Source: a virus
Virus genome (UHGV): UHGV-1841366
Direction: 5' to 3' (one strand)
Length of the DNA stretch: 54,360 bases
A program made the translations under genes and the position numbers. This document shows, piece by piece, positions 1-54,360 of the stretch. Numbering within the stretch: the first letter of the stretch is position 1; the number at the start of each line of letters is the position of its first letter. A model generated the notes under the pieces. It was not told the DNA's origin. It ran no database searches and was given only the letters and a program-made list of their open reading frames with translations.

Positions 1-20
1 TTAAGCAACCATTCTTCACA

Positions 21-48
21 ATGCCCGGCAACACGCTGGGCATTTTTA
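21..48 (+). terminator. rho-independent terminator-like hairpin
   Basis: 9-bp stem (ATGCCCGGC / GCTGGGCAT, one G-U) with 5-nt loop followed by TTTTTA; read directly from sequence. Confidence 0.55.
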
Positions 49-84
49 TATAGACACAATCCCTTCTGACTTTAACAAACCCTA

Positions 85-97
85 AAACAATTTGTTT
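85..97. promoter_or_regulatory. palindromic motif AAACAA-N-TTGTTT (copy 1)
   Basis: Perfect 6-1-6 inverted repeat; same motif recurs at 136-148, 2561-2573, 19186-19198, 46517-46529, 48549-48561 and degenerate copies elsewhere. Confidence 0.5.
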
Positions 98-135
98 TCT
101 GCCTTTTGTTAATTGAGATAATAAGCCACATAAGA

Positions 136-148
136 AAACAAATTGTTT
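136..148. promoter_or_regulatory. palindromic motif AAACAA-N-TTGTTT (copy 2)
   Basis: Perfect inverted repeat, immediately upstream of GGAG and the ATG at 162. Confidence 0.5.
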
Positions 149-161
149 CGGAGTGGTTGAA

Positions 162-461
162 ATGTTGAACATTACCCAAGCCTACCAGGTGGCATTGATC
201 AGTTCATCTCATACATCAGAGGAAGATGCTCGCCGATTCATGATCGCAAGCAATGAGCTGGATTGGGTTTCGCAAATTGACGGCGGTTGTATTGTCCACG
301 CCGGGTTACAGGATGATGTCTGGAAAGACGACTTGCGTCGATATGGTATATCCGAAGGCGCGATTGCTAACATTCAGAAAGTACTTGATGTAGGCTTTGA
401 CTCTGTACATTTTGATTGTGGTGCGCCGGTCGTTGAAGGGCTTGAGTGCTGGAACTGGTAA
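162..461 (+). CDS. hypothetical protein
   Basis: ORF-track frame 153..461; ATG at 162 lies 9 nt after GGAG. No recognisable domain. Confidence 0.5.
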   Translation: MLNITQAYQVALISSSHTSEEDARRFMIASNELDWVSQIDGGCIVHAGLQDDVWKDDLRRYGISEGAIANIQKVLDVGFDSVHFDCGAPVVEGLECWNW

Positions 462-589
462 ATCTGCAAACAGATTCAAACCGTTGATAATGGCGGTCAC
501 AATTTGATTCTTTTCTATAAGAATCCGTTGATCGCCACTACTCCCCTTCCATATCTGCAATCACATCCTTAAATATCAATAAGTTATAG

Positions 590-1330
590 TTGTTTATACA
601 AACCAGAAAACAACTGAATAACAGATCAATGAAACCTCAACACTTTCACCCGATTTGGTCTAAAAAATTGACGTTTTCACACATCACTTCTTATACCCGC
701 AATTCTACGCAGCAGACAGCGCCACAGCGTCCAATTTTCACCACAGACGACTCAACACACTACCAACAAAAACACACGCTCAAAATCGCTCCCGTTGCGT
801 TACACAACCATATAAACAACTTATTTTCAGGAATAACAAAACAACTAAATAACACATGCGCCATTCCCAAAAACAACCAACCTCTTTATGGCAGGCTACC
901 GAAAAGACCCACCTCTTCTTCCCAGGCTACCGGACAACCAACCTAACTTTCACAGGCAATACGAAAACATTCATGCGCGCGATACCCACGACACGCCATT
1001 CCCCAAACAGCGAAGAAACACCAGAATCACTGAAACCCCAACGAAGCCTGTTACCGCAAGGATTCTCTCAATCCCAAAAGACACGAAACATAACAATCAC
1101 GGGAAACGCCATTACCCAATACACGAATAACCACAAAAGCCTTTCACACACTCCAGACAAACAACTCAAACACAATAACGAAAGGAATCGCCCACCTGCC
1201 ATTACTCCATACACGGAGAAAAACAATCACCAAAACGACGAGAACACCCCATAGAAGAACCACCGCAAAACGAACGAAACCATTTACACCGACAGAGAGA
1301 ACAACACACCCAATTCACCAACAGAATTAG
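590..1330. other. A+C-rich (G- and T-poor on + strand) non-coding region
   Basis: Hand counts on 60-nt lines give about 68-77 percent A+C. The three overlapping + strand ORFs here are explained by stop-codon depletion in AC-rich sequence. Confidence 0.6.
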
Positions 1331-1454
1331 TCGCCGTATAGAACGTTCTGGAAGGAGTGAGCATTAACGTCCATAGAGAGGTTGAGACAGATAAAACACG
1401 AAGAAAACACAACATGTATAGCGAAGAAGCCAGGTATGTATAAGTGGGGAGGGA

Positions 1455-1478
1455 AGGAGGGGTGTCGCCTCCTTTTTC
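1455..1478 (+). terminator. rho-independent terminator-like hairpin
   Basis: Stem AGGAGG / CCTCCT with 7-nt loop followed by TTTT; lies just after the A+C-rich region. Confidence 0.5.
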
Positions 1479-1545
1479 GTATTTATTCAACTCCTGATTT
1501 TATCCCCCGTAACACCCCTACGGTCAGCCTTCGGTCCATACAGGG

Positions 1546-1675
1546 GAAAGGCTGCATCCCGCTACAGAAACGGCTGGATTGCCTTCGGGGAACGGCTGGA
1601 GGCTTTCAGGGAGACGGTCGAGTTGCCTTTGTGGGTTTCGGGAAAAGGCTCGATGCCGGTTCAGGAACGGCGGCG
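1546..1675. repeat. iteron-like array, six imperfect GRAAMGGCYG repeats
   Basis: Copies start near 1546, 1567, 1589, 1610, 1642 and 1664; spacing 21-22 bp with one 32-bp step. Confidence 0.6.
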
Positions 1676-2039
1676 TACAGGTATAGCGAGAGGGAGAGTT
1701 GCGGCTACCCACCTGTAATGTGCGGGAAGAAGAGAGACGCTCACGTGCAGGTGAACTTACTTACCGCTGGATTCCCTCTGAATGCCCAGCTACAGCGTAA
1801 TTGTGCCAGACAGTCAGCGGGTCACAATCGATTTCAGTAGGTTTTCGGGGAGAGGATTATTCTGTCCACCAGCCACCTTCGGCCACTAAATCAGAATAAT
1901 GTAAAAAGTGTACTCGGTACTGAACCTGAAAAATCACTGCCAAAACCACATTCACCGGAATAAAATCCTTTTTCGCCTTTGCGTTATTGCGATAATAACA
2001 CCAACAAGAAAACAACGTGTTTAGGCAAAGGAGAAATAC

Positions 2040-2216
2040 ATGTACAGGCATCTGAATGTCAGTATCACCCTCGATGACGTTATCCACTCTCAGGATGTAG
2101 CTGGTCGCGTGGTGACGCTCATCTCTGAAGGATACAGAGAAGGGATGTTTGATTTCCATATCGAGGACAACCCAATGTCCGTCGCGTGGAACTGCACGAC
2201 GTCAGAAACAAAGTGA
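2040..2216 (+). CDS. hypothetical small protein (58 aa)
   Basis: Not in the ORF track (under 60 aa). ATG at 2040 is 6 nt after AAAGGAG; translated by hand to a TGA stop at 2214-2216; a degenerate palindromic motif lies upstream at 2010-2022. Confidence 0.4.
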   Translation: MYRHLNVSITLDDVIHSQDVAGRVVTLISEGYREGMFDFHIEDNPMSVAWNCTTSETK

Positions 2217-2226
2217 GGGTGAATAG

Positions 2227-2445
2227 ATGATTAAGATGCCTGTGATGGTTGAGGTGTGGAACGTGGATTCCCTGGCCGAGTGCCTGGATGCAGTGGGGCC
2301 GGAGCTGTATCGCAAATTGTGGTCGTTCGTCCCGGCTGAAGGGGAATCACCCAAAGGGAAGGAGATCTGGCACCTGCTCAGTGAAGATGAACAGCGGGAG
2401 CTGGTGGACGCGGTACACATTGAGTTCCCGGACGACGAAGATTAA
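2227..2445 (+). CDS. hypothetical acidic protein
   Basis: ORF track; GAGGGTG precedes the ATG; acidic C-terminus (FPDDED). Confidence 0.45.
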   Translation: MIKMPVMVEVWNVDSLAECLDAVGPELYRKLWSFVPAEGESPKGKEIWHLLSEDEQRELVDAVHIEFPDDED

Positions 2446-2560
2446 GAGTGAGGCCACCAGCACGGTGGCTTTTTGCTGTTTGCAACCTCCGGGGCAGCGC
2501 AGCGCCGTAACGCTATGCTTTGTAGCCTTTTTCTTACTGGTATTATTTACGCCATTGAGA

Positions 2561-2573
2561 AAACAAGTTGTTT
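2561..2573. promoter_or_regulatory. palindromic motif AAACAA-N-TTGTTT (copy 3)
   Basis: Perfect inverted repeat followed by ACGGAG and the ATG at 2585. Confidence 0.5.
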
Positions 2574-2584
2574 ACGGAGTTGTG

Positions 2585-2899
2585 ATGAAAAAATCATTGG
2601 TTCTTGGTCTGGACAAAGACCAGAAGAGAAAAGAGAAGCCTGCACTGGTTGCTCAATTAACTTTGCTGGACATCGTTGCCAATGGAACCTCTATTCGTCT
2701 GTTCCGTGAAACAGCGGTGTCTTTCGATAAAAACACCTTTACTCGTTATGTAATGAATGTTCGTCGCCAGCGTGGAAAAGGCTGGGTGGCATTTCAAAGA
2801 ATGTGGCCTGCACATCAGCTCGAGCTGGCTTTGATGGAAGTAAACCGCGTGGCCCAGCAAGAAATTCAGAGAGCATCAGTGATGGCAACAGCCTGGTAA
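2585..2899 (+). CDS. hypothetical protein
   Basis: In-frame internal start of ORF 2249..2899 (begins MKKSLVLGL); chosen because motif plus GGAG sit directly upstream and the longer N-terminus overlaps gene 2227..2445. Terminator follows. Confidence 0.55.
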   Translation: MKKSLVLGLDKDQKRKEKPALVAQLTLLDIVANGTSIRLFRETAVSFDKNTFTRYVMNVRRQRGKGWVAFQRMWPAHQLELALMEVNRVAQQEIQRASVMATAW

Positions 2900-2931
2900 T
2901 GTGCAAGTGGTAATTAGTCGACAGTACGACA

Positions 2932-2958
2932 GCCCCGACGTCCTTACGGGGCTTTTTT
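2932..2958 (+). terminator. rho-independent terminator
   Basis: GCCCCG / CGGGGC stem with 9-nt loop followed by TTTTTT. Confidence 0.7.
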
Positions 2959-3022
2959 GTATTGTAAGCACATACCTACGATCATAGAATAGAAAAATAA
3001 CTAATACACTACGGAGAGTGAA

Positions 3023-3418
3023 ATGACCGTTAAACGCGAAAAACTGACAGTTGATGTTTACTATGCCTCTGAAACCGCCGAAGGTAAGAATGTGGCAAAA
3101 ATTACCGTTGTTACGTACAACACCGAAACTGGTGCCGAAGTACAGGCCAGTACGATCGTGCGTAAAGGTGATGCCTCCGGCGGCGAGTACGCGACTCAAT
3201 ACCAGTCCATTCTCGATGCAACTGACCCGCTGCTGCTGAAAATCGAGAACTACTTCCGCCAGGTTGATGAAGAGGTGTTTGAAACCATGATGAATATGGT
3301 TAATTCCGTATTCACCTCCAGCCTGAACACCCGCACTACCTGGATTGGTCAGTACGGTCTGCGTATTACCTCCGGCATTCCTGCTGACACCTTAATCCCT
3401 GAAAGCGTATTCGCTTAA
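3023..3418 (+). CDS. hypothetical protein
   Basis: ORF track; ACGGAGAG upstream of the ATG; terminator downstream. Confidence 0.55.
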   Translation: MTVKREKLTVDVYYASETAEGKNVAKITVVTYNTETGAEVQASTIVRKGDASGGEYATQYQSILDATDPLLLKIENYFRQVDEEVFETMMNMVNSVFTSSLNTRTTWIGQYGLRITSGIPADTLIPESVFA

Positions 3419-3427
3419 TCCTCTTTA

Positions 3428-3455
3428 AATGGCGCGTAAACCTCGCCATTTTCTT
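3428..3455 (+). terminator. rho-independent terminator-like hairpin
   Basis: AATGGCG / CGCCATT stem followed by a T-rich run. Confidence 0.55.
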
Positions 3456-3535
3456 ATACCCGATAATAATTTGTTTTCTACCTTATCTGATTTGTGAAAA
3501 TGATTTCACTGAAGCAACTTAATAAGGAAAAAATC

Positions 3536-3910
3536 ATGGGACTTGATATCTACATCGAGACGCAGCCAAAAAACGATCTGAATAACGATACATCCAGATG
3601 GCAGGTTGGCTACTTCCGCAAGTTCAATGCGCTTGTATCGTGGGTGGAGAATAACGTTGGTATGGTTGAGAACTGTGAACTTGTGGAGCTTAACCGTGAG
3701 CATTTGCTGAAGCTGAAAGCAGACCTGGATTGTCTCAATAAAGAAAATTGCAGTGAAATAATGCCCACAATGGAAGGATTCTTTTTCGGCAGTCAGGAGT
3801 ACGACGACTTCTACTGGAGAGACGTGGATGAACTGAGAGAACTCACGGAACAGCTGATAGAGAATCACGATTTCGACAATAACAGACTGACGTTCTGCGC
3901 CTGGTGGTAA
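3536..3910 (+). CDS. hypothetical protein
   Basis: In-frame ATG (MGLDIYIE) of ORF 3494..3910 preceded by AAGGAAAAAA; the start at 3494 has no ribosome-binding site. Confidence 0.5.
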   Translation: MGLDIYIETQPKNDLNNDTSRWQVGYFRKFNALVSWVENNVGMVENCELVELNREHLLKLKADLDCLNKENCSEIMPTMEGFFFGSQEYDDFYWRDVDELRELTEQLIENHDFDNNRLTFCAWW

Positions 3911-3912
3911 AT

Positions 3913-4056
3913 ATGGGCGATTTCAAGAAAACCCTGAAGGAAAGAACCGAAATGGTCAGAAAGCAAAACGCCTCTTCTGTCATCAGATACGCAAGGCAGT
4001 TCAGCAAAAACAACAGACAGATTGAAGAGCAAATCAAATCAGTCATAGTCAGATAA
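3913..4056 (+). CDS. hypothetical small protein (47 aa)
   Basis: Not in the ORF track; ATG 3 nt after the previous stop, hand-translated to TAA at 4054-4056, followed by a strong terminator. Confidence 0.4.
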   Translation: MGDFKKTLKERTEMVRKQNASSVIRYARQFSKNNRQIEEQIKSVIVR

Positions 4057-4061
4057 GAAAC

Positions 4062-4104
4062 AGCGCCAGAAAAGCCAACGGGAGCGATTCTGGCGCTTTT
4101 TTTG
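4062..4104 (+). terminator. rho-independent terminator
   Basis: 9-bp stem AGCGCCAGA / TCTGGCGCT followed by TTTTTTT. Confidence 0.7.
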
Positions 4105-4221
4105 TTCTGGTGACAGGATTACTCCTGTCAGGGCTGTTTCTTTTGTTACAGACGCTATCATGAAGACAAAAAGAGAAGGAAGATCACTGATAGGTCTGGG
4201 AGTTACTTCAGTTTTAAAAAT

Positions 4222-4278
4222 GCCTGCTTCCGTATATATAAATAATAAGTAACTTAATAAATATATACGGAAGCAGGC
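4222..4278. repeat. long AT-rich-loop hairpin, copy A of three
   Basis: GCCTGCTTCCGTATATAT ... ATATATACGGAAGCAGGC; near-identical copies at 19067-19122 and 47623-47669. Confidence 0.7.
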
Positions 4279-4530
4279 ACTGTTAAGACTCCAGAAGTGA
4301 GCAAAAATCAACCTAAAAAGACACTGAACTCACCAGAATAAACTTAACCAGCCAGTACAGGCGCTGAAGTCTTCCGTAGCAGGCATCAAAGGGAATTTCG
4401 TTAAGGTACTTCAGCATAGGGTGGATGGATATCAAACCGTATGTGTATTGCCTCTCGTTTGATGCCTCCTGAAGCACCTTTAAAAGTTTTTTAAAAGCGC
4501 TACAATGACTATCAGATAAGAGGAGGTTTT

Positions 4531-4782
4531 ATGAGCTATCAAATTCTGACGACGACAGCAGCCAGCATTACTGAGCTGAAAAGAAACCCTATGGGCACTG
4601 TAGCTGAAGGTGAGGGGGAGGCCGTCGCAATCCTGAACCGGAATGAACCCGCGTTTTACTGTGTCCCACCAGAACTTTATGCCTACTATCGGGAACTCGC
4701 CGAGGACGCTGAACTTAACGCGATTGCAGATGAAAGAATGAAAGAACCGGACATTGTGAAGGTTAACCTGAATGACCTATGA
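4531..4782 (+). CDS. type II antitoxin, RelB/StbD-like
   Basis: 83 aa; overlaps the downstream RelE-like gene by 11 nt; C-terminus (DAEL...VKVNLNDL) resembles the RelB C-terminus as I remember it; GAGGAGG ribosome-binding site. Confidence 0.6.
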   Translation: MSYQILTTTAASITELKRNPMGTVAEGEGEAVAILNRNEPAFYCVPPELYAYYRELAEDAELNAIADERMKEPDIVKVNLNDL

Positions 4783-5053
4783 GCTGGCATTTGAACGCAG
4801 GGCACTGAAAGAATGGCAGAAGCTCGGCCACACTGTTCGTGAACAATTCAAAAAGAAGCTGTCAGAGCGCCTGAAAAATCCACATGTCCCCGCAGCCAGG
4901 CTATATGGTCATACTGACCGTTACAAAATTAAGCTTCGCGCATCCGGTTACAGGCTCGTTTATCAGGTAATTGATGAGAAGGTTGTTTTGCTTGTCATTG
5001 CTGTAGGAAAAAGGGAAAGCAGCGAAGTCTATCACACGGCTGATACTCGTTAG
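4772..5053 (+). CDS. relE: type II toxin, RelE/ParE superfamily
   Basis: 93 aa; the stretch YKIKLRASGYRLVYQVIDEKVVLLVIAVGKRESSEVY closely matches the E. coli RelE sequence as I recall it (not database-checked). Confidence 0.7.
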   Translation: MTYELAFERRALKEWQKLGHTVREQFKKKLSERLKNPHVPAARLYGHTDRYKIKLRASGYRLVYQVIDEKVVLLVIAVGKRESSEVYHTADTR

Positions 5054-5100
5054 CAAAGTGCGCCTTATATCCTCGCCTGTTGACTAAATCTCATAATAAC

Positions 5101-5314
5101 CTGAGGTCAATTTCTTCTGTTTGTGACCTCAGGTTAATTTCCTTTATTTATAACCTTAACTTATTAGGCTGCATTTTATTCCGCGTCATCGCTTCATTAT
5201 TTATGTATATGGCGACCTTATTTAATTACGCCCACCTGAACTTACTTCTTTTCCGCCTGTTTCATTCAGCGATAATTAACGCATCGAAACGAAACTAAAC
5301 GAAAGGAGTTAAAA
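5101..5314 (+). promoter_or_regulatory. leader region duplicated upstream of 6217 (copy 1)
   Basis: Perfect inverted repeat CCTGAGGTCA/TGACCTCAGG at 5101-5134, then a block about 85 percent identical to 6143-6216 ending in the ribosome-binding site and ATG. Confidence 0.55.
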
Positions 5315-6034
5315 ATGAGTGCGCGTCTTAAGAAGCTTATCAAAAAGCGTAAATCTCTTAAAGAACATGCAGAATTGATAAATTTAATTGAAAAACGTTT
5401 TCCAGTCATTTCGGATATTGAGGACTTCTATTGGGTGGAGAAATGTAAAGTTTGGGATGGCATTGATGATGTAAAAGATGTGGATGATTTTGTCAGCAAG
5501 TACAACCCAGACATTAACTACAAACTAGCTGATGATTTTGCTGGCTCGTCTAAAGATGATCCGCTTCCTGATTGGTTTAACATTGATGATTATCCTAGTT
5601 GCATGTGTACCACCTACACCAACAAAGATTTTAGTAAAGCGTGGTTTGCTATTGCTTATGGCTGTTATTTCAATAAGTCCGACGGAAGCAAAAGACCATA
5701 TTTTCTCGCTGAAATAGACTTAACCAGCGGAGAGATTACAGTACACGAAAACCACAGGAATCTAATGAAGCTTGTTGATAGCGTTCGCGTACTGGATACA
5801 GACGCCCAGCAATTAACGAACAATGCATGGTTCGGACTTGATGGAGTAAAAGGGGGTATCGAACTGATAATGGGTCATCTTTTAAATGAATACTCGGACT
5901 GGTATCATCCGCCACACAATCCGCTTGAGTCATTTGACGATCCGCTTGAGCCATTTGACGATCCGCTGAAGGACTACATCGATGAACCAATATATATGAT
6001 GGAATCTTTTCAATTAGATATGATTCCAGCATGA
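5315..6034 (+). CDS. hypothetical acidic protein, paralog of 8730..9377
   Basis: 239 aa, very D/E-rich; shares the block AWF..(16-18 aa)..LAEIDL(T/L)SG(E/K)ITV and a C-terminal LEPLESF/PLESFDD motif with the minus-strand protein at 8730..9377. Confidence 0.55.
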   Translation: MSARLKKLIKKRKSLKEHAELINLIEKRFPVISDIEDFYWVEKCKVWDGIDDVKDVDDFVSKYNPDINYKLADDFAGSSKDDPLPDWFNIDDYPSCMCTTYTNKDFSKAWFAIAYGCYFNKSDGSKRPYFLAEIDLTSGEITVHENHRNLMKLVDSVRVLDTDAQQLTNNAWFGLDGVKGGIELIMGHLLNEYSDWYHPPHNPLESFDDPLEPFDDPLKDYIDEPIYMMESFQLDMIPA

Positions 6035-6039
6035 CAAAC

Positions 6040-6070
6040 GCCACCAGTTAACGCTGGTGGCTTCAAGTTT
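6040..6070 (+). terminator. hairpin containing a Chi octamer
   Basis: GCCACCAG / CTGGTGGC stem, then TTCAAGTTTT; GCTGGTGG at 6053-6060. Confidence 0.45.
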
Positions 6071-6077
6071 TGCTCTC

Positions 6078-6216
6078 ATCACCTCAGGTCAAATTTCCTC
6101 GTTTGCAACCTCAGGTCAATTTAAGAATGATATCACCTGTATCCCTGAACTTACTTCTTTTCTGCCTGTTTCATTCAGCGATGATTATTACATCGAAAAC
6201 AAACGAGGAATTAAAA
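6078..6216 (+). promoter_or_regulatory. leader region duplicated upstream of 5315 (copy 2)
   Basis: Direct repeats ACCTCAGGTCAA at 6081-6092 and 6107-6118; block homologous to 5236-5314. Confidence 0.55.
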
Positions 6217-7143
6217 ATGAAACCAGTATTTTTGGGGCGAATTGATATTAGTGAATTGTTTTCAGTTAGAGATGGGTTCCAATATGACTGTGATTGCCTT
6301 GAACTTAATGGTCTTGAACGTGAATACAGATTGGCTATTGTGAATGATGGTAAGAAGACATTTTCTGTCGAATGTTTTGAAAATACTTACTTTAAGCAGG
6401 TGTTGAGAATAAGACAGCATGTGGAGATGTCAATTCGGGAAAACATCAAAAATAAATGTGAGTTTCTTGTGGTTAAAAATGAAGCAGATGAAATAAACTT
6501 TGTTACGTTCACTGATAGTGGTCGATTGGCTATGCTGGAGCTATTTCAGCTGATCGTTTCTAATAACAGTATAACAGAAGCCTTGAACAGTCTTTCAACT
6601 ATAGTATCAAGAGAAAGAGAAAACACTGGCGCTTTAATTGTAGAGGAGCTAGATGGAATACTCGAGAAGATCAAGAATAAAGAGCTGATTATAGAATATG
6701 GCAAGGAAAGTAGGAAAAATAATTTACATTCAGCTTTTCACTCCCCATATGTTGAGCGTTTGAATGGTTTGGCTGCTTTTGTTAATTTGGACTTTAATAG
6801 ATTTTTTAGTTCTTTTTTTACAGAGTGTGGGCTTGTTATTGTTGAGGTAAATAATGAGAACGATGTCCCCAAAATTATAGTACATTCGATGCCTGATATA
6901 TCTCTCAATGAAATTGGGGACAAACTGGAGAATTTATACGATGTAAAAAGCATGGAAGAACTCATAGAGTATCTGGCCATAAATGCGGTAGCCATGGCTG
7001 ATAATGATGTGTTTGGGGTTGGTGCACTGCATGAAGGTTTTCTTGACGCCCTTGAGCTTTACGGGACTGCTCGCTGGTTTCTGTCAGGATTAGTGGATGA
7101 TGCACCTTTACTCATCAATACAGATTATTTTTATTCCAGTTGA
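6217..7143 (+). CDS. hypothetical protein
   Basis: In-frame ATG (MKPVFLGRI) of ORF 6070..7143 preceded by GAGGAATTAAAA; the upstream part of the ORF lies in the duplicated leader. AT-rich. Confidence 0.5.
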   Translation: MKPVFLGRIDISELFSVRDGFQYDCDCLELNGLEREYRLAIVNDGKKTFSVECFENTYFKQVLRIRQHVEMSIRENIKNKCEFLVVKNEADEINFVTFTDSGRLAMLELFQLIVSNNSITEALNSLSTIVSRERENTGALIVEELDGILEKIKNKELIIEYGKESRKNNLHSAFHSPYVERLNGLAAFVNLDFNRFFSSFFTECGLVIVEVNNENDVPKIIVHSMPDISLNEIGDKLENLYDVKSMEELIEYLAINAVAMADNDVFGVGALHEGFLDALELYGTARWFLSGLVDDAPLLINTDYFYSS

Positions 7144-7346
7144 AAACAAGGCCACCACTGCTGGTGGCCTTAAATGACCATCCTGTCTCCCGCAGGCTAA
7201 AAACACCAACCTCTTACCTCCAGGCAACCGACAAACCCACCTGTTCCCGTCCGGCTACCGCAACTTTCCACTTTGACGCCTTATTCGTACAACCATAATT
7301 AACACCAACAAGAGAACAATTTGTTATTTAGAATAAGGAATCAATC

Positions 7347-7829
7347 ATGAATTTTATCGCTACTGTAAACGCACCCGCACATGGCAATATCGCTGTAACG
7401 TTCTCTGACACTGAAAAACGAGTACTTGGTGCATGGCGCGACAATGAGACGGTAGAACTGTCAGCACAAGAAAAATGCATTATTGCACGCGACATCATTG
7501 GCAATCGTCGTTACTCGCGGGTATTTGAGAAAGCGTATGTGGTAAATTCTGGGTTCGGAACGTTCGTCTTTCCGGTGCGCTCCGGGCGATTCTGCCAGTC
7601 CAAGCTGATTGAGTTCGCTACGCAGATTTCTGTCTGGATTAAAACTCAATCGTCGTTCAAATTTTCCGACGATGAAGCAGTATCGCAGGGGATGCGGATC
7701 GCCAACAATGCAATTAAATGCAAAAACATTACGTATACCGCTGGCGTTGACACATGGAGACTGTTTTGCGCTAACTTTATGCTGAATGTATACGCAAGCA
7801 ACCGCATCCACATCCTTGATGGCGTGTAA
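7347..7829 (+). CDS. hypothetical protein
   Basis: ORF track; AAGGAA ribosome-binding site; variant palindromic motif at 7314-7326 upstream; terminator downstream. Confidence 0.55.
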   Translation: MNFIATVNAPAHGNIAVTFSDTEKRVLGAWRDNETVELSAQEKCIIARDIIGNRRYSRVFEKAYVVNSGFGTFVFPVRSGRFCQSKLIEFATQISVWIKTQSSFKFSDDEAVSQGMRIANNAIKCKNITYTAGVDTWRLFCANFMLNVYASNRIHILDGV

Positions 7830-7838
7830 CTGAGAAGA

Positions 7839-7860
7839 GGGCCAGAAACGGCCCTTTCTC
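7839..7860 (+). terminator. rho-independent terminator
   Basis: GGGCC / GGCCC stem with AGAAAC loop followed by TTTCTCT. Confidence 0.6.
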
Positions 7861-7955
7861 TATAGCCACCAGCTGCCGCAGGGAAATTTTCAGAAACGGC
7901 TAGGAACGCATTCATGAGCCGACGGGAAACGGCCAGGATTTTTTCGGGAAACGGC
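7845..7955. repeat. cluster of four GAAACGGC repeats
   Basis: GAAACGGC at 7845, 7893, 7926 and 7948 (last two 22 bp apart), flanked by a 9-bp inverted repeat CCACCAGCT (7866-7874) / AGCTGGTGG (7989-7997). Confidence 0.5.
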
Positions 7956-8365
7956 TACATTTGCCTTTATGTAGAAAAAACATCGGGAAGCTGGTGGAAT
8001 CCAATCAGCGGTTGTCGGACAGGTGAGCGGGGAAAATCATTATGACTCTCGTCACCTGAGACATCCAGATTTCTTTCATAGCGTAATCACATACGTGATT
8101 AAGTGGTGTGATTATGTGAAAAATCACGCGCACATAATACGCGAGCGGATACGGAACAAAACAAAATGCAGATTCGCGCCGACAAATAAACGCGGATCAT
8201 AAAGCAAGACTAAAAGCCAATGATTAACTATGCGCTATAGCGCAATATAACGCATTTTAAGCGCGTTAATGTGTTAAGTAATGGGTATGTACTGGCAAGG
8301 ATATAAAAGCGCGTCCATGGCGTTATTTTGGCGCTTATTTTTATGTTGTTGGAGTGAGTTAAAGA

Positions 8366-8391
8366 CAATAAAAAAGCGCCATCATTGGCGC
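8366..8391 (-). terminator. rho-independent terminator (minus strand)
   Basis: GCGCCA / TGGCGC stem with 4-nt loop; on the minus strand it is followed by a T-run (complement of AAAAA at 8371-8375). Confidence 0.55.
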
Positions 8392-8414
8392 GTTATGGTG
8401 GGAGTATTGGAAAC

Positions 8415-8439
8415 GAAAAAAGCGCCCATAGTGGGCGCT
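8415..8439 (-). terminator. rho-independent terminator (minus strand, possibly bidirectional)
   Basis: AGCGCCCA / TGGGCGCT stem; T-run on the minus strand; just downstream of the stop of the minus-strand gene 8445..8675. Confidence 0.6.
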
Positions 8440-8444
8440 CGATT

Positions 8445-8675
8445 TTATTTATGTAAACTGATTTCAAATCCCATTTCTACAAACGCTTTTAACATTAAAA
8501 ATATATCAGCGTCGTTCACGTCTGCTTTTTTCCGCTCCTGGTCGCTCAATAAGTCAATTTTGCGCGTCGTTTCGTCTATAAGCTCGACTGCGCGCCCAGC
8601 GTAACCAGCGATCCCAGCGATGCGATTAACATAATATTCATTATGGACGTTAACGCCAGCGATTAAAATAATCAT
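8445..8675 (-). CDS. hypothetical protein
   Basis: ORF track; AAGGAG about 10 nt upstream of the ATG on the minus strand. Confidence 0.5.
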   Translation of the reverse strand: MIILIAGVNVHNEYYVNRIAGIAGYAGRAVELIDETTRKIDLLSDQERKKADVNDADIFLMLKAFVEMGFEISLHK

Positions 8676-8696
8676 GCTTTAAAAACTCCTTTAAAT

Positions 8697-8714
8697 GCGC
8701 CCATATTTGGGCGC
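8697..8714. repeat. 18-bp palindrome GCGCCCATATTTGGGCGC (copy 1)
   Basis: Identical 18-mer at 9451-9468; each lies just downstream of a minus-strand gene stop. Confidence 0.6.
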
Positions 8715-8729
8715 ATGATTTATATGGTA

Positions 8730-9377
8730 TTATTCAAAATATGGAAATGCAGAATTTTCTTCATGATCTAATACGAAAGTTTTTTCATTAATATAATTTG
8801 GCGCATTATCGCCAAATGATTCTAGTGGTTCGAGATGATTGAAATCATCTTTTTTAATAAAGTAGGATATATAATAGATACCATCGTGTAAATCAGCCAA
8901 ACCACACCAAATATAATAGCCAATAGGATAACATGCAGGACCACGATTCACATAAACTGTAATTTTTCCGCTTAATAAATCCATCTCAGCAAAAAAAGCT
9001 AATCCGCTTTTTTCCTCTTCTCCTTCTTTTTCTCTGATTTTTCCGTTTAGAACGTCAGCACTTTGAATAAACCACGCTCTAGTAAAATCCGCGTTAACAT
9101 ATGTAGCAAATTCGCCAAAGTCGCAATTTTTGCGCAAGTTGGGTAAATCCTCGATTAAATCGAGATTGATATTTAATTGCGCTGTATTTTCAGCAATAAT
9201 TAGCTCTGCTTTCGTTAATTCCGTGTTATTAAATTCTGGCTTTTTTTCTGGTAATTTGTGCACTACTTCTTTGATTTTGTCAGCGAATTTAATTTTTGAT
9301 TTAATCAATGGAAGACGAGATTCAGCCATCTCTACGAAAGCAGAGATAAAAGATTCGCAAACAGTAAAAGTTTTCAT
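8730..9377 (-). CDS. hypothetical acidic protein, paralog of 5315..6034
   Basis: 215 aa; shared sequence blocks with 5315..6034 (see there); AT-rich. Confidence 0.55.
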   Translation of the reverse strand: MKTFTVCESFISAFVEMAESRLPLIKSKIKFADKIKEVVHKLPEKKPEFNNTELTKAELIIAENTAQLNINLDLIEDLPNLRKNCDFGEFATYVNADFTRAWFIQSADVLNGKIREKEGEEEKSGLAFFAEMDLLSGKITVYVNRGPACYPIGYYIWCGLADLHDGIYYISYFIKKDDFNHLEPLESFGDNAPNYINEKTFVLDHEENSAFPYFE

Positions 9378-9450
9378 ATTAAATTCCTCAATTAAAATCT
9401 GAACCAGATGAATAAAGCTAATATTAGCTTTATTCCGAGTTTTATCTCAT

Positions 9451-9468
9451 GCGCCCATATTTGGGCGC
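9451..9468. repeat. 18-bp palindrome GCGCCCATATTTGGGCGC (copy 2)
   Basis: Identical to 8697-8714; a 24-bp perfect palindrome AATAAAGCTAATATTAGCTTTATT lies next to it at 9409-9432. Confidence 0.6.
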
Positions 9469-9481
9469 TTGATTCCATTAA

Positions 9482-10132
9482 TTACGCTTTAAAAGCATCA
9501 GCTAGATAATTGTAGAAATCTTTTTTAATGAAGCGATATTGTTGAGTACCAGCTTTGGCGCTTCCCATTCCTTTGACTTTCTCAACAAGTCCGAGACGTT
9601 CGCAAAGATTGATTAGCTGGTTAGCTTGAGTATAGCCAGCGTCTAAGCGTAAATCATTTGCTCGCTTAACTTCATTCATTAAATCAAAAACAGCGCCATT
9701 AGTAAAAACTTCTACTTCGTCTTTGATCATGTGAACAAGTGCAAACACGCGTGATCCGCTCATATCGTCTTTGGAGTACTCGCATTTACCAGCTTTGATA
9801 GATTTAACCAGATAAACTAATTTTTCCAGTGAGTAACTGTTAGTCATCGCTTCGCGGAAAAACACTTCTGGTGCTTGTTTGCTTGCTTTAATCGCAAAGT
9901 AAAACACAGCAGACAATTTTTCGTCGTTAACAGCAGACAAAATGTTATTAGAGAAATATTTTAACTTTGTAGAAGCAGCGCGAAGATTATCTTTATCGTT
10001 TTTGGTCAGCGCGCCAGTGCTATTAAGAAGTTCATTCTTTTGCCCCAAGTCGTTAGCTTTTGCACCCAGCTCAGCAGCAACAATATTAGCAGCTTCAACG
10101 ATGTTTTTTTTAGATAATATAATGTTGGTCAT
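9482..10132 (-). CDS. hypothetical protein
   Basis: ORF track, 216 aa; no confident domain. Confidence 0.5.
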   Translation of the reverse strand: MTNIILSKKNIVEAANIVAAELGAKANDLGQKNELLNSTGALTKNDKDNLRAASTKLKYFSNNILSAVNDEKLSAVFYFAIKASKQAPEVFFREAMTNSYSLEKLVYLVKSIKAGKCEYSKDDMSGSRVFALVHMIKDEVEVFTNGAVFDLMNEVKRANDLRLDAGYTQANQLINLCERLGLVEKVKGMGSAKAGTQQYRFIKKDFYNYLADAFKA

Positions 10133-10423
10133 GATTTCAATCCTTAGATCAAATTAGAAAATTTATTTCGTTCTATCGTTAGCGTGTTCGCTTTCGACGA
10201 GTTCAATTATCGATACGCAAAAAAAGATTGCAAGTGTTTTTTCTTAGTTTTTTACAGGGACGAAAGTCCTAGAAATAAAAGCGAGATCGTCGAAGGTGTT
10301 CCCTAAATAAATAATCTACTCCGGCTTTTAACCTTATATATTTATACGGAGTGGAATAGGGGGTATTAAATGAATGGCGTGTAAAATAATAACCGGACTT
10401 AGCCGGTTATTACCCTTATAGAT

Positions 10424-10987
10424 TTAAAATGGAAGGATTCGGTCAACCCAATCGAAGAGAACAATCATTCTTGCATGTTCCCTGATTTTCATCGTCACCT
10501 GACAAGCATCAACGCCTAACGACACTCCCTCTATTTCACGGCCATCCGCCATGTAGACCCTTATAGATCTGCCGTTTTGATGAGCTTTGCGACATATCTT
10601 AAAAAAGTCACGACGTGATGGCTGGTTGTTCACGTAGTCAGGATGTACGGTAAGCCTGTCCGCAAAGTCCCCATCTACTTCTGGAGGTATAATCGTTTCT
10701 ATAGAGCTAACTTTCCCAAGAGGAAGACGAACTCGACGCTCTTTGCTTCTTGGAACGGGTGATAGATCAAGTTTGTTGCGTGATGGTAGTGTTCCCTGTA
10801 CATACATGTTGAATACCTGTCCATCTTCCATCGTGACTTTTACAGGAACAGAGTGTGCCCTCCAGAACATCAAGGTATGTTCCACATTAGAATAGTCTCG
10901 CGGCCATACTTCAGCCGGTATGCCGTATGTAATATCTTTCGTCGTCATATCATTATAAAGTGGTTGGCAATATGTCCATTGTACCAT
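10424..10987 (-). CDS. hypothetical protein
   Basis: ORF track, 187 aa; overlaps the upstream lipoprotein gene by 35 nt, so the true start may be the internal ATG at 10948; no clear ribosome-binding site for either. Confidence 0.4.
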   Translation of the reverse strand: MVQWTYCQPLYNDMTTKDITYGIPAEVWPRDYSNVEHTLMFWRAHSVPVKVTMEDGQVFNMYVQGTLPSRNKLDLSPVPRSKERRVRLPLGKVSSIETIIPPEVDGDFADRLTVHPDYVNNQPSRRDFFKICRKAHQNGRSIRVYMADGREIEGVSLGVDACQVTMKIREHARMIVLFDWVDRILPF

Positions 10988-11372
10988 CCCAGGTAGTGAA
11001 AACCCGATATGTTTTCGAGTCGCCCTGCTTTAGCTTTATTTCTCGTTCCATCCTGGAGGGGTTAAATGCGCAAAGACCTGAACTTTCAATTGATGTCCCA
11101 ACGATCCACTCTCCTTCGTTAAGGTAGAAAGTTGCTTTTTCACCAGGTTCTAGCTTTGCAACCGTTTCTCCATTGATGAAAATGGAAGCGTTACATGCAG
11201 AACCAACCAGCCCTTTGTCTCGAACTATTGTTAAACTAGACTCATGTGGTGTTTGATATTTAAATATTCTGCTTTGAGGTGCATCCTTTGCCTTTGAAAC
11301 AGATATAGACGAAGACGAACATCCAATTAGTGATGTGGTTAGTGTTAGAATAATTAGGTTTGTTACTTTCAT
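10953..11372 (-). CDS. putative lipoprotein
   Basis: N-terminus MKVTNLIILTLTTSLIGCSSSS: hydrophobic signal plus lipobox-like LIGC. Confidence 0.55.
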   Translation of the reverse strand: MKVTNLIILTLTTSLIGCSSSSISVSKAKDAPQSRIFKYQTPHESSLTIVRDKGLVGSACNASIFINGETVAKLEPGEKATFYLNEGEWIVGTSIESSGLCAFNPSRMEREIKLKQGDSKTYRVFTTWDGTMDILPTTL

Positions 11373-11388
11373 ATTTGTCTGACTATGA

Positions 11389-11940
11389 TTAATAGTTAAC
11401 TTGGGTTCTGTTGTAAATGTCTATTAAGAAATCGTCCTGCTTTATGTTTTTACAGGTTTTGTCGAAGGTTAATTCACCTGATAATATGCAGGCGTTGTAT
11501 TTTTCGATAAAAATATTTAATGCCTGCCAATTTTTGAAAAGAAAAGAGAAACCATATGACGACTCGCTGCCGTTTATCAACCCTCGTGCGCTGGGATATT
11601 TGTATAAATTTGAATGTAGCTCTAATTTACCAGGGGCAACGTCGCCACAGGAATTCATAATGACGAACATTTTGGATATATCAAAAGGATAAAAAACTAT
11701 GCCGCAATTTGTCCTGTTGCCTTTAATATCCTTCACGTAAATATAGTGCTCGTAACAATCTTTACGCGAGGCATTTAACCTGTATTGTATTAGTTTGTGC
11801 TCTCCTTTTTGAGAGGGTATTAGGTATCGTGTACGCTTGTCTAAGCAGGATTTCGTCTTTGTACGGTATTGCGACATACTGCTCTTTATTTCCGCTGCAC
11901 TTAGAAAGTTCTCATTAAAAGGCAAATGTCCCATTTGCAC
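11389..11940 (-). CDS. hypothetical protein, homologous to the N-terminal domain of the HNH protein
   Basis: 183 aa; SYGFSFLFKNWQALNIFIEKYNACILSGELT aligns with GYSFAFKNRLSIEMFLITLIDYIDSGKIS of 12186..13166, and GIVFYPFDISK with GICVTPQKIEK. Confidence 0.5.
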   Translation of the reverse strand: MQMGHLPFNENFLSAAEIKSSMSQYRTKTKSCLDKRTRYLIPSQKGEHKLIQYRLNASRKDCYEHYIYVKDIKGNRTNCGIVFYPFDISKMFVIMNSCGDVAPGKLELHSNLYKYPSARGLINGSESSYGFSFLFKNWQALNIFIEKYNACILSGELTFDKTCKNIKQDDFLIDIYNRTQVNY

Positions 11941-11978
11941 CTCCGGTTCTTAAGCATAGATAAGCCTACAAAATTAAT

Positions 11979-12045
11979 TCAGTCGATCAAGATCTTTTTT
12001 CAGCCGGAAGTTTATGTATCAAGAAGTGTGATCAAGTTCACATAC
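11979..12045. repeat. intergenic repeat R2 containing TGTGA-N6-TCACA
   Basis: About 80 percent identical to 13217-13285; palindrome TGTGATCAAGTTCACA at 12027-12042. Confidence 0.55.
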
Positions 12046-12185
12046 TGCTTTGCCAGAAGAATACCATATGCAAAACATTCTATTGCTGTTAAAATTTAAT
12101 CGTTCAGACATAAGGAAGCCCTATACCCTCGACAAATCTTTCTGGTATTGTCGAGGGCATGTTTCACATTTATAGGTAGATAGCG

Positions 12186-13166
12186 TTAATTGGTGTTTTT
12201 GTTCTTCTCTTTTTTGCTAATTTCATCACATGTAAGGTTCATTATGTCTATGTTTTCTTGCTTTTGAAGGTTGCCGACAATTTTTTTGCGCAATTCATAA
12301 AATCGCTCGCGTGGTATAGCTTCCTTGTTGCCGTTGATGTGAAGTATTGCGTGACAGCTAGGGCAGACGGCAATCAGATCTGTTTTTGGGTTCACGCTTC
12401 GTGCATCTTCGCCTTGTGAAAGTGGGACGATGTGGTGAGCGTGTAGCAGCGTTTTCGTTTCTTTGCCGTCAATTTCCTTGCCGTATATTTCCGACATCGT
12501 TCTGCAACATAATTGACACCTGTAGTCTGCGTTTGCCAGAACGTCATTCCTTAACCCGGATACGCGGCTACGATGTTGCGACTGGATTAATCTTGTTTCG
12601 CCCTCTATATATTCCTCAACTTCTTCTTTCTGGAGGTCGTAGCTGATTTCTTCTTGAGTCGGATGGACTTTTTTGTATAGAAGATCAAGATATTTAATGT
12701 CCTCTGTTATATATTTGGAATCCTCTAGCGAGGATATTTTTCCTGAGTCTATGTAGTCAATTAATGTAATAAGGAACATCTCTATCGATAGCCTGTTTTT
12801 AAAGGCAAACGAATATCCAAGATGTCTTCTATCTCCTGAATGAATTGGCGTCCAATGAGATTTCTCAATTTTTTGTGGTGTTACGCAGATACCTTTGCCG
12901 ATATTGTTTACATGTTCCAATAATTGATAAACAGAATTAATGCGGTAAGCATGTGTTACTAAAGAATTTATTTTTCTTGTGCCGACGGAGGATTTTGTCA
13001 TAACAACATGATGAGATATTTGTTTTTTTAAAATCAAATCATACGATGTAGCTTTTTGGTTTTCGCCTTTGTCGGTTTTTTTTATTAAATTTAGTTTTTT
13101 ATTAGAGGCTATTTTCTCTATTTCTTCTCTAACTTCTTTTATCGTCATGTAAGTTTCTTTTGTCAT
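12186..13166 (-). CDS. HNH endonuclease with N-terminal domain of unknown function
   Basis: 326 aa; C-terminal HNH-type motif (CQLCC ... HAHHIVPLSQGEDARSVNPKTDLIAVCPSCHAILH); AT-rich. Confidence 0.6.
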   Translation of the reverse strand: MTKETYMTIKEVREEIEKIASNKKLNLIKKTDKGENQKATSYDLILKKQISHHVVMTKSSVGTRKINSLVTHAYRINSVYQLLEHVNNIGKGICVTPQKIEKSHWTPIHSGDRRHLGYSFAFKNRLSIEMFLITLIDYIDSGKISSLEDSKYITEDIKYLDLLYKKVHPTQEEISYDLQKEEVEEYIEGETRLIQSQHRSRVSGLRNDVLANADYRCQLCCRTMSEIYGKEIDGKETKTLLHAHHIVPLSQGEDARSVNPKTDLIAVCPSCHAILHINGNKEAIPRERFYELRKKIVGNLQKQENIDIMNLTCDEISKKEKNKNTN

Positions 13167-13216
13167 TATAATTCGACCTACTGGAATATCTTGATTTAAG
13201 AGGCTACAAATATCGT

Positions 13217-13285
13217 TCAGCCAATCAAGAAATTTTTTCAGCCGGAGGTTTGTACTTCAAAAAATGTGATGAATGTCACATGCAG
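13217..13285. repeat. intergenic repeat R1 containing TGTGA-N6-TCACA
   Basis: Palindrome TGTGATGAATGTCACA at 13265-13280; adjacent 10-bp perfect inverted repeat CATGCAGGTG/CACCTGCATG at 13279-13306. Confidence 0.55.
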
Positions 13286-13313
13286 GTGCGCTCATACACC
13301 TGCATGTAGACTA

Positions 13314-13913
13314 TTAATCATTCAATAATCTATATTTGCTTTTGATTAAATCTTCACCTTTTCTGGTGAACACAAAACCAAATTGCGATTTTTTGTTCAG
13401 TCGAAGAACTCTGTTATCCAGTGCATCGGTTGACGGAATTAGTGTCTGATCATCTATCCAATTTAGTAGCGTAAGAAAGTTCAGCAACCTCAACGTTGTT
13501 GTGCGAAGCTCTTTCGATATATTTTCAATGCTGGCAATTCGTCTTTCTTTTTTCTTTGGCGTTTCGATTAACTTCGCTTGAGAGGTGGACAATGAATAGA
13601 TATTTTCATTGTCCTCATCAAACAACAGATGTTGGGTAAGTTTGCTAAAAAAACCTCGTGCGGATTCGCTTGATAACACTCCCTCTTTATTCATATCATT
13701 AGTTATTCTGTACAAGAGTGGACCGTACTTCATTTCAGGATAACGTTGATAAAAGTTAAGTAATTCAAAAGCAGCATTAGCACCAACAAGAAAATCAGAA
13801 GGATCGCTGACCTTCCAGAAAGAATGATTTTTCTTAGCGCCTGTGGTGTCAACAAATGATAATTCTTTTAAACAACTCATGATGTACTCCTTTCTAACAA
13901 GTGAGCACATCAT
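13314..13913 (-). CDS. hypothetical protein
   Basis: ORF track, 199 aa (an internal ATG at 13881 is an alternative start); no confident domain. Confidence 0.45.
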   Translation of the reverse strand: MMCSLVRKEYIMSCLKELSFVDTTGAKKNHSFWKVSDPSDFLVGANAAFELLNFYQRYPEMKYGPLLYRITNDMNKEGVLSSESARGFFSKLTQHLLFDEDNENIYSLSTSQAKLIETPKKKERRIASIENISKELRTTTLRLLNFLTLLNWIDDQTLIPSTDALDNRVLRLNKKSQFGFVFTRKGEDLIKSKYRLLND

Positions 13914-13945
13914 AGAATTGGTGGATAGGGGGTAAATATGGAACG

Positions 13946-14224
13946 TTACGGCAACCTGCTCAGTATTTCCTCCAGATCTTCTTTGGTCATATTAGAGTTC
14001 TCATAAATACGCATAATTTTCTCACGAGTCTTAGCAGAGACTCCAACGGCAGATGAAACTTTGTCAAATTCAGCCATTGTCATTGTCTCCAGAATGGCAT
14101 TGATAACTTCAGCCTTAGACATTTTGATATTTTTTTCTTTTAGTTTCACTTGAAACTTTCCAAGTTTGTCATTGGCCTTATCCGACAATGACACCTGACA
14201 ATAAGTTGTTTTCTTTTCGCTCAT
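13946..14224 (-). CDS. hypothetical small protein
   Basis: ORF track, 92 aa; stop-start tightly coupled to the helicase gene (2-nt gap). Confidence 0.45.
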   Translation of the reverse strand: MSEKKTTYCQVSLSDKANDKLGKFQVKLKEKNIKMSKAEVINAILETMTMAEFDKVSSAVGVSAKTREKIMRIYENSNMTKEDLEEILSRLP

Positions 14225-14226
14225 AA

Positions 14227-15786
14227 CTAATCTCGTTTCAGAACTCCAAAATCGAATGTGCCATCAATTGGCAATACACCTTCTGCAAAGCCAGGTGTGG
14301 TGTCGATGATGTGTTTTCGCTCATAAGAGTGAGACAACAGGTATTTGTTGCTAATGTCAATGAAATCAGTGATAAAACACACGTTTGCCTGATTTTTTTT
14401 TGCTCGTAAGCCACGACCGACACGCTGTCTCATTTCAACTTCTGCTTTCCCACCACCAGCAAGAATGACCGCGCCCACGCTTGGCACATCAACACCGACA
14501 TCCAGAATAGTCGAGCCTATTAAAACATCTATTTCGCCAGACGCTAAACTGTTCAGCTTTGCTTGCCTTGTCGTCTGGTTCGATTCCCCATAGATGAAGT
14601 CAACTCTAAGGCCGGACTCTTTCATCATCTCCATCAGGATTTGCCCGTGGCGTTTAAGACGAACCAGAGTCATGCAGTTGAGAGAATGTTGCTTATAGAG
14701 CAATGCTTCTCGTACTATGGCCTCGTTTCGTCCCAAATTATACACGATCCCCAACTGATAAGCTTTTTGGTAGGCAGTGCTCATACCTACCCTAAAATTG
14801 AGGTGTTTGTTGGCAAGTTCTGCCTTGATTCTGACCTCGTCTGGTTTGTAGGCAACTTTATGATAAAGGAAATATGGCTTTGCCAGAATACCTCTATCAA
14901 TCAGGTATTTTTCTGTAACTTTAATTTCAATTCGCCCGGCCACAGCCATCAGACGCATGTTGGCTTCTGTAGAAGCCTTCATGAACGGCGTTGCCGTAAG
15001 CGCCAGGCGATAGTCTGCGTTCGTACATAATCTGGCAATGTCATAGAAATTAGAGCCTGAAGACTCATGCGCCTCTTCCAGAATAAGAAGAGAGACACTT
15101 GAAAGGAAGCGCTTCACTAACTCCTGACGTTTGAGGTGGTAGCTCTTCTTATCTGGTGTTGCATCGCGTGGTGGTTCTTCGAGGAAACTTGCAATAGTTT
15201 GAACTGTAGCGACGTTGATATGTCGTGATACCTGAAACTCACCCGAGCCAATGATTCCAACCTTTTGGTCTTTTAACCACGGTTCGCCATTTTTGGCGCG
15301 GTAGTCGATGGATCTCTGGAAGTTTTCGGCCATCTGAAACATCAGAACAGATCGGGTTGTTAAAAATAATGTCATTCGACCGATACGTGCAGCTGCTTTG
15401 CAGGCAACGTTAGATTTCCCACCACCAGTAGCGATCTGCGCAATCATCATTCCCTCGCGAACCAGTGTTTCCACAGTCTGATCCTGATACGCATAATCAG
15501 GATTGTATGGGAATGGGTTAACCGCCGGATTTGGCTTTCCAAGCGCCGGGGCTTTGTCTTTGCGGATATGAACACATTTGATGCCCGCCTTGTTCAAGTT
15601 CGCCGCTACAGGCTTGGCAAAGCCAGCAGGGAACGAGTTTTTACTCCAGTGGAACATCGTGCTTGTGCCCTTCCAGTCGCCAGTGTCGACTTCGTAGCTC
15701 AACATCTGTTGCACCAGTTGCTTTACCTTGTCATCTGCGCCAGAAATAAGCGCATTTACTGCGTTAGATACAATCCGAACAGTCAT
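14227..15786 (-). CDS. SF2 DEAD/DEAH-type helicase
   Basis: 519 aa; Walker A ATGGGKS, motif II LEEAH, motif III LTATP, motif VI QRVGRGLR. Confidence 0.65.
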   Translation of the reverse strand: MTVRIVSNAVNALISGADDKVKQLVQQMLSYEVDTGDWKGTSTMFHWSKNSFPAGFAKPVAANLNKAGIKCVHIRKDKAPALGKPNPAVNPFPYNPDYAYQDQTVETLVREGMMIAQIATGGGKSNVACKAAARIGRMTLFLTTRSVLMFQMAENFQRSIDYRAKNGEPWLKDQKVGIIGSGEFQVSRHINVATVQTIASFLEEPPRDATPDKKSYHLKRQELVKRFLSSVSLLILEEAHESSGSNFYDIARLCTNADYRLALTATPFMKASTEANMRLMAVAGRIEIKVTEKYLIDRGILAKPYFLYHKVAYKPDEVRIKAELANKHLNFRVGMSTAYQKAYQLGIVYNLGRNEAIVREALLYKQHSLNCMTLVRLKRHGQILMEMMKESGLRVDFIYGESNQTTRQAKLNSLASGEIDVLIGSTILDVGVDVPSVGAVILAGGGKAEVEMRQRVGRGLRAKKNQANVCFITDFIDISNKYLLSHSYERKHIIDTTPGFAEGVLPIDGTFDFGVLKRD

Positions 15787-15868
15787 AAACCTCTTTCCTT
15801 AGTGCCTTTTGTATGTTATTTGGCTATTATAATAAGTAAGCAATTACTTAGTGGATTGTAGCAATAAA

Positions 15869-16549
15869 ATGGATGTAAAAATTACGATTTTGCAGGTTGA
15901 TGTTGCCAACCTTCGCCCGAATACCTGGAACACCAATTCGGTTGGTGCGCAGAATTTTGAAAAACTGAAAGGTTCTATCGAAAAATTAGGCTTTTTTAAA
16001 CCAATTTTGGCTCGTGAAATTGAAGATGGATTTTTTGAAATCCTCGGTGGCGAACATCGCTGGCGTGCCGCTATTGAGCAAGGAATTTCAACGGTTCCAG
16101 TGCTTTCTGTGGGCAAAATTAGCGATGTCGTAGCTAAACAGATGTCACTGGTGGACAACGAGCGATATGGTGAAGACGACCAAATCGCATTGCAACGCTT
16201 CATTGAAGAAATTCAGTCAGAACTTGACTATCAACTGTCTGAAATCGCCCCGTATGACGACGAAATCTCGATGGTTTTAGCAAAAGAGGCGGCAATCGAC
16301 CTTGAAGCACTGGAGGCGTTGTCTCGTGGTAGTGATGAGCCTGTCGATACCGACAAACGAGAGAAAACCGAACGTGTGGGGGCGGAACATCAGACCATGC
16401 GCTTCAAAGTAACTTTCGATGCGTCAGATCGTGTTGCAGAAACCATAAAAAACATCATCAAAGAGCAGGCTATTAACACCGGTAATGAAATGGAGAACGC
16501 TGGTGAGGCTCTGGTGTGGCTGGTCGACTACTACAAGGAGCGTATGTAA
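15869..16549 (+). CDS. ParB/Srx-like nuclease-domain protein 1
   Basis: GGEHRWRAA resembles the ParB GxxRxxA box; start taken at the first in-frame ATG (15851 is GTG); neither start has a strong ribosome-binding site. Confidence 0.55.
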   Translation: MDVKITILQVDVANLRPNTWNTNSVGAQNFEKLKGSIEKLGFFKPILAREIEDGFFEILGGEHRWRAAIEQGISTVPVLSVGKISDVVAKQMSLVDNERYGEDDQIALQRFIEEIQSELDYQLSEIAPYDDEISMVLAKEAAIDLEALEALSRGSDEPVDTDKREKTERVGAEHQTMRFKVTFDASDRVAETIKNIIKEQAINTGNEMENAGEALVWLVDYYKERM

Positions 16550-17217
16550 TGACCAAAAAGTTTGAAATCGTATATCGCGACCCGGCAGATCTTATTCCCT
16601 ATGAGATGAATGCCAAAAAGCATGATGAACAGCAGATCCGAGATCTGGCCGCAGCCATTAAAAAGCGCGGATTTGACCAGCCAATTACGGTCGATAAGAA
16701 CGACGTAATTATTACTGGCCACGGCCGCCGTGAGGCTGCAATTTTTGCTGGACTTGAGCGCGTACCGGTTATTGTTCGCGATGATCTCAGTGATGACGAG
16801 GTTCGTGCGAAGCGCCTTGAAGATAACCGACTTGCCAGCATTGATTACGATGCAATTAAGCTACAGAAAGAGCTTGAGTCGCTTGTTCTGGACGATATCG
16901 AGGTTTTCGGCTTTGAAGAGCGTGAGTTGAATGTTCTCGTTGGCAGCATGACAGAAGAAATGGACACCGACTCGCTAGTTATCGATCTGGGCGAAGAAAC
17001 TAAACGACAGAAGGATGAACACACCGAGATCAGTCGTGAAGTTGCAGCGGAAGAAGTACGTGTTGTCGACGTATTGGGCTTTAAAACGCTCCCTGCTGGC
17101 TCTGCCATTGTTGTTGGTGATTTGCTTGCCCACATGGAAGAAATGACGAGAGAAAGCGGGGTAGACGCATTTGTGGCATATGCGGAGAAGATCTCTTCCG
17201 GGGAGATGGCTGCATGA
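16550..17217 (+). CDS. ParB/Srx-like nuclease-domain protein 2
   Basis: ITGHGRREAA motif; ATG directly after the upstream TAA, with AGGAGCG ribosome-binding site. Confidence 0.55.
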
Positions 17218-17879
17218 GCAAATACATCATCAACGTATCGTTTCAGACACGCGTAAATAAAACCACGCGCACGTTGGAAATCGCTGAGTCGTTCGGGCTT
17301 GGCCTGGACGAAAAAGAGTGGACGCTTTACGACAATCTGGAGCTGGAAGTGAAGCAGGGCGATGTGGTGTACATCACCGGCCAATCCGGTTCAGGTAAAT
17401 CCGTTGTGTTGCGCGAGCTGCAACGCCAGATGAAGGATGAAGGGCTTTCTGTAGCTTCTATTGATGACTTTACCTTCGATAATGAGGTTAACGTCATTGA
17501 CCAACTGGGCAAAACTACCAGTGATGCGCTTGGGTTGTTATCTATGGCAGGTCTGAACGATGCATATCTGTTTGTTCGCAAGCCTTCTGAAATGTCAGAC
17601 GGTCAGAAATATCGTCTCAAGATTGCCAAACTGATTGAGTCAGGCGCTAAAGTGTGGGCTGCTGACGAGTTCGGTGCTGTTCTCGATCGTGTAACCGCTC
17701 AGGTTGTGGCATCTAACCTCCAGCGTGCCGCTCGAAAGGTTGGTGCGACGGTAATGGTGGCGACGACTCACGAAGACTTGAAGAACGCGCTGCGCCCGGA
17801 TATGCAGATCACCAAGCACTACAAAGAACGCGTGAAGGTGGAGTATCACAATGGTAGTCATGATGAGGCTCATTCATGA
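17214..17879 (+). CDS. small soluble ABC-type ATPase
   Basis: Walker A GQSGSGKS, signature-like SDGQKY, Walker B VWAADE, H-loop TTHED; ATGA overlap with the upstream gene. Confidence 0.55.
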   Translation: MSKYIINVSFQTRVNKTTRTLEIAESFGLGLDEKEWTLYDNLELEVKQGDVVYITGQSGSGKSVVLRELQRQMKDEGLSVASIDDFTFDNEVNVIDQLGKTTSDALGLLSMAGLNDAYLFVRKPSEMSDGQKYRLKIAKLIESGAKVWAADEFGAVLDRVTAQVVASNLQRAARKVGATVMVATTHEDLKNALRPDMQITKHYKERVKVEYHNGSHDEAHS

Positions 17880-18766
17880 CGGACATCATCATTAAACGCT
17901 ACCGCCCTGAAGAGTTTCCGCGTCATCTGGACTTTCTGGAGCGAATGACAGTCACAAAGGGAACTGTAGAGGACTGGCACGCTCTTAAGTCGCTTCACTA
18001 CAAAACAGACGGCAAACCTTTCGCGCCAACTTACTATCGCTGCGAACTTGACGACCGTCTGGTGGGCGTCGTGGTTATGGCTTACCCGAAACTACTGCTG
18101 GCACCTCGCCACCGCATGTTTCCTAAGTTGAAACCAACCACCAATACCACCGTGGCTAACCAGTACTGGGGTCGGTACGTGAATAACAACTTTGCGGTGA
18201 TCAGTCGCTCAGTTGTGGATACTCAGTATCGTGGCGTAGGCGTCTCTTATCGAATGATTAACCTGGTTAGCAGGATGCATGACCGGCCAATCATTGAGAT
18301 CCAGTCCTCGATGAGCAAATACAATCCCTTCGCCATGAAAGCAGGGTTTAAGTTCATCCGCCCTGAGCGACCGAAGAGCTATGAAAGTGCACTGCGTGTT
18401 TTCCAGCGTCATTTTCGCTCCGACCCGGGTGATAACGAGGCGATCGTCAAAGAGTTGTTCGCAATGAGCGAGTCACGTCGTCGCCGTGCACTGCGTGATA
18501 TGGTGGCGGACTACCACAAGAACAGTTCCCTGGCAAAAGCTGGGCGGAATCGTGGCACGACGATTCAGGACATTGCCGACAGTCTGGTGGACGAGGCCAG
18601 CATTGTGAAGCTGCTCAAGGACATTCACAACCTGAGCTTTACGTCTCCGCTGTATGGTGTGTACCGAAACCCTGACTTTGGTCGTCGACTGCCTGACACG
18701 CTGCCACTGCTGGCATTCGACAAACAACCTTTGGATAAACCGTTAGAAATTGCTTTACCGGCATAA
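17876..18766 (+). CDS. protein with N-terminal GNAT-like motif
   Basis: 296 aa; QYRGVG matches the GNAT Q/R-x-x-G-x-G/A acetyl-CoA motif preceded by a beta-strand-like stretch; ATGA overlap with the ATPase gene. Confidence 0.4.
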   Translation: MTDIIIKRYRPEEFPRHLDFLERMTVTKGTVEDWHALKSLHYKTDGKPFAPTYYRCELDDRLVGVVVMAYPKLLLAPRHRMFPKLKPTTNTTVANQYWGRYVNNNFAVISRSVVDTQYRGVGVSYRMINLVSRMHDRPIIEIQSSMSKYNPFAMKAGFKFIRPERPKSYESALRVFQRHFRSDPGDNEAIVKELFAMSESRRRRALRDMVADYHKNSSLAKAGRNRGTTIQDIADSLVDEASIVKLLKDIHNLSFTSPLYGVYRNPDFGRRLPDTLPLLAFDKQPLDKPLEIALPA

Positions 18767-18775
18767 GGATTTGCC

Positions 18776-19042
18776 ATGACGTTAACCGACAAACAAAAGG
18801 ACATAATCAAAACGCTCAATCTCGGTTATGAGCGAGGTCATCTACTTGATCTGGACGAATTGCTTGAAGTTTTGCCGTACAAGACAACCAAGCAAAGTAT
18901 CCAGTTCTCAATTCGCGCTCTGATAAAAAAGGGGCTGGTGGAGAAAGGGCATACGCGTCAACGCAGTGACAATCGCTATCACCGCCGGACTCTTGGGTTA
19001 ACCACTTTAGGTCGAGCCAAAGCGAAGTTACTGGTGATGTAA
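18776..19042 (+). CDS. small putative DNA-binding protein
   Basis: 88 aa, basic; carries a Chi octamer at 18934-18941; followed by hairpin repeat copy B. Confidence 0.35.
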   Translation: MTLTDKQKDIIKTLNLGYERGHLLDLDELLEVLPYKTTKQSIQFSIRALIKKGLVEKGHTRQRSDNRYHRRTLGLTTLGRAKAKLLVM

Positions 19043-19066
19043 TCGGTCTGGGAGCTTATTTAAAGA

Positions 19067-19122
19067 CCTGCTTCTGTATATATAAATAATAAGTAACTTA
19101 ATAAATATATACGGAAGCAGGC
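19067..19122. repeat. long AT-rich-loop hairpin, copy B
   Basis: CCTGCTTCTGTATATATAAATAATAAGTAACTTAATAAATATATACGGAAGCAGG; one stem mismatch relative to copy A. Confidence 0.7.
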
Positions 19123-19185
19123 TTAATAAGACATGCCCAGATTCAATTAAACACACCAGTAAACAAGTTGGTTAATAGATGCAGT

Positions 19186-19198
19186 AAACAAGTTGTTT
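19186..19198. promoter_or_regulatory. palindromic motif AAACAA-N-TTGTTT (copy upstream of terS)
   Basis: Perfect copy; variant copy at 19161-19173; followed by palindrome GAGCGC-ATGGAC-GCGCTC and the ATG at 19239. Confidence 0.5.
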
Positions 19199-19238
19199 TA
19201 GAGCGCATGGACGCGCTCTATGTGTTTTAGAGGGATCT

Positions 19239-19871
19239 ATGACTGTCGAAAAAGACGAGGTGAAAACTCGCCTGACACCAGCGGAGTGGGCCGAAGCTGA
19301 AGCCAAATGGACGTCAGGCGAATATACACTCTCAAAGCTGGAGGAAGAGTACGGCATTCGTCGTGAAACACTCTCCAGACATTTCAAAAAGCGAGGATTA
19401 GAGAAAGGCGCGGACTCTGTTGGGAAGATGGTTCGTGAGTCTCTTAAATCTGACGCAGAGCTTCGCGCTAAAGCCCGTGCGGAAAAGATAGAAGAACGTC
19501 GTACACGTTATGACGGCTGGGCGTATGCGTTGGGGCAGATGGTGATGGTCGAAGTCACTACGGCCAAGCGTGAGGGTAAGCCTTTAGGGGCGATTGAGGA
19601 TTCTCTCAAGAGCTTACAGAGAGCAAGTAATACCCTTGCAAAATGCTTTGAAGTTTCGTCCAAAGCATTGGGTATGGATCATGCGGAAAATGACGAGGAA
19701 GAAATTCCGAACCTGGTATTTGGTGAGCTTACGCCTTCCCAGGTGGCGAAATTACGTCAGGAAGACGACGAGCCTGAAATCATCGATGACGAATTGCTTG
19801 AGACGTTGGAAGAAGAAGCTCTAAGCGAATTTGATGCGACAGATGATGGAAGTGAAGGGGAGGACGAATAA
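19239..19871 (+). CDS. terminase small subunit (putative)
   Basis: 210 aa directly upstream of TerL with a 1-nt overlap; basic N-terminal region, very acidic C-terminus. Confidence 0.55.
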   Translation: MTVEKDEVKTRLTPAEWAEAEAKWTSGEYTLSKLEEEYGIRRETLSRHFKKRGLEKGADSVGKMVRESLKSDAELRAKARAEKIEERRTRYDGWAYALGQMVMVEVTTAKREGKPLGAIEDSLKSLQRASNTLAKCFEVSSKALGMDHAENDEEEIPNLVFGELTPSQVAKLRQEDDEPEIIDDELLETLEEEALSEFDATDDGSEGEDE

Positions 19872-21127
19872 TGGCAATCCCGTCCTCGCTCAGTCTTGTG
19901 CAACTGCATTCTGGACAGATGAAAGTCTTCCAGTCTCCGCATCGATTTAAAGTTGTTTGTGCTGGTCGACGCTGGGGAAAATCCCGGTTGTCGATCTCCA
20001 CTATTATTCGTGCGGCGGCAAAGGAAAAAAAGCAAAGGGTCTGGTATGTCGCTCCTACTTACCAGATGGCTCGCCAGATTTTGTGGGACGATCTACAGGA
20101 AATTCTGCCCCGTAAGTGGGTTAGGAAAAAGAACGACACCACGATGACAATCGTGTTGAAGAACGGTTCGGAGATCGCCCTCAAAGGTGCTGATAAGCCT
20201 GACACTCTGCGCGGCGTAGCGTTGCATTTTGTAGTGCTTGATGAATTTCAGGATATGAAGGCTGACACCTGGTACAAGGTGTTACGACCTACTCTTTCAT
20301 CGACACGCGGCGGTGCACTGATTATTGGTACGCCAAAAGGCTTCTCGGAATTTCACAAACTGTGGACTATAGGCCAGAACGTAGAGCTGCAAAGAAAGGG
20401 ACAGTGGAAGAGCTGGCAGTTTGTAACTGCTGATTCTCCGTTTGTGCCTACGGCGGAAATTGAAGCTGCTAAGAACGATATGGACCCTAAATCGTTCGCT
20501 CAGGAGTACCTGGCCAGCTTTGAAAATATGTCCGGGCGCGTTTACTACCCGTTCGATCGAAACGTGCATGTTAAACCGCTTCAGTTCAACCCTCGGTTGC
20601 CTATATGGGTAGGACAGGACTTTAACATTGACCCGATGTCTTCCGTAATTTTGCAACCTCAGCCAAATGGTGAGCTATGGGCAATTGATGAATTGGTGCT
20701 CTTTTCTTCTAACACGGCAGAAGTTTGTGATGAGCTTGAGAGGCGCTTCTGGCGCTGGAAATCACAGGTAACGGTATTTCCAGATCCGGCAGGTGCTTAT
20801 CGCCAACATGCTCGCGGGGAGTCTGACGTAGACATATTCAAAGAGAAGGGATTCTTACGTGTCGATTATTCGAAAAAGCACCCGCCAATTGCGGATCGTG
20901 TTAATGCTGTTAACCGAATGCTGATGACCGCATCTGGAGATATCCGGCTGTATATCGATCCGAAGTGCAAGCATTTGATTGATTCACTGGAAAAGGTCAT
21001 CTACAAGCCTGGAACACGAGATATGGATAAGACAGGTGGCATTGAGCATAGTGCAGACGCATTGGGCTATCCAGTACATCGTAGGTATCCAGTCAAAAAC
21101 CGTGTTATTCTTGGTGGTTCTCGATAG
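19871..21127 (+). CDS. terminase large subunit
   Basis: 418 aa; Walker A-like VVCAGRRWGKS near the N-terminus, acidic nuclease-like C-terminal half; position ahead of portal. Confidence 0.75.
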   Translation: MAIPSSLSLVQLHSGQMKVFQSPHRFKVVCAGRRWGKSRLSISTIIRAAAKEKKQRVWYVAPTYQMARQILWDDLQEILPRKWVRKKNDTTMTIVLKNGSEIALKGADKPDTLRGVALHFVVLDEFQDMKADTWYKVLRPTLSSTRGGALIIGTPKGFSEFHKLWTIGQNVELQRKGQWKSWQFVTADSPFVPTAEIEAAKNDMDPKSFAQEYLASFENMSGRVYYPFDRNVHVKPLQFNPRLPIWVGQDFNIDPMSSVILQPQPNGELWAIDELVLFSSNTAEVCDELERRFWRWKSQVTVFPDPAGAYRQHARGESDVDIFKEKGFLRVDYSKKHPPIADRVNAVNRMLMTASGDIRLYIDPKCKHLIDSLEKVIYKPGTRDMDKTGGIEHSADALGYPVHRRYPVKNRVILGGSR

Positions 21128-21144
21128 GTAAGTAATTATCTAGG
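21123..21144. promoter_or_regulatory. GATAGGTAAGTAATTATCTAGG motif
   Basis: Member of the TAGGTAA-N4-TTACCTA-like family; 10 nt upstream of the portal start. Confidence 0.45.
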
Positions 21145-21153
21145 GTTATTCAA

Positions 21154-22728
21154 ATGGAATTGAACGACAAACAAATTAAGGATCTGGTGGCGCGACGCCA
21201 CCCGGAATACGAAAAGAAAAAAGAACATTGGGACTTCCTCGCCAGCACTTACGCTGGCGGGCGTGGTTGGTTTACAGACAATATCTTTCGTTACTTTAAA
21301 GAGGGAGATCAGGAGTTTAAGGAGAGAGTTGAGCGTGCTTATCGCTTCAACCACACTCGTGAGGTGGTAAACCTCATCAACAAATATCTCTTTAAAGAAG
21401 ACATTCATAGAAATATCGAAGAGGCACCAGAGCAGATCCGCAATTTCTGGAAACGTGCGACTCGCCAGAATGCCTCTATTGACTCATTTATGGCCGCTAT
21501 TGATTTGCAGTCGTCTATTTACGGTCGCATATGGGTTGTTGTCGATAGCACGATGAGTGGTGATGTTGAGTCAGTAGCTGACGAGAAAAAGAAAGATGCT
21601 CGCGCCTACGCCTACTGGATTTCACCTCAGCAAATGCTGGATGTGGCATGGGACGACGACGGGAATATGTTGTGGGCGTTAATTGTGGAAGTCGCTCGTG
21701 ATGACGCAGATCCTTTTACTTCTACAGGTCAGGAATACCAACGTTATCGTCTGTGGACACAAAATACGTGGTATCTGTTCCGTGAGGAAGTGAAGAAGGG
21801 CGCTGGTGGAGCAGGTCGTCGTCAGGCAAAAGTTATTTTAGAGGATAGCGGTGCGCATAATCTCGGCGTAGTTCCGGTGTTTCCTGTTGATTGTATTGGA
21901 GAAAGTGAATCACCGTATTTCAGCCCATCGTTGATCGATGATATCGCTTATCTTGATCGTGCGGTTGCAAACTATCTGTCAAACCTTGATGCCATTATTC
22001 AGGATCAGACATTTAGCCAGTTGGCTATACCGGTACAGTCGCTTTTACCTGGTGATGAAAACCACACTAAAGTGCTTGAAATGGGCACAAAGCGAGTCTT
22101 CACCTACGATTCTGAAGGTGGAAACCAGCCGTTTTATCTGTCACCAGACCCGAAACAAGCTCAGATGATCATCACTACGATTAAGACGGTGATTAACGAA
22201 ATCTACCATTCAGTTGGTGTAGCTGGTGAGCGAACGAAGCAGGACAACGCACAGGGAATAGATAATTCATCTGGTGCCGCAAAAATGTATGACTTCCAGC
22301 GTGTAAATAGCTTACTCGTCACAAAAGCAGAACGTCTGGAAAGGGCTGAGCGTCAAATCATGCAACTGGTTGCGAAATGGATGGGGGTAGATCTGGACGA
22401 AGATCACTCATTAATTGCGTATCCAGAAAGTTTCGATATTCGTGGCCTTACTGATGAATTTTCTGTTGCCGAGAAACTGTCGTTACTTCAGGCACCGGAC
22501 TCTGTACGTCGTCACCAGATGGAAATGCTGATTGAGAAGATTTTCCCGAACATCACTGAGGCGATGAAGAAGGAATTTGATAAAGATCTCTTGAATTTTC
22601 CGCCAAAAAATGATCTAAATACCCTTGAAAATAAGTCAGCACTTACTTATGATCAAGGCGCAGCCCAAGAAAGCGGGCAAGATCAACCCCGAGGGAATGG
22701 GGACTCATCTACTCAAGAGAACGAGTGA
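21154..22728 (+). CDS. portal protein (putative)
   Basis: 524 aa immediately after TerL; size and position typical; no motif-level confirmation. Confidence 0.6.
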   Translation: MELNDKQIKDLVARRHPEYEKKKEHWDFLASTYAGGRGWFTDNIFRYFKEGDQEFKERVERAYRFNHTREVVNLINKYLFKEDIHRNIEEAPEQIRNFWKRATRQNASIDSFMAAIDLQSSIYGRIWVVVDSTMSGDVESVADEKKKDARAYAYWISPQQMLDVAWDDDGNMLWALIVEVARDDADPFTSTGQEYQRYRLWTQNTWYLFREEVKKGAGGAGRRQAKVILEDSGAHNLGVVPVFPVDCIGESESPYFSPSLIDDIAYLDRAVANYLSNLDAIIQDQTFSQLAIPVQSLLPGDENHTKVLEMGTKRVFTYDSEGGNQPFYLSPDPKQAQMIITTIKTVINEIYHSVGVAGERTKQDNAQGIDNSSGAAKMYDFQRVNSLLVTKAERLERAERQIMQLVAKWMGVDLDEDHSLIAYPESFDIRGLTDEFSVAEKLSLLQAPDSVRRHQMEMLIEKIFPNITEAMKKEFDKDLLNFPPKNDLNTLENKSALTYDQGAAQESGQDQPRGNGDSSTQENE

Positions 22729-22749
22729 TAAGTAACAAAGGGAATTTTT

Positions 22750-23637
22750 ATGAAACTGTGGCAAATGCTTTTGGCCCGTCGTGGTCTGATGGATGTTGCT
22801 GAAGCGCATGAGCGTGGAGGCGCTGGCGGTGTAGCTGCTGATAATGAGCAGAGTACACAAGATCCTGACAAACAGGGTGAACAAAAAGAGCAGCCGAAGG
22901 GTGATGACGAATACGCTGGCATGACTCATGAAGAGTTACTGGCCGAACTTCGTAAAACCAAGAAAGCTGGTGCTGAACTGCTGAAAGAGAACATGAAGCG
23001 CAAAGAGAAAGAGCGCACATTGGCCGATCAGCTTGCTCAGTACGGTGATATCGACCCGACGCGTGCTCGCCAGCTTTTAGAAGCTGAACAGGCCGCAGAA
23101 AATGCACGTCGTGAGGCGGAGCAAGCTGAACTGGAGCGTCGTGGTGAGTTCGATGCTGTAAAAAAACAGATGGTCGAAGCACACCAGGCAGAGCTGGCAC
23201 AGCGTGACGAACGTTATGTTGCTCTGGAAAGTGAAAACGCATCACTGAAATCTCAATTAGTCGAGATGACTGTGGGCGCTTCCTTCAGTAACTCTCTCTT
23301 CCTACGTGACAAAGTTCTGATGACTCCGGCAAAAGCCCGCGTGATCTACGGCTCTCATTTTGAAGTGGGTGAAGACGGTAGCGTAGTGGGTTATGACAAA
23401 CCGGCAGGTCATAAAGAACGAGCTGTTCTGGTTGACGGTGAAGGTAAGCCGTTGCCGTTTGAATCCGCGATTGAACGCATTGTGCGGGCAGATCCGGAAG
23501 CTGACGCATTGATGCGTAGCGAAGCCAAGCAGGGTGTAGGCTCACATTCCAAATCGACCTACACAATATCCCGACCGAAGAACAAGTCGACTATGGATAA
23601 GTTGGCCTCCGGTCTGGGGAAAATTGGACTTAAGTAA
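22750..23637 (+). CDS. scaffolding protein (putative)
   Basis: 295 aa, highly charged with coiled-coil-like E/A/R/Q-rich stretches; between portal and capsid genes. Confidence 0.5.
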   Translation: MKLWQMLLARRGLMDVAEAHERGGAGGVAADNEQSTQDPDKQGEQKEQPKGDDEYAGMTHEELLAELRKTKKAGAELLKENMKRKEKERTLADQLAQYGDIDPTRARQLLEAEQAAENARREAEQAELERRGEFDAVKKQMVEAHQAELAQRDERYVALESENASLKSQLVEMTVGASFSNSLFLRDKVLMTPAKARVIYGSHFEVGEDGSVVGYDKPAGHKERAVLVDGEGKPLPFESAIERIVRADPEADALMRSEAKQGVGSHSKSTYTISRPKNKSTMDKLASGLGKIGLK

Positions 23638-23662
23638 CATCTAAATCAAAGGGAATTGGTAG

Positions 23663-24544
23663 ATGCCATTACTGCGTGAAGAAGCTGAAAAGCTGTCTAA
23701 CAACGAACTCGAACAGGGTGTGATCGAAACTATCATCGATCGCGATGACCTGTTTGCCATCCTGCCGTTCATGAAGATTAACTCTAAGGCGTATCTGTAC
23801 AATCGCGAGGCTACCCTGAGTGAAGCAGAGTTTATTGACGTGAACGATACCATCACGGAAGGCGCAGCAACCTTCACAGAACATGTAGCGAAGCTGCGTA
23901 TTCTGGCTGGTGACGTAGACGTTGATAAATTCCTGGCAACCACGATGGCCGACACTAACAACCAGTTGGCCATTCAGGTTCGTCAGAAAGTTAAAGGTCT
24001 GGCTCGTGCATTCCGCCGTAATCTGATTTTGGGGGATTCCAGCACCAATGCTAAGGCTTTTGATGGTATTCCACGTCTGATGCATAACGACCAGAAGATC
24101 GATATCGCTAAAGCCTCTATGACTTTCTCTATGTTTGATGAGTTGGTGGATGCAGTGAAAGATCTGGGCGCGGACTGCATTATGATGCGTTCAGAACATC
24201 TTCGTGCTTACCGTGCGCTGCTGCGTACCGTCAACATCGGACCGTCAGAAATTATGATAGAGAATTTTGGGCGTCCTATGCTGTGTCACAACGGAATTCC
24301 GTTTATTGTTAATGACTTTATTCCGTTGACAACCGAAAAGGATGCAGCGGATATTTACTGTTTGCATTTATCGGAAGAGAACGGTTTGACTGGCCTGTAT
24401 GGCGGCGACAATGCTGGTATTGTCGTTGAAAACATTGGTACGGTTCAGAATAAAGATGCAACCCGTACTCGTGTAAAATGGTACTGCTCTCTAGCGAATA
24501 AGCACGATAAGGCTATCGCTGCACTGACTAATGTAAAAATTTAA
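23663..24544 (+). CDS. major capsid protein (putative)
   Basis: 293 aa after the scaffold; followed by a strong terminator, typical for an abundantly expressed capsid gene. Confidence 0.6.
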   Translation: MPLLREEAEKLSNNELEQGVIETIIDRDDLFAILPFMKINSKAYLYNREATLSEAEFIDVNDTITEGAATFTEHVAKLRILAGDVDVDKFLATTMADTNNQLAIQVRQKVKGLARAFRRNLILGDSSTNAKAFDGIPRLMHNDQKIDIAKASMTFSMFDELVDAVKDLGADCIMMRSEHLRAYRALLRTVNIGPSEIMIENFGRPMLCHNGIPFIVNDFIPLTTEKDAADIYCLHLSEENGLTGLYGGDNAGIVVENIGTVQNKDATRTRVKWYCSLANKHDKAIAALTNVKI

Positions 24545-24553
24545 TCAATGTGG

Positions 24554-24572
24554 TAGGTAAGTAATTACCTAT
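24554..24572. promoter_or_regulatory. near-palindrome TAGGTAA-GTAA-TTACCTA
   Basis: 7-bp perfectly inverted arms with 4-bp spacer, between the capsid stop and the terminator. Confidence 0.45.
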
Positions 24573-24576
24573 GTTA

Positions 24577-24606
24577 AAGGGTGGGCTATACGCCCACCCT
24601 TTTTGT
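24577..24606 (+). terminator. rho-independent terminator
   Basis: 8-bp stem GGGTGGGC / GCCCACCC with 5-nt loop followed by TTTTTGT. Confidence 0.75.
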
Positions 24607-24617
24607 AGGAATGAGAA

Positions 24618-25277
24618 ATGCCAGAACAAAAGATGATGATTACCGAAGAGGCCTTTTCGGATTTCACGGGGCATATGTGCCGTGTCGGATTTACCAATTC
24701 TATCTCCGATGAACCTTTAACCGAGCGACAACAAAGTCAGCTATCAGCTTGTTTGCAGGCGACTTCCTTCACCCAATCCGTAAACATAACCCCTGCTTCA
24801 GCGTCAGTTTTGGTGGGGAAAAGCGTTCAACTAAGTGCAGGTATCAGTATGGGTAAGAGTGCCGGTTTATTCACCTGGAATTCAGCCAATGATCAAACTG
24901 CAACCGTTAACAGCAATGGGTTAGTAACTGGCGTAGCCCCTGGCAAAGTAAAAATTACTGCAACTGATCAGGAAACCCAGCTTTCCGCGTCAGCTGAAGT
25001 GACTGTAAATCCGGTAGCTGTTCAATCTGTAACTATAACGCCAGACTCAACCTCTGTTGAGAAAGGGAAATCAGTCAATCTGAAAGCGAATATCCAGCCG
25101 TCAAATGCGACGAATAAAGCAGTTACCTGGTCTTCCAAAAATGAAGATAAGGCAACGGTAAACCAGAGCGGTAACGTTACTGGTGTTGCTGCTGGTACTG
25201 CCACGATTGAGGTAACTACTCATGATGGTAGCCACAAAGCAACAGCGATCGTAGAGGTTACTGGCGCACAGGAATAA
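24618..25277 (+). CDS. Ig-like (Big_2-type) domain protein, possible capsid decoration
   Basis: Two repeats of the bacterial Ig-like pattern (for example SVTITPDSTSVEKGKSVNLKANIQPSNATNKAVTWSSKNEDKATVNQSGNVTGVAAGTATIEV). Confidence 0.5.
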   Translation: MPEQKMMITEEAFSDFTGHMCRVGFTNSISDEPLTERQQSQLSACLQATSFTQSVNITPASASVLVGKSVQLSAGISMGKSAGLFTWNSANDQTATVNSNGLVTGVAPGKVKITATDQETQLSASAEVTVNPVAVQSVTITPDSTSVEKGKSVNLKANIQPSNATNKAVTWSSKNEDKATVNQSGNVTGVAAGTATIEVTTHDGSHKATAIVEVTGAQE

Positions 25278-25321
25278 TCAGTATTGGGCGGCGAAAGCTG
25301 CCCATGTAGAGAGAAAGCGTA

Positions 25322-25756
25322 ATGAAACCTGCAAAAATTGTTCTATTAGAACCACAATTTTCCAGTTATTCGGGAATGCTGTGCGGTGTTCAGTTCGAGA
25401 ATGGTGTGTCCATCGCAGAGTTGCCTTTTGTCGATCAGCAGAGAATTTGTGCCTCAATGCGAGCTTCAACAGTAGAGGGCAAAAATGTTTCTCCATCTGC
25501 CGCATACAGTGATCGTGGTGAATTGACCGCAGACCTGATTACAGAGCCAGTAGCGCCTGACATTGTACCAATGAAACGTGGGATGCCAGATGGACCGACC
25601 AAACAGATCCAGACTTTCACACGAGAAGAGCTGGAGTCAATTGCAGACAATGAAGGCATTGCCGGTCTACGTGTAATTGGGAATCAGATGGGTGTTAAAG
25701 CGAAAGGAATTGTCGAGATGATTGAAGGTATCCTGAAAGCACAAGGCGGTGAGTAA
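25322..25756 (+). CDS. hypothetical head/connector-region protein
   Basis: ORF track; GAGAGAAAG ribosome-binding site; position only. Confidence 0.45.
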   Translation: MKPAKIVLLEPQFSSYSGMLCGVQFENGVSIAELPFVDQQRICASMRASTVEGKNVSPSAAYSDRGELTADLITEPVAPDIVPMKRGMPDGPTKQIQTFTREELESIADNEGIAGLRVIGNQMGVKAKGIVEMIEGILKAQGGE

Positions 25757-26589
25757 TGGCGCAGATCGACTCGTATCGTAGCGGTGAAGCTGTTTCCCTT
25801 TCATTTGCCTTCAACGTGCTGGATATCGAATCTGCTACCTACACAGTAAAGGACAGCACCGGGGGTATTCTCGTTGATGGCGAACTGCTAGAAATTGCCA
25901 GCGGGCAAATGTCGATTCCGGTTGTTGTTCCGGCTGAATACAACCAGCTTTCTGAGAAAGAACGAGATCTGCGGTACGTCATTGTGAAAGCTGTTGCATC
26001 GGGTCTGACGCATGAAGAGCGGCAAATGTATGTTCTGCTGAATAGTTTTGAATTGTCGATACCGGAACAGTCGTTTGCAACTGTCGCTGATGCTCAAATG
26101 CAGGCGATCGATATGCTGAATGGGGACACTTTGCTGTCGGATGGTGAAGGCTTAATGCGCAAGCGTCTCATTGAGGCTACCAGACGAATTAAAACTTTAC
26201 CGTTCTCAATCCGCAAAATTCTACGTATCGACTTTGACCGATACGATCGCCCTCAAAATATGCTGAATGTGTATGACATTCCGTGGGGGGCAGATGGAGC
26301 GTACCGGCATGATTTAGTCGATTGGGAAAAGATGACGCAGGAGAAGTTTGAAGAGTTCCCTGACTATTTCAAAGAAGCGTTGATGCTTGCCGTTGTCAAC
26401 GAAGCGTGTGAGATCGCAAATGGCAATGATGTAGCCGCAGCACGAGAGGATGGCATTTTGTCAGAGTCCATCGGTGAAACAACCAACATGTACCGTACCG
26501 GTAAAGCTGCAAACGTGCATGTGGCTCGCAGTACCTGGCGCTTGCTGGTCAGTTACATCAACAACCGTATGATTGTTCGCCGTGCGTAA
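25756..26589 (+). CDS. hypothetical head/connector-region protein
   Basis: ORF track; start overlaps the previous stop (TAATG). Confidence 0.45.
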   Translation: MAQIDSYRSGEAVSLSFAFNVLDIESATYTVKDSTGGILVDGELLEIASGQMSIPVVVPAEYNQLSEKERDLRYVIVKAVASGLTHEERQMYVLLNSFELSIPEQSFATVADAQMQAIDMLNGDTLLSDGEGLMRKRLIEATRRIKTLPFSIRKILRIDFDRYDRPQNMLNVYDIPWGADGAYRHDLVDWEKMTQEKFEEFPDYFKEALMLAVVNEACEIANGNDVAAAREDGILSESIGETTNMYRTGKAANVHVARSTWRLLVSYINNRMIVRRA

Positions 26590-26668
26590 CGCCAGTCGCA
26601 TTATTTACTTTTGGTCGAAAGGGTTTTTGGCCAGTAATGAGAGCGACCGACAACAACAGGGAGAGTGC

Positions 26669-27013
26669 ATGAATATTTCATGGCAAACAGAAATTGCGAT
26701 CTACCGCTTTGGCGTAAAGAACGTTTACGGCGAGGCGCAATTGCAATTCGTCAGGAAGACGAATGTCGGCGTGGTTAAGTTCGAACAGAGTAATGAGAAA
26801 TCGTCAGTTCGTGCTGATAGCTCTGGTAGTCGTGGTAAGGCGAGTCTGGAGCTGTTTGATGCTGTGTTAATTGTCCCTTTGGAAGCGGCTGTACAACTTG
26901 ATGATGTGCTGATCCTTGAAGGTCAAAAATTAAAGGTGTCCAGTGTTCATCGCCGCTGGGGGCTACGAGGAAGACCAGGGCATCTTGAAGTGGGGGCGAA
27001 TATATGGGTCTGA
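26669..27013 (+). CDS. putative head-tail joining protein
   Basis: In-frame ATG (MNISWQTE) of ORF 26573..27013 preceded by GGGAGAG; position only. Confidence 0.4.
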   Translation: MNISWQTEIAIYRFGVKNVYGEAQLQFVRKTNVGVVKFEQSNEKSSVRADSSGSRGKASLELFDAVLIVPLEAAVQLDDVLILEGQKLKVSSVHRRWGLRGRPGHLEVGANIWV

Positions 27014-27477
27014 AATACGATGCGCATCAGTTCAAACGTGCGGGGAATAGACTCAACAACAGCCAGAAAGCATTTAAGCGATATCTTATTCGGGACATGG
27101 AAAAGCTGGCGCGTTTGGTTGAGCGTCTCAGCCGTGCAATGGATCCGCTGGAAACCGGATCTCTGGAGACAGCTATCTTTGCCAGGGTGATTAAAGAAGG
27201 TTATTCAGGGCTGCGCATTGAGCTTTCTGTGTCTGGAGCAAAACCACGTCAGGGGCATCCGGGCGTAGAAGTAGGTGACTATGCTAAGTACATGGAGCTG
27301 GGTAAATATCGACTCGGTTATCTTTCTCGAATGAAGAACGTGACAAACCCACCAATTGCCGGTGTTAAACCTCGTGTTGGGCCACACTTTCTGGAAAGAG
27401 CGGTGGAAATTAGCGAGAAGCAGTTCTCAGAAGCGATTCTTGAGGCTGCCAGAAAAGCCGGTTTTACGAGAGGTTAA
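27004..27477 (+). CDS. putative head-tail/tail completion protein
   Basis: 157 aa; position only. Confidence 0.4.
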   Translation: MGLKYDAHQFKRAGNRLNNSQKAFKRYLIRDMEKLARLVERLSRAMDPLETGSLETAIFARVIKEGYSGLRIELSVSGAKPRQGHPGVEVGDYAKYMELGKYRLGYLSRMKNVTNPPIAGVKPRVGPHFLERAVEISEKQFSEAILEAARKAGFTRG

Positions 27478-27478
27478 T

Positions 27479-27862
27479 GTGTTTATCGAAGCGTTTGCAA
27501 GTTTGATGCAGAAGGCAAAGATTGGCACGGTCGGGACTGACATTTTCTGTCACTACTTGCCTGCCAATGTGAAATCTGGCGTCCTGCTTATTAACCCAAA
27601 TACCGGCATCAGCATCGATCATGAGCTACAGGGCTTTTATCACGAATCATTCACAATCATTGTGCGTGGTTCATCAGTAACCACGACGGTTGATAAGGCC
27701 AATAAAATCATTGAGATGTTTCCAGTAGAGGAAACGGAATCTGGTGGTGTTTATTTTCGACTTGTACGACCGATGGCGATGCCAATCATTTATCCCAAAA
27801 ATGATGGGGCATTAATAGAAGCAGGCATTCCTGTTGAATTTGCTGGCTATTTATTGAATTAA
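27479..27862 (+). CDS. putative tail-associated protein
   Basis: GTG start directly after the upstream TAA, with GAGAGG ribosome-binding site; in frame with ORF 27356..27862. Confidence 0.4.
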   Translation: MFIEAFASLMQKAKIGTVGTDIFCHYLPANVKSGVLLINPNTGISIDHELQGFYHESFTIIVRGSSVTTTVDKANKIIEMFPVEETESGGVYFRLVRPMAMPIIYPKNDGALIEAGIPVEFAGYLLN

Positions 27863-27936
27863 GTCAATTGGTAAGTATATACTTACTGTTAGCGCAATAA
27901 ATGCGTAGAATTAAAGGAAAAAGGAGTTTTCCATCA

Positions 27937-28683
27937 ATGTCTAATACCCATGTAAAAAACATCAAACTTGGTGCCTGTAAGGTGTCGTTTGGTGGTGTGG
28001 ATTTGGGGTACACCAAAGGTGGTGTTCAGGTTGAAGTTGCCACTGAAACGCTGAAAGTCACCGTCGACCAGCACGGTCAGACAATTATGTCCGAGCTGGT
28101 GCAGGGTCGTAACATTACCATTACTGCGCCGCTGGCCGAGTCTGTATTGAAAAATATGGTCGATCTGATGCCGGGGTCTACTCTGAGCGAAGACGACAAC
28201 GCTGTGACCATTACTTCCGCACAGGGCGTCAATCTGATCGATGTGGCGAAGGAGCTGGTTCTGACTCCGCAGGACACCACCGACTATGTGTTGACCATCC
28301 CAAAAGCGGCAACCGCGGGCAACTTCACGATGACCTACCAGTCTGATGATATCCGTGTGTTCTCTGTTCAATTCAGCGCATACCCAGATGACGCGGGTGT
28401 GTTGGGGAAAATGGGAATGCACAAGCCTGTTGAGAGTATCGCGATTAATTCAGCTACCCAAACAGTCAAAGTGGGGGCAAAACTCCAGTTAAGTGCGGCT
28501 TTCACTCCAGCGGATGCAAGTAATAAATCTGGGGTATGGGAGTCTAATGCCCCAGATAAGGCTGTTGTAGATCAAAATGGGGTTGTTTCGGGCAAGGCGG
28601 TTGGCTCAGTCGAGATTACTTTCACCGCCGATGACAGCGGAAAAAAAGCAACTAAATCAATTTCGGTAACAGCAGCAGGCTAA
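27937..28683 (+). CDS. major tail protein with C-terminal Ig-like domain
   Basis: In-frame ATG (MSNTHVK) after AGGAG; C-terminal 80 aa show the Big_2-like pattern; gene order matches lambda V, whose product also carries a C-terminal Ig-like domain. Confidence 0.6.
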   Translation: MSNTHVKNIKLGACKVSFGGVDLGYTKGGVQVEVATETLKVTVDQHGQTIMSELVQGRNITITAPLAESVLKNMVDLMPGSTLSEDDNAVTITSAQGVNLIDVAKELVLTPQDTTDYVLTIPKAATAGNFTMTYQSDDIRVFSVQFSAYPDDAGVLGKMGMHKPVESIAINSATQTVKVGAKLQLSAAFTPADASNKSGVWESNAPDKAVVDQNGVVSGKAVGSVEITFTADDSGKKATKSISVTAAG

Positions 28684-28737
28684 ACGTCATACGAGGCTTA
28701 ATTAGGCCTCGTATCTTGTATAAAAGGATTTTAACAA

Positions 28738-29055
28738 ATGACCAAATTACTCGATCTCGATTCCATTCTGCCTCCGAAGAAAAGTATCAAATTTGGCGGT
28801 CAGGAATATCCCATCGTTGAAATGACGGTAGGTCTGTTCGTTTCCATCAAGCAGATGGAAGGTAAAGATCTCATGAACATGTCTCCTGTTGAGCAGGTGA
28901 CAGCTTATGCAGATCTGGTTCGTAAGGTTATCCCTTCTGTACCTGACGAAGTTCTTGAAAAACTGACTGTTCCGCAACTCCAGCAGATCTTCAACTTCGC
29001 TATGGAAGTGATTGATGAAGAAAACGAAAAAGCGGCTGGCGAAGGGGCAAAGTAA
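28738..29055 (+). CDS. tail assembly chaperone (lambda G-like)
   Basis: 105 aa between major tail and tape measure genes; acidic C-terminus. Confidence 0.55.
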   Translation: MTKLLDLDSILPPKKSIKFGGQEYPIVEMTVGLFVSIKQMEGKDLMNMSPVEQVTAYADLVRKVIPSVPDEVLEKLTVPQLQQIFNFAMEVIDEENEKAAGEGAK

Positions 29056-29135
29056 TTTCCCGCGATGAATCCGGGACAAGGACCGTCTCAATAGATCTCG
29101 GATTCTATTTCAGTCGTGTAGTTGCTCACTACGCC

Positions 29136-29405
29136 GTGTCGCCATTAGAGCTATTGAACATCCCTCTCACGATGTTCTGGATGCTCAGCCGTAATATAGA
29201 CCGTCTGCGTGCGGAAGAAGATGTCCGCAACTTACAAGTCGCTCGTGTATCCCAGGCGAATGGCGAGGCTGTAAAGGCGTTCATGGAGGGGTTGCAACTC
29301 AGGATTGGAAGACCAGTCGTTACAGATAAAGTCTACGATCCAAGCCAGGATAAGGCAGACCCTGACGCCAAAGAGCAACTGATGCAAATATTTGGCAGAG
29401 GATGA
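29136..29405 (+). CDS. tail assembly chaperone T-like segment (possible frameshift extension)
   Basis: The -1 frame relative to the G-like gene is open from 29019 to 29405, with no ATG until a GTG at 29136; arrangement mirrors lambda G/GT. Confidence 0.4.
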   Translation: MSPLELLNIPLTMFWMLSRNIDRLRAEEDVRNLQVARVSQANGEAVKAFMEGLQLRIGRPVVTDKVYDPSQDKADPDAKEQLMQIFGRG

Positions 29406-29412
29406 CAAGGGA

Positions 29413-32400
29413 ATGTCACAAAACGTAGAGTTTATCCTGTCGCTGGAAGACAAACAGTTTACAGCGACAATCGATCGTGCGGGGAAACTGCTTACTCGAT
29501 TTGGTGAGCAGGTAACAAAGCCTGCTCAAAAAATCCAAACCTTTGAACGCTCTTTGGGTTCGGTCGCCCGTATCATTGGCGTTCTGGAAAGCAAGCTCGA
29601 TTCTACGGCAGACAAACTACAGGATGTAGCTGCCGGTTTTGAGCTTGCTTCAGATGCTACGCGTAAAATGCGTGGCAACATCACCAGCCTCAATTCTGGT
29701 CTTAAAGCCCTGATTGAGCGCGTCGATACGACAACTTCTTCAGTAGATAAACTCACCGCGTCATTACGTAAAGTGCAATCAGAGCTAAATGATTTCTCTG
29801 ATTGGGCGACCTATGCAAGCAAAAGCGCAAGCCGCTTTGGTACGGAGGTAAAAGAAGCCTCTGCGTCCGTGAGTGGTATGAATACGCGCCTTAATACCAC
29901 GACGAAGCGACTCAGTAATTGGGGCGTCACAACGAGCCAGGCTGCCGAGGGGCTGAAAAAGGTTCGTGAGCAGATGGACGAAGTTATCGGACGTCAGCAA
30001 CTGATTAGCAAGCCGGTACGCGTTCGTACATCTGGAAATGGCGATGGTGGTAGCGGTAGCGGTAGCGGGCAGCGTAGCGGCGCTTCTGGCCATAGAGGTA
30101 AAAGTAACGAAGGAGGTATGTTCTCTGGTCTTCGTGGCAACATTTTCCTGCTTGGCGAGATCGGAGATGCAGCCAGAACGGTTACTGACATCATGTTTGG
30201 GTGGCAGAAACCTATTGTTGAAGCTGCGGCCGAAATGGAACGTATGCGGGTGATGCTTCGAGGGTTGAATAAGGAGAAGTCCAACCCTGGCCAGGCTGCT
30301 GCTGATGATATGAAGTACATCGTAGACATGGCTCAAAATGCGCCGTTCGCGATGCAGGCGTTAACAGACTCCTTCGTGAAGTTTCGTTCTGCTGGCTTAG
30401 ATCCAACCGATGGTTCTCTAAAGGCGCTGGTGGACTCCGTTGCTCGTTTTGGTGGGGATAGCGAACTTCTGAAGCGTGCATCCATTGCTATTCAGCAAAT
30501 GTCCGGTAAGGGCGTCGTGTCAATGGAAGAGCTACGTCAGCAATTAGGTGAGGCGATTCCGACAGCAATGAACGCAATGGCCAAGGCTGCTGGTCTGACA
30601 ATGGGCGAGTTAACTAAAGCTGTAGCATCTGGAACGGTAGAAGCCAAAAACGCACTGGCACTTATGTTCAAAGAGTTGAAGATGCAGAACGAGGGAGCTG
30701 CGTCCGAAATGATGAACACATTTACCGGTACGTTGGCGCAAATGAAGACAGCCTTTACGCTGTTCGCGGACAAAGTAGGCCAGACTGGTTATTTGTCTTC
30801 TTTAAGAGAGGGAATGAAAGAACTCACCTCCCTGATGAATAGCGCAGGGGGTACATCTTTTGCTCACTCGTTGGGAAGTGGATTGACAACGGCTGTGGAT
30901 GGCTTGCGTGACCTGGCGAAATGGCTGATTAAAAACCAGGAGCTTGTTGTCACTTTCGGCAAAGCCGTCGCTGTAACGATGGCCTTCAGACTCCTCAAAT
31001 CGGGGATTTCTGGTGTCATCGGCACTGCTAATAGCATGATCAGCACCTTTGCTACGGTATCCACCACAATACAGGGGACATTTGATCTTGCGACGACAGC
31101 CGTTAAACGCTTCAATCGAGCCTCGCGCATGGGACTATCTACCATCCCAGCATTGATTTTTGCTATTCGCAATGCATTTGCTGGCTTGACTGCGTTCATG
31201 GCTGCAAACCCTATAGGATTCTTCTTTACTGCTGCGGTAACGGCGGTTTCGACGCTGATCTGGCACATGAGCAGTCTGAGGAAGAAAGTCGAAGACGTTG
31301 TAAACAAAGTCAGAGAAATCCCTGAAGCGATGACGCAGGCAGATCGCGCGATACTGGAAAGCGAACTGAGCAAGAAAGATCGAGAGATCGCCAGACTGGA
31401 AAAAGAAGTCGAGACTGGCAAAACCTTGCATTTTTCAGCATACACGGGACCGTACGAAGTTGGTGTCGATGTTGACGACAGCAAAAAGAAACTGGAAAAA
31501 ACGCGAAAAGAAAGAGAGGAAGTCGCCAAAGCTCTTGATGGCGGCATAGCCGAAACCACCAAACAAAGCATTACTAAGAAATATAGAGAGGATATTGATG
31601 CGGTCAACCAGAAAGGGAATGCATTAATAGCCTCACTCGCCAAAGAGATAGAAAGACTCACCAAAAGCAATGAGAAAATTGCCGCGCGGTCGGACTTGTC
31701 CGACCACGAAAAAAGCAAATTAAGGGCAGAAAACAACGCAGAACTTGGACGTTTGTACGCCCAGGCCGACGAGCAAAAACTCAAAGGGTATAAAGCTCGT
31801 TATGAGAAGGGGCTTGGTGAACTCGCCACATACTCAGAGGCGCTCAAAAAGGCCCAAGAGTCGAACGATATGCAGGGGCAAAAAGAAGCCCAGACAAAGA
31901 TAGACTCCACCACCGAGGCTTTGAAGATTGTAAAAGAGGGGATGGAGAACCTTGAAATCAGTCTTAGCGTGAAAGCTGGGGACGGCTTGGTTTCTATTAA
32001 TGGCGGTAAAATTGGTGAGTTTTCAAGCACACCAGTTGATGCTAATTCCAAAACTATGACTGGTTTTTGGAAACAGCAGATGGACTCTAAAAGGTATCAA
32101 AGAGTCAATCTCGATGGTTCCGCATTATACGACTTACAAGGTCAACCTGTTGTTGGGCCTCGACAACTCAAGGAGCAATTAAGACAGAAGAAAATTTACG
32201 GTGATGTGAAATTAGAGCAGTTGTCAGAAAATGACCGCATCGCAGTAATTAAGACTCTGACAAAAGCTCGTGAACTTGATGCTGAAGCAGCGGATAAGGC
32301 AGCAAACCGTACCGCAAAAGCAGCCGAGAGAGCAGCCAAGAAAGAACAGGCAGCGCAACAGAAACTGGCAGCCGGATACCAGAAGGCTCTGGACAAAGCC

Positions 32401-33987
32401 GATCAGCTTATGGGGCAAATGGGGGAAAGCTCTAAGGCTACGGTATCGTTTGATCAGTCTCTTCGCGATACAACGAAATCGCTGACAGATTTGGCTAATG
32501 CGGTTCCTAACGAGTTCATCACTCAAGAGATGATCGACAAGGCGAAAAAACGTCTTGAAGACCTCAAAAATGCGACACCTGAATATCGCGAGATGTTTAA
32601 TCGCCGCAATGTTGAGCAGATGATCTCCACTTGGGCACCGGAGGCGGATTCCATTATTAGTGCTGGCTATACGCCGTCTCGTGAAGAGAAAGTTGCTGAT
32701 TTCGAAGACACCTACAACCGTAATCTTAAAGCATTGATTGATTTACGGAAAGCTGCGATTGAGTCAGGCACAGCATCACAAAGCCAGATTGAGTTGTTCG
32801 GTAAAAAGATCAATCAACTTATTGCTGCTGGCAATACCGCGCTTATTAAAGAGACGGGGACTGCGACGCAGAAGTTGGCACTGGAATACGAAAACCTGGC
32901 AGAGCAGATCGAAAGCACCTGGACGGATTTGTTTAGTGGCTTAACTGATGTCCTGACTGATTTCGTTATTAACGGGAAGATGAGCTTCTCCAGCCTGTCT
33001 CAGTCCATTTTGAAAGATATCACCAATATGGTCGTGAAGTCGCAGATCACGCTACCTCTGATGAACATGTTGGGGATGGGAACCACCGCAGCTGGTAGTT
33101 CGCAGAGTGGTAATTTGCTGACCGGGGTTGCTTCCGCCGTTGCCAATCAAGGGGTACGAATGGGCAACACTGTTAATGGTGACAAGTCGGTAGGAGAAGC
33201 CACGAAGGAGACGTCCAGTTCGGTAACTGGATTGGGGCAAACGACACAGCAGACCACCAGCGCAATTGGTACTGCAACAAATGCGATTGGTAGCTGGGTA
33301 TCAGGGCTATTTGATAGCACTGAAGCCAAAGATACCGAGACAAAAGCCGTGAAGGACTCCATCTTCTCGATGCAGAACCTCAGCTCTGTTACCGGAGCGC
33401 TATCTGCCGCTTTTGCAATGCTTGGGGCTAACGCTTCCGGCTCTGGTAATAAGTGGTTGAATTTTGGAGCAACGGTTGCAACTGGCCTTGTTTCCGTCTG
33501 GGCTGGTGGTGGTTTTGATAAACTACTGTCAAGCTCTTCGAGAACAACTTCCGGCTTTAATAATCTGACCGGCCCAGCTGCTGACGGCACGAATGGCATC
33601 CCTGCAATTCCGAAGTTCGCAAATGGTGGCATATTCGGAAAAGACGGTGTGATTCCGCTTCGAGCGTATCAGAAAGGTGGTATTGCCAACTCTCCCCAAT
33701 TGGCGTTGTTTGGAGAAGGTTCTATGAATGAGGCGTATGTTCCATTGCCTGATGGTCGAACGATCCCCGTAACGCTCAGTACCGATGGTATGAGTGGAAA
33801 CGGAAACGTTCTTTCTCCGGTATCAATTGAGATCAACGTCCATAGTGACGGCAGCACAACTGAATCCGGTGATAAAGAAAGCATATGGAACAATGCCGCT
33901 CAACGGGTGAAAGCTGTCGTGCTTGAGACTATCGCTCAAGAGAAACGCCCTGGCGGATCACTCAATCCAAACACTCAACGTAACTAA
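29413..33987 (+). CDS. tail tape measure protein
   Basis: About 1524 aa, alpha-helical/coiled-coil rich with a Gly-rich segment; ATG at 29413 chosen for the AGAGGA ribosome-binding site (ORF track starts at TTG 29392). Confidence 0.8.
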   Translation: MSQNVEFILSLEDKQFTATIDRAGKLLTRFGEQVTKPAQKIQTFERSLGSVARIIGVLESKLDSTADKLQDVAAGFELASDATRKMRGNITSLNSGLKALIERVDTTTSSVDKLTASLRKVQSELNDFSDWATYASKSASRFGTEVKEASASVSGMNTRLNTTTKRLSNWGVTTSQAAEGLKKVREQMDEVIGRQQLISKPVRVRTSGNGDGGSGSGSGQRSGASGHRGKSNEGGMFSGLRGNIFLLGEIGDAARTVTDIMFGWQKPIVEAAAEMERMRVMLRGLNKEKSNPGQAAADDMKYIVDMAQNAPFAMQALTDSFVKFRSAGLDPTDGSLKALVDSVARFGGDSELLKRASIAIQQMSGKGVVSMEELRQQLGEAIPTAMNAMAKAAGLTMGELTKAVASGTVEAKNALALMFKELKMQNEGAASEMMNTFTGTLAQMKTAFTLFADKVGQTGYLSSLREGMKELTSLMNSAGGTSFAHSLGSGLTTAVDGLRDLAKWLIKNQELVVTFGKAVAVTMAFRLLKSGISGVIGTANSMISTFATVSTTIQGTFDLATTAVKRFNRASRMGLSTIPALIFAIRNAFAGLTAFMAANPIGFFFTAAVTAVSTLIWHMSSLRKKVEDVVNKVREIPEAMTQADRAILESELSKKDREIARLEKEVETGKTLHFSAYTGPYEVGVDVDDSKKKLEKTRKEREEVAKALDGGIAETTKQSITKKYREDIDAVNQKGNALIASLAKEIERLTKSNEKIAARSDLSDHEKSKLRAENNAELGRLYAQADEQKLKGYKARYEKGLGELATYSEALKKAQESNDMQGQKEAQTKIDSTTEALKIVKEGMENLEISLSVKAGDGLVSINGGKIGEFSSTPVDANSKTMTGFWKQQMDSKRYQRVNLDGSALYDLQGQPVVGPRQLKEQLRQKKIYGDVKLEQLSENDRIAVIKTLTKARELDAEAADKAANRTAKAAERAAKKEQAAQQKLAAGYQKALDKADQLMGQMGESSKATVSFDQSLRDTTKSLTDLANAVPNEFITQEMIDKAKKRLEDLKNATPEYREMFNRRNVEQMISTWAPEADSIISAGYTPSREEKVADFEDTYNRNLKALIDLRKAAIESGTASQSQIELFGKKINQLIAAGNTALIKETGTATQKLALEYENLAEQIESTWTDLFSGLTDVLTDFVINGKMSFSSLSQSILKDITNMVVKSQITLPLMNMLGMGTTAAGSSQSGNLLTGVASAVANQGVRMGNTVNGDKSVGEATKETSSSVTGLGQTTQQTTSAIGTATNAIGSWVSGLFDSTEAKDTETKAVKDSIFSMQNLSSVTGALSAAFAMLGANASGSGNKWLNFGATVATGLVSVWAGGGFDKLLSSSSRTTSGFNNLTGPAADGTNGIPAIPKFANGGIFGKDGVIPLRAYQKGGIANSPQLALFGEGSMNEAYVPLPDGRTIPVTLSTDGMSGNGNVLSPVSIEINVHSDGSTTESGDKESIWNNAAQRVKAVVLETIAQEKRPGGSLNPNTQRN

Positions 33988-34029
33988 CTATCGACTGCCC
34001 CAGACGGGGCAGTCTCACAAGGATGTGAG

Positions 34030-34365
34030 ATGGAAAGACAAACGTTTAATTGGTATCCAGATTACGAATCTGAAAAAAGCGTAAAACCGAATGTAACGGT
34101 ACTTAATTTTGGTGATGACTACGAGCAGCGACAGGCTCAAGGTCTTAATCGTATTAAAGAAGAATGGTCGTTAACCTTTTCCAGACTATACAACGAAATT
34201 AATGCAATCGATGACTTCCTGACAGAGCGAGCAGGCGTTGAGTCGTTCTATTGGGTTAATCCAAGAGGCAAGCAGATTGTAGTTGCATGTGACAGTCATA
34301 CGATCAAGCGATATCGAGGGTACGCTGTATTAACAGCATCATTCAGACAAGTATTTGAGACTTAA
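34030..34365 (+). CDS. minor tail protein (lambda M-like)
   Basis: 111 aa first gene after tape measure; size and order match lambda M. Confidence 0.55.
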   Translation: MERQTFNWYPDYESEKSVKPNVTVLNFGDDYEQRQAQGLNRIKEEWSLTFSRLYNEINAIDDFLTERAGVESFYWVNPRGKQIVVACDSHTIKRYRGYAVLTASFRQVFET

Positions 34366-34447
34366 CTATCTGGATAAGTAAGTTCTAATTTACTATTATT
34401 ATGGCGCTGACAGGATGTTAGCGCCTACTTATTTCAAGGATGAAACA

Positions 34448-35146
34448 ATGGGAATTAAAGCTGATATTCAGAGCTTATCTCCCTCAGCACTCATTGAGTT
34501 GTTCGTACTGGATATGTCGAATACAACTTCAGGGGGGGAACTATTCTTCCACGCCGGAACAAACGAACTAATGCAACCGGTCGTCTGGCAAGGAGTGACA
34601 TATGAGCCGTGGCCAATCAAAGCATCAGGCTTTGACAAAACGGGCCAGGGAACGTTGCCACGTCCAAAAATTCAGGTATCGAACTTTGCCGGAACCGTCT
34701 CTGCGGAAGTTCAGGCAAACGACGATCTTGTTGGCTGCCGCGTTATTCGTAAGATGACGCTGGCTCGCTTCCTCGATGCCGTTAATTTTAAAGACGGCAA
34801 CCCAACAGCAGATCCAAACCAACATTTCCCGGATGAAATGTGGTTTATCGAACAGAAAACTCTCGAAACTCATCAGGTTGTCGAGTTTGAATTGTCCAGT
34901 GTGTTCGATTTGATGGGAGTGCAACTGCCGTATCGTCAGATCATTAAAAATACCTGCCCGTGGAAATACCGAGGAGCAGAATGCGGCTATACCGGTCCAT
35001 ATTTCGACAAAAATAACCAGCAGACGTCTATGGCTGGTGCGGATTACTGCACAAAACGTTATGACGCTTGTAATGCACGTCGGAATTATTTTGCCGACGG
35101 TGTGATCCATTTTGGCGGATTTATTGGAGCTACGCGGTATGGGTAA
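34448..35146 (+). CDS. minor tail protein (lambda L-like)
   Basis: In-frame ATG after AAGGA gives 232 aa; C-terminal cysteine cluster consistent with the Fe-S site known in lambda L. Confidence 0.6.
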   Translation: MGIKADIQSLSPSALIELFVLDMSNTTSGGELFFHAGTNELMQPVVWQGVTYEPWPIKASGFDKTGQGTLPRPKIQVSNFAGTVSAEVQANDDLVGCRVIRKMTLARFLDAVNFKDGNPTADPNQHFPDEMWFIEQKTLETHQVVEFELSSVFDLMGVQLPYRQIIKNTCPWKYRGAECGYTGPYFDKNNQQTSMAGADYCTKRYDACNARRNYFADGVIHFGGFIGATRYG

Positions 35147-35936
35147 TAAAGCAATCCCTGAGCTTGGCTCTGACGTTATGCAGCAAATCTATCTCTGTGC
35201 CATAAATCACTACCCTAATGAAGCGTGTGGCTTTCTGGTAAGAACTAATGGCGATAAATATCGCTTTATGGAAGCGCGAAATGTTTCGGAGAACCCGCAG
35301 AACACTTTTGTAATGCACGTTGACGACATTATGGCGGCAGAGGATGCAGGTGATGTTATCGCAATCTGGCATTCACATACTGATGAATCAGCAGAAGCAT
35401 CTGATGCCGATCGTGCAGGCTGCGAAGCAACGGAAGTTCCGTGGATGATTCTGGCTATTCGCAAGAATGTTGAGGGAGATGCGCCTTTCCATTTTAGCGA
35501 GATGAATGTGATCACACCTGATGGTTTCGAAATGCCATACCTGGGCAGACCTTATGTCTTTGGTGTGTTCGATTGCTGGATGTTGTGTCGGGACTATTTG
35601 AAGCGTGAGTTTGATATTGGGGTTAACTCCAATCCACATCTGCATATTCCATCGTGGTACACAGGCGATAACGATATTCTAGGCCAGAACTACCACAATG
35701 AGAGATTGGTGCGTCTGAAACCTGGAACGGAACCTCAGCGTGGAGACATTTTTCTCATTCAATACGGGAAAATGCCCGATCACTGTGTGGTTTATATTGG
35801 CGATGGGATGATTTTACATCACCAAATTGATCGCCTTAGTTGTCGTGCTTATTACGGCGGGATGTATCAGAAACATACGACGCATCACTTGCGTCACAGA
35901 GACTTGCTCAAGGGAGATGAGACGTGTCTGAGTTAG
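35139..35936 (+). CDS. tail assembly protein K-like (JAB/MPN plus NlpC/P60)
   Basis: JAMM-like HSHTDESAEASD motif and NlpC/P60-like Cys/His (FDCWMLCRDY); start overlaps the L-like gene. Confidence 0.6.
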   Translation: MGNKAIPELGSDVMQQIYLCAINHYPNEACGFLVRTNGDKYRFMEARNVSENPQNTFVMHVDDIMAAEDAGDVIAIWHSHTDESAEASDADRAGCEATEVPWMILAIRKNVEGDAPFHFSEMNVITPDGFEMPYLGRPYVFGVFDCWMLCRDYLKREFDIGVNSNPHLHIPSWYTGDNDILGQNYHNERLVRLKPGTEPQRGDIFLIQYGKMPDHCVVYIGDGMILHHQIDRLSCRAYYGGMYQKHTTHHLRHRDLLKGDETCLS

Positions 35937-36517
35937 TTCATGTGCAGCTTGGCGGCCCTATGGCCAAACATTTTGGCCGCCACTGGCATCTAAAGGTACG
36001 CAATACAAAACAGGCTCTGGATTTAATTGAGGCCAACAAGCCTGGGTTTAAGGCATGGATGAAGCGCAATATCAAAACCTATGACAGATACCACATCCAG
36101 ATCACCAATAAACAGGGCCACAAGTGGTCTGTGGACGAGAGTGAATATCAGATGATGGGGCAGTCTGACAACATTGCCAAAATCCGCATTACCCCTGTTC
36201 CGCGAGGAAGTGGTGGATCTGCCTTTGGGTGGTTTCAGACGATTGTGGGGGCCACTTTATTGGTGGCATCTTTTTTTGGCTTGCCCGCTCTTGCGCCTCT
36301 CGGTTTGTCACTGATGATGGGCGGTATAGCGCAAATCATATCTCCGCAAGCCACTAACGAAAGTGTGAGGCAGGCGGATAACTCGAACTCTTATTACTTC
36401 GATGGGCCTCAAAACACAACAAACCAGGGGAACCCTGTACAGCTTATCTATGGCGAGGAAATTTTAGTTGGCTCACAGGTCGTGAGTTCTTCTATCACCA
36501 TCGACCAGCTAATGTAA
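35924..36517 (+). CDS. tail assembly protein I-like
   Basis: GTG start after GGGAG; hydrophobic central segment; position between K-like and J-like genes. Confidence 0.5.
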   Translation: MSELVHVQLGGPMAKHFGRHWHLKVRNTKQALDLIEANKPGFKAWMKRNIKTYDRYHIQITNKQGHKWSVDESEYQMMGQSDNIAKIRITPVPRGSGGSAFGWFQTIVGATLLVASFFGLPALAPLGLSLMMGGIAQIISPQATNESVRQADNSNSYYFDGPQNTTNQGNPVQLIYGEEILVGSQVVSSSITIDQLM

Positions 36518-36534
36518 TCAAGGATTTTTTGGAC

Positions 36535-39500
36535 ATGGAACAGTTCAAGCAAAAAAAATTACCGCTTCTTATTGGCGGCGCTGGTGGTAAAAAAAGTAGC
36601 AAAAGCTCCAGCCGTACTCCGGTTGAAGCTGACGATACCGTGAATTCTCGTGCAATGGCCGCTATCCTCGATCTTCTTGGGGAAGGGGTAATTGGCGGCT
36701 TAGTAAATGGCGCAAGATCTATTTTTGTCGACGATTTACCGATTGTAAATGAAGACGGCTCCTCCAATTTTAGCGGAATTACTTGGGATTTTCGCGACGG
36801 TTCACAAGACCAGACTCCAATGTCCGGCTTTGATTTCGTTGAAACACCCAAATCCGTCAATATTCAATTAAAAAAAACACATTATGTAACGGTTTCAATC
36901 GATAACGATGAAGCTGATCGTGTTCGTGTCATCATGAAGTTTCCTTCTTTGCGAAGCGTAGATAAAAAAACTGGTGACACGAACGGCACGACTGTTGAGT
37001 ACAAGTTCCAGATAGCGAATGGCGACTCAACATTTGTAGATGTGGTTGCAGAAGGTGAAAAAAGCGTTGGCATTAAGCTAACTGCAAAGAAGACAGGTGT
37101 TTATTACCGTAGTTATGAACTGAAGTTACCTAAGCCTGGGCGCGCGTATAAGGTGCGTGTTGTCCGTATTACCGATGACAACAACAGTCAGTATCTCTAT
37201 AACGACACATGGGTAGACTCAATAGGTGAGATTGTTGATACACCGATGAACTACCCAAACTCTGTGCTGGTGGGGTTGAAGGTTAATTCTGAGCAGTTTG
37301 GCAACTCTATGCCATCTCGTTCGTATTTGGTGCGAGGATTAAAAATTCGTGTGCCGTCAAACTACAACGAATCCAGCAACACTTATGTGGGCGTATGGGA
37401 TGGCACTTTTAAGCTGCTGTCTTCTTCGAACCCTGCGTGGATTCTCTTTGATTTGCTTACCAATGCTCGATATGGTCTTGGGCAATTCGTGTCGGAATCC
37501 ATGATTGACCTTGGCCAACTGTACCAGATTGGTCGATATTGTGACGAAGAGGTCGATGATGGCTTTGGGGGTAAAGAGAAACGCTTTGCAATCAATACGC
37601 AGATCACCAGTCGACAGGACGCATACCGATTAATTCAGGATATTGCCGGTGCATTCCGCGGCATGGTGTTTTGGGCTGGTGGCATGGTTAACATCATGCA
37701 GGATAGCCCATCAGATCCGGTAATGATGTTTACTAACTCCAACGTCAAAGATGGATTGTTTTCCTATAAAGGTTCTGCACGTAAAGATCGTCCATCAGTT
37801 GCGCTCGTGACTTATAACAACAAGGAGGACGGTTATAAGCAAAATATCGAGTACGTCGAAGATCAGGAAGCAATGCGCCGTTATGGTGAGCGCAAAACAG
37901 AAGTCGTAGCATTTGGCTGTACAAGTCGAGGACAGGCTCACCGAGTTGGTTTGTGGCTTTTGTATACCGCCAGAATGGAGTCGGATGTAATTACATTTAC
38001 TGCCGGTTTAGACGCCTCATTTCTGATGCCTGGTGAAACCGTTCTGATTCAGAATAAATATCGCGCGGACAAACGTAACTCCGGTCGAATTATGGAGTTT
38101 ACCAAAAACAGCATCACTCTCGATGCGCCTGTGTCGTTAACTAAAAGCGGCAGCTTTATTCGGATACTGAATCAGGAAGGCAAAATCGTTGAACGCGATG
38201 TTCTTGAAACTGGCGAAAACATAACAAAGGTTACGTTTTCAAAAGCCCTGACGTCAGCGGAAACGCCTGTTTTGAGCGGTGTCTGGACAATTACAGAACC
38301 AGATCTCGAACCTATGCGCGTTCGCATCGTTAACATCGCGCAGGGGGAAACGCCGGGTAGCTTTGACATCACCGCTGTTGAGAACAATCCGACTAAATAT
38401 GAGGCGATCGACAATGGTGCAACGCTTATCCCGCAGAATACGACGGTATTGGACCCGACTTACTCGAAGCCGTCTAATTTGCAAATCACTGAAGGGACTT
38501 ATCTCTCAAGTCCGGGCAACCTGTCAGTAAAATTGACTGCAACATGGGAAGGAAAATCTCCAGAATATTGGATCAGCTGGCGACGTTCAGATGAAAGCAA
38601 TGTATCGAACTGGCAATCGGCGCGTGTAACCGAAGAGCAATACGAAATCGTTAATGTTGCGGAGAATGGACGCTACGACTTCCAGCTGTATGCGGTTTCA
38701 TTCAACGGTAAAAAAACAGAGATCATCAGCACCGTTTATCAGGTGCAGGGCACAATGACTCCACCTGATTCGCCAACGTCATTAACGGCAGTTGGGGACT
38801 ATCGAAATGTGATACTGAATTGGATTAATCCAGATTCGGTGGACCTTGATCATATTAATGTTTACGCATCCAAGGTTAACAATCTGGATACAGCGAAACT
38901 GATCGCAGAGTCTGCAAGCACCACCTTTACACATGCTGGTCTTGGGGATAACGAAACGTGGTATTACTGGGTGCGAGCATCGAACAAGCGCGGCATGTTA
39001 AGCCCTCCGAACTCAAACTTGGGTACAGAGGCGACAACTCGCGATGTATTGTCGTTCCTGACTGGCAAAATTACATCTTCCGAGCTTGGTCAGGCCTTGA
39101 CTGAGGAAATTAGCTCAAAAGCCTCTCAGGAGGCGGTGAACTCCATCTATGAACAGATTGATGAAAGCCTGAAGAACCTTGATGGCAAGTTTTCAGAGAC
39201 AGATCGGCGGCTTGAAGAAGCTCAAAACGATCTTAAAACGGAGGTTTCCAGCACCGTCAGCAAGGTAGAAGACGCTCTTAAAGAGGTTGAAGACTCTAAC
39301 GCTGCTTTAATTCAGCTACAGGAGACTGTCTCCGAGCAGGGCAAGGCTGTGGCTGGTGCAGTCGAAGCGGCCCATGCTGCGTTCGAAAATGCTTCTGCAT
39401 TGATTGCCGAAGAACGTGAGGCTCGAGTAGAAGGAGATATGGCTAACGCTAAACAGATTGAGACAATGAAATCTTCTGTTGACGATAGTGTTGCGGCAGT

Positions 39501-40695
39501 TGAAGAGATGAAGAAAACTGTGGCCGAAGTCGGGCGAGTCAGTGCTGAAACGACCACTAATATTGAAGCGTTGGCAAAAACTAATATTGATCTCGCATTA
39601 CGCCAGGATGAAGAACAACACAAGCAGTTAATGAATAACGCTAAGATAGCTACCACTCAGAAGACATTTGCTGATGATTTGTCAGCGATGGCGTCGAAAG
39701 TGGAAGAGATCCGTGCTGAAATTGGTGAAGATATTCGCGCCTCTATCACGGAGGAAACGACAGCTCGGGTTGAGGCTGATAAGGCTATTGCAACCCAAAT
39801 TGACAAGCTTGAAGCTCAGATTAACGACGATATTGCTGCGGCGATTGTGCTTGAACAAGAGGCTCGCGTCACAGCCGACGAATCATTGTCAAAACAAATT
39901 ACTACATTACAAGCCAAGGTTGAAGGCGACATCAGTGCGGCGTTGACCGAAGAGCAAATTGCCAGAGCGAGCGCTGATGAATCGTTGGCGCAACAAATCA
40001 CAACACTAAAGACCCAAACAGGTGTTGATATCAAGGCGGCTGTTGCGGAAGAAACGAAAGCCAGAACTGATGTTGACTCTGCGCTGGCTGGGCAGATCAC
40101 TAATTTGCAGGCTCAGACAGAAAAAGATATCAGCGCCGCAATTACGTCTGAATCTACCGCACGCGCAGAAGCTGATAAAGCACTAAGTGGTCGTATTGAT
40201 ACGATAAGGACTGAAGTAGAAGGCAACTCAGCAACTATCCAGCAGCAATCCCAAGCCATTGCCGACACCAACAAAAAAATCTCAACGGCGTGGACGTTGA
40301 AAATGGAGACTTCAACGAGTGGGGGGCAGAAGTATATTGCCGGTATTGCGCTTGGTATCGACACAACTGGTCTTTCTCAGTTTTTGGTGCAAGCGGACAG
40401 GTTTGGTTTGGTCAACTCTGTGAACGGGAAGATCACCACACCATTTGTTATCGAAAACAGCGTCGCCTATATGAATGGTGCGTATATCAAGGATGGCACA
40501 ATCACCAATGCAAAAGTTGGTGATCTGCAATCTACCGATTTTGTCTCCGGTAGATCTGGATGGCGATTCGGTAAAAATGGAACGCTTGAGATCAACGGTA
40601 ATAGCGGCGGCAATGGGCGATTGGTCATAAATGGTCAGCGGATTGATGTTTATGACGATAACAACGTCCTACGAGTAAGAATTGGCCTTCTGTGA
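36535..40695 (+). CDS. central tail fibre / host specificity protein (lambda J-like)
   Basis: About 1386 aa; N-terminal Gly/Lys-rich region resembles lambda J; five tandem ~33-aa repeats near the C-terminus (DNA 39745-40240). Confidence 0.75.
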   Translation: MEQFKQKKLPLLIGGAGGKKSSKSSSRTPVEADDTVNSRAMAAILDLLGEGVIGGLVNGARSIFVDDLPIVNEDGSSNFSGITWDFRDGSQDQTPMSGFDFVETPKSVNIQLKKTHYVTVSIDNDEADRVRVIMKFPSLRSVDKKTGDTNGTTVEYKFQIANGDSTFVDVVAEGEKSVGIKLTAKKTGVYYRSYELKLPKPGRAYKVRVVRITDDNNSQYLYNDTWVDSIGEIVDTPMNYPNSVLVGLKVNSEQFGNSMPSRSYLVRGLKIRVPSNYNESSNTYVGVWDGTFKLLSSSNPAWILFDLLTNARYGLGQFVSESMIDLGQLYQIGRYCDEEVDDGFGGKEKRFAINTQITSRQDAYRLIQDIAGAFRGMVFWAGGMVNIMQDSPSDPVMMFTNSNVKDGLFSYKGSARKDRPSVALVTYNNKEDGYKQNIEYVEDQEAMRRYGERKTEVVAFGCTSRGQAHRVGLWLLYTARMESDVITFTAGLDASFLMPGETVLIQNKYRADKRNSGRIMEFTKNSITLDAPVSLTKSGSFIRILNQEGKIVERDVLETGENITKVTFSKALTSAETPVLSGVWTITEPDLEPMRVRIVNIAQGETPGSFDITAVENNPTKYEAIDNGATLIPQNTTVLDPTYSKPSNLQITEGTYLSSPGNLSVKLTATWEGKSPEYWISWRRSDESNVSNWQSARVTEEQYEIVNVAENGRYDFQLYAVSFNGKKTEIISTVYQVQGTMTPPDSPTSLTAVGDYRNVILNWINPDSVDLDHINVYASKVNNLDTAKLIAESASTTFTHAGLGDNETWYYWVRASNKRGMLSPPNSNLGTEATTRDVLSFLTGKITSSELGQALTEEISSKASQEAVNSIYEQIDESLKNLDGKFSETDRRLEEAQNDLKTEVSSTVSKVEDALKEVEDSNAALIQLQETVSEQGKAVAGAVEAAHAAFENASALIAEEREARVEGDMANAKQIETMKSSVDDSVAAVEEMKKTVAEVGRVSAETTTNIEALAKTNIDLALRQDEEQHKQLMNNAKIATTQKTFADDLSAMASKVEEIRAEIGEDIRASITEETTARVEADKAIATQIDKLEAQINDDIAAAIVLEQEARVTADESLSKQITTLQAKVEGDISAALTEEQIARASADESLAQQITTLKTQTGVDIKAAVAEETKARTDVDSALAGQITNLQAQTEKDISAAITSESTARAEADKALSGRIDTIRTEVEGNSATIQQQSQAIADTNKKISTAWTLKMETSTSGGQKYIAGIALGIDTTGLSQFLVQADRFGLVNSVNGKITTPFVIENSVAYMNGAYIKDGTITNAKVGDLQSTDFVSGRSGWRFGKNGTLEINGNSGGNGRLVINGQRIDVYDDNNVLRVRIGLL

Positions 40696-40788
40696 TAGTA
40701 GAAAAAAAAATTTATATCGGTAAAAATAAGTAGGTATTTACTTTGTGGTGGGCAAGAATAGCCCACCAAAACAAGGAGCATATTCAAC

Positions 40789-43323
40789 ATGTGGTACAGG
40801 GAAGGTACTATCACATTTACACAGGGTAGCAATACTCTGGTTGGGGCAGGGACAGCCTGGAACGTAACCGCTAATGGTGTGTTGCCGGGTATGATCGTCG
40901 TTGGCCCCGATAATAAACTGTATGAGATCAAGCGCGTAACCAGTGACACGAATATTGTTCTCTCAGAACCTTATACCGGTGAAACTCAGTCTGAAGTTCC
41001 GTGCCGAATCATTACGACCTATGAGGGCGACTTAACGCAGTTTAGCGCACGCTTTACTGCACTAATGTCGCGTATGTCGGCTGATTCCAAGTCCATGCGT
41101 AGTTGGCTGACTGCCGTGGATGAAATCACAATTGAACGTGAAGATGGTACGGAATTAACCATAAAATCCCTTACTCAGATCGTTAATGAGCACAACAAAA
41201 ACGTAGAGTGGTATAAAAATAACACTGATGAAATTGATTCCGCTGGCACCTATGCGCGTGAGGCCGCGAGTAGCGCGACAACTGCTGCGCAAAACGCTGA
41301 GCGCGTTGAACAGATCGCGCAAAATATTGCTAACAGTATAAGTACGGCCCAGCAGGCTGCCACAGATGCTGCAAATAGTGCCGGTGCCGCGAAAACGTCA
41401 GAAACGAATGCGGCAGCGTCACAACAATCAGCAGCCACTTCTGCATCCACCGCGACCACGAAAGCGTCAGAAGCAGCCTCCTTAGCCAGGGATGCGTCGG
41501 CTTCAAAAGAGGCGGCAAAATCATCAGAAGCGAACGCGAAAGCGTCGGAAACCAGTGCCGAATCCTCAAAAACGGCAGCCGCATCGTCAGCCAGTTCGGC
41601 AGCGTCATCGGCATCGTCTGCGTCGGCTTCAAAAGATGAAGCGACTAAACAGGCGTCAGCCGCAAAAGATAGTGCTATGACTGCATCCTCGAAAGCAACA
41701 GAGGCGACAGGCAGTGCAACGGCTGCCTCTCAGAGCAAAACTGCTGCTGAATCCGCTGCGACCCGTGCGGAAGCTGCTGCTGCTCGTGCTGAAGAGATTG
41801 CCGGTGCAGTTGCGATGGAAGACGCAAGCCTTACAACTAAAGGTGTTGTGAAACTTAGCAGTGCGACCAACAGCACTTCAGAGTCACTGGCTGCAACCCC
41901 AAAAGCGGTAAAAGCTGCATATGACCTGGCTGACGGGAAATACACTGCGCAGGATGCAACGACAACCCAGAAAGGGATAATCCAGCTAAGTAGCGCCATC
42001 AATGACGAATCTGAAACGCTTGCTGCAACGCCAAAAGCGGTAAAAGTCGCCTATGACAATGCCGAAAACCGCCTGCAGAAAGATCAGAATGGCGCTGATA
42101 TCCCTGACAAGAACGCATTCAGGGAAAGTCTTGGGCTGGGGGATGCCGCCACCAAAAATATCGGTACTACAGCCGGCACCGTAGCGGCAGGAAACGACTC
42201 CAGACTGGTTAACGCACTGCAAAAATCCACTTCAGCCCTGGCCGTGGACCTGAATACACTGGGGAGTCTGGAAGTCCAGGGAACTTATTATCAGCCAGCG
42301 GATAAAGGGGCAACAGCTGCGCATCATTACCCGGTGCTCCGGTCCGGGACATTGCAGGTTCTGCCTGGTGTCTGGGGAGGCTGCCAACAGGAATATACGA
42401 GCTGGAATCCACCGAGAAAATTTGTGAGAACACTGACAGGCTATTTCAAAGGTAATGGCCCGTGGTCGCCGTGGGTGGAGGTGGCGTTTACCGACAGTAC
42501 AGTGGCTGTTGCGACCGCAGCGACAAAATTGCAGACGACCAGAAGAGTTGGTGGTGTGGATTTTGACGGGACATCAGATATCAGCCTCCCCGGAGTGGAT
42601 GCGCCAGGCGATCAGGATACGACAGGTAATGCGGCTACTGCGACCAAATTGCAGACGCCAGTGAATATTAACGGTACAGCGTTTGATGGTAGCCACGATA
42701 TCACGATCCGGGATGAAGGTGCATTTCAGAAGCCTGCGCTCTTTATACATTCCTCTGTAGATTTGAACACGCTAGGTGGTCCAGGTAGCGAAGGTTTTTA
42801 TTTTCAGAAATACGGGAGTGTGGCGACAGTTGATCATCATTACCCAACCAACAGACCAGGCACGCTGACTGTACTGCGTGGTGGATTTGACGGATGCCAG
42901 CAGGAATATTTTAGTGTTAATCCTCCAAGGAAATTTTTCAGGGCATTAACAGGAGCCTGGAACGGACAGGATGGCCCATGGTCAGACTGGTTTGAGATTC
43001 AGACTCTGGGAGGTGGAAGTGGAGGTACGCAGGTTTTTGGAACCGAATATCAAAATAAATCATCAGAACGCGGTCCGGGTGTTACATACACTAATAGTCG
43101 ATCGTATCCGATTATGGTGATCATTGATGGATACTACGGAGGTGGTGACGGTTTTCATCTTTTTATAAACGATGAAATATTGATATCCCCATCTACATCT
43201 TCAGGACAAAATGACGACCAATTTCAGTTTACTTTCATCGTTCCGGCAGGCGCAACGTACATGATCTTTGAAAAAACTTTCGGTACGAATTTCCGTATTC
43301 ACACCTGGTTGGAGTTTTGTTAA
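40789..43323 (+). CDS. side tail fibre protein
   Basis: 844 aa; phage tail-fibre repeat pattern (KGIIQLSSAINDESETLAATPKAVKVAYD, twice), long Ala/Ser-rich low-complexity region, internally duplicated C-terminal blocks. Confidence 0.7.
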   Translation: MWYREGTITFTQGSNTLVGAGTAWNVTANGVLPGMIVVGPDNKLYEIKRVTSDTNIVLSEPYTGETQSEVPCRIITTYEGDLTQFSARFTALMSRMSADSKSMRSWLTAVDEITIEREDGTELTIKSLTQIVNEHNKNVEWYKNNTDEIDSAGTYAREAASSATTAAQNAERVEQIAQNIANSISTAQQAATDAANSAGAAKTSETNAAASQQSAATSASTATTKASEAASLARDASASKEAAKSSEANAKASETSAESSKTAAASSASSAASSASSASASKDEATKQASAAKDSAMTASSKATEATGSATAASQSKTAAESAATRAEAAAARAEEIAGAVAMEDASLTTKGVVKLSSATNSTSESLAATPKAVKAAYDLADGKYTAQDATTTQKGIIQLSSAINDESETLAATPKAVKVAYDNAENRLQKDQNGADIPDKNAFRESLGLGDAATKNIGTTAGTVAAGNDSRLVNALQKSTSALAVDLNTLGSLEVQGTYYQPADKGATAAHHYPVLRSGTLQVLPGVWGGCQQEYTSWNPPRKFVRTLTGYFKGNGPWSPWVEVAFTDSTVAVATAATKLQTTRRVGGVDFDGTSDISLPGVDAPGDQDTTGNAATATKLQTPVNINGTAFDGSHDITIRDEGAFQKPALFIHSSVDLNTLGGPGSEGFYFQKYGSVATVDHHYPTNRPGTLTVLRGGFDGCQQEYFSVNPPRKFFRALTGAWNGQDGPWSDWFEIQTLGGGSGGTQVFGTEYQNKSSERGPGVTYTNSRSYPIMVIIDGYYGGGDGFHLFINDEILISPSTSSGQNDDQFQFTFIVPAGATYMIFEKTFGTNFRIHTWLEFC

Positions 43324-43325
43324 GA

Positions 43326-43691
43326 ATGAAATATTTTGTCGATGCGAAAGGTACTATTTATGCCTACGAGTCTGACGGTTCGCAGGATGAGTTCATTAAA
43401 GAGGGACTGACGCCAGTAACGGAAGCGGAGGTGAAAGAACGCCTGAAACCATCAGCAGAATGCTGGCAACGACGAGCGGAGAGCAAGAGAGAGTCGTTGA
43501 TATCTGAAGCTGGTCGCAATTTGTCCGTCAATCAGGTTCGATTGCTTTCGGGGCGTGTGTTATCAGAACGTGAGAGTCAGTCGCTGAATGCCTGGCTGGA
43601 TTACGTAGACGCACTGGAGGCGATGACGTTTGCTGCTGTTGTTGATGAGGAAAGCTATCTCAGCATCAAGTGGCCGGAAAAACCCGCGTGA
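43326..43691 (+). CDS. tail fibre assembly protein (putative)
   Basis: About 121 aa immediately after the fibre gene; ATG at 43326 (ORF track starts at TTG 43317). Confidence 0.5.
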   Translation: MKYFVDAKGTIYAYESDGSQDEFIKEGLTPVTEAEVKERLKPSAECWQRRAESKRESLISEAGRNLSVNQVRLLSGRVLSERESQSLNAWLDYVDALEAMTFAAVVDEESYLSIKWPEKPA

Positions 43692-43997
43692 TAAAAAGGC
43701 CCGCACACAAGGTGCGGGCAAATGATCGCGTAATATACTCAACAATTAGCTCTGTAATTATACAGATTCTTAATAGCGACAGAACTATTTAATGCGCTCG
43801 GATTCGTTTTTAGTTGAAGTAATATTAAACACCCTGAAATATCGTATAAGTTACTCGAAGGGGTTCATTAGAATCCATTCAATGCTTTCTCGGCAGTGCT
43901 TTGAAACGATAATGGATAAGTAAGCACATACCTACAATGAAAGTGTGATATGTGATATAAATCCGCCATCCCGATTTGACTTTTCATGGAGGAAAAC

Positions 43998-44321
43998 ATG
44001 TCGAACGAGATGGCGGGCGTTACAACAGATCAAGTTGAGCGTATTGCCGCAATCGTTGCTCGGGAGGTTGTTGGCAAATTGGGTAAAGAGCTACGTGAAG
44101 AAATTGGCCAGGAGGTCAACGATCAGCTGAAAACCTACTTTGGTGATATGACCCCGGCGCAACATAGTATTCAACACTCCAACCTGGACAAACTCCTTAA
44201 CCGGTTAGATTCCATCTCAAGTGGGTTCTTTGGCGGCATTGTTTCTAAAATAACGTCGTTCATTATTACCGCACTGCTTTTGGGGTTAGCCGCGTATGGC
44301 GTAAAAAACGGGCTGCAATAA
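43998..44321 (+). CDS. putative lysis-cassette membrane protein (holin candidate)
   Basis: ATG after GGAGG; single C-terminal hydrophobic helix (ITSFIITALLLGLAAYGV); first gene of the block ending in spanins. Topology is atypical for holins. Confidence 0.3.
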   Translation: MSNEMAGVTTDQVERIAAIVAREVVGKLGKELREEIGQEVNDQLKTYFGDMTPAQHSIQHSNLDKLLNRLDSISSGFFGGIVSKITSFIITALLLGLAAYGVKNGLQ

Positions 44322-44334
44322 CAGGAGATCAAGG

Positions 44335-45027
44335 ATGAAAACTCCGAGAGGCATTCGTAATAATAACCCCGGTAATCTTGATAAAGGATCACCGTGGCAA
44401 GGTCTGGTTGCGAATCCAGACGAACCGCGCTTTTGCACGTTTAAAGACCCTGTTTGGGGGATTCGTGCGCTGGCGGTGACTCTAATTACCTACCACGATA
44501 AACGTCGCGCAAAAGACGGCTCAAGTATCGATACCATTCGTGAAGTTATTGAACGCTGGGCACCGCCGAATGAAAACAATACTGACGCCTACATTAATGA
44601 GGTGTCTAAAGCCGTTGGTGTAACCGCAGACATGATCATCGATCTGCATGATTACGACATCCTTCGACCTTTGGTTGAGGCAATCATTCGCCACGAGAAT
44701 GGTCGAGGTCCACTCAAAACGCTGAACACCTGGTATGCGGCAGAAGTTATTGAGGAAGGTCTGCGTCGAGCTGGCGTCGTTAAGCCGGTGAAAACCGTGA
44801 AGGCTGTTCCTGTAACTAAAGAAACCGCAGGCGCAACTGTTACAGCAGGTATTGGTCTGGCGCAGCTGGCCGATGTTATGCCGCAGGTTTCCGCTGCTAT
44901 GGATAAGGCACAAGGTCATATCTCTAGCGGGGATACAGTACGCATCATCTTCGGTATTGCCACTATTGTTGTGGCAGGATTCATTGCCTGGTCGCAGGTA
45001 AGAAAACATCAGAAAGGGATGGTCTAA
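44335..45027 (+). CDS. putative endolysin-position protein with C-terminal membrane anchor
   Basis: 230 aa between holin candidate and spanins; C-terminal hydrophobic helix; I could not assign a hydrolase family. Confidence 0.3.
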   Translation: MKTPRGIRNNNPGNLDKGSPWQGLVANPDEPRFCTFKDPVWGIRALAVTLITYHDKRRAKDGSSIDTIREVIERWAPPNENNTDAYINEVSKAVGVTADMIIDLHDYDILRPLVEAIIRHENGRGPLKTLNTWYAAEVIEEGLRRAGVVKPVKTVKAVPVTKETAGATVTAGIGLAQLADVMPQVSAAMDKAQGHISSGDTVRIIFGIATIVVAGFIAWSQVRKHQKGMV

Positions 45028-45028
45028 T

Positions 45029-45280
45029 ATGCTAGGCAGCCTGATGACAAAGCTAAAAGTTGCTTTGATTACGCTGGCTGCCGTTCTTTTCGTTCTGGTC
45101 GGCGCTTACACGATGGGCGGAAATGCGGCGCGACGAGCAATGGAAGAGAAGGCAAAACAGGAAGACAGAAAACGACTTCAAAACACAGTGGAAGTGGTAA
45201 ATGAGACGAGCAATAAAATACGTCAGAAAGATGCTTCTGCCATTCATCGTGAGTTGTATGATAAGTGGGTGCGTCATTAA
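45029..45280 (+). CDS. i-spanin (Rz-like)
   Basis: 83 aa with N-terminal transmembrane helix followed by a charged helical region; o-spanin ORF embedded in another frame. Confidence 0.55.
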   Translation: MLGSLMTKLKVALITLAAVLFVLVGAYTMGGNAARRAMEEKAKQEDRKRLQNTVEVVNETSNKIRQKDASAIHRELYDKWVRH

Positions 45281-45416
45281 ACCACAAACCGCCAGCGTAT
45301 TGTTCTGCGATGGAGCTGAGCCTATCTATATCAGCAATAATGATGTAATGACCGAAGAAACCGAACGCCAAATCCTTTTTCACAATACGATGGGAGAGAG
45401 AGTTTGCGGTTGGTGA
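45201..45416 (+). CDS. o-spanin (Rz1-like lipoprotein)
   Basis: Overlaps the i-spanin in a different frame; signal-like segment with lipobox-like ISGC; true start may be the internal ATG at 45231. Confidence 0.5.
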   Translation: MRRAIKYVRKMLLPFIVSCMISGCVIKPQTASVLFCDGAEPIYISNNDVMTEETERQILFHNTMGERVCGW

Positions 45417-45424
45417 TACGAAGT

Positions 45425-45442
45425 TCCCCTCATTTGAGGGGA
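45425..45442. terminator. hairpin between convergent genes
   Basis: TCCCCTCA / TGAGGGGA stem between the + strand spanins and the minus-strand toxin gene. Confidence 0.45.
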
Positions 45443-45447
45443 GTACA

Positions 45448-45969
45448 TTATTCTTCGAACAATTTTTCGATAGATTTTGTTGGATAGAACAAAGATCGCT
45501 CGTTGTTTCCAATCAACTGGATAAAGCCCAGGCTTTTATAAAACGCCTTAGCCTTATCATTCAACGCCTCAACGAAGAGTCCATGAATACCAACAGCAAG
45601 AGAGGCGTTATACACAACACGCATAGCGTGTGTTACAAGCATTGAGCCAAACCCTTGACTTTGAAGAGGTTTGTCCAAAGCCAGTCTGCCCAAAGTAACA
45701 CTTGGCACATTCCGATAAGGCACCTTCTTTTGCTGGCTTCTTGAAGGTAAGGACTCCTTTTCAAAGCAGCTGCCTGACAAAGTGTAATACCCTAACACTT
45801 TGGGTCTGTCTTCTTTAGTGCAAAGCACATAAGCGCGAAGAATTTTTCCCTCATGCTGTCTTTTTAAGTGGTTGATTAAAAAGGAGTTTAGAGATTCTTC
45901 ACCGCAATCAAAGCCATTCAAATCATAATCTTTCTCTCCAGAGAAAATTTCTATCTTTATATTATCCAC
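45448..45969 (-). CDS. ataT: GNAT-family toxin of a type II toxin-antitoxin pair (AtaT/TacT/KacT-like)
   Basis: 173 aa; near-collinear match to the AtaT sequence as I recall it (DYDL..FDCGEE, VLGYYTL.GSCFE, IPSVTLGRLA, GIHGLFVEALN, FYKSLGF); 7-nt gap to the upstream antitoxin. Confidence 0.7.
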   Translation of the reverse strand: MDNIKIEIFSGEKDYDLNGFDCGEESLNSFLINHLKRQHEGKILRAYVLCTKEDRPKVLGYYTLSGSCFEKESLPSRSQQKKVPYRNVPSVTLGRLALDKPLQSQGFGSMLVTHAMRVVYNASLAVGIHGLFVEALNDKAKAFYKSLGFIQLIGNNERSLFYPTKSIEKLFEE

Positions 45970-45976
45970 GAGTAAA

Positions 45977-46246
45977 CTATTCCATGCTTTTCAGACGATC
46001 AGCAGCTCGTTTCAGCTTGTCGTTCGGTGCCGGAGGATTGCTTATAGCGTCCATAACCAGATTCCAGGATTCCTCATTCAGAACCAGTCTACGGTGTTGC
46101 TCTATAACTTTCACGGCACGTTCAGATGCACTGCTAACCATAAACTGAGTAATGCTCTGGTTAGACATTGCGGCAGCTTCCTCGATGATGCTTTTATCGT
46201 CATCGGTTAATCTCAAATCGATGCGCTGCTTTTTTAGTGCTGACAT
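45977..46246 (-). CDS. ataR: DUF1778-type antitoxin (AtaR/TacA-like)
   Basis: ATG at 46246 preceded by AGGAGG (ORF track begins upstream at 46285); MSALKKQRIDLRLTDDDKS...NEESW closely resembles AtaR as recalled. Confidence 0.7.
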   Translation of the reverse strand: MSALKKQRIDLRLTDDDKSIIEEAAAMSNQSITQFMVSSASERAVKVIEQHRRLVLNEESWNLVMDAISNPPAPNDKLKRAADRLKSME

Positions 46247-46434
46247 GTATTCCTCCTGATGGCCGTGATGTAGGAAGGCCATCAATCTCCTCTGTTCAAA
46301 CTGAGGTTTCGACTCAAAAATTACTTTAAAAGGCTATAGCCCATTACGTGTGCATTATCAAATTGTGTACGGCATATCACCGTACTTGTAATATAGAGGT
46401 CATTGTTACTTTTTTCAACAGACAAATACAAGCT

Positions 46435-46456
46435 GTGATTGCCAATTGTTAATCAC
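46435..46456. promoter_or_regulatory. operator-like inverted repeat GTGATT-N10-AATCAC
   Basis: In the 318-bp divergent region between ataR and parA; a second inverted repeat GTACGG-N8-CCGTAC lies at 46369-46390. Confidence 0.35.
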
Positions 46457-46516
46457 AACCTACCATTTAACCTTTACACCGCAGCCGTAGGCATTTAGGC
46501 TATATCACATATAAGA

Positions 46517-46529
46517 AAACAAGTTGTTT
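46517..46529. promoter_or_regulatory. palindromic motif AAACAA-N-TTGTTT (copy upstream of parA)
   Basis: Perfect copy 36 nt upstream of the parA start. Confidence 0.5.
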
Positions 46530-46564
46530 CAGACGATAATTATATACGCAAAGGGAACTCTCCA

Positions 46565-47233
46565 ATGACCAAGATCTTTGTGGTTGGCGGCACAAAGGGC
46601 GGGCCTGGCAAATCCACCGTTGCCCAGCAAATTGCCGTTTGCCTGAAAGTCAAAAAGAAGAAGAAGGTTTATATCACTGATATAGATATTCAGCGCACGA
46701 CAACAAGCTGGTGTGAAGACCGTCGACAGAACGAAGACCTTGAGCTGATTCCTTTTGCATACGTTCAGGATGACATCATTAAGCACCTAAAATCACTTCA
46801 GGGTAGAGCTGAGTTTGTAGTGGTAGATGCTGGTGGCTTTGACTCCGAAATTCAGCGACAAGCGATGCTGATGGCTGACGTTATCATTATCCCGCTTCGT
46901 CCTAAGCGTCGTGATTTGAAATCTCTGCGTGACATCGATCCTATTATCGACAATGTTCGTAATGTAAACGATAAAGTGAAGGTCCGCGCGGTCATGAACC
47001 AGTGCCCGGCTTTGCCATCACAAGTGTCTCGCATTCTGGCGGCTAAAGAGATTGTCGAGACGTTTGGCATCGAGTCTGCGCCTGTCAATCTATATAACCG
47101 CAACGTCTACGATGATGCGGAAGAGTCTGGTCGTTCTATCTTTGAAATGACCGGTAGCGAGCGCGACAAAAAGGCGGAAGCCGAGTTTGAAGAATTTGTA
47201 GATTATCTGTTGAGTCTGGAGGAAGAAGAATAA
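46565..47233 (+). CDS. parA: ParA-family partition ATPase (small, type Ib-like)
   Basis: 222 aa; deviant Walker A GGTKGGPGKST; no N-terminal DNA-binding extension. Confidence 0.75.
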   Translation: MTKIFVVGGTKGGPGKSTVAQQIAVCLKVKKKKKVYITDIDIQRTTTSWCEDRRQNEDLELIPFAYVQDDIIKHLKSLQGRAEFVVVDAGGFDSEIQRQAMLMADVIIIPLRPKRRDLKSLRDIDPIIDNVRNVNDKVKVRAVMNQCPALPSQVSRILAAKEIVETFGIESAPVNLYNRNVYDDAEESGRSIFEMTGSERDKKAEAEFEEFVDYLLSLEEEE

Positions 47234-47592
47234 TGTCCATGAAAATGGGTGACCTAGCAAAGCGCAAAGAGCCTGATGCACCGGCTAAGAACACAACTCC
47301 TTTGCGCCAACCAGTCAGACCACAGGGACGCCCGACTCGTGGCAAAGAGAAAATTAAAAGCCGCACAATGTCACTGGAAGACGAATACTTCGAACTGCTG
47401 GAGATGATGAAGTTCATCCCTCGTTTCGAGAAGTTCACCCGTTCTGACGTGATTCGAGCAGCTATTTTCCATCTGGCAGAGAAGTCACCGCAGGAAATCG
47501 AGGACATCGTGAAACTTAACGAGGCGATCACAGCTGCCGACGTTACTATGCGTACCGATGAAATCAAGCGAGAACTCATGAAAAAAGGCTGA
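47233..47592 (+). CDS. ParG-like small centromere-binding protein (putative)
   Basis: 119 aa translationally coupled to parA (TAATG); basic disordered N-terminus and short C-terminal helical region. Confidence 0.5.
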   Translation: MSMKMGDLAKRKEPDAPAKNTTPLRQPVRPQGRPTRGKEKIKSRTMSLEDEYFELLEMMKFIPRFEKFTRSDVIRAAIFHLAEKSPQEIEDIVKLNEAITAADVTMRTDEIKRELMKKG

Positions 47593-47622
47593 CAACTTCC
47601 GGTCTGGCAGCTTCAATCAGAA

Positions 47623-47669
47623 CCTGTTTCTGTATATAAATAATAAGTAACTTATTAAATATATATATA
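47623..47669. repeat. long AT-rich-loop hairpin, copy C
   Basis: CCTGTTTCTGTATATAAATAATAAGTAACTTATTAAATATATATATACGGAAGCAGG; shorter and more diverged than A and B. Confidence 0.65.
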
Positions 47670-47763
47670 CGGAAGCAGGTCTTTTAAAAGACACCCACCA
47701 GAACAACTCCCTTCCGTTTTCACTTCCAAAAACTGACACCAGTCGCTATCATCTGCTCATTGT

Positions 47764-47785
47764 GATAAGTAAGTAACTACCTACC
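47764..47785. promoter_or_regulatory. GATAAGTAAGTAACTACCTACC motif
   Basis: Member of the TAAGTAA/TACCTA motif family; 12 nt upstream of the ATG at 47797. Confidence 0.45.
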
Positions 47786-47796
47786 AGGTGAGCCAC

Positions 47797-48537
47797 ATGA
47801 GCCAAATCTTTTTCGACACAATCGACAACGACCAGTACGACTTCATGACAGAGTGGAATACCGCTGTTATGGACAAGTGGGTTGCTGAAAACATTGGTTT
47901 GTCGCGCTGCAAAGACGAGGCTGAACTCTTCTATACGAAGTGGTTTGATTACCGCGACATGCATCCTCTTATGGCTACCTGTCTGTTTACGGAGGCATAC
48001 AAACGTCAGTACTCAAATATCATGCTGACGCACGGTCGCGAACACTTTGAAACAGCTCCGTTTACCACCGGGTTAAAACGCCTGCCTTATCAGGAGTTGT
48101 CGACTGCCAATAAAACGTCGCTATGGAAAGCACGCCAGTTTGCTGACCGCTATTGCTGCTCATACGACTACTTTATCTCCACCGTGCTTTCCGCAGCTGC
48201 ACGACGTCTGTGGGACAAGCTGCCTCGCCCACAACATTTGTGGCAGCCAGAACTGATTGAGATATTTGAAGAGAAATTAGCCAGGCGCGCAACAACCCGT
48301 CTGGATGACTCTCTGGTTAGCTTTAAGCATATGGGAGACATGCAGTTCAACCCGATCCAGGAAAGCTATTTTGAGTGGATTCTGGAGCGTTTACGCACCA
48401 TCCCCCGCAGCAAGCGCATACGCGCAATTTTCTCCGCTATCTGGCTAATGGAAATCGTTCCAGAGCGCCTTATTTCCGCCCACTTTCCAGAAGAACTGGA
48501 AGAAGCACGGCGGTTTATTGATCCCCTATCTAATTAA
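47797..48537 (+). CDS. hypothetical protein (replication-module position)
   Basis: In-frame ATG after AGGTGAG; 246 aa; upstream of the helicase; no motif recognised. Confidence 0.5.
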   Translation: MSQIFFDTIDNDQYDFMTEWNTAVMDKWVAENIGLSRCKDEAELFYTKWFDYRDMHPLMATCLFTEAYKRQYSNIMLTHGREHFETAPFTTGLKRLPYQELSTANKTSLWKARQFADRYCCSYDYFISTVLSAAARRLWDKLPRPQHLWQPELIEIFEEKLARRATTRLDDSLVSFKHMGDMQFNPIQESYFEWILERLRTIPRSKRIRAIFSAIWLMEIVPERLISAHFPEELEEARRFIDPLSN

Positions 48538-48548
48538 CTAATACTAGA

Positions 48549-48561
48549 AAACAATTTGTTT
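48549..48561. promoter_or_regulatory. palindromic motif AAACAA-N-TTGTTT (copy upstream of helicase)
   Basis: Perfect copy 20 nt upstream of the ATG at 48581. Confidence 0.5.
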
Positions 48562-48580
48562 AAAAAACAAAGGAAAGCAC

Positions 48581-49921
48581 ATGACCGAACTTTGCCATAC
48601 AGGACGCGGGCTGTCCGAAGAGTTTGATGAAGATTTCCAGAACAGATTGACGGCATATTTTTGTCGTGATCACGAGTTTCTTACTCGTGCGGGAGATCTG
48701 GTTGTGCCTAGCCAATTTGCCAATGCGGCCAATGCCATATTGGTTAATATGGTTTCGGGCTATTACCGTATGTACAAGAGCGCGCCCTCTTCATCTGCGA
48801 TTCTGGATCTGCTTAAGCGTGCGAAACGCGATAAGACTATCCGTGAGGAACTATTCGCGGATGTTGTTGCTGCGTTTAAGCGCATCCTTGCAGAAAAATT
48901 GTCCGATACCTCGTACATGGTTGACCAGGTATCAACCTTCGCAAAAAGCGTAGCGTTTGATGATGCTCTGATTAAGGCTGCTGAACTTAAAGAGAAAGGC
49001 GACTTTCAGGGGGCGATGGCAATCATGGCCAAGGTTCAGCAGATTGGATCGAACGAAGCGGCCGGAATCTATGACTACTACACTTCCGCAAGTGAGCGAT
49101 TGAAAGCGCGTGAATATGAGGCTTCAGAGGAGTATGTGCCAAACAGCATTACAACTGGACTCCCTCTGCTCGATAGGTTGCTGTACCAAAAAGGCTGGGC
49201 GAAGCGTGAAATGGTGCTCTTCATGGGGTTCGCTAAATCCGGTAAATCGACCGCAATGGGTGAGTTTTCGGTAAACGCAACGCTTGCTGGCTACAATGTT
49301 CTGTATCTCTCGCTGGAGGTTCACACCACCATTTTATCCGACCGTTTTGATGCAAGATTGTCGGAGACGGAAATGTCCAGACTGGTGGAACGGCGCGATG
49401 AAGTTCATCGTAAGTTGGCAGAGTTGGGAGCCACTAAGGGGATTGGTAGTTTGTGGGTTGTTGAGCGTCCGTCAGGAAGTATGTCACCGGCAGATCTGGA
49501 CCGTATGCTTAACAGTATGAAAGCCAATGGCATGGTGCCTGACATGGTTGTTGTCGACTACGCAGATTTGATGCGTGCCAGTTATGACCTTCGTGATGAT
49601 CGCGCCAATATTCGTAGTATCTACACAGATTTACGTGCTCTTTATGACAAACATAACGTTGCTGGAATCACGGCATCGCAGACAAACCGTGAAGGTGGCG
49701 CGTCAGAAGTTGCCACAATGATGCACGCTGCCGACAACATCGAAAAAGTACGTATTGCTGACCTGGTAATAACGATCAACAAAACCGAAGAAGAAGAAGC
49801 GAAAGGAGAGGCTCGTCTCTACTTTGCTGGTTCACGTAACCAGCAAGGAGGGATCAGCATTCGTGTTAAACAAAACCTCGAACAAATGCGCTTCATTGAG
49901 CGGATCTTAGACGTTACCTAA
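48581..49921 (+). CDS. DnaB-like replicative helicase
   Basis: 446 aa; Walker A GFAKSGKST in a RecA-like C-terminal domain with long N-terminal helical domain. Confidence 0.65.
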   Translation: MTELCHTGRGLSEEFDEDFQNRLTAYFCRDHEFLTRAGDLVVPSQFANAANAILVNMVSGYYRMYKSAPSSSAILDLLKRAKRDKTIREELFADVVAAFKRILAEKLSDTSYMVDQVSTFAKSVAFDDALIKAAELKEKGDFQGAMAIMAKVQQIGSNEAAGIYDYYTSASERLKAREYEASEEYVPNSITTGLPLLDRLLYQKGWAKREMVLFMGFAKSGKSTAMGEFSVNATLAGYNVLYLSLEVHTTILSDRFDARLSETEMSRLVERRDEVHRKLAELGATKGIGSLWVVERPSGSMSPADLDRMLNSMKANGMVPDMVVVDYADLMRASYDLRDDRANIRSIYTDLRALYDKHNVAGITASQTNREGGASEVATMMHAADNIEKVRIADLVITINKTEEEEAKGEARLYFAGSRNQQGGISIRVKQNLEQMRFIERILDVT

Positions 49922-50002
49922 AAAATAAGCGTGGAGAACACCTCCACGCTTGATTCATTGGTGAAACAACTTTTCTTTTGCCAAACCACAAAAGAAAAAC
50001 AC

Positions 50003-51184
50003 ATGAACCTTTATGTTATATCAACATTTAGGTTGGTCACAATATTGCCTGTTAAAAGTGGAATTATCGTGAGCGAGCTGAAAGAGCTAATTACCGAATT
50101 AGATTTTGAACAATGGTTGGACACTGAAGGTATCGTTTATCGACGTGGAGGTGTGAGTACTCGCGGTCGTGAAGTGAATATCAAGGAGTGTCCGGTATGC
50201 GGCAGCTCCAACTGGAAGGTATATTTCAATCTGACCAGCGGCGTCGGTAAATGCTTCGCTGGTGATCATCCCGAAGAGATTCAGTTCAATAAGCTGGTCT
50301 TCCTCAAGCACTACAGCGGTAAATCACGACGACAGTTCGAGGAATATGTGCAGAACGCTCTTCTTTCCCAGGGGTGGGCACCAAAGAAAGAAGAGATAGT
50401 GCTTGCAAGCACAGTCGAGTTAGAGGGACCACTTGCACTCCCTCGTCATTACGAACTTCCTATAGATGGCCGTCTTCCAGACTATCTGGTTGAACGAAAC
50501 ATATCGCCTGAAATGGCAAAGTATTTTGACCTACGATACTGCGTCGAAGGTAAGCACGCCTATGTAGATCCGTATACAGATCAGGTTAAAGGACAGATAT
50601 TCGATATGCGAATACTGATACCGGTTTACGATCTGGATGGGGTAATGAAGACATTTCAGGGGCGAGACATTACCGGTACAGCTGAACGTCGCTACCTCTT
50701 TCCTATGCAGCTTCCAGCTTCAGGTAAGTTCCTCTACAACGGCCATAATGCAGTCGGCAAACAAACTGTTGTTGTCTGTGAGGGGGCGTTCGATGTTATG
50801 GGAGTCAAACGAGCTATTTTTGACGAAGAAACATTACGTGATTACGTGGAACCGATAGGAACGTTCGGGATGCATCTATCTGGTAACACTACTCAGGATG
50901 CAGAAGATCAGTTAGGCGCGTTCCTGACGCTCAAGGCGCGTGGATTACGTAATGTGATCATGATGTGGGATAGTGAAAAGCAAGCTATACGAAACACTAT
51001 GGCCGCAGCCAGGCGACTGACCAGTATCGGTCTTAATGTCAAAGTTGCGTGTTTGGGTGAGGAAGGACTCGACCCGGGCGGTGCAACGCCAGAACAAATT
51101 ATCAAAGCCTATTATCGGGCAAAACCGTATACCAAACAGTTGGAGTTGCAAAGCAAGGTTTTGGGCATTAAGGCTCTCTCATAA
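50003..51184 (+). CDS. DNA primase (zinc-binding plus TOPRIM)
   Basis: CPVCGSS...KCFAGDH zinc-finger-like segment and TOPRIM-like VVVCEGAFDVMG. Start uncertain: ORF track 49931, ATG 50003, or GTG 50069. Confidence 0.6.
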   Translation: MNLYVISTFRLVTILPVKSGIIVSELKELITELDFEQWLDTEGIVYRRGGVSTRGREVNIKECPVCGSSNWKVYFNLTSGVGKCFAGDHPEEIQFNKLVFLKHYSGKSRRQFEEYVQNALLSQGWAPKKEEIVLASTVELEGPLALPRHYELPIDGRLPDYLVERNISPEMAKYFDLRYCVEGKHAYVDPYTDQVKGQIFDMRILIPVYDLDGVMKTFQGRDITGTAERRYLFPMQLPASGKFLYNGHNAVGKQTVVVCEGAFDVMGVKRAIFDEETLRDYVEPIGTFGMHLSGNTTQDAEDQLGAFLTLKARGLRNVIMMWDSEKQAIRNTMAAARRLTSIGLNVKVACLGEEGLDPGGATPEQIIKAYYRAKPYTKQLELQSKVLGIKALS

Positions 51185-51260
51185 AATCGCACCTTTAAAA
51201 TAAGTAGATAGTCACTTATCTTTCTGTAAGAATAGTTTCATCTGTTAGCTAGGAGTTGGT

Positions 51261-52043
51261 ATGAAAGACGAAATTCAGAAATTAGCTTGCGACATCATTG
51301 ATAAAACTGGTTTAGAAATCAGCGAGAGTAACCGGCTAGACATTATTGAAAAAGCCGTCAATACAGCAATGGATCATATTGCCACTCGTTTAGTCGATAT
51401 CCCGCTACCAGGACTACCTTATCTGAAAGTTGAGTTACGCGTATGGGGCGAATCTTCTGATGCACGGCGTTCTGCATTGGTTGTTTTTATTAGCAAAGAA
51501 AACATACAAGCTCTAAAAGTGCAGGTTGGGGCATGGTTTGATGGTAGGGTTATCTACACTGATACTCTCATTTGTCCTTCAGGTGATGAGCATATTGAAG
51601 CCACTATTCGAGAATCAATTCGGGCTATGCGCAACTTGTCTTTGCTGAAAGACAAGCCTAACTATGAAAATTACTTGCTATCAACAAAATCTGAACCAGC
51701 ATTGTCGCTGAAAGCCGATTTTGTGACCCCGGCTAACTTGCTAGAAGTTTTGATCAATAAAGGGGCGAAGAATGCCGTAAATGTAATCAGAGAGAGTGAA
51801 TATGCATCTCTTTGCGACATGTGCAAAAGCCAGTTGGATCTGGTGCATATCGTTATTGATGCTGGGAAGGCATGTGATGGCGTAATGGCGGAATTTGCTG
51901 GGAAGATGGTCAGGATTGCTAACGAATTACCGATGATAGAGCAAGAGGCTAAATCATACGCCACCAATCATGTCACAGAGCTTCTTGTCCCCTATCGCTT
52001 AGAAAGCAATCAGCGCAAGATGATTAGCTGGGGAAGTTGGTAA
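51261..52043 (+). CDS. hypothetical protein
   Basis: ORF track, 260 aa; AGGAG ribosome-binding site. Confidence 0.5.
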   Translation: MKDEIQKLACDIIDKTGLEISESNRLDIIEKAVNTAMDHIATRLVDIPLPGLPYLKVELRVWGESSDARRSALVVFISKENIQALKVQVGAWFDGRVIYTDTLICPSGDEHIEATIRESIRAMRNLSLLKDKPNYENYLLSTKSEPALSLKADFVTPANLLEVLINKGAKNAVNVIRESEYASLCDMCKSQLDLVHIVIDAGKACDGVMAEFAGKMVRIANELPMIEQEAKSYATNHVTELLVPYRLESNQRKMISWGSW

Positions 52044-52100
52044 TCTCTCCGAGCGTCGTTTCTTTTACGCAAACAATGATAGGTAAGTACAAGGTTATTT

Positions 52101-52583
52101 ATGGCGATAGTTGTGAAAGCTGATTTGTCAAAAATCCCCTCTATTTCAGGAAATAATGGTTATTCACTTCGTTGTGAGGAAGTAAAGATAAACGGTGAGT
52201 CGGCATATTGCAGTTACTCCGTTTGCCAGCATACCATTCTTGCCTTCAAAGAAAACCGTCTTCCTCGAACTTCATTCCAGTCGTGCGCAACCGCTATCAA
52301 AGCAGGCAAATGCAAGGCGTTAAAAATGATGGTTGGAGAGATTCGTAAAGGAGAATCTCTGTATTTCGAAGATATGACCGCGCTCATTAAGGAGGTTGAA
52401 GAACGGAATAAACAAGCCAGAACTATAAAACGAAAACGTGACAGTGTAACGATTAATAGCATGGTTAAGAAGAGCACCACATCACAAACAGCGATCACTG
52501 ACGTGTATGCGGCGTTGCTTGAAGAAACAACAAAAGAAACACATGAGCAAATCGATCAACATATGGAGGCAAAACAACAATGA
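52101..52583 (+). CDS. hypothetical protein
   Basis: ORF track, 160 aa; four cysteines (C25, C37, C42, C62) could form a metal site. Confidence 0.45.
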   Translation: MAIVVKADLSKIPSISGNNGYSLRCEEVKINGESAYCSYSVCQHTILAFKENRLPRTSFQSCATAIKAGKCKALKMMVGEIRKGESLYFEDMTALIKEVEERNKQARTIKRKRDSVTINSMVKKSTTSQTAITDVYAALLEETTKETHEQIDQHMEAKQQ

Positions 52584-52756
52584 AAAAGTTGATCGCACTT
52601 AAGCATAAGCTGGACGAAATGAAAGCTATGGGAACCAATGCAAAAAAAGAGGCATTGGCCAACATGGATGACTTCGAGCAAAGCATGGTTTCATTGATGC
52701 TCAACCCTTTCATTCGTTTTGGGGTAAAGAAATACAAAGTGACCGGAGTTCCCTGA
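52580..52756 (+). CDS. hypothetical small protein (58 aa)
   Basis: Not in the ORF track; ATGA overlap with the upstream stop; hand-translated to TGA at 52754-52756. Confidence 0.35.
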   Translation: MKKLIALKHKLDEMKAMGTNAKKEALANMDDFEQSMVSLMLNPFIRFGVKKYKVTGVP

Positions 52757-52900
52757 GTACTGGAAGCCTAAAACGCGAGCTAAGTTAGAGCGTTTAGGGT
52801 TGGTTGCAAACGTTTCTGAAACGAAGTGTTCGGCCAACTACCAGTTAACTGATAAAGGGAAAGTATTGCTACAGCAATTAGTAGAATCAGGAGTGTTAAA

Positions 52901-53053
52901 ATGATTCCATACATCTCATTAGCTTTTATGGCGGGCTTCCTTATCGGCTTCGGCATCTGTCGTGACTTAATTAAGCAGGAACTTAAAACCAAAACACTGT
53001 GCATCGGAAAGCGTGTGTATCGAGTAGTTCATGAAACAAAGGTTAGAAAATGA
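52901..53053 (+). CDS. hypothetical small membrane protein (50 aa)
   Basis: Not in the ORF track; CAGGAGTG ribosome-binding site; hydrophobic N-terminus; stop overlaps the next start. Confidence 0.4.
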   Translation: MIPYISLAFMAGFLIGFGICRDLIKQELKTKTLCIGKRVYRVVHETKVRK

Positions 53054-53340
53054 GCAATTTAACTTCTTGGGAATGGTGGTTGGTCACCTATTTCTTAGCG
53101 GCCGGAGTCGCATTCGCCTTTTACGTAGGTCAGTTAGTCGTAAAACTGCTGCTGATGAAATTTGCCAGTCATAAACGTATCGATGATGGTCTGTGGCGTC
53201 TTGGCACCCTGGTGGAAACTCGCTACGGGCAACTTAAGGAGAACGAAACCATTACTATCCAAGCGAAACGATTCACTGCCACCATCACAAGAACACCTGA
53301 TCGTAGAGTGGCCTTGATCAAAAAAGTCACAACCGAATAA
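53050..53340 (+). CDS. hypothetical membrane protein
   Basis: ORF track, 96 aa; N-terminal hydrophobic helix (WWLVTYFLAAGVAFAFYVGQLVV). Confidence 0.45.
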   Translation: MSNLTSWEWWLVTYFLAAGVAFAFYVGQLVVKLLLMKFASHKRIDDGLWRLGTLVETRYGQLKENETITIQAKRFTATITRTPDRRVALIKKVTTE

Positions 53341-53349
53341 AAACACGAC

Positions 53350-53372
53350 GATAAGTATTTACTTACCTATCC
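53350..53372. promoter_or_regulatory. GATAAGTATTTACTTACCTATCC motif
   Basis: Member of the TAAGTA/TACCTA motif family at the start of the long non-coding stretch before the tRNAs. Confidence 0.4.
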
Positions 53373-53577
53373 TTTGTGTATAAGATGACTTTGTTTTCGT
53401 TGAGACGCGACTGTTTGAACTTAAATACAAGTGCAAACGAAGAAGTCTATCTGGCAGTAGCCTAATAAGCCAAACACCAGCGAGGTCAGTTTCCAGCCTC
53501 GTTACCGAAATGGAACACACTGAGCGAGTGTGATTGCAGAACGCAGGAGGGAACATGAGTGTTCCCTCCGATGAAGT

Positions 53578-53649
53578 AACAGGATGGGCGGTTGGTATTT
53601 CAACTCCATATGACTCCCGGATTCTTAGCCTCTGACCGCCCATCCTGTT
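53578..53649. repeat. 15-bp perfect inverted repeat enclosing a 42-nt spacer
   Basis: AACAGGATGGGCGGT (53578-53592) / ACCGCCCATCCTGTT (53635-53649), followed by a T-rich run; preceded by a 9-bp-stem hairpin at 53547-53570. Confidence 0.6.
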
Positions 53650-53727
53650 ACGTCATTTTGTTCAATTATGTCGTTTATACTGGGTTAAAAAGCGGCGACG
53701 TAGCCCGGCTGGTATGGTTAGCCAGCA

Positions 53728-53849
53728 CACAACGTTGAGGCCATTACATTTTTATCAATTCTAAGGTTCTGTTCACAGAGATACCGGCGAGCGTTGATAT
53801 GTAACATGTTGGGCAAACATTCAATCGGAGTAGTGGCCTCAACGTTGTG
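53728..53849. repeat. 16-bp perfect inverted repeat enclosing a ~90-nt spacer
   Basis: CACAACGTTGAGGCCA (53728-53743) / TGGCCTCAACGTTGTG (53834-53849). Confidence 0.6.
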
Positions 53850-54113
53850 AAGACAGGATAGTTGTGTAGGTTTAACCACTGTTGCCATTGGTGCCTGTTT
53901 TCACAACAAATGATTCCATACATCACATTGTATAAATTATAAAGTAGGTGCTGTCCTCAGAAACATCATCTACTTAAAGATTTAGCCTTCTATTGAGCGA
54001 AGTCGAAAGCGTCTGGCACTAACGTAAAGTGCAAGTAGCGGTGCGTTTCCTGGCAGAAACTAACACCGCCGCGATTGGCACTGTTGAGTAATAAATACTG
54101 TCAGTGCTGAATT

Positions 54114-54188
54114 GATGGTGTAGCTCAGCGGCAGAGCAGTTGGCTGTTAACCAACTGGTCGGTGGTTCGAATCCACCCACCATCGCCA
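54114..54188 (+). tRNA. tRNA-Asn (anticodon GTT)
   Basis: Hand-folded cloverleaf: acceptor GATGGTG/CACCATC, D-stem GCTC/GAGC, anticodon stem GTTGG/CCAAC with loop CTGTTAA, T-arm GGTGG-TTCGAAT-CCACC, discriminator G, encoded CCA; 75 nt. Confidence 0.8.
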
Positions 54189-54193
54189 ATTTA

Positions 54194-54280
54194 GGGGAGT
54201 TAGTCCGTAGGGGTAGCGGGGTAGACTGTAAATCTACTGTCATTGCGACTCGGGTGGTTCGACTCCATCACTCCCCACCA
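54194..54280 (+). tRNA. tRNA-Tyr (anticodon GTA), long variable arm
   Basis: Acceptor GGGGAGT/ACTCCCC, anticodon stem GTAGA/TCTAC with loop CTGTAAA, 15-nt variable arm, T-loop TTCGACT, encoded CCA; 87 nt. Confidence 0.75.
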
Positions 54281-54284
54281 AATT

Positions 54285-54360
54285 GCCGGTTTAGCTCAGT
54301 TGGTAGAGCAGTCGCTTTGTAAGCGAATGGCCAGCGGTTCAAGTCCGTTAACCGGCACCA
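54285..54360 (+). tRNA. tRNA-Thr (anticodon TGT)
   Basis: Acceptor GCCGGTT/AACCGGC, D-arm TAGCTCAGTTGGTAGAGC, anticodon loop TTTGTAA, T-loop TTCAAGT, encoded CCA; 76 nt fits standard numbering; ends exactly at the window edge. Confidence 0.7.

Follow-up and report, generated by a model that had tools for sequence, protein, structure and literature searches.

Acidic paralogues in swappable cassettes of an SSU5/pLF82-like Escherichia phage-plasmid: a small, rare protein family with a possible role in conflict

The 54,360-nucleotide stretch of viral DNA analysed here (UHGV virus genome UHGV-1841366; hereafter the window) is assigned to the SSU5/pLF82(Cyrano)-like Escherichia phage-plasmids, and matches to the flanks of the region described below are found in phage Cyrano, in pLF82 and in hundreds of Enterobacteriaceae plasmids of the non-mobilizable type. 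The accessory region holds two insertion slots, each of which relatives leave empty or fill differently: slot 1, which ends at backbone gene D and here contains ORFs A and C, and slot 2, which lies between backbone genes E and F and contains ORF B. A PhD/ParE pair lies directly upstream of A, and an FljA-like repressor and two ParB_N proteins are also encoded in this region. The earlier note had reported A and B as a pair on opposite strands in AT-rich DNA, and both ORFs are indeed present there, each behind a ribosome-binding site (AAGGAG at 5303-5308, 6 nt 5' of the ATG, for A; GAGGA, 8 nt 5' of the ATG, for B). GC content is low in A (39.6%), B (33.0%) and C (36.7%); the window as a whole has 45.5% and its phage-gene part 47.0%. 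A metagenome contig encodes a protein identical to A, with gene order unchanged.

Features of the accessory region (positions in the window)
Feature	Position	Strand	Remarks
ACCTSAGGT motif pair	5098..5135	+	27 bp spacing; 12-bp inverted repeat AACCTGAGGTCA / TGACCTCAGGTT
Promoter-like leader copy 1	5230..5313	+	nhmmer E=7.7e-24; invariant GCGATAATTA box
ORF A	5315..6034	+	239 aa, pI 4.57, net charge -19; slot-1 family member
Conserved core of A	5600..5884	+	~aa 96-190; 4-5 beta-strands, then long helix
In-frame tandem duplication in acidic tail of A	5916..5957	+	21 nt; PLESFDD / PLEPFDD
Hairpin after A	6040..6071	+	GCCACCAG-ttaac-GCTGGTGGC, then T-rich run
Second ACCTCAGGT motif pair	6081..6116	+	Direct orientation, 27 bp spacing
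Promoter-like leader copy 2	6134..6215	+	E=2.7e-21
ORF C	6217..7143	+	308 aa, pI 4.61; probable family core in C-terminal ~125 aa (nt 6763-7140)
Hairpin after C	7150..7169	+	GGCCACCA-ctgc-TGGTGGCC; related to hairpin 3' of A
Promoter-like leader copy 3	7248..7345	+	Upstream of D; resident copy, present in all close relatives
Backbone gene D	7347..7829	+	phrog_1641; right edge of slot 1
Backbone gene E	8445..8675	-	phrog_1585; one edge of slot 2
Hairpin downstream of B	8695..8716	.	GCGCCCA-aatat-TGGGCGC
ORF B	8730..9377	-	215 aa, pI 4.82, net charge -13; slot-2 family member
AT-rich perfect hairpin	9410..9435	.	11-bp stem; between upstream GC hairpin and B start
GCGCCCA..TGGGCGC hairpin, second copy	9449..9470	.	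Upstream of B, directly past F stop
Backbone gene F	9482..10132	-	phrog_1513; opposite edge of slot 2

Alignment bears out the proposed kinship of A and B, which are distant paralogues by sequence comparison. BLASTP aligns them over 138 aa at 26% identity (E=3e-7), and the Smith-Waterman score of 101 is reached by none of 2000 shuffles (mean 33.2, sd 5.2, maximum 60). Common blocks include TYxNxDFxxAWF, FxAExDLxSGxITVxxN, WxGL..GI..I and PLESFxD..YIxE. The acidic C-terminal tails are also confirmed: the final 39 residues of A include 11 D/E but a single K/R, and the final 35 of B eight D/E and a single K/R. The tail duplication of A occurs only in the window allele, which is 239 aa long against 232 aa in all homologues. 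The core of A is shared with B (~aa 89-176, nt 8850-9113) and, by profile, with C and with s198 and s166, two further clades that occupy the slot-1 position in elements of E. coli, Klebsiella and Salmonella.

ORF C, which lies between A and B and was overlooked earlier, is probably a third member of the family, as judged by profile comparison. Direct A-C and B-C alignments do not reach significance, and its membership therefore rests on the intermediate s198/s166 clades, to whose profile C aligns with an hhalign P of 7.7e-4 (score 30.7; shuffle maximum 19.3) and which hmmsearch links to C at E=9e-5 and 2.4e-4. A and B match s198/s166 at hhalign P=0.0028-0.0068, with none of 200 column shuffles reaching the score, and reciprocal hmmsearch among the clades, within a set of 298 ORFs, gives E values from 1.4e-3 to 9e-5; profile scores connecting A/B to s198/s166/C are weak, with hhalign probabilities of 5-25%. 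Ordered motifs stand in register in all five clades, namely [YF]xNx[DEK][FM][TSN]xx[WFL], hhxE[VIM][DSN] and [TI][VI][HYV], followed by a helix that bears G[IFL]H[DE], and the tail motif DDAPLLINTDYF of C resembles DNAPNYINEKTF of B. The superfamily comprising A, B, C, s198 and s166 is a definition made in this analysis.

Each slot-1 cassette is preceded by a leader of ~85 nt, aligned here from 49 distinct copies at related loci, whose GCGATAATTA box is -10-like. The leader is tentatively taken to act as a promoter; a scan for promoter consensus did not list it, and the copies before A and C have a poor -35 region. An inner 61-nt repeat of copy 2 (6144-6204) is 89% identical to the matching part of copy 1. 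Across 94 related loci the number of leader copies equals the number of slot-1 genes plus one, and only this window has three. The A and C cassettes are self-contained, each having its own leader copy and a GC-rich hairpin at its end, and the hairpin after A is likely its terminator. The B cassette is self-contained in another manner, being bracketed by a duplicated hairpin that is present in a single copy in the empty slot of Cyrano. The first ACCTSAGGT pair lies 3' of the RelE/ParE toxin gene and 5' of A, and elsewhere in the window this motif recurs only at 6081 and 6108.

The size of slot 1, from its upstream anchor to D, ranges from 354 bp when empty to 2297 bp, the window being the largest. 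The E-F gap of slot 2 measures 51 bp when empty, ~276 bp where it holds a gene for 67 aa and ~806-810 bp where it holds B. In Cyrano, E and F are adjacent (51 bp, as in many loci) and slot 1 holds other small genes. Gene contents among relatives are A; A+C; C; C+B; s198; s198+B; and A+C+B. We suggest that the flanking repeats provide homology through which cassettes could be gained, lost and stacked by recombination, which would account for the occurrence of A, B and C in every combination.

The family itself is tiny, rare and described in no database. A, B and C have no match in Pfam, PHROGs, NCBIfam, PADLOC or PDB sequences and carry no enzymatic signature. Close homologues amount to 2+3 clusters among 5.8e9 proteins, and a search of 1.84e9 representatives returned no additional homologues. 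Among the 72,556 plasmids of PLSDB, 667 match region 5000-9700; A occurs in one, B in seven and C in seven. The setting of A invites the proposal that these proteins are the element's own regulators or maintenance accessories, such as modulators that act on the neighbouring ParE/RelE toxin-antitoxin pair, on the ParB-like proteins or on the switch between lysis and lysogeny, rather than conflict proteins. A sits directly downstream of the PhD/ParE pair, the FljA-like repressor and both ParB_N proteins are encoded in the region, and the ACCTSAGGT pair repeats and conserved leader suggest common regulation. This explanation is unlikely, since A occurs without the toxin-antitoxin pair in L004, L007-L009 and p009_B and the pair is found with s198 elsewhere, and since dN/dS values near 1 are unusual in housekeeping regulators. 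Moreover, the family is absent from ~97% of related elements and is thus not needed for maintenance.

Pairwise dN/dS at dS 0.07-0.14 is 0.64-0.85 for A and 0.83-1.13 for B, values indistinguishable from 1, compared with mostly 0.02-0.4 for neighbours H, D, E and F and 0.33 for C. Relaxed constraint fits these values as well as diversifying selection does. They would be expected if A, B and C were ORFan leftovers, currently functionless and hitch-hiking in a recombination hotspot. The extreme rarity of the family agrees with such decay, as do truncated variants of B (P0004, P0005 and P0006) and an in-frame premature stop in C in seven E. albertii plasmids, which indicates that family members are dispensable. 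However, motifs are kept between paralogues of 26% identity and probably across five clades and three genera, a pattern that calls for purifying selection on the core over a long period. ORFs of full length, their ribosome-binding sites intact, also recur on many independent contigs (P0002 in 171 blocks of the collection), and for closely related pairs dN/dS is as low as 0.30 in A and 0.44 in B. Functionless remnants seem a distinctly unlikely description of these genes.

The earlier note had called A and B very rich in D/E and suggested, from composition only, that they might be anti-defence proteins of the DNA-mimic kind, which block restriction or other DNA-binding defences. Both proteins are acidic, with 18.8% D/E in A and 16.7% in B, but "very" is an overstatement. 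A has 45 D/E and 26 K/R and B has 36 D/E and 23 K/R, or ~11% K/R each. Ocr, according to PMC4872106, has 116 aa of which 34 are acidic and 6 basic (29% and 5%; net -0.24 per residue); against that figure the net charges per residue of A (-0.079) and B (-0.060) are 3-4 times lower. The acidity is also ordinary within the replicon, where A and B rank 5th and 10th by pI among 63 crude gene calls, a quarter of the window's proteins have a pI below 5, and several unrelated neighbours, among them both ParB_N proteins and a protein of 210 aa with 24.8% D/E, are equally or more acidic. No Pfam family is matched by the full proteins at E<=0.1 or by nine core sequences at E<=10, which places A and B outside the Ocr, ArdA and ArdB/KlcA families.

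Independently computed models of A and B share one predicted topology of helical hairpin, beta-sheet and long helix, at low confidence (pLDDT 63 and 60). Comparison of these models, again at low confidence, matched neither a solved DNA mimic nor any other solved structure. A non-significant alignment or an enzyme-like fold had been set beforehand as a sign against the note's proposal; the alignment is significant, and no enzyme-like fold appeared in either low-confidence model, although at that confidence an enzymatic fold is still conceivable. Like Ocr (T7 gp0.3) and ArdA, A and B are acidic, apparently non-enzymatic accessory proteins of mobile elements that lack DNA-binding motifs, and as with those proteins an anti-defence role can be envisaged. 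Consistent with mimicry are the low pI values, negative net charges and acidic tails, the accessory location on a mobile element, and the grouping of acidic residues of A in three low-pLDDT segments that could form flexible polyanionic arms. Unlike Ocr and ArdA, A and B are larger (215-239 aa), have a tentatively predicted layout that matched no solved structure, and conserve hydrophobic or aromatic core motifs instead of carboxylate arrays. The charge density, ordinary acidity and lack of a family match leave the proposal without support, and we hold DNA mimicry of the Ocr type to be very improbable.

Our leading explanation, held tentatively and at somewhat less than an even chance, is that A, B and probably C form a small, fast-diverging family carried on swappable cassettes and act as non-enzymatic conflict binders rather than Ocr-type mimics. 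We hypothesize that these proteins combine a conserved alpha/beta core with N-terminal helices that vary and a tail that is acidic and in part disordered, and that they would bind a protein partner, itself variable, in conflicts between phage and host or between phages, either as counter-defence at entry or in exclusion by the resident element. Judged by location and evolutionary rate, a conflict role is plausible for A, B and C; the hotspot site, moron-like layout, rarity and raised dN/dS are compatible with an anti-defence or conflict function of A and B, as circumstantial evidence. Weighing against such a role, the two slots yielded no recognised defence or anti-defence gene in ~95 related loci.

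The cassettes are best read as moron-type. Like the morons described for lambdoid phages (a definition is also given in PMC9928086), A, B and C interrupt gene pairs that stand side by side in relatives, have a GC content below that of the backbone and are highly variable in presence. Morons are promoter-gene-terminator units, and the slot-1 cassettes show a putative counterpart of this in a promoter-like leader and a hairpin. Unusually for morons, at least three cassettes of a single element code for proteins of the same family that have diverged from each other. The T4-like phages contain hyperplastic regions with PeSL (promoter-stem-loop) cassettes. As in those cassettes, small accessory ORFs are bounded by repeated promoter-like sequences and stem-loops, which could provide the homology for recombination; here leader copies outnumber cassettes by one. 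The present cassettes differ in belonging to another phage group and in having unrelated sequence, and the promoter role of their leader is a prediction.

The same layout could signify single-gene defence or superinfection-exclusion morons, expressed by the resident phage-plasmid so that the lysogen is protected, a reading kept separate because its predicted phenotype is opposite to anti-defence. Each cassette of slot 1 has its own promoter-like leader and hairpin and lower GC, and is inserted between genes adjacent in relatives. In the Cyrano lysogen three genes from this region, CYRAN_102, CYRAN_109 and CYRAN_117, have transcript levels more than 5-fold over background (PMC9928086, Table 1); Cyrano itself lacks A, B and C. 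The alternative occupant of slot 2 is also placed by PHROGs in the category "moron, auxiliary metabolic gene and host takeover". Against a defence function, PADLOC-DB models match none of A, B, C, D and F, and in A, B and C there is no sign of a membrane segment, a nuclease, an NTPase or any other effector. We regard this reading as fairly unlikely.

These slots also have two commoner occupants. The products of phrog_1845 (slot 1) and phrog_6145 (slot 2) are small and acidic like A, B and C, and their genes have positions and leader in common with the family cassettes, but they show no detectable sequence similarity to A, B or C. They are far more frequent, phrog_1845 occurring in 57 and phrog_6145 in 23 of the ~95 loci.

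Proteins A and B, which the earlier note had paired across opposite strands, lie at the positions and on the strands it reported (see the table) and are homologous: BLASTP aligns them at 26% identity over 138 residues (E=3e-7), and their Smith-Waterman score of 101 compares with 33.2±5.2 (maximum 60) from 2000 shuffles of B. A multiple alignment with their few homologues reveals four blocks in the same order (TYxNxDFxxAWF, FxAExDLxSGxITVxxN, WxGL..GI..I, and PLESFxD..YIxE). The acidic C-terminal tails are likewise present (11 D/E and 1 K/R within the final 39 residues of A; 8 D/E and 1 K/R within the final 35 of B), and the GC content of the two genes (39.6% and 33.0%) is low relative to the window (45.5%). 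The proteins are indeed acidic, with pI values of 4.57 and 4.82, but their description as very D/E-rich goes too far: D/E make up 18.8% of A and 16.7% of B, with K/R at about 11% in each, of the window's 63 crude gene calls, ranked by pI, the two proteins come only 5th and 10th, a quarter of window proteins have a pI below 5, and several unrelated proteins equal or exceed A and B in acidity. Two leads in the tail of A, mimicry of the SSB C-terminus (FDD...IPx) and a beta-clamp-like QLDMI ending, were dropped because the FDD repeat is unique to the window allele and B lacks both motifs. The window allele alone encodes an A protein of 239 aa, through a 21-nt duplication; other alleles encode 232 aa and read SFDNR in place of the FDD repeat. 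A PD-(D/E)xK nuclease core around AExD was also ruled out, the lysine not being conserved across clades.

The family probably extends beyond this pair. A 198-aa protein (s198) occupies the slot of A in some E. coli elements, and 166-aa relatives of it (s166, 32-34% identical to s198) occur in Klebsiella and Salmonella elements; because these slot-1 occupants resembled A and B by eye, they were tested for kinship. Alignment of the A+B and s198/s166 profiles with hhalign gave P=0.0068 (P=0.0028 with B first), with the YxNxDF and ExD...ITV blocks in register, and a score of 24.5-26.6 that was reached by 0 of 200 column-shuffled controls (mean 13.3, maximum 22.5). The s198/s166 profile also aligns with C, the protein encoded between A and backbone gene D (P=7.7e-4, score 30.7; shuffle maximum 19.3), and reciprocal HMM searches within a 298-ORF slot set connect A/B to s166 (E=1.4e-3) and s198/s166 to C (9e-5) and B (3.8e-3). 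A tail motif, L[ED]xLE[SL][FY]G...D[ND]AP..IN, is common to B and C. Neither A nor B aligns significantly with C when compared directly, and membership of C therefore hangs on the intermediate clade. On the strength of these profile comparisons we consider it quite likely that A, B, C, s198, and s166 constitute one superfamily of five clades, with a layout that would probably comprise a conserved alpha/beta core and variable N-terminal extensions. The window would then probably hold three members rather than two, so that the original observation is borne out and, in all probability, widened from a pair to a trio within a five-clade family. A window-wide HMM scan for extra members found none further, its single weak match (E=0.002) falling on an unlikely antisense ORF.

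The earlier note raised the idea that A and B might be DNA mimics, on account of their acidity. Ocr, 116 aa long, contains 34 acidic residues and 6 basic ones (PMC4872106), and by those figures the net charge density of A and B is a third to a quarter of that of Ocr. Residues conserved family-wide are aromatic or hydrophobic core positions together with one Asn and one Glu, with no carboxylate arrays. AlphaFold2 models built from a shallow family alignment are of low confidence (A, pLDDT 63 and pTM 0.64; B, pLDDT 60 and pTM 0.57), and they suggest a shared topology of N-terminal helical hairpin, four- to five-stranded sheet, long helix, and poorly ordered acidic tail. Given a charge density below that of Ocr and no conserved carboxylate arrays, DNA mimicry is without positive support, though the low-confidence models leave it a small chance, and we rate a true DNA mimic lower than the role in conflict discussed below.

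Sequence on either side of the region is matched by Escherichia phage Cyrano (the pLF82 phage-plasmid), by phage PhiR41_1, and by hundreds of ~105-115-kb Enterobacteriaceae plasmids that are non-mobilizable, and more weakly by Klebsiella elements and Salmonella phage SSU5, which identifies the window as an SSU5-group phage-plasmid. In PLSDB, the region has matches in 667 records. Cyrano itself lacks the A/B/C family. Within the accessory part, a block of small plus-strand genes (downstream of metG in relatives) is convergent with a minus-strand block encoding an FljA-like repressor, an HNH protein, and a DEAD/ResIII helicase, beyond which lie two divergent plus-strand ParB_N genes. About 95 related loci were compared using backbone genes H (phrog_2473), G (phrog_7971), D (phrog_1641), E (phrog_1585), and F (phrog_1513) as anchors. 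Two variable slots emerge, the first housing A and the second B, and the two genes lie on opposite strands simply because each is oriented like the backbone block around it. Gene F is a very divergent allele in the window (dS 1.05-1.35 from other loci), and D, E, and H next to it differ from other loci by a dS of only 0.02-0.12, which points to a mosaic backbone or to allele replacement beside slot 2.

Features of the two variable slots and their surroundings (window coordinates)
Feature	Position	Strand	Details
Slot 1			upstream of D; 354 bp (empty) to 2297 bp; window longest
Slot 2			between E and F; 51-54 bp (empty), ~276 bp with 67-aa gene phrog_6145, ~806-810 bp with B
47-aa ORF	3913-4056		CYRAN_109 gene family
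Antitoxin and toxin	4531-5053		PhD/YefM-like and ParE/RelE; directly upstream of A
ACCTSAGGT pair	5098-5135		inverted; 27 bp apart
Leader	5230-5313		before A
A	5315-6034	+	239 aa
Tandem duplication	5916-5957		in-frame, 21 nt; PLESFDD/PLEPFDD in acidic tail of A
ACCTSAGGT pair	6081-6116		direct; 27 bp apart
Leader	6134-6215		before C
C	6217-7143	+	308 aa
Leader	7248-7345		before D
Grouped hairpins	8376-8440		similar to those beside B; in 600-bp D-E convergence region
Hairpin	8695-8716		GCGCCCA-aatat-TGGGCGC; one side of B
B	8730-9377	-	215 aa
Hairpin	9449-9470		GCGCCCA-aatat-TGGGCGC; other side of B
F	9482-10132	-	phrog_1513
FljA family match	10424-10987	-	PF03614, E=1.3e-70
HNH-domain protein	12186-13166	-	
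DEAD/ResIII helicase	14227-15786	-	
Two ParB_N proteins	15851-17217	+	tandem
Antisense ORF	23672-24190		weak HMM match
tRNA cluster	54114-54360		tRNA-Asn(GTT), tRNA-Tyr(GTA), tRNA-Thr(TGT); right window end

Each slot has its own repeats. A promoter-like leader of ~85 nt (nhmmer E 1e-20 to 1e-24) precedes A, C, and D and includes an invariant GCGATAATTA box with a ribosome-binding site after it, and in 94 related loci there is always one more leader copy than there are slot-1 cassettes, irrespective of the occupant gene family; three copies occur in the window only. A LexA box in the leader was ruled out by wrong spacing, as read from the sequence. Both A and C are followed by a hairpin (GCCACCAG..CTGGTGGC) that is shared by intergenic modules. 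Slot 2 has one GCGCCCA..TGGGCGC hairpin on each side of B, and in Cyrano, where the slot is empty, this hairpin occurs just once, after the F stop and before the E ribosome-binding site (locus L003, about 8546-8563). We infer that such leader and hairpin repeats would supply the homology for cassette gain, loss, and stacking. Related loci carry A alone, A+C, C alone, C+B, s198, s198+B, or A+C+B, and this occurrence of all family combinations is consistent with repeat-mediated cassette exchange. A need of B for C or s198 as partner was ruled out by the mix of combinations; C also occurs without B at locus L063, and s198 without B in two PLSDB plasmids. Bounded by promoter-like leaders or hairpins and low in GC, the cassettes resemble classic morons in their architecture. 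Their modular exchange and a moron-like organization in two hotspots of an SSU5-type phage-plasmid are both well supported. The antitoxin/toxin pair acts as an independent cassette, its presence being unlinked to A, and the ACCTSAGGT pairs, whose four copies are the only ones in the window, may be a candidate operator or protein-binding site.

Fast protein evolution of the family is also well supported. At comparable synonymous divergence (dS 0.07-0.14), dN/dS is 0.64-0.85 for A and 0.83-1.13 for B, values that cannot be told apart from 1; for the backbone (H, D, E, and F) it is mostly 0.02-0.4, and for C it is 0.33. Replacements are scattered along A and B; in B they are denser in the post-core helix and tail and spare the family motifs. 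Such ratios would fit relaxed constraint or, alternatively, purifying selection mixed with diversifying selection, and positive selection is not proved. On E. albertii plasmid p2014C-4015-1 (locus L001, 6309-7241), and on six other plasmids nearly identical to it, the C homologue is interrupted by an in-frame stop (codon 135) and annotated as two genes; truncated variants of B also exist, and family members are therefore dispensable. That they are functionless ORFans is again rated lower than a role in conflict. The 62-kb E. albertii plasmids resemble truncated SSU5-type elements.

Members of the family are rare. Homologous clusters among 5.8e9 proteins number two for A and three for B, all from Escherichia and at least 84% identical, and when 1.84e9 representatives were searched exhaustively with a profile, none emerged beyond the A and B clades. 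In PLSDB a single plasmid (p009_B) encodes A, and seven clonal E. albertii plasmids of 62 kb encode B, an IMG/VR profile search with A/B returned one contig, and an s198/s166 profile search of GTDB genomes and IMG/VR returned no match. An identical A protein is encoded on a metagenome contig with the gene order A-C-D-E-B-F, as in the window. Pfam, PHROGs, NCBIfam, and PADLOC contain no match to any of A, B, C, s198, and s166, two profiles searched against PDB sequences returned nothing but noise-level hits (E of at least 0.8), and no mention of homologue accession numbers was found in the literature searched. That A and B belong to a real protein family absent from the databases scanned is well supported. 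As an uncharacterized ORFan family carried as accessory cassettes in a phage variable region, A/B/C are a familiar kind of feature, such families being common in phage genomes.

We hypothesize that family proteins would take part in conflict between phage and host or between phages, as non-enzymatic binders of a variable partner. They may either counter host defense at entry or exclude competitors from the lysogen. A general anti-defense role, for which A and B had been nominated, is a possibility; a regulatory role internal to the element is rated lower than binding in conflict. There is only a slim chance that a fuller proposal is right, in which SSU5-like phage-plasmids would maintain an exchange hotspot in which recombination at the conserved leader stacks leader-gene-hairpin units, the family would comprise unrecognized, diversifying anti-defense or counter-exclusion binders whose variable helices and acidic tail set specificity, and the window would carry three specificities. 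SSU5-group phage-plasmids are frequent in clinical E. coli, Shigella, Salmonella, and Klebsiella, and true conflict factors would extend, by one new family, the few counter-defense and exclusion genes known from this group. The one such system that a DefenseFinder survey of the group detected was the anti-retron system Rad, present in 16% of Escherichia elements (bioRxiv 10.1101/2025.09.12.675607); so few known anti-defense genes leave room for unrecognized ones, yet are no evidence for them. The repeated leader and hairpin architecture offers a concrete, testable model for accessory-gene swapping in SSU5-group elements, and the main value of the family is as a candidate for screens of anti-defense or exclusion activity and as a clear illustration of cassettes stacked between leaders.

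Several neighboring genes merit mention. The FljA match is to the 'repressor of phase-1 flagellin' family and is conserved in related phage-plasmids, which suggests that an element with this protein may alter host flagellin expression. The helicase is annotated as UvsW-like in Cyrano and has weak PADLOC similarity to PbeA. In related phage-plasmids a gene for methionyl-tRNA synthetase lies near the slots, as does a small gene weakly similar to ValRS_modifier (PF26829; L010 4666-4965, L095 10040-10339, L004 1-1110), an unusual concentration of aminoacyl-tRNA-synthetase-related genes for a phage-plasmid. The 47-aa ORF has the same place after gene G as CYRAN_109, and 38 related loci carry a gene of this family; CYRAN_102, 109, and 117 of this region are transcribed in the Cyrano lysogen (PMC9928086), CYRAN_109 reportedly at 6-fold over background in the LF82 lysogen (PMC9928086 Table 1).

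Follow-up and report, generated by a model that had tools for sequence, protein, structure and literature searches.

The 54,360-nt stretch of the virus genome UHGV-1841366 analysed here (the window) is crowded with the octamer Chi (GCTGGTGG), which raises two questions: whether these sites were selected for their effect on the host enzyme RecBCD, and whether their uneven distribution between strands discloses the direction from which that enzyme enters. Once RecBCD has entered DNA at a double-stranded end and reaches 5'-GCTGGTGG-3' from the 3' side, it ceases to degrade that strand and begins to load RecA. The window derives from an SSU5-like phage-plasmid (identity to Escherichia phage CMS-2020a about 95%) and carries both plasmid and virion genes, namely a ParB-like pair (15851-17217), ParA (46565-47233), terminase, portal, capsid and tail genes. 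SSU5-type features include ParA/ParB, DnaB, primase and an IncFIB-type RepA; the relatives are circular plasmids, one of which, Cyrano, is present at 5.5 copies per cell and produces virions (PMC9928086).

Scanning of both strands returned 17 exact matches to Chi, 12 on the plus and five on the minus strand (Table 1). An earlier sequence-only reading had listed ten, each of which proved to be an exact copy on the strand given; its total (eight plus, two minus) was too low, seven sites having been missed (plus strand: 2400, 30426, 36580 and 37266; minus strand: 1866, 2454 and 33254), and its left limit, 6053, was placed too far right, since the sites at 1866, 2400 and 2454 lie beyond it. The over-representation, put by that reading at about tenfold, is real and in fact stronger: about one site would be expected from dinucleotide shuffling (1.03, both strands pooled; maximum of four in 100 shuffles), and the composition-corrected expectations of Markov orders 0-3 fall far under the observed counts on both the plus (0.65-2.9) and the minus strand (0.46-1.2). 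Chi ranks first among all octamers of the window. As an observation, the earlier claim was partly confirmed.

Table 1. Chi sites of the window, with their sequence context and the relatives in which they are kept.
Position	Strand	Context	Kept in
1866..1873	-	intergenic	CMS-2020a, PhiR41_1
2400..2407	+	72-aa gene (2227-2445), G-CTG-GTG-G, Leu-Val	SSU5, Klebsiella pJN2-26
2454..2461	-	5' arm and loop of terminator-like hairpin 2450-2472, then TTTTT	
6053..6060	+	intergenic, 3' arm of hairpin 6040-6061 (GCCACCAGTTAACGCTGGTGGC)	
7160..7167	+	intergenic, loop and 3' arm of hairpin 7148-7171 (AAGGCCACCACTGCTGGTGGCCTT)	
7866..7873	-	intergenic, 8 nt past terminator hairpin	CMS-2020a, Klebsiella, E. 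albertii
7990..7997	+	intergenic, outside any hairpin	CMS-2020a, PhiR41_1
14453..14460	-	sense strand of minus-strand helicase gene (14227-15786), Ala-Gly-Gly frame	
18934..18941	+	88-aa gene (18776-19042), Leu-Val frame	CMS-2020a, PhiR41_1, SSU5
21802..21809	+	portal gene, GCT-GGT-GG (Ala-Gly-Gly)	CMS-2020a only
30426..30433	+	tape-measure gene, Leu-Val frame	CMS-2020a, PhiR41_1, SSU5
33254..33261	-	antisense in tape-measure gene	CMS-2020a, PhiR41_1, not SSU5
33502..33509	+	tape-measure gene, Ala-Gly-Gly frame	CMS-2020a, SSU5
36580..36587	+	tail-tip J-like gene, Ala-Gly-Gly frame	window-specific
37266..37273	+	tail-tip J-like gene, Leu-Val frame	CMS-2020a
37675..37682	+	tail-tip J-like gene, Ala-Gly-Gly frame	all three lineages
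46829..46836	+	ParA partition gene, Ala-Gly-Gly frame	all three lineages

Chi frequency exceeds by far what chance and codon usage would give. Window genes contain ten sense-strand copies, where synonymous shuffling predicts 2.35 (P about 0.001), nine genic copies lie on the top strand where codon permutation predicts 1.45, and a 4-6 fold excess remains after these codon-aware nulls; intergenic DNA holds six copies, with 0.13 expected. The enrichment arises through synonymous codon choice and placement in intergenic hairpins. Six of the ten Ala-Gly-Gly tripeptides in the window are spelled GCT-GGT-GG (1.03 expected), four of 40 Leu-Val contexts have the Chi spelling (0.63 expected), and the same over-use is found in SSU5, CMS-2020a, pJN2-26 and P1.

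The excess is centred on the exact octamer, which outnumbers every one of its one-mismatch neighbours (at most six copies each) and stands to them as 1:3.8, against an expected 1:25.7. Enrichment of the pooled neighbours is slight (1.4x, compared with 4.1x for Chi), and a small part of the Chi excess may accordingly be context bias. Across four genomes compared, Chi ranks between 3rd and 14th of 30,000-43,000 sense-strand octamers, and no other octamer recurs near the top of that ranking; on the plus strand it ranks second in SSU5 and fourth in CMS-2020a. Six of nine plus-strand sites are intact between SSU5 and the window (background 19%), and four-fold degenerate positions within Chi are identical in 16 of 22 cases against a background of 46% (P = 0.011); in the Klebsiella comparison, synonymous positions of Chi are no more conserved than background (9/20 vs 0.40). 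Judging from these comparisons, individual Chi sites turn over.

Complete relatives carry 24-31 Chi each (16-19 plus, 8-12 minus), or one per 3.3-4.5 kb across the family; the E. coli chromosome has one per 4.6 kb (PMC12315714). The excess is common to relatives from Escherichia, Salmonella, Klebsiella, Cronobacter and Enterobacter, whereas an Acinetobacter relative with a comparable GC content lacks it, having one site in 43 kb. The proposal of the sequence-only reading that the genome is adapted to an enterobacterial host carrying RecBCD is therefore well supported, the signal being specific to Chi, present in coding and non-coding DNA alike, and found in enterobacterial relatives but not in the Acinetobacter one.

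Our preferred interpretation, to which we assign a probability of roughly three in four, is that the Chi sites of the window have been selected because they would turn RecBCD from degrading to recombination-promoting activity on an element that has no detectable inhibitor of the enzyme. The copies are taken to be active on RecBCD from their sequence identity and from the hosts of the relatives (E. coli, Salmonella, Klebsiella). One Chi roughly every 3-4 kb would limit the loss of linear or broken copies, the candidate substrates being a broken plasmid replication fork, a rolling-circle tail, a terminase or restriction cut, and the termini of virion DNA after injection; the break could then be steered to recombinational repair, replication restart or circularisation. 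We infer both the interaction with RecBCD and the life-cycle stage that would benefit. Dependence of Chi-rich phages on RecBCD has a precedent (PMC12315714). The excess points to selection for surviving and exploiting the host's main DNA-end-processing enzyme.

Searches of about 37 non-structural window proteins with PHROG, Pfam and PADLOC returned no Gam, Abc2 or other anti-RecBCD family, and the annotations of SSU5 and pJN2-26 name no RecBCD inhibitor, although an unrecognised one may be among the many orphan genes. The window likewise contains no phage recombination module (SSB, exonuclease, strand-annealing or strand-exchange protein). SSU5, pJN2-26, pHCM2 and others, however, encode a gp32-like SSB, a 5'-3' exonuclease, a RecA-like recombinase and an SbcCD-like nuclease, so the family breaks the published association between lack of a Rec module and abundance of Chi, and its need for RecBCD is not obvious.

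The plus-strand surplus had also been read as a single preferred direction of RecBCD entry, which would be from a packaging or virion end; the premise of that reading, that Chi acts on RecBCD arriving from its 3' side, is correct. With the terminase genes drawn at the left, the Chi that act on RecBCD entering the end freed by terminase are those of the top strand in both lambda and LLS (PMC12315714); terminase and late genes of the window are read on the plus strand, so that plus-strand Chi have this 'active' orientation (PMC12315714), 298 bp separate the end of the conserved site at 18934 from the downstream gene in the small-terminase position, and genic Chi between 15.8 and 54.4 kb number eight on the top strand and one on the bottom. 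The plus strand does hold more copies, but the bias is weaker than had been claimed: in a two-sided binomial test 12:5 is not significant (P = 0.14), and the division of genic sites agrees with the coding-constraint null (P 0.69-0.74; with nine of 11 top-strand sites where the null share is 0.74, P = 0.74). All but one of the 11 genic sites are in the sense orientation of the gene that holds them, among them 14453, correctly placed by the sequence-only reading within a minus-strand gene; the plus-strand excess arises mostly because Chi is built into genes that are nearly all on that strand. Intergenic sites split 3:3, and a direction of entry is therefore not inferable from the window. Clustering at a putative end, as in LLS, is missing, the densest cluster (seven sites in 1866-7997) being mixed, 4+/3-, and the whole genomes of the relatives include their 8-12 bottom-strand sites. 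Entry from one packaging end is thus an unlikely source of the surplus, and the earlier interpretation as a whole is partly supported.

Chi orientation is nonetheless structured in domains in six enterobacterial relatives. An interval of roughly 12 kb between dnaE and rep, outside the window and to the left of rep, holds only bottom-strand Chi (two to six per genome, none on the top strand), although they lie within top-strand genes, and antisense Chi are 15-40x enriched there; to the right of rep, where the window falls, Chi are mostly top-strand. Orientation switches at rep, next to which the replication origin is assumed to lie, and a second switch occurs just 12-18 kb from rep, beside a tyrosine-recombinase gene, while GC skew stays positive and does not switch with it, the skews at four-fold degenerate positions giving no clear signal. 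Orientation appears, from these genomes, to be selected at the family level, and the antisense domain, which adjoins the rep gene and not the terminase genes, is better matched by replication polarity at the plasmid origin than by RecBCD entering at a packaging end. A tentative extension, which we consider possible though doubtful, is that SSU5-type phage-plasmids have a chromosome-like, orientation-selected Chi system, with an origin-type switch at the IncFIB-type rep and a terminus-type switch 12-18 kb away, the window lying in the long top-strand 'replichore'. If so, replication of the plasmid prophage would be strongly asymmetric, and RecBCD-dependent repair of broken plasmid replication forks would shape a temperate phage's genome sequence despite the RecA-like recombination genes that the element itself carries.

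Could the intergenic Chi be incidental, GC-rich terminator stems or palindromes at mosaic junctions that resemble Chi by chance? Three of the six (6053, 7160 and 2454) lie in hairpins with the stem GCCACC/GGTGGC, one of which has a terminator-typical T-run. Those at 6053 (dG -16.9, z -3.75) and 7160 (dG -18.8) form strong 9-10 bp palindromes either side of an AT-rich orphan gene (6070-7143; GC 0.37), as the sequence-only reading had noticed in describing three hairpin Chi that flank AT-rich genes; the third is in fact 2454, which it did not list, and not 7866 or 7990. Homology to the relatives is interrupted at several points here: an insertion specific to the window (4014-7147) contains the site at 6053, homology to CMS-2020a, PhiR41_1 and Klebsiella restarts at 7148-7150, exactly at the edge of hairpin 7148-7171, segment 2024-2513 around the site at 2400 is missing from CMS-2020a, and near 7990 homology stops at 7978 for SSU5 and 7955 for Klebsiella. 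The shared stem, however, supplies only five of the eight Chi bases, and the other three, partly in the loop, are present in all three GCCACC..GGTGGC hairpins of the window (0.03 such hairpins expected), for which the estimated chance is roughly 1/32 per hairpin or about 3e-5 for three. Orthologous hairpins also hold a complete Chi, at 7148-7171 in PhiR41_1 and Klebsiella, and in E. albertii with the loop inverted and Chi on the opposite strand, and at 2450-2472 in PhiR41_1 and Klebsiella; the three remaining intergenic Chi lie outside hairpins, and chance resemblance is very unlikely.

It is hardly credible that Chi richness follows passively from host-like usage of codons, codon pairs or oligonucleotides in GCTGG/CTGG-rich coding DNA, without selection for Chi itself: high-order Markov models do approach the plus-strand count (5.1 at order 5, 9.6 at order 6), the neighbours share in the enrichment, and further CTGG-containing words, e.g. 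GCTGGCGC, are common in SSU5, but on 54 kb it is mostly the Chi copies to which such models are fitted, exact Chi is about 1.7-3.6 fold over every neighbour in five genomes, its spelling of Ala-Gly-Gly and Leu-Val is 5-6x the codon-usage expectation, intergenic DNA of GC 0.41 has six exact Chi against seven one-mismatch sites in all, and neither the antisense Chi of the dnaE-rep domain nor the Acinetobacter relative accords with it.

Phage P1 and certain lambda-like phages were known before to be rich in Chi, and an SSU5-type phage-plasmid is added to them here. P1, itself a phage-plasmid, was reportedly described as rich in Chi by Lobocka and co-workers in 2004; our count gave 50 sites (31+/19-), one per 1.9 kb, Chi being its most frequent octamer. 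P1 reportedly requires the host's RecA and RecBCD in order to grow (PMC12315714, citing Sternberg and Hoess 1983). Both elements persist in enteric bacteria as plasmid prophages equipped with par and rep functions, have Chi on both strands and over-use its spelling for Ala-Gly-Gly and Leu-Val, whereas P1 is an unrelated myovirus with another replicon and about twice the Chi density; the SSU5 family has its own RecA-like, SSB and exonuclease genes, and no Cre-lox system was identified in the window.

Lambdoid phages that are Rec-module-less and Chi-rich are said to have been treated also by Bobay and co-workers in 2013. They form the LLS class (Zheng et al. 2025, PMC12315714), defined by at least eight Chi in the active and at most six in the inactive orientation; the window falls within these bounds at 12+/5-, and the complete relatives, at 16-19+ and 8-12-, lie above the inactive limit. 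Shared with this class are the many Chi, mainly on the strand read from terminase to late genes, the enterobacterial hosts, and the lack of a recognisable RecBCD inhibitor, host RecBCD probably being used and not inhibited. The present element differs in being a 100-110 kb phage-plasmid of non-lambdoid organisation, in belonging to a family with recombination genes, and in lacking any build-up of Chi towards one end of the genome.

On the E. coli chromosome, Chi has a leading-strand polarity that switches at oriC and at the terminus. The domains of the phage-plasmids, about 85 kb vs 12-18 kb, are not symmetrical replichores, GC skew in the relatives does not switch, and the position of the origin and the direction of the forks are assumed; Chi density is nevertheless similar, and the switch at rep in the relatives, from bottom-strand Chi on its left to top-strand Chi on its right, has the direction that forks moving out from an origin would give.

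The Chi octamer GCTGGTGG was found by exact search of both strands at 17 positions in the window, 12 on the + strand and 5 on the - strand, and is the commonest octamer of all in this sequence of 45.5% G+C. The sequence-only reading had proposed a tenfold excess from eight + and two - sites; every coordinate it gave was right, four + and three - sites had been overlooked, and the over-representation holds after correction for composition, with 1.03 sites expected on both strands together in dinucleotide-preserving shuffles (largest value 4) and 0.65-2.9 on + and 0.46-1.2 on - under Markov models of order 0-3. Models of orders 5-6 gave expectations near the observed count and were set aside because, on 54 kb, the Chi copies account for most of the 6-7-mer counts; tests of neighbour words and of codon spelling took their place.

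Chi sites (exact matches) and other features of the window, followed by features of related genomes in their own coordinates
Feature	Position	Strand	Description
Chi	1866	-	
Chi	2400	+	G-CTG-GTG-G (Leu-Val) frame, sense strand
Chi	2454	-	in hairpin
Chi	6053	+	in hairpin
Chi	7160	+	in hairpin
Chi	7866	-	outside any hairpin
Chi	7990	+	outside any hairpin
Chi	14453	-	GCT-GGT-GG (Ala-Gly-Gly) frame
Chi	18934	+	Leu-Val frame, sense strand
Chi	21802	+	Ala-Gly-Gly frame, sense strand
Chi	30426	+	Leu-Val frame, sense strand
Chi	33254	-	
Chi	33502	+	Ala-Gly-Gly frame, sense strand
Chi	36580	+	Ala-Gly-Gly frame, sense strand
Chi	37266	+	Leu-Val frame, sense strand
Chi	37675	+	Ala-Gly-Gly frame, sense strand
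Chi	46829	+	Ala-Gly-Gly frame, sense strand
Hairpin	2450-2472		carries Chi 2454; then T-run
Hairpin	6040-6061		carries Chi 6053
Hairpin	7148-7171		carries Chi 7160
Accessory and immunity region	1-15.8 kb		
Insertion	4014-7147		3.1 kb
RelE/ParE toxin-antitoxin pair	4531-5053		within insertion
Tandem repeat	5096-5156		27-nt unit, 2.3 copies, just upstream of orphan gene 5315-6034
Orphan gene	5315-6034		within insertion
Tandem repeat	5919-5967		21-nt unit, 2.3 copies, 96% matches, inside orphan gene 5315-6034
Orphan gene	6070-7143		within insertion; AT-rich (G+C 0.37)
HNH-endonuclease-like gene and DEAD/DEAH helicase similar to PbeA defence protein	12186-13166 and 14227-15786	-	minus-strand block
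ABC-type ATPase pair	17214-18766		weak similarity to mad3 and mad8
Methionyl-tRNA synthetase and Mrp-like genes, PhiR41_1 (L001)	1546-3579		accessory region where the window has other cargo
Hairpin, Escherichia albertii plasmid record (L013)	5346-5375		counterpart of hairpin 7148-7171
dnaE-rep domain, SSU5	46.6-60.5 kb (native)		outside the window
dnaE-rep domain, pJN2-26	94.9-107 kb		outside the window
dnaE-rep domain, further enterobacterial relatives (L014, L015, L016)	20.0-32.3 kb		outside the window

The enriched word is Chi itself and not a related sequence context. None of its 24 one-mismatch neighbours exceeds 6 copies in the window, and exact Chi stands to these neighbours as 1:3.8, against 1:25.7 expected; in intergenic DNA, 6 exact sites compare with 7 one-mismatch sites in total. 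Exact Chi also outnumbers its most frequent neighbour in Salmonella phage SSU5 (31 vs 16), Escherichia phage CMS-2020a (24 vs 14), the Klebsiella phage-plasmid pJN2-26 (27 vs 14) and the unrelated phage-plasmid P1 (50 vs 14). On the sense strand of the window, Chi reaches 4.1 times the codon-aware expectation, the pooled neighbours 1.4 times. Among 30,000-43,000 sense-strand octamers ranked under a synonymous-shuffle null, it comes 10th in the window, 3rd in SSU5, 6th in CMS-2020a and 14th in pJN2-26, and no other octamer recurs in the top ranks across these four. Separately, three strand-skewed coding octamers, GCCAGAAC (9+/0-), AAATATCG (9+/0-) and GATAAGGC (9+/3-), are dispersed through the window (e.g. 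12535, 20373, 24620 ... 52416); they do not form repeats, and the relatives do not have them among their top words.

Coding constraints do not account for the excess. Ten of the 11 genic sites are in sense orientation to the gene that contains them and use just two frames, and site 14453, correctly placed in a minus-strand gene by the sequence-only reading, reads in the Ala-Gly-Gly frame on the sense strand of that gene. Shuffling synonymous codons within genes yields 2.35 sense-strand sites for the 10 observed (P about 0.001), and permuting codon order yields 1.45 for 9 on the top strand and 0.51 for 2 on the bottom strand. The Chi spelling is taken by 6 of 10 Ala-Gly-Gly tripeptides (1.03 expected) and by 4 of 40 x-Leu-Val-(G..) contexts (0.63 expected), a skew in codon spelling that is also present in SSU5, CMS-2020a, pJN2-26 and P1. 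Outside genes (7.3 kb, G+C 0.41), 6 sites were observed for 0.13 expected.

Sequence identity of the window is about 95% with CMS-2020a, 93-95% with PhiR41_1 and Cyrano (pLF82), about 80% with SSU5 and about 79% with phage-plasmids of Klebsiella; the accessory and immunity region is followed by a ParB-like pair, the terminase, portal, capsid and tail genes, lysis genes, ParA, and DnaB and primase, with a large terminase of Terminase_6N/Terminase_3 type. Acquisition of Chi with host-derived DNA was ruled out because most sites lie within conserved virion, partition and replication genes. The comparison with related phages advised in the sequence-only reading gave one Chi per 3.3 kb in SSU5 (19+/12-), 4.5 kb in CMS-2020a (16+/8-) and 4.1 kb in pJN2-26 (17+/10-), beside 3.2 kb in the window; P1, counted directly in its sequence, has one per 1.9 kb (31+/19-), and the chromosome of E. 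coli K-12 carries 1008, one per 4.6 kb (PMC12315714). In a 43 kb segment of a related Acinetobacter phage-plasmid, which shares the gene set and has a G+C of 0.42, Chi occurs only once, and the excess therefore follows hosts that use this Chi.

Of the alignable sites, 6/9 on the + strand and 0/4 on the - strand are intact in SSU5, and 4/9 and 2/4, respectively, in pJN2-26, against background octamer conservation of 19% and 14%. Four-fold degenerate positions within Chi match SSU5 in 16/22 cases (background 46%, P = 0.011) and Klebsiella in 9/20 (background 40%, not significant); sites 37675 and 46829 are kept in all three lineages. Single sites are therefore only loosely conserved and come and go at a density that is maintained.

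Within the window, the co-orientation claimed in the sequence-only reading lacks statistical support. The 12:5 split has P = 0.14, the genic share on the top strand (9/11) compares with 74% under the codon-permutation null (P = 0.74), and intergenic sites divide 3:3. With a coding share of about 86% and 40 of 47 genic kb on the + strand, the + excess is what is expected of Chi written into genes nearly all on that strand.

Across the SSU5-type family, Chi orientation is more than a by-product of coding. With the genomes rotated so that the plasmid rep gene comes first, the final 20 kb or so ahead of rep hold no + strand Chi and 5, 2 and 5 - strand sites in SSU5, CMS-2020a and pJN2-26, respectively, with the genes there on the + strand. 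Slices of 43.5 kb from six lineages (the same three, S. Typhi pHCM2, a Cronobacter plasmid and an Enterobacter plasmid) gave pooled top- and bottom-strand counts of 17 and 1 from dnaB to ligase and of 8 and 2 beyond rep. From dnaE to rep (about 12 kb), all sites are antisense to genes, with none on the top strand in 6/6 genomes and 2-6 per genome on the bottom strand. Two nulls were applied to this reversed domain. Codon permutation, the less conservative, predicts 0.13-0.23 bottom-strand sites per genome (P < 0.002 in five lineages, 0.008 in the sixth); the synonymous shuffle gives P = 0.0075 in 2/3 genomes, a support that is only moderate because this null conditions on proteins already encoding antisense Chi. 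Polarity switches at rep and again, 12-18 kb from it, beside a tyrosine-recombinase gene; nearly all of the window falls inside the top-strand domain, and its end is just short of this second switch. The switch at rep has the sense expected of forks that leave an origin, here presumed to lie next to rep. GC skew shows no switch, and when GC and TA skew at four-fold sites served as a separate indicator of replication direction, no clear signal emerged either way. The preferred direction of exonuclease entry proposed from the sequence alone finds no support in the window. The polarity seen across the family rescues it in part, and speaks for replication from the plasmid origin in preference to a packaging end.

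Within the mosaic accessory region, a stretch of 6.1 kb (1866-7997) contains seven of the 17 sites (4+/3-; post hoc P = 0.0016), and the orthologous region of pJN2-26 has 8 in about 5 kb (25.1-30.2 kb of its slice L008). Three sites lie within hairpins, the number given in the sequence-only reading, whose list did not contain site 2454; the hairpins of the other two, 6053 and 7160, bracket the AT-rich orphan gene. The three strong palindromes share a GCCACC/GGTGGC stem, are the only hairpins of this type in the window (0.03 expected), and owe 5/8 Chi bases to the stem, the remaining three being supplied by each hairpin, partly from the loop. PhiR41_1 and Klebsiella have counterparts of those at 2450 and 7148, Chi included. 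The E. albertii plasmids keep the perfect 10-bp stem of the 7148 hairpin but have GCAG in place of CTGC as the 4-nt loop; Chi is thereby shifted to the opposite strand, as if the loop or the hairpin had been inverted. The 3.1 kb insertion is common to the window and roughly 62 kb E. albertii plasmids and absent from CMS-2020a and PhiR41_1; its two orphan genes had no match in Pfam, PHROGs or PADLOC. Homology to CMS-2020a, PhiR41_1 and Klebsiella restarts at 7148-7150, the first hairpin bases and the right edge of the insertion. Chi 7160 and 7990 coincide with homology breakpoints between relatives or come within 12-35 bp of one, and several sites of the cluster come within 12-60 bp; with about ten breakpoints in 16 kb, the association is only suggestive.

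The best-supported explanation is that selection keeps Chi at chromosomal density, so that RecBCD, at whatever double-stranded end of the element it acts, would switch from degradation to RecA loading. Broken or linear copies would be protected, and recombination-dependent repair, replication or circularisation may be fed. The analysis itself demonstrates the statistics, the specificity, the host dependence and the conservation; both the interaction with RecBCD and the stage of the life cycle that benefits are inferred. Searches of the window's non-structural proteins turned up no member of an anti-RecBCD family such as Gam or Abc2, and the annotations of SSU5 and pJN2-26 name no such inhibitor. 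Genes for a gp32-like SSB, a 5'-3' exonuclease, a RecA-like recombinase and an SbcCD-like nuclease pair are present in the family, beyond the part covered by the window. A literature search returned no report of Chi enrichment or polarity in SSU5-type elements, no description of their packaging mode and no account of an antisense-only Chi domain between dnaE and rep.

Chi abundance predicts how a mobile element handles the main double-strand-end nuclease of its host, by inhibition or by use. SSU5-type phage-plasmids, common in clinical Enterobacteriaceae and matched by hundreds of plasmid records, appear to fall into the class that uses RecBCD even though they encode recombination functions themselves, so that the rule derived from lambdoid phages is both extended and made less simple. 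The elements are predicted to depend on recBCD and recA for stability, induction and infection, and their linear fragments to be unusually RecBCD-resistant, a point of relevance to recombineering and to the acquisition of CRISPR spacers; the polarity domains offer a route to the replication direction of plasmid-prophages from sequence alone. Chi-rich phages have been described among lambdoid phages with neither a recombination module nor a RecBCD inhibitor (PMC12315714; Bobay et al. 2013 as cited there); RecBCD aids their growth, and most of their Chi sites have the orientation that is active when RecBCD enters at the terminase-free end (PMC12315714). Compared with this LLS class, SSU5-type elements have recombination genes, more 'inactive' sites and no terminal clustering. 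Their closest likeness is P1, likewise a Chi-rich phage-plasmid, which is reported to require RecA and RecBCD (PMC12315714).

Follow-up and report, generated by a model that had tools for sequence, protein, structure and literature searches.

The window analysed here, a 54,360-nucleotide stretch of the virus genome UHGV-1841366, belongs to an E. coli phage-plasmid of the SSU5/pHCM2/pMT1 type. Between positions 7830 and 8444 lies a gene-free spacer of 615 bp, located at the junction where a rightward gene block of about 60 kb meets a leftward block of 8 kb, its two neighbours being the last genes of these blocks (Table 1). The preliminary description of this DNA had pictured a non-coding hub of about 600 bp between convergent operons, and both flanking genes lie as it reported. 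No conserved ORF was found in the spacer: ORFs are fragmented and frame-shifted between lineages, which rules out a small conserved protein, and a consistent gene annotation was absent from every relative compared. Full-text searching of the literature found no title or abstract on this spacer.

Both gene blocks are closed off by predicted intrinsic terminators, one on the plus strand (T0) and three in tandem on the minus strand (T1 to T3). The hairpin proper of T0 (7839-7854, followed by its tail) matches the terminator claimed earlier at 7839-7860; it is missing from the list of the consensus terminator scan, and its stem shows a compensatory change to GGGGC/GCCCC in other lineages, where the loop reads UGGAAAC. 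The tandem minus-strand terminators previously noted were recovered by the scan at 8440-8420 and 8391-8376, with a third hairpin at 8307-8336. This third hairpin, T3, varies in stem sequence between lineages and looks like a bidirectional terminator, since it stands between an A-run and a T-run. As in other convergent gene pairs, T0 to T3 are ordinary hairpins with a U-tract, but here three of them follow one another on a single strand. By contrast with ordinary terminators, T1 is invariant including its loop in all lineages, more conservation than termination alone needs, and the most divergent relative has two copies of it.

Just past T0 and partly within it, the spacer carries four or five direct repeats of the GGGAAACGGC type (array 2, R0 to R4), whose core GAAACGGC occurs exactly at 7845, 7893, 7926 and 7948, always on the plus strand and with spacings of 48, 33 and 22 bp, in agreement with the four core repeats, two of them exactly 22 bp apart, that had been described. 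The whole window contains five copies of this core against 1.9 expected, the fifth being at 1567, and none of 300 Markov simulations produced at least four copies within 120 bp (largest simulated cluster, two). A complementary copy of the repeat was found nowhere in the genome. A genome-wide pattern scan for the repeat layout returned chance matches in GC-rich genomes only, and viral matches with other repeat spacings all fell within coding repeats.

The array is bracketed by two exact GCTGGTGG Chi sites, oriented so that RecBCD arriving from either side would be stopped. They form the inverted repeat noted earlier, which is 9 bp long if no mismatch is allowed and 12 bp with one. The middle segment of the spacer is mosaic and comes as two alleles in E. 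coli elements that otherwise share about 99% of their sequence, with 61-68% identity in this segment against 97-99% in the flanks. The conserved GTGTGATTATGTGA lies within this segment, as does AATCACATACGTGATT, a palindrome with 6-bp arms and a non-palindromic centre. Both AATCACATACGTGATT and the second reported palindrome, GCGCTATAGCGC, are present, each one base to the left of where it had been placed; they are lineage-specific and thus probably outside the functional core. The right part of the spacer contains a nearly invariant GTAATGGGTATGTAC block, flanked by a weak 4-bp stem with some covariation, and the strongest helically phased A/T tracts of the whole window. The heptads TGTGATT and AATCACA are shared with the region upstream of parA; their total count is at chance, leaving a weak lead.

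Table 1. Features of the spacer and of loci considered with it, in positions of the whole window
Feature	Positions	Strand	Details
Terminator-like hairpin	1446-1475		Upstream of array 1
Array 1	1543-1673	+	Six degenerate GGGRAAMGGC copies; spacings 22, 22, 22, 31, ~22 bp
Gene, 160-aa protein	7347-7829	+	phrog_1641, function not assigned; ends the long plus-strand block
T0, intrinsic terminator	7839-7861	+	Stem GGGCC/GGCCC, loop AGAAAC, tail TTTCTCT
R0	7845-7852	+	GAAACGGC; in T0 loop and 3' stem
Left Chi	7866-7873	-	CCACCAGC on the plus strand; faces RecBCD arriving from the left
R1	7891-7900	+	CAGAAACGGC; conserved in two alignments of relatives
fliC-leader match	7915-7926	+	TGAGCCGACGGG; 12/12 identity to E. 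coli fliC 5' leader, same sense, runs into R2
R2	7924-7933	+	GGGAAACGGC; invariant
R3	7946-7955	+	GGGAAACGGC; invariant; 22 bp from R2
Mosaic middle segment	7956-8145		Variable; includes AATCACATACGTGATT and GTGTGATTATGTGA
Inverted half-site	7962-7967		GCCTTT, after R3
R4	7985-7994	+	Degenerate, GGGAAGCTGG (GGGAGAAGCC in other lineages); overlaps right Chi
Right Chi	7990-7997	+	Faces RecBCD arriving from the right
Palindrome	8085-8100		AATCACATACGTGATT
Conserved motif	8105-8118		GTGTGATTATGTGA
Palindrome	8232-8243		GCGCTATAGCGC
Conserved block	8278-8292		GTAATGGGTATGTAC
T3, hairpin	8307-8343		AAGCGC...GCGCTT; scan gave plus-strand sites 8311-8335
T2, intrinsic terminator	8366-8391	-	GCGCCAATGATGGCGC then TTTTTT; terminator scan
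T1, terminator (bidirectional)	8410-8440	-	AGCGCCCACTATGGGCGCT then TTTTTTCGTTTCC; terminator scan
Gene, 76-aa protein	8445-8675	-	phrog_1585; ends the minus-strand block
FljA-family gene	10424-10987	-	Pfam Flag1_repress, E=1.3e-70, positions 1-170 of the 170-position profile
Two orphan ParB/Noc-like proteins	15851-17217
Type Ib ParA	46565-47233
RHH partner of ParA	47233-47592

Conservation across related elements

The spacer is non-coding in all relatives examined (795 plasmids and 12 phages), among them the plague and typhoid plasmids pMT1 and pHCM2. Its position, length and repeat sequence are kept across the elements of Escherichia, Klebsiella, Enterobacter, Citrobacter, Cronobacter, Salmonella, Yersinia and Buttiauxella, so that neither coding sequence in relatives nor unconserved repeats, which the preliminary description had named as speaking against it, were encountered.

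This window was compared with pMT1, pHCM2, SSU5 and the Enterobacter and Cronobacter elements, using the fourfold sites of the flanking gene as a yardstick. These sites are 32-37% identical between lineages, against 73-75% for the left part of the spacer (7863-8000) and 69-72% for its right part (8271-8444). The two central repeats are exact even in the most divergent relative, where they lie 34 bp apart, the flanking protein is down to 51% identity and nearly all else has changed. Among 47 unique spacers, an unbiased sample retrieved via the flanking protein, 34 contain two exact repeat copies, 22 bp apart in 33 of them; the left Chi is present in 45, and a plus-strand Chi stands to the right of the array in all 47, at three alternative positions. 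A metagenome search with the flanking protein returned no relative below 66% identity. As judged from these alignments, the array of same-strand GGGAAACGGC repeats is under strong purifying selection.

Two arrays and the candidate functions of the repeats

The ~108-kb genome contains only two clusters of the repeat, both on the plus strand and both just downstream of a hairpin terminator. Array 1 occurs in the E. coli and SSU5 lineages and is missing from pMT1; over about 70 bp it runs collinear with the 3' part of array 2, a shared layout that extends beyond the 8-mer. The earlier proposal of a single protein for both arrays is strengthened by this collinearity, which makes one common binder plausible. 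We favour, with a probability of roughly 0.4, a reading in which the spacer acts at the gene junction of SSU5/pHCM2/pMT1-type phage-plasmids as a conserved and functional non-coding element, and its repeats are sites for one element-encoded binder. Under this model, a single sequence-specific nucleic-acid-binding protein encoded by the element would recognise the repeats and would also occupy the paralogous array 1. As a possible binder, the 160-aa flanking protein gave a confident structure model with no match to a known fold.

The preliminary description had called array 1 an iteron array, a term that does not hold in the sense of a plasmid-initiator site. Tandem repeats in the same orientation, spaced by about two helical turns (~22 bp) and arranged in two arrays of six and four copies, do recall the Rep_3/RepFIB-P1 iterons of ori and incA, and could suggest RepA iterons, serving either for copy control (incA-like) or as a second plasmid origin. 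However, the RepA iterons of Cyrano read CTCTCTATAGTGGATA, have a 21-bp spacing and lie on both sides of repA, ~38 kb from the spacer (35 kb in SSU5), and no GAAACGGC-like (GRAAMGGC) cluster was detected near repA. RepA proteins are only 51% identical between lineages, yet the GGGAAACGGC repeats are identical, and the locus shows neither DnaA boxes nor an AT-rich region. We rejected this assignment, which is barely credible, on the differing sequence, the distance and the lack of co-variation with RepA type. We also consider improbable that the array serves as an origin of the lytic phage mode or as an entry site for recombination-dependent replication, where the repeats would bind a phage initiator while the Chi sites and T4-like recombination genes would feed forks into the array. 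Such a role would agree with the convergent Chi sites flanking the array, the insulation by terminators, the phased A/T tracts of the right part, the UvsW, UvsY, gp32-like SSB, RecA, SbcCD, DnaB and primase encoded by the element, and the occurrence of arrays at two genomic sites, as in phage SPP1 (oriL and oriR). At variance with the lambda and SPP1 origins, no AT-rich unwinding element adjoins the repeats (local GC 43-55%) and no initiator gene lies nearby. Moreover, Chi polarity in pMT1 flips at repA/oriR and not at the spacer, for which an origin inferred from Chi polarity was rejected, and pMT1 keeps the array unchanged although the helicase/primase module present in the window is missing from its annotation. 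Reducing the spacer to terminators accompanied by chance or hitch-hiking repeats, with no separate function, is very improbable: terminators account for part of the conservation on the right side, but not for the excess of the left part over neutral sites, the exact repeats of the most divergent relative or a clustering that simulations did not produce.

Transcription of the spacer into an independent non-coding RNA, acting as an immunity or antisense RNA or as a protein sponge, would turn the repeats into operators or loop motifs and let the mosaic middle segment set specificity. A conserved non-coding stretch of about 450 bp bounded by terminators on either strand, alleles of the middle segment swapped between near-identical elements, small GCCG...CGGC stems that put GGGAAA in loops, and a conserved TGTGATTAT that could be read from the alignment as an extended -10 element all point this way. 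On the other side, the promoter scan of the spacer was empty; Rfam covariance models gave nothing at the gathering score or E-value threshold, with sub-threshold matches on the terminators only; folds were not better than those of shuffled sequence (z -1.2, -1.0 and -0.07); and covariation terms, computed on both strands for the left, middle and right parts, ranged from about 0 to -1.3 and were driven by T0. Together with the lack of a complementary repeat copy, these results leave an RNA gene with a low probability. Xer/dif, DnaA-box, IHF, sigma-54, sigma-28 and ECF promoter readings were inspected by eye and none fits. Somewhat less unlikely, albeit doubtful, is a DNA-level centromere-like or clamp-loading site for segregation or DNA organisation, bound either by the two orphan ParB/Noc-like proteins or by the RHH partner of the type Ib ParA. 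Like P1 parS boxes, R1 parC, N15 sites and the ParB parS/Noc NBS, the repeats are short, share one strand and follow each other at whole turns of the helix (22, 33 or 34 bp) in non-coding DNA insulated from transcription, and they occupy more than one locus; dispersed centromere sites are known from the phage-plasmid N15. Both ParB_N proteins carry a GxxRxxA box, match Spo0J and Noc and have no known parS, and the GGGAAAC core resembles parS and Noc half-sites: according to what Jalal et al. reportedly described in 2020, it combines the parS half-site GTGAAAC with the GGGAAAT half of the Noc site. Unlike in these systems, the repeats are not palindromic and no par gene adjoins the array. Searches for a 16-bp (or 14-bp) parS/NBS palindrome in it found none, giving only 3-mismatch matches at chance frequency. 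Upstream of parA, unrelated palindromes (TGTGATT...AATCACA) are found instead of GGGAAACGGC, and a structure model of the ParB-like protein, with a pLDDT of 36, did not confirm an HTH domain. A parS-like AGTTTCACTTGAAACT at 14142 was discarded, as its position falls within a small gene and only the E. coli lineage has it.

The FljA-family regulator as candidate binder

For the element-encoded binder, our preferred candidate, tentatively, is the FljA-family regulator of the adjacent operon, whose gene lies 2.5 kb from the spacer and is syntenic in all relatives. The fliC 5' leader is the known target region of FljA, and the exact FljA site within it is said to come from 2006 work by Yamamoto and Kutsukake and by Aldridge et al. 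The 12-nucleotide TGAGCCGACGGG, identical to this leader in the same sense, is the sole match of at least 11 nt to the 77-nt fliC leader in the whole window. A match of at least 12 nt arose in 0.5% of 1500 spacer shuffles (P ~0.005) and the local alignment gave P 0.017, in a comparison prompted after the sequence had been seen and for which ~0.4 12-mer matches are expected in the 54-kb window. The T0 loop of most lineages, UGGAAAC, is furthermore the one found in the fliC leader hairpin (GGG-UGGAAA-CCC); in the spacer as in the leader, GGAAAC is in the loop of a GC hairpin, and a full-length FljA-family gene neighbours the spacer.

This resemblance has its bounds. The fliC-leader match is only partly conserved: TGAGCCGAC, its 5' two-thirds, is confined to the E. 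coli lineage and missing in R1 and R3, the general form being CCGAnGGG, and the invariant motif consequently shares only GGG...GAAAC with fliC. Unlike the FljA/fliC system of Salmonella and E. coli phase variation, the repeats form a multi-copy array on a phage-plasmid, far from flagellin genes. Klebsiella elements also keep both the FljA-family gene and the array in hosts devoid of flagella, and control of fliC can therefore not be the primary role. FljA-type proteins block translation of fliC mRNA (PMC2652032). The genes that Cyrano is reported to express during lysogeny do not include the FljA-like one (PMC9928086).

If the FljA-family protein is the binder, the repeats could sit on read-through plus-strand RNA just past the terminators, resembling there the host fliC 5' leader, or could act as DNA. 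The constant distance of 22 bp between them, which becomes 34 bp in the most divergent relative and corresponds to some two or three turns of the helix, agrees with binding to DNA no less than with binding to RNA. Through such binding, the regulator would adjust termination, stability or expression at the junction, or would itself be titrated. A further step, which is speculative and to which we give limited credence, would make the GGGAAACGGC arrays the native targets of the phage-plasmid's own FljA-family regulator, as RNA past terminators or as DNA, and the host fliC leader a look-alike.

Implications for SSU5-type phage-plasmids

SSU5-type phage-plasmids are common in clinical Enterobacterales, including pMT1 of Yersinia pestis and pHCM2 of Salmonella Typhi, and carry resistance genes; beyond RepA and the partition genes, almost nothing has been charted of how they are controlled. 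Few non-coding stretches of these elements are as conserved as the spacer and, since it contains a repeat motif that does not vary, it marks a core cis-acting function. Should a partition or replication protein bind the repeats, the site would offer a handle for curing or tracking such plasmids. Should the FljA link be true, a conserved gene of the phage-plasmids would acquire a function, and a possible origin of flagellar phase-variation repressors would come into view. If, beyond this, the arrays are the native targets of this regulator, phase-variation repressors would descend from a phage-plasmid regulator-and-target module, and control of the phage-plasmid junction would be tied to the shut-off of host flagellin.

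A non-coding junction between convergent gene blocks

The window is a phage-plasmid of Escherichia coli, from the group of SSU5, pHCM2 and pMT1, and phages Cyrano, PhiR41_1 and CMS-2020a are 95-97% identical to it around the spacer (7830-8444). This spacer is the meeting point of a rightward block of ~60 kb, in which nearly all genes are co-oriented and the last is a 160-aa ORF (7347-7829), and a leftward block of 8 kb, running from a UvsW-like helicase gene to a 76-aa gene and ending at 8445. A search with the spacer only retrieved 795 plasmids from Klebsiella, Escherichia, Enterobacter, Yersinia, Salmonella, Citrobacter, Cronobacter and Shigella, and both its position and its length (590-655 bp) were kept in 15 diverse elements. 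No consistent annotation was found within it in any relative examined, and its ORFs vary in frame and length between lineages. Compared with pMT1, pHCM2, SSU5 and Enterobacter, Citrobacter and Cronobacter elements, the window showed 73-75% identity at 7863-8000, 69-72% at 8271-8444 and 50-55% in the middle of the spacer, against 32-37% at fourfold sites and ~46% at third codon positions of the flanking gene. Selection acts on the spacer, which is non-coding. The preliminary description had named coding sequence in relatives, or unconserved repeats, as evidence against a non-coding hub; relatives proved non-coding here and conserved the repeats, so the hub stands.

The + strand terminator (T0) and the tandem minus-strand terminators (T1, T2) already proposed were recovered, together with a third hairpin (T3). 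The stem of T0 carries a compensatory change between lineages. The T1 sequence, with its loop, is the same in every lineage and occurs as a tandem duplicate in the most divergent relative (L091, ~4100-4160; flanking protein 51% identical); its conservation exceeds the need of termination alone. Over the tandem terminators (8261-8420), the 10.5-11-bp phasing of A/T tracts is the strongest in the 54-kb window (rank 1, sliding 120-bp windows), suggestive of strong DNA curvature. Two palindromes had been placed one base too far right; both exist, in some members of the E. coli lineage only, and segment 7956-8145 is a mosaic, of which E. coli elements with 97-99% identical flanks carry one or the other of two alleles.

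Features of the spacer and its surroundings, in window positions unless stated
Feature	Position	Strand	Remark
Array 1	1543-1673	+	
Inter-array cargo	4772-5053; 5315-7143	+	
T0, GGGCC-AGAAAC-GGCCC-TTTCTCT	7839-7861	+	terminator
GAAACGGC, exact copies	7845, 7893, 7926, 7948	+	
Left Chi	7866-7873	-	in conserved block CCACCAGCTGCCGCAGGGAA, right of T0
R1	7891		
R2	7924		invariant
R3	7946		invariant
R4	7985		degenerate
Half-site GCCTTT			right of R3, left of right Chi
Right Chi	7990-7997	+	
Palindromes	8085-8100; 8232-8243		
GTAATGGGTATGTAC	8278-8292		nearly invariant block
T3	8307-8336		leftmost of T3, T2, T1
T2	8391-8376	-	terminator
T1, AAAAAAGCGCCCATAGTGGGCGCT	8410-8440	-	terminator at 8440-8420
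FljA-family gene	10424-10987	-	
ORF, 326 aa	12186-13166	-	in minus-strand block; weak HNH endonuclease motif
parS-like AGTTTCACTTGAAACT	14142-14157		
ParB/Noc-like and ATPase genes	15851-17879	+	
tRNA cluster (Asn, Tyr, Thr)	54114-54360	+	right end of window
Further Chi, examples	2400, 6053, 7160, 18934, 21802, 30426, 33502, 36580, 37266, 37675, 46829		
mrp-like and methionyl-tRNA synthetase genes	Cyrano 89738-93029 (L088 5739-9030); PhiR41_1 (L015) 11802-15093		in relatives

Repeat arrays and Chi sites

The four spacer repeats first noticed by eye of sequence are exact copies of GAAACGGC, all on the + strand; the whole window holds 5 copies versus 1.9 expected, and 300 Markov simulations of it gave no cluster larger than 2 within 120 bp. 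Among 47 unique spacers retrieved via the flanking protein, 34 contain two exact repeat copies, with 22-bp spacing in 33 of these. In the most divergent relative neither the Chi block nor the T0 loop motif is left, and two exact GGGAAACGGC copies persist at a spacing of 34 bp instead of 22.

The two Chi sites flank this array (array 2) in the 9-bp inverted repeat previously described, which is exact. Of the 47 unique spacers, 45 have the left Chi and all 47 have a right-hand + strand Chi. Because the right Chi occurs at three alternative positions and persists where the left arm is lost, selection appears to act on Chi itself rather than on a stem with the left arm. Both are oriented toward RecBCD coming from outside, so the array is predicted to be shielded on both sides. 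Chi (GCTGGTGG) occurs 17 times in the window (1.0 expected from shuffles), 12 times on the + strand; this strand carries 10 of 12 sites in the structural-gene region, and Chi at 47-74 kb of Cyrano lies mostly on the minus strand.

The second array of the preliminary description (1546-1675) is also present, with six degenerate copies spaced mostly by 22 bp. In the window plus the remainder of the Cyrano genome, sites resembling GGGAAACGGC (<=1 mismatch) form only these two clusters, with every clustered copy on the + strand and no reverse-complement cluster. As each array lies immediately 3' of a terminator-like hairpin and the two align over ~70 bp (GGGRAACGGC-N12-GGGARACGG-N7-GCCTTT-N8-16-CGGGAA), they are paralogous modules, which supports the earlier proposal of one binder for both. 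Since pMT1 carries array 2 alone, array 2 is the universal copy.

Upstream of array 1, the + strand of 850-1400 has a strong excess of A and C over G and T; the only ORFs in this stretch are of low complexity, and annotators place differing small genes across the array. The arrays lie ~6.3 kb apart in the window versus ~3.7 kb in Cyrano, separated by cargo that varies (the gene of a RelE/ParE toxin, and ORFs of 239 and 357 aa, both low in GC and without family match). Just left of the window start, the relatives have a gene for an mrp (apbC)-like ATPase and a complete one for methionyl-tRNA synthetase, both apparently captured from a chromosome.

Candidate binders and competing readings

We infer that a single protein encoded by the element recognises the repeats as its multi-copy sites. 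The product of the 160-aa ORF immediately upstream gives a confident model without recognisable fold. The strongest lead is the product of the FljA-family gene (Pfam Flag1_repress, full length, E=1.3e-70), located in the adjacent operon and syntenic in all relatives; we tentatively prefer the reading that this candidate binds the repeats, with a probability of roughly 0.3. Genes of this family (repressor of phase-1 flagellin) are kept in all SSU5-type phage-plasmids, and non-flagellated Klebsiella hosts retain both gene and array. FljA-type proteins block translation of fliC mRNA (PMC2652032). The E. coli K-12 fliC leader sequence is GATTGAGCCGACGGGTGGAAACCCAATACG, and TGAGCCGACGGG (7915-7926), running directly into R2, matches it at 12/12 positions in the same sense; nowhere else does the window match the 77-nt leader over 11 nt or more. 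Matches of at least 12 nt arose in 0.5% of 1500 spacer shuffles (local-alignment P ~0.017), the comparison having been chosen post hoc with the sequence already seen. The target region of FljA lies in the fliC 5' leader. In most other lineages T0 reads GGGGC-UGGAAAC-GCCCC, with the loop of the fliC hairpin GGG-UGGAAA-CCC; the 5' part of the 12-mer is limited to the E. coli lineage, and the invariant repeat motif has only GGG...GAAAC in common with fliC.

The regulator could act on + strand RNA reading through the terminators, which would fit the co-orientation of all copies with transcription and the copy in the T0 loop, or on the DNA repeats, which would fit their spacings of 22 and 34 bp. 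In both cases, binding would modulate termination, stability or expression where the two blocks meet, or would buffer the free regulator.

Among the alternatives, a centromere-like or ParB-loading site is rather unlikely. The element has a pair of paralogous genes for ParB/Noc-like proteins with a GxxRxxA box and, after them, the gene of a stand-alone ABC-type ATPase, ~1.4 kb upstream of the ORF that comes before the large terminase gene. It also encodes a type Ib ParA, whose 119-aa partner gives a weak RHH-like match, but site searches rejected a canonical parS or Noc site, and the palindromes upstream of parA differ from the spacer repeats. The heptads TGTGATT/AATCACA of the palindrome upstream of parA (46434-46457) recur in the spacer (8085-8113), at chance frequency in the window (11 vs 10.8), a weak lead to the site of the RHH partner. 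The near-palindrome AGTTTCACTTGAAACT (13/16 to canonical parS) lies within a small minus-strand gene adjoining the uvsW-like gene and was seen in loci of the E. coli lineage only.

A lytic or recombination-dependent origin is improbable; the repeats do not form a classical origin, with a local GC of 43-55%, no AT-rich element, and a Chi polarity that in pMT1 switches at repA/oriR, not at the spacer. An independent non-coding RNA locus is equally improbable, the repeats being neither a known nor a structured RNA, with no match to known RNA families, ordinary fold energies and covariation in T0 only. That the spacer, selected as it is, has no separate function seems very doubtful. Least credible are RepA iterons, and the earlier wording "iteron" is abandoned: the sites flanking repA on both sides are CTCTCTATAGTGGATA repeats at 21-bp spacing, the distance to the gene of RepA (Rep_3 type) is ~38 kb in Cyrano and 35 kb in SSU5, no GRAAMGGC cluster was found near repA, and lineages in which RepA is 51% identical have identical GGGAAACGGC repeats.

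Arrays of protein-binding repeats are well known, as are clusters of terminators; the spacer fits none of the families tested, and we found no published description of it in the literature searched. This non-coding junction element is under selection, insulated from transcription, guarded by Chi and independent of RepA; it holds an invariant array of same-strand repeats, has a paralogous second array, and belongs to the core of a plasmid group of medical importance.

Follow-up and report, generated by a model that had tools for sequence, protein, structure and literature searches.

A putative CRP-site promoter module, conserved at a variable gene slot of SSU5-like phage-plasmids and stacked in a viral genome

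CRP-dependent promoters of Escherichia coli with an upstream site include the class I promoter lacP1 and the co-dependent promoters araBAD and rhaBAD. Activating CRP sites are centred at -41.5, -61.5, -72.5, -82.5 or -92.5 from the transcription start, and the 22-bp consensus is AAATGTGATCTAGATCACATTT. Here we describe an 81-nt repeat that occurs twice in a window of 54,360 nucleotides (the whole stretch of DNA that was analysed), which is an SSU5-like enterobacterial phage-plasmid. Like lacP1, araBAD and rhaBAD, each copy has inverted TGTGA and TCACA half-sites, a 6-bp spacer and an A/T flank upstream of predicted, imperfect sigma-70 hexamers, in an enterobacterial host. Unlike at a canonical class I promoter, the predicted centre of the palindrome is about -78.5; unlike CRP-dependent promoters, the repeat has an invariant CCGGCTG between the site and the -35 element, and unlike the chromosomal CRP promoters it sits on a phage-plasmid.

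The genes behind the repeat, which occupy what we call the slot, also have described counterparts. According to Hendrix and colleagues, phage morons are reportedly autonomous promoter-gene-terminator units between conserved phage genes. The slot genes resemble morons in being AT-rich (37% GC against 45% for the window), in lying with a predicted promoter of their own between backbone genes, and in being missing from Yersinia and Kluyvera relatives. Unlike in morons, it is the promoter module that is conserved and the gene behind it that is swapped, and the slot genes share a distant homology instead of being unrelated. Similarly, one conserved expression platform with variable genes behind it recalls the integron Pc/attI arrangement, and two such units stand in a row in the window. 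In contrast to an integron, however, the slot lacks an integrase, its cassettes do not end in an attC-like site, the second unit comes with a promoter copy of its own, and the two units meet at an illegitimate junction. McrA of the E. coli e14 prophage (PDB 6GHC) is a modification-dependent HNH restriction enzyme, and a 326-aa slot protein shares its layout of an N-terminal non-catalytic domain followed by a C-terminal HNH domain; unlike in McrA, the N-terminal domain has no detectable similarity to that of McrA, and several slot genes encode no nuclease. Finally, the chromosomal type I-F CRISPR-Cas system of Pectobacterium has been shown experimentally to be under CRP-cAMP control (PMC4499141), and shows that a defence-type function can come under catabolite control by way of a CRP site. 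Unlike in Pectobacterium, both the defence role and the CRP control of the slot are predictions.

Two copies of an 81-nt module in the window

A repeat search of the window returned two copies of the 81-nt repeat, R1 and R2, which are 77% identical (Table 1), and a profile built from both copies returned only these two places in the window (E about 1e-30). The duplicated intergenic repeat of about 70 bp that a preliminary description had reported is thus real and slightly longer. That description had also placed each repeat ahead of one of two genes with a common N-terminal domain, and indeed every gene in the repeat region is on the minus strand, with R1 ending 35 nt ahead of the ATG start codon of the 326-aa HNH gene and R2 about 28 nt ahead of that of a 181-aa gene. 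The pattern TGTGA-N6-TCACA, correctly recognized at the outset as the CRP half-site arrangement, is exact in both copies and is found exactly nowhere else in the window; shuffled windows contain it 0.07 times on average, and none of 100 shuffles reaches two occurrences. Allowing one mismatch adds only one extra, unrelated site, which is the level expected by chance, and the other blocks of the module have no further occurrence anywhere in the window. Against the 22-bp consensus, counted by hand, R1 matches at 16 of 22 positions, R2 at 17 and a Klebsiella copy (L044) at 19.

We think it rather probable that the repeat is a self-contained CRP-site promoter module of SSU5-like phage-plasmids, stacked here by the joining of cassettes. 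In the order of transcription, the module would begin with a near-consensus host CRP site, (T/C)GTGA-N6-TCACA, followed by TTT; next would come a gap of fixed 19-nt length and free sequence, then the invariant CCGGCTG with an A6 tract where a proximal UP element would lie, and last a sigma-70 type promoter (TTGATT, 16 nt, TAGGCT). So built, it would follow the structured 3′ end of the helicase operon and drive the slot, whose first gene would be a member of a divergent family, alone or HNH-fused, and in many plasmids it would also drive the lipoprotein and FljA-like regulator genes further downstream. Binding of cAMP-CRP to the palindrome would modulate, and probably activate, a weak promoter, such that slot expression would track the carbon status of the host. 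The comparisons below demonstrate the module, its pattern of conservation, its confinement to a single locus and the history of the stacking; the assignment of the promoter, the identity of CRP as the protein that binds and the sign of its effect are inferred.

Table 1. Positions in the window of the two modules, the genes around them and the junction between the two units
Feature	Position	Strand	Evidence or remark
R1 module, heads the HNH gene	13201..13281	minus	repeat, profile and comparison
R1 palindrome TGTGACATTCATCACA	13265-13280	minus	
R1 19-nt gap, variable sequence, T6 at its start	13246-13264	minus	
R1 invariant block CCGGCTG + A6	13233-13245	minus	
R1 predicted -35 TTGATT	13223-13228	minus	followed by 16-nt spacer
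R1 predicted -10 TAGCCT	13201-13206	minus	
R2 module, second copy, heads the 181-aa gene	11963..12043	minus	repeat, profile and comparison
R2 palindrome TGTGAACTTGATCACA	12027-12042	minus	
R2 19-nt gap	12008-12026	minus	
R2 CCGGCTG + A6	11995-12007	minus	
R2 predicted -35 TTGATC	11985-11990	minus	
R2 predicted -10 TAGGCT	11963-11968	minus	
Hairpin 1: CATGCAGGTG, 8-nt loop, CACCTGCATG	13279..13306	minus	fold and covariation
199-aa gene (PHROG 13473), last gene of the helicase operon	13314..13913	minus	
Cargo 1, 326 aa: family N-domain (about aa 1-175) and C-terminal HNH nuclease	12186..13166	minus	Pfam, PADLOC, PHROG, PDB
Junction and imported relic region	12044..12185		
Non-homologous junction	12044-12052		
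Relic CCAGAAGAATAC: last codons of the + strand lipoprotein gene that adjoins the HNH gene in other plasmids	12053-12064		
Terminator-type hairpin of that + strand lipoprotein gene: CCCTCGACAA, 12-nt loop, TTGTCGAGGG	12126-12157		
Cargo 2, 181 aa, stand-alone N-domain family member	11389..11934	minus	GGAGG ribosome-binding site 5 nt before ATG 11934
139-aa lipoprotein gene	10953-11372	minus	begins 16 nt past the 181-aa gene
FljA-like regulator gene (Pfam PF03614)	10424-10987	minus	overlaps the lipoprotein gene

The module was delimited by comparative conservation, and generic promoter and terminator scans do not flag it. The predicted sigma-70 promoter, TTGATT-16 nt-TAGGCT, matches the consensus at 4/6 and 3/6 positions (7/12 overall), with TAGGCT keeping T1, A2 and T6 of the -10 element; both hexamers are nearly invariant in the 32 modules compared below and fall under the threshold of the promoter scan. 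Several other arrangements were inspected by eye and rejected as not conserved across lineages, namely a class II arrangement, a divergent antisense promoter (TAGACT-18-TATATT, or AATAAT at 13324-13329), and motifs of the sigma-54, -32, -28 and -E types. An anti-Shine-Dalgarno role was likewise discarded as unsupported. The CCTCCGG of the module could pair with its complement CCGGAGG, the ribosome-binding site of cargo of the 181-aa type, and does so in the minimum-energy fold, but this fold does not stand out from those of shuffles (-15.4 kcal/mol, z -0.41), and the module keeps the block whichever ribosome-binding site the cargo has.

Conservation of the module and the nature of the palindrome

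A survey of 5426 complete E. coli genomes found the module in 96, one copy in each, and its carriers in the records listed are always plasmids, of roughly 105-240 kb and for the most part about 105-117 kb. In PLSDB, 172 plasmids carry it, from Escherichia, Klebsiella, Salmonella, Raoultella and Enterobacter, all of which encode CRP. Profile and palindrome searches found no module in relatives from Yersinia, Kluyvera and Buttiauxella, and in the two of these that were inspected, from Yersinia and Kluyvera, both the 199-aa gene and the cargo are absent. Instead, the helicase and 92-aa genes of Yersinia pestis and Kluyvera are directly followed by ORFs of 140-144 and 187 aa, which correspond in size to the lipoprotein and regulator genes. 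A search of one genome per species with the 199-aa protein gave no match, and the helicase was used as the query instead.

Conservation was counted over 32 distinct module copies. The half-sites read TGTGA-N6-TCACA in 27 of these and CGTGA-N6-TCACA in three, and the right half-site is TCACG in one and degraded to TCAAG in another, a Salmonella copy. The spacer between the pentamers is 6 bp in every module and has 13 different sequences, and the TTT flank after TCACA is conserved. Similarly, the gap between the palindrome and GGCTG has the same length in 29 of the 32 modules with its sequence free to vary, and little or no variation is seen in GGCTG, the A-tract, CTTGAT and TAG(G/C)CT; within a few bases past TAGGCT, similarity between cargo types ends. 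The differences between R1 and R2 spare the columns that are invariant elsewhere, with mismatches at 6 of the 49 columns invariant in other plasmids as compared to 13 of the 33 variable columns (Fisher p = 0.007).

From the centre of the palindrome to the first base of TAGGCT there are 66 nt. With TAGGCT taken as the -10 element at -12 to -7, and hence for a predicted start, the centre lies at about -78.5 in 29 of the 32 modules, between the canonical class I positions -72.5 and -82.5; in the other three a 6-nt slippage deletion gives a predicted centre of about -72.5 to -74.5. These two geometries cannot both be in phase.

Directly past the stop codon of the 199-aa gene, overlapping the palindrome by 2 nt and outside the duplicated 81 nt, lies hairpin 1, which R2 lacks. 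It folds at -24.9 kcal/mol (z -5.2), both sides change in four of its eight pairs across relatives, and a stem is kept at this position by at least five different sequence versions; hairpin 1 is likely the 3′-end structure, a terminator or stabiliser, of the helicase operon. An Rfam search of 10300-14300 found no RNA family. The palindrome itself might also act in the transcript, forming the terminator of the helicase operon jointly with hairpin 1 and the T-run, in which case the R2 palindrome would be a recent carry-over. R1-type copies do have a strong hairpin before the palindrome and T5-6 after it, in the L005 lineage the spacer adds to the stem, which reaches 7 bp around a 4-nt loop and is followed by U5, and, as the stacking may be recent, retention of the R2 palindrome alone proves little. 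However, the palindrome stem has 5-6 pairs, two of them G-C, and is weak (-4.7 kcal/mol, z -1.38), with 24 of 200 shuffles folding equally well, and the generic terminator scan does not report it. The T-run that the preliminary description had seen after the R1 palindrome on the minus strand is there (T6, 13259-13264), but it reads CTTCTT at the same position in R2 and is down to 3-4 T in several lineages (CTTT, ATTT, TTTC). Moreover, compensatory change is found in none of the five pairs of the palindrome arms, four of which never vary, such that the arms are fixed in sequence beside a hairpin that turns over freely, and an RNA-level role would leave the constant 19-nt distance to the promoter unexplained. 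The weak stem, the unconserved T-run and the contrast with hairpin 1 speak against the suggestion that the palindrome acts as a terminator hairpin only, and we regard any such RNA-level role as distinctly unlikely.

Because the half-sites are fixed, the spacer is variable, the distance to the promoter is constant, and hairpin 1 compensates but the palindrome does not, the conservation pattern is that of a site bound by a protein, in all likelihood host CRP, and not that of a terminator stem. The protein might instead be a different regulator, encoded by the host or by the plasmid (the 199-aa protein, for example), with the likeness to a CRP site a coincidence or mimicry. For such a regulator speak the predicted centre at -78.5, which is not canonical for CRP activation, and the 199-aa gene, which adjoins the module on the left in most plasmids and whose product has a conserved C-terminal part that is winged-helix-like by eye; this neighbour could in principle be the binding protein. 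Nevertheless, the core, the 6-bp spacing and the TTT flank fit CRP, to the extent of 19/22 positions in the Klebsiella copy, all hosts are Enterobacteriaceae, and an exact or near-exact palindrome is kept where the 199-aa gene has been deleted or is absent (L005, L042). Nor does the 199-aa protein have an identifying match in Pfam, NCBIfam or PDB, and the plasmid's own operator-like repeat is a different motif, AAACAA-N2-TTGTTT, with 11 matches against 0.23 expected and none in the slot. We therefore hold a regulator other than CRP to be unlikely, and infer that CRP most likely binds the palindrome and probably activates the predicted promoter. The invariant CCGGCTG block could be the site of another factor. 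In a literature search, no paper was found that ties SSU5-like elements to CRP or describes the slot.

Origin of the stacked pair

The two units of the window are each closer to a different plasmid than to one another. The R2 unit is contiguous, at 80.6% identity, with the single-module plasmid L004, and the HNH unit matches another single-module plasmid, L003, at 96% identity in the 3′ half of the gene and 89% in the R1 flank. Specifically, positions 12053-12659 of the window align to 2501-3108 of L003 with 96.2% identity, and since the lipoprotein CDS of L003 ends at 2512, the HNH unit carries the last 12 nt of that gene; the unit also ends at a hairpin borrowed from this neighbour gene. The HNH gene is itself a mosaic, its 3′ half (to 12659) being 96% identical to the HNH gene of NZ_CP027369 and its N-domain part different.

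The two-copy structure is not an assembly artefact, as the same 4 kb are 100% identical in contigs from ENA ERZ1749178 and Logan SRR1761716. A metagenome record, OLHG01000923, also has two modules, 1238 nt apart, but at 19,401 nt it has the length of the ENA contig and may be that same contig. A stacked pair was found in none of the 96 E. coli genomes and none of the 172 PLSDB plasmids; the sole PLSDB record with two module places, NZ_CP099878, was rejected as a stacked pair, since there a whole stretch of about 14 kb is repeated with the same proteins.

Comparison with the single-module plasmids indicates that the pair is two alternative cassettes joined by recombination and not a local duplication, since the two units have their matches in different plasmids and the end of a foreign gene survives as a relic at the junction. 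The preliminary description had proposed a tandem segmental duplication, and an in-situ duplication of promoter and gene followed by divergence would account for units that are adjacent, in the same orientation and encode proteins with a common domain. This proposal does not hold up, and we consider it highly improbable: the proteins are 22% identical as compared to 77% for the repeats, both units have closer relatives elsewhere, the 3′-end relic of a foreign gene was carried along with the HNH unit and lies between the two, and the genomes and plasmids surveyed above hold no stacked pair. Rather, two allelic cassettes, each with its own module, were joined by illegitimate recombination between two plasmid lineages, with the HNH cassette coming from an NZ_CP027369-like plasmid and the 181-aa cassette from an NZ_CP126951-like plasmid.

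The sharp boundary just past TAGGCT that is common to all cargo types, and a stacked junction within 9 nt of the R2 palindrome, might also suggest that the repeat is a cassette-exchange site, integron-like or served by another site-specific recombination system. Single-cassette plasmids have one module, however, so that a cassette is flanked on one side only, no gene in the neighbourhood is annotated as a recombinase, and the cargo genes are distant homologues, which fits ancient alleles under one conserved promoter. Because the junction carries the relic of an unrelated gene, the joining was apparently illegitimate and not site-specific, and we give an exchange site very little credence next to the module of joined cassettes outlined above.

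The variable slot and its possible role

The first gene after the module always belongs to one tiny, very divergent family, alone or with an HNH nuclease fusion. In the window, the 326-aa and 181-aa proteins have a distant N-terminal domain in common (22% identity over 167 aa; pairwise E = 9e-7) and both match PHROG 31250. An exhaustive profile search of 1.84 billion proteins returned only six representatives of this N-domain family, too few for a deep alignment. The 326-aa protein additionally matches Pfam HNH (E = 1.3e-4), PHROG HNH families, and PADLOC models for HNH and, weakly, type IV restriction; the best PDB sequence match of its HNH part is McrA (6ghc; E = 0.0044). A single-sequence structure prediction of the HNH protein reached a pLDDT of only 33.

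On the far side of the slot, the 16-nt spacing behind the 181-aa gene and the overlap of the lipoprotein and FljA-like genes suggest that these two genes are probably co-transcribed with the 181-aa gene from the predicted R2 promoter. On the other side, the module is bordered on its left, in most plasmids, by the conserved 199-aa gene. Its product has no Pfam, NCBIfam or PDB match that would mark it as a DNA-binding protein. By eye, from an alignment, the C-terminal region of this protein resembles a winged helix. A sigma-factor reading of the 199-aa protein was rejected, as the NCBIfam match is faint (E = 0.015, 14.7 bits against a cut-off of 173) and Pfam and PDB profile searches gave no support.

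SSU5-like phage-plasmids are common in E. coli, Klebsiella and Salmonella and, to our knowledge, the expression of their accessory genes is almost wholly unstudied. The element described here is ordinary in kind, a transcription-factor site and a promoter. It defines a sharply bounded variable locus with a tiny, extremely divergent family and an optional HNH fusion, and phage or plasmid exclusion is a plausible candidate function for this slot family. A candidate CRP site at a fixed promoter distance across genera means that the variable slot beside the helicase operon should respond to cAMP, and in many plasmids the FljA-like regulator behind the slot should do so likewise. A bolder reading, which we offer as a doubtful one, is that the module is a cAMP-CRP-gated expression socket for an unrecognised, rapidly diversifying family in which a DNA-reading domain, with or without HNH, acts much like McrA to exclude modified phages or rival plasmids. 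If this were true, phage-plasmids would switch exclusion on under carbon limitation, and stacked cassettes, each with its own socket, could build arrays of different specificities.

The repeated module and its predicted promoter

A repeat search of the window returned an 81-nt family, D7, whose two copies, R1 and R2, are 77% identical, and the only exact TGTGA-N6-TCACA sequences in the window lie within them, at 12027-12042 and 13265-13280 (0.07 expected). The duplicated repeat with perfect palindromes that had been noted from the sequence is thereby confirmed, and it extends 16 nt closer to the genes than had been noted. The minus strand carries every gene of this region.

Features of the locus and other repeats of the window
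Feature	Position	Strand	Remark
Helicase	14227-15786	-	First in transcription order
92-aa gene	Between helicase and 199-aa gene	-	Second
199-aa gene	13314-13913	-	Third
Hairpin 1, strong	13279-13306	-	Between 199-aa gene and R1
R1	13201-13281	-	Family D7; upstream of 326-aa HNH gene
326-aa HNH gene	12186-13166	-	Followed by ~140 nt spacer before R2
R2	11963-12043	-	Family D7; upstream of 181-aa gene
181-aa gene	11389-11934	-	First gene behind R2
139-aa lipoprotein gene	After 181-aa gene	-	Before FljA-like regulator
FljA-like regulator	10424-10987	-	Pfam PF03614, E = 1e-70; last in order
AAACAA/TTGTTT inverted repeat	83-148, 814-828, 2008-2022, 2559-2575, 19184-19200, 46515-46529, 48547-48561
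Long palindromic element, ~61 nt, GCCTGCTTCCGTATATAT...ATATATACGGAAGCAGGC	4218-4278, 19062-19122, 47616-47676		Family D2, three copies
39-nt repeat beginning AAAATAAGTAGGTATTTACTT	15829-15867, 40723-40761, 51197-51235, 52149-52187		Family D6, four copies

Among 32 distinct modules compared, 27 carry TGTGA...TCACA half-sites, three CGTGA...TCACA, one TCACG and one TCAAG, while the 6-nt spacer is free, occurring in 13 versions. Also conserved are a TT(T) flank, CCGGCTG and the A-tract that follows it, (T)CTTGAT, part of GGCTGAA, and TAG(G/C)CT. The 19 nt from palindrome to CCGGCTG are free in sequence and constant in length in 29 of the 32 modules, the other three being shorter by one unit of a short direct repeat. 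Mismatches between R1 and R2 are rarer at columns invariant in other plasmids (p = 0.007). Judged from sequence and established promoter knowledge, the best reading is a predicted promoter of TTGATT, 16 nt and TAGGCT, with the A6 tract at the position of a proximal UP element; TTGATT-16-TAGGCT fell below threshold in a generic promoter scan. This is a real, well-conserved regulatory module, a further instance of an element type that is already known.

A protein site or an RNA stem

The T-run behind the R1 palindrome had raised the alternative of a terminator hairpin. As a sole role this is disfavoured by the weak fold of the palindrome on its own (-4.7 kcal/mol, z -1.38), by a T-run that is not conserved across modules, and by a 15-sequence alignment in which both sides change in none of the palindrome's five pairs, four of which never vary. 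In the same alignment both sides of hairpin 1 change in four of eight pairs, and this hairpin occurs in at least five sequence versions, each keeping the stem that abuts the palindrome. The conserved arm sequences, the variable spacer and the constant spacing to the promoter instead point to the site of a dimeric DNA-binding protein.

The suggested CRP-type half-site arrangement holds outside the core as well, the match to the CRP consensus (core, 6-bp spacing and flank) being 16/22 for R1, 17/22 for R2 and 19/22 for a Klebsiella copy. Because of this match, because the hosts of the module are Enterobacteriaceae throughout, and because the plasmid's own abundant operator-like motif, AAACAA-N2-TTGTTT (11 matches against 0.23 expected), differs from the palindrome, we infer that host CRP is the most likely ligand. 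Simple class I activation is not established, since the palindrome centre lies 66 nt from TAGGCT, or at about -78.5 if TAGGCT occupies -12 to -7, which falls outside the canonical class I positions for CRP, and since the CRP reading leaves the invariant CCGGCTG block without explanation. A co-dependent arrangement, or another role for bound CRP, is possible.

The operator-like repeat (GAAAACAA-N2-TGTTT) lies within longer intergenic repeat families (D4, D5, D8, D9 and D10) and probably marks binding sites of a plasmid-encoded regulator; the D6 repeats may be promoters or operators of a further kind. A near-identical 26-nt hairpin, ATGCGCCCATATTTGGGCGC, stands downstream of each of two neighbouring genes (8695-8720 and 9449-9474), whose 215-aa and 216-aa proteins have no detectable relation.

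Origin and distribution of the module

The two copies had suggested a tandem segmental duplication; alignment of the repeats with their flanking genes shows that they did not arise by duplication in situ. Window 10426-12043 aligns without a break, at 80.6% identity, to the single-module plasmid NZ_CP126951; this stretch holds the regulator, lipoprotein and 181-aa genes together with R2 and stops at the palindrome's outer edge. Plasmid NZ_CP027369 matches window 12053-12659 at 96.2% identity, the match starting with the final 12 nt of that plasmid's plus-strand lipoprotein gene and continuing through this gene's hairpin into the 3' half of the plasmid's HNH gene, and 13201-14300 is ~89% identical to all compared plasmids. 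Because the two units match different plasmids, with a foreign lipoprotein gene end between them, we read the region as two allelic cassettes, each bringing its own module, joined by illegitimate recombination at 12044-12052. The module is thus duplicated through cassette stacking. The HNH gene is itself mosaic: its nuclease half (12186-12659) is 96% identical to the NZ_CP027369 gene and its N-domain part (12660-13166) is a different allele, the whole proteins being 57% identical, which indicates domain swapping inside the slot.

A profile built from R1 and R2 found exactly one module in every related locus fetched. By BLAST, 96 of 5426 complete E. coli genomes carry it, each time once and on a plasmid, as do 172 PLSDB plasmids (100 Escherichia, 66 Klebsiella, 4 Salmonella, 1 Raoultella, 1 Enterobacter). 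The lone record with two module places repeats a ~14-kb stretch whole, with the same proteins. Contigs from ENA ERZ1749178 and Logan SRR1761716 contain the 4 kb holding both repeats at 100% identity; a metagenome record also has two modules, spaced 1238 nt from each other, but it equals the ENA contig in length and may be that contig again. The closest relatives of the window, Escherichia phages Cyrano, PhiR41_1 and CMS-2020a (~108 kb) and non-mobilizable E. coli plasmids (~110 kb), are SSU5-like phage-plasmids. Relatives from Yersinia pestis, Kluyvera and Buttiauxella had no module; in the two Yersinia and Kluyvera relatives inspected, helicase and 92-aa gene lead directly to lipoprotein- and regulator-sized ORFs. 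A tRNA cluster (Asn-GTT, Tyr-GTA, Thr-TGT) occupies the right end of the window (54114-54360). Contigs JAEWTL010000044.1 and DALYYK010000001.1, labelled Bacillota / 'Candidatus Fimivivens' metagenome-assembled genomes, carry the enterobacterial phage-plasmid helicase region (81-92% protein identity), the former also the module, and were probably binned into the wrong genomes.

Cargo genes behind the module

Similarity between plasmids stops a few bases past TAGGCT, and at least seven cargo types follow. With one exception (the type of locus L028, in which no N-domain gene was identified), the types all start with a member of one highly divergent family, 20-35% identical from type to type, the family of the N-domain common to the 326-aa HNH and 181-aa proteins. 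Some members consist of this domain by itself (106-199 aa), and others carry it joined to an HNH nuclease (326 or 377 aa); the family is tiny, with seven clusters in a 5.8-billion-protein database and six representatives in an exhaustive profile search. The HNH part weakly resembles McrA and type IV restriction models, and the cargo is AT-rich (37% GC vs 45%); we hypothesize a role in exclusion or defence. One cargo type has a leader hairpin, CCTCCGAA-GAAA-TTCGGAGG (~6240-6275 in locus L001, with equivalents in L003 and L006), which would occlude the ribosome-binding site of the next ATG; the gene behind it in L001 and L006 is an apparent remnant.

Another product of the phage-plasmid is a homologue of FljA, which represses phase-1 flagellin; the gene for this homologue is probably co-transcribed from the predicted R2 promoter. 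If that promoter is CRP-controlled, the plasmid would be tied to cAMP-dependent flagellar regulation through this homologue.
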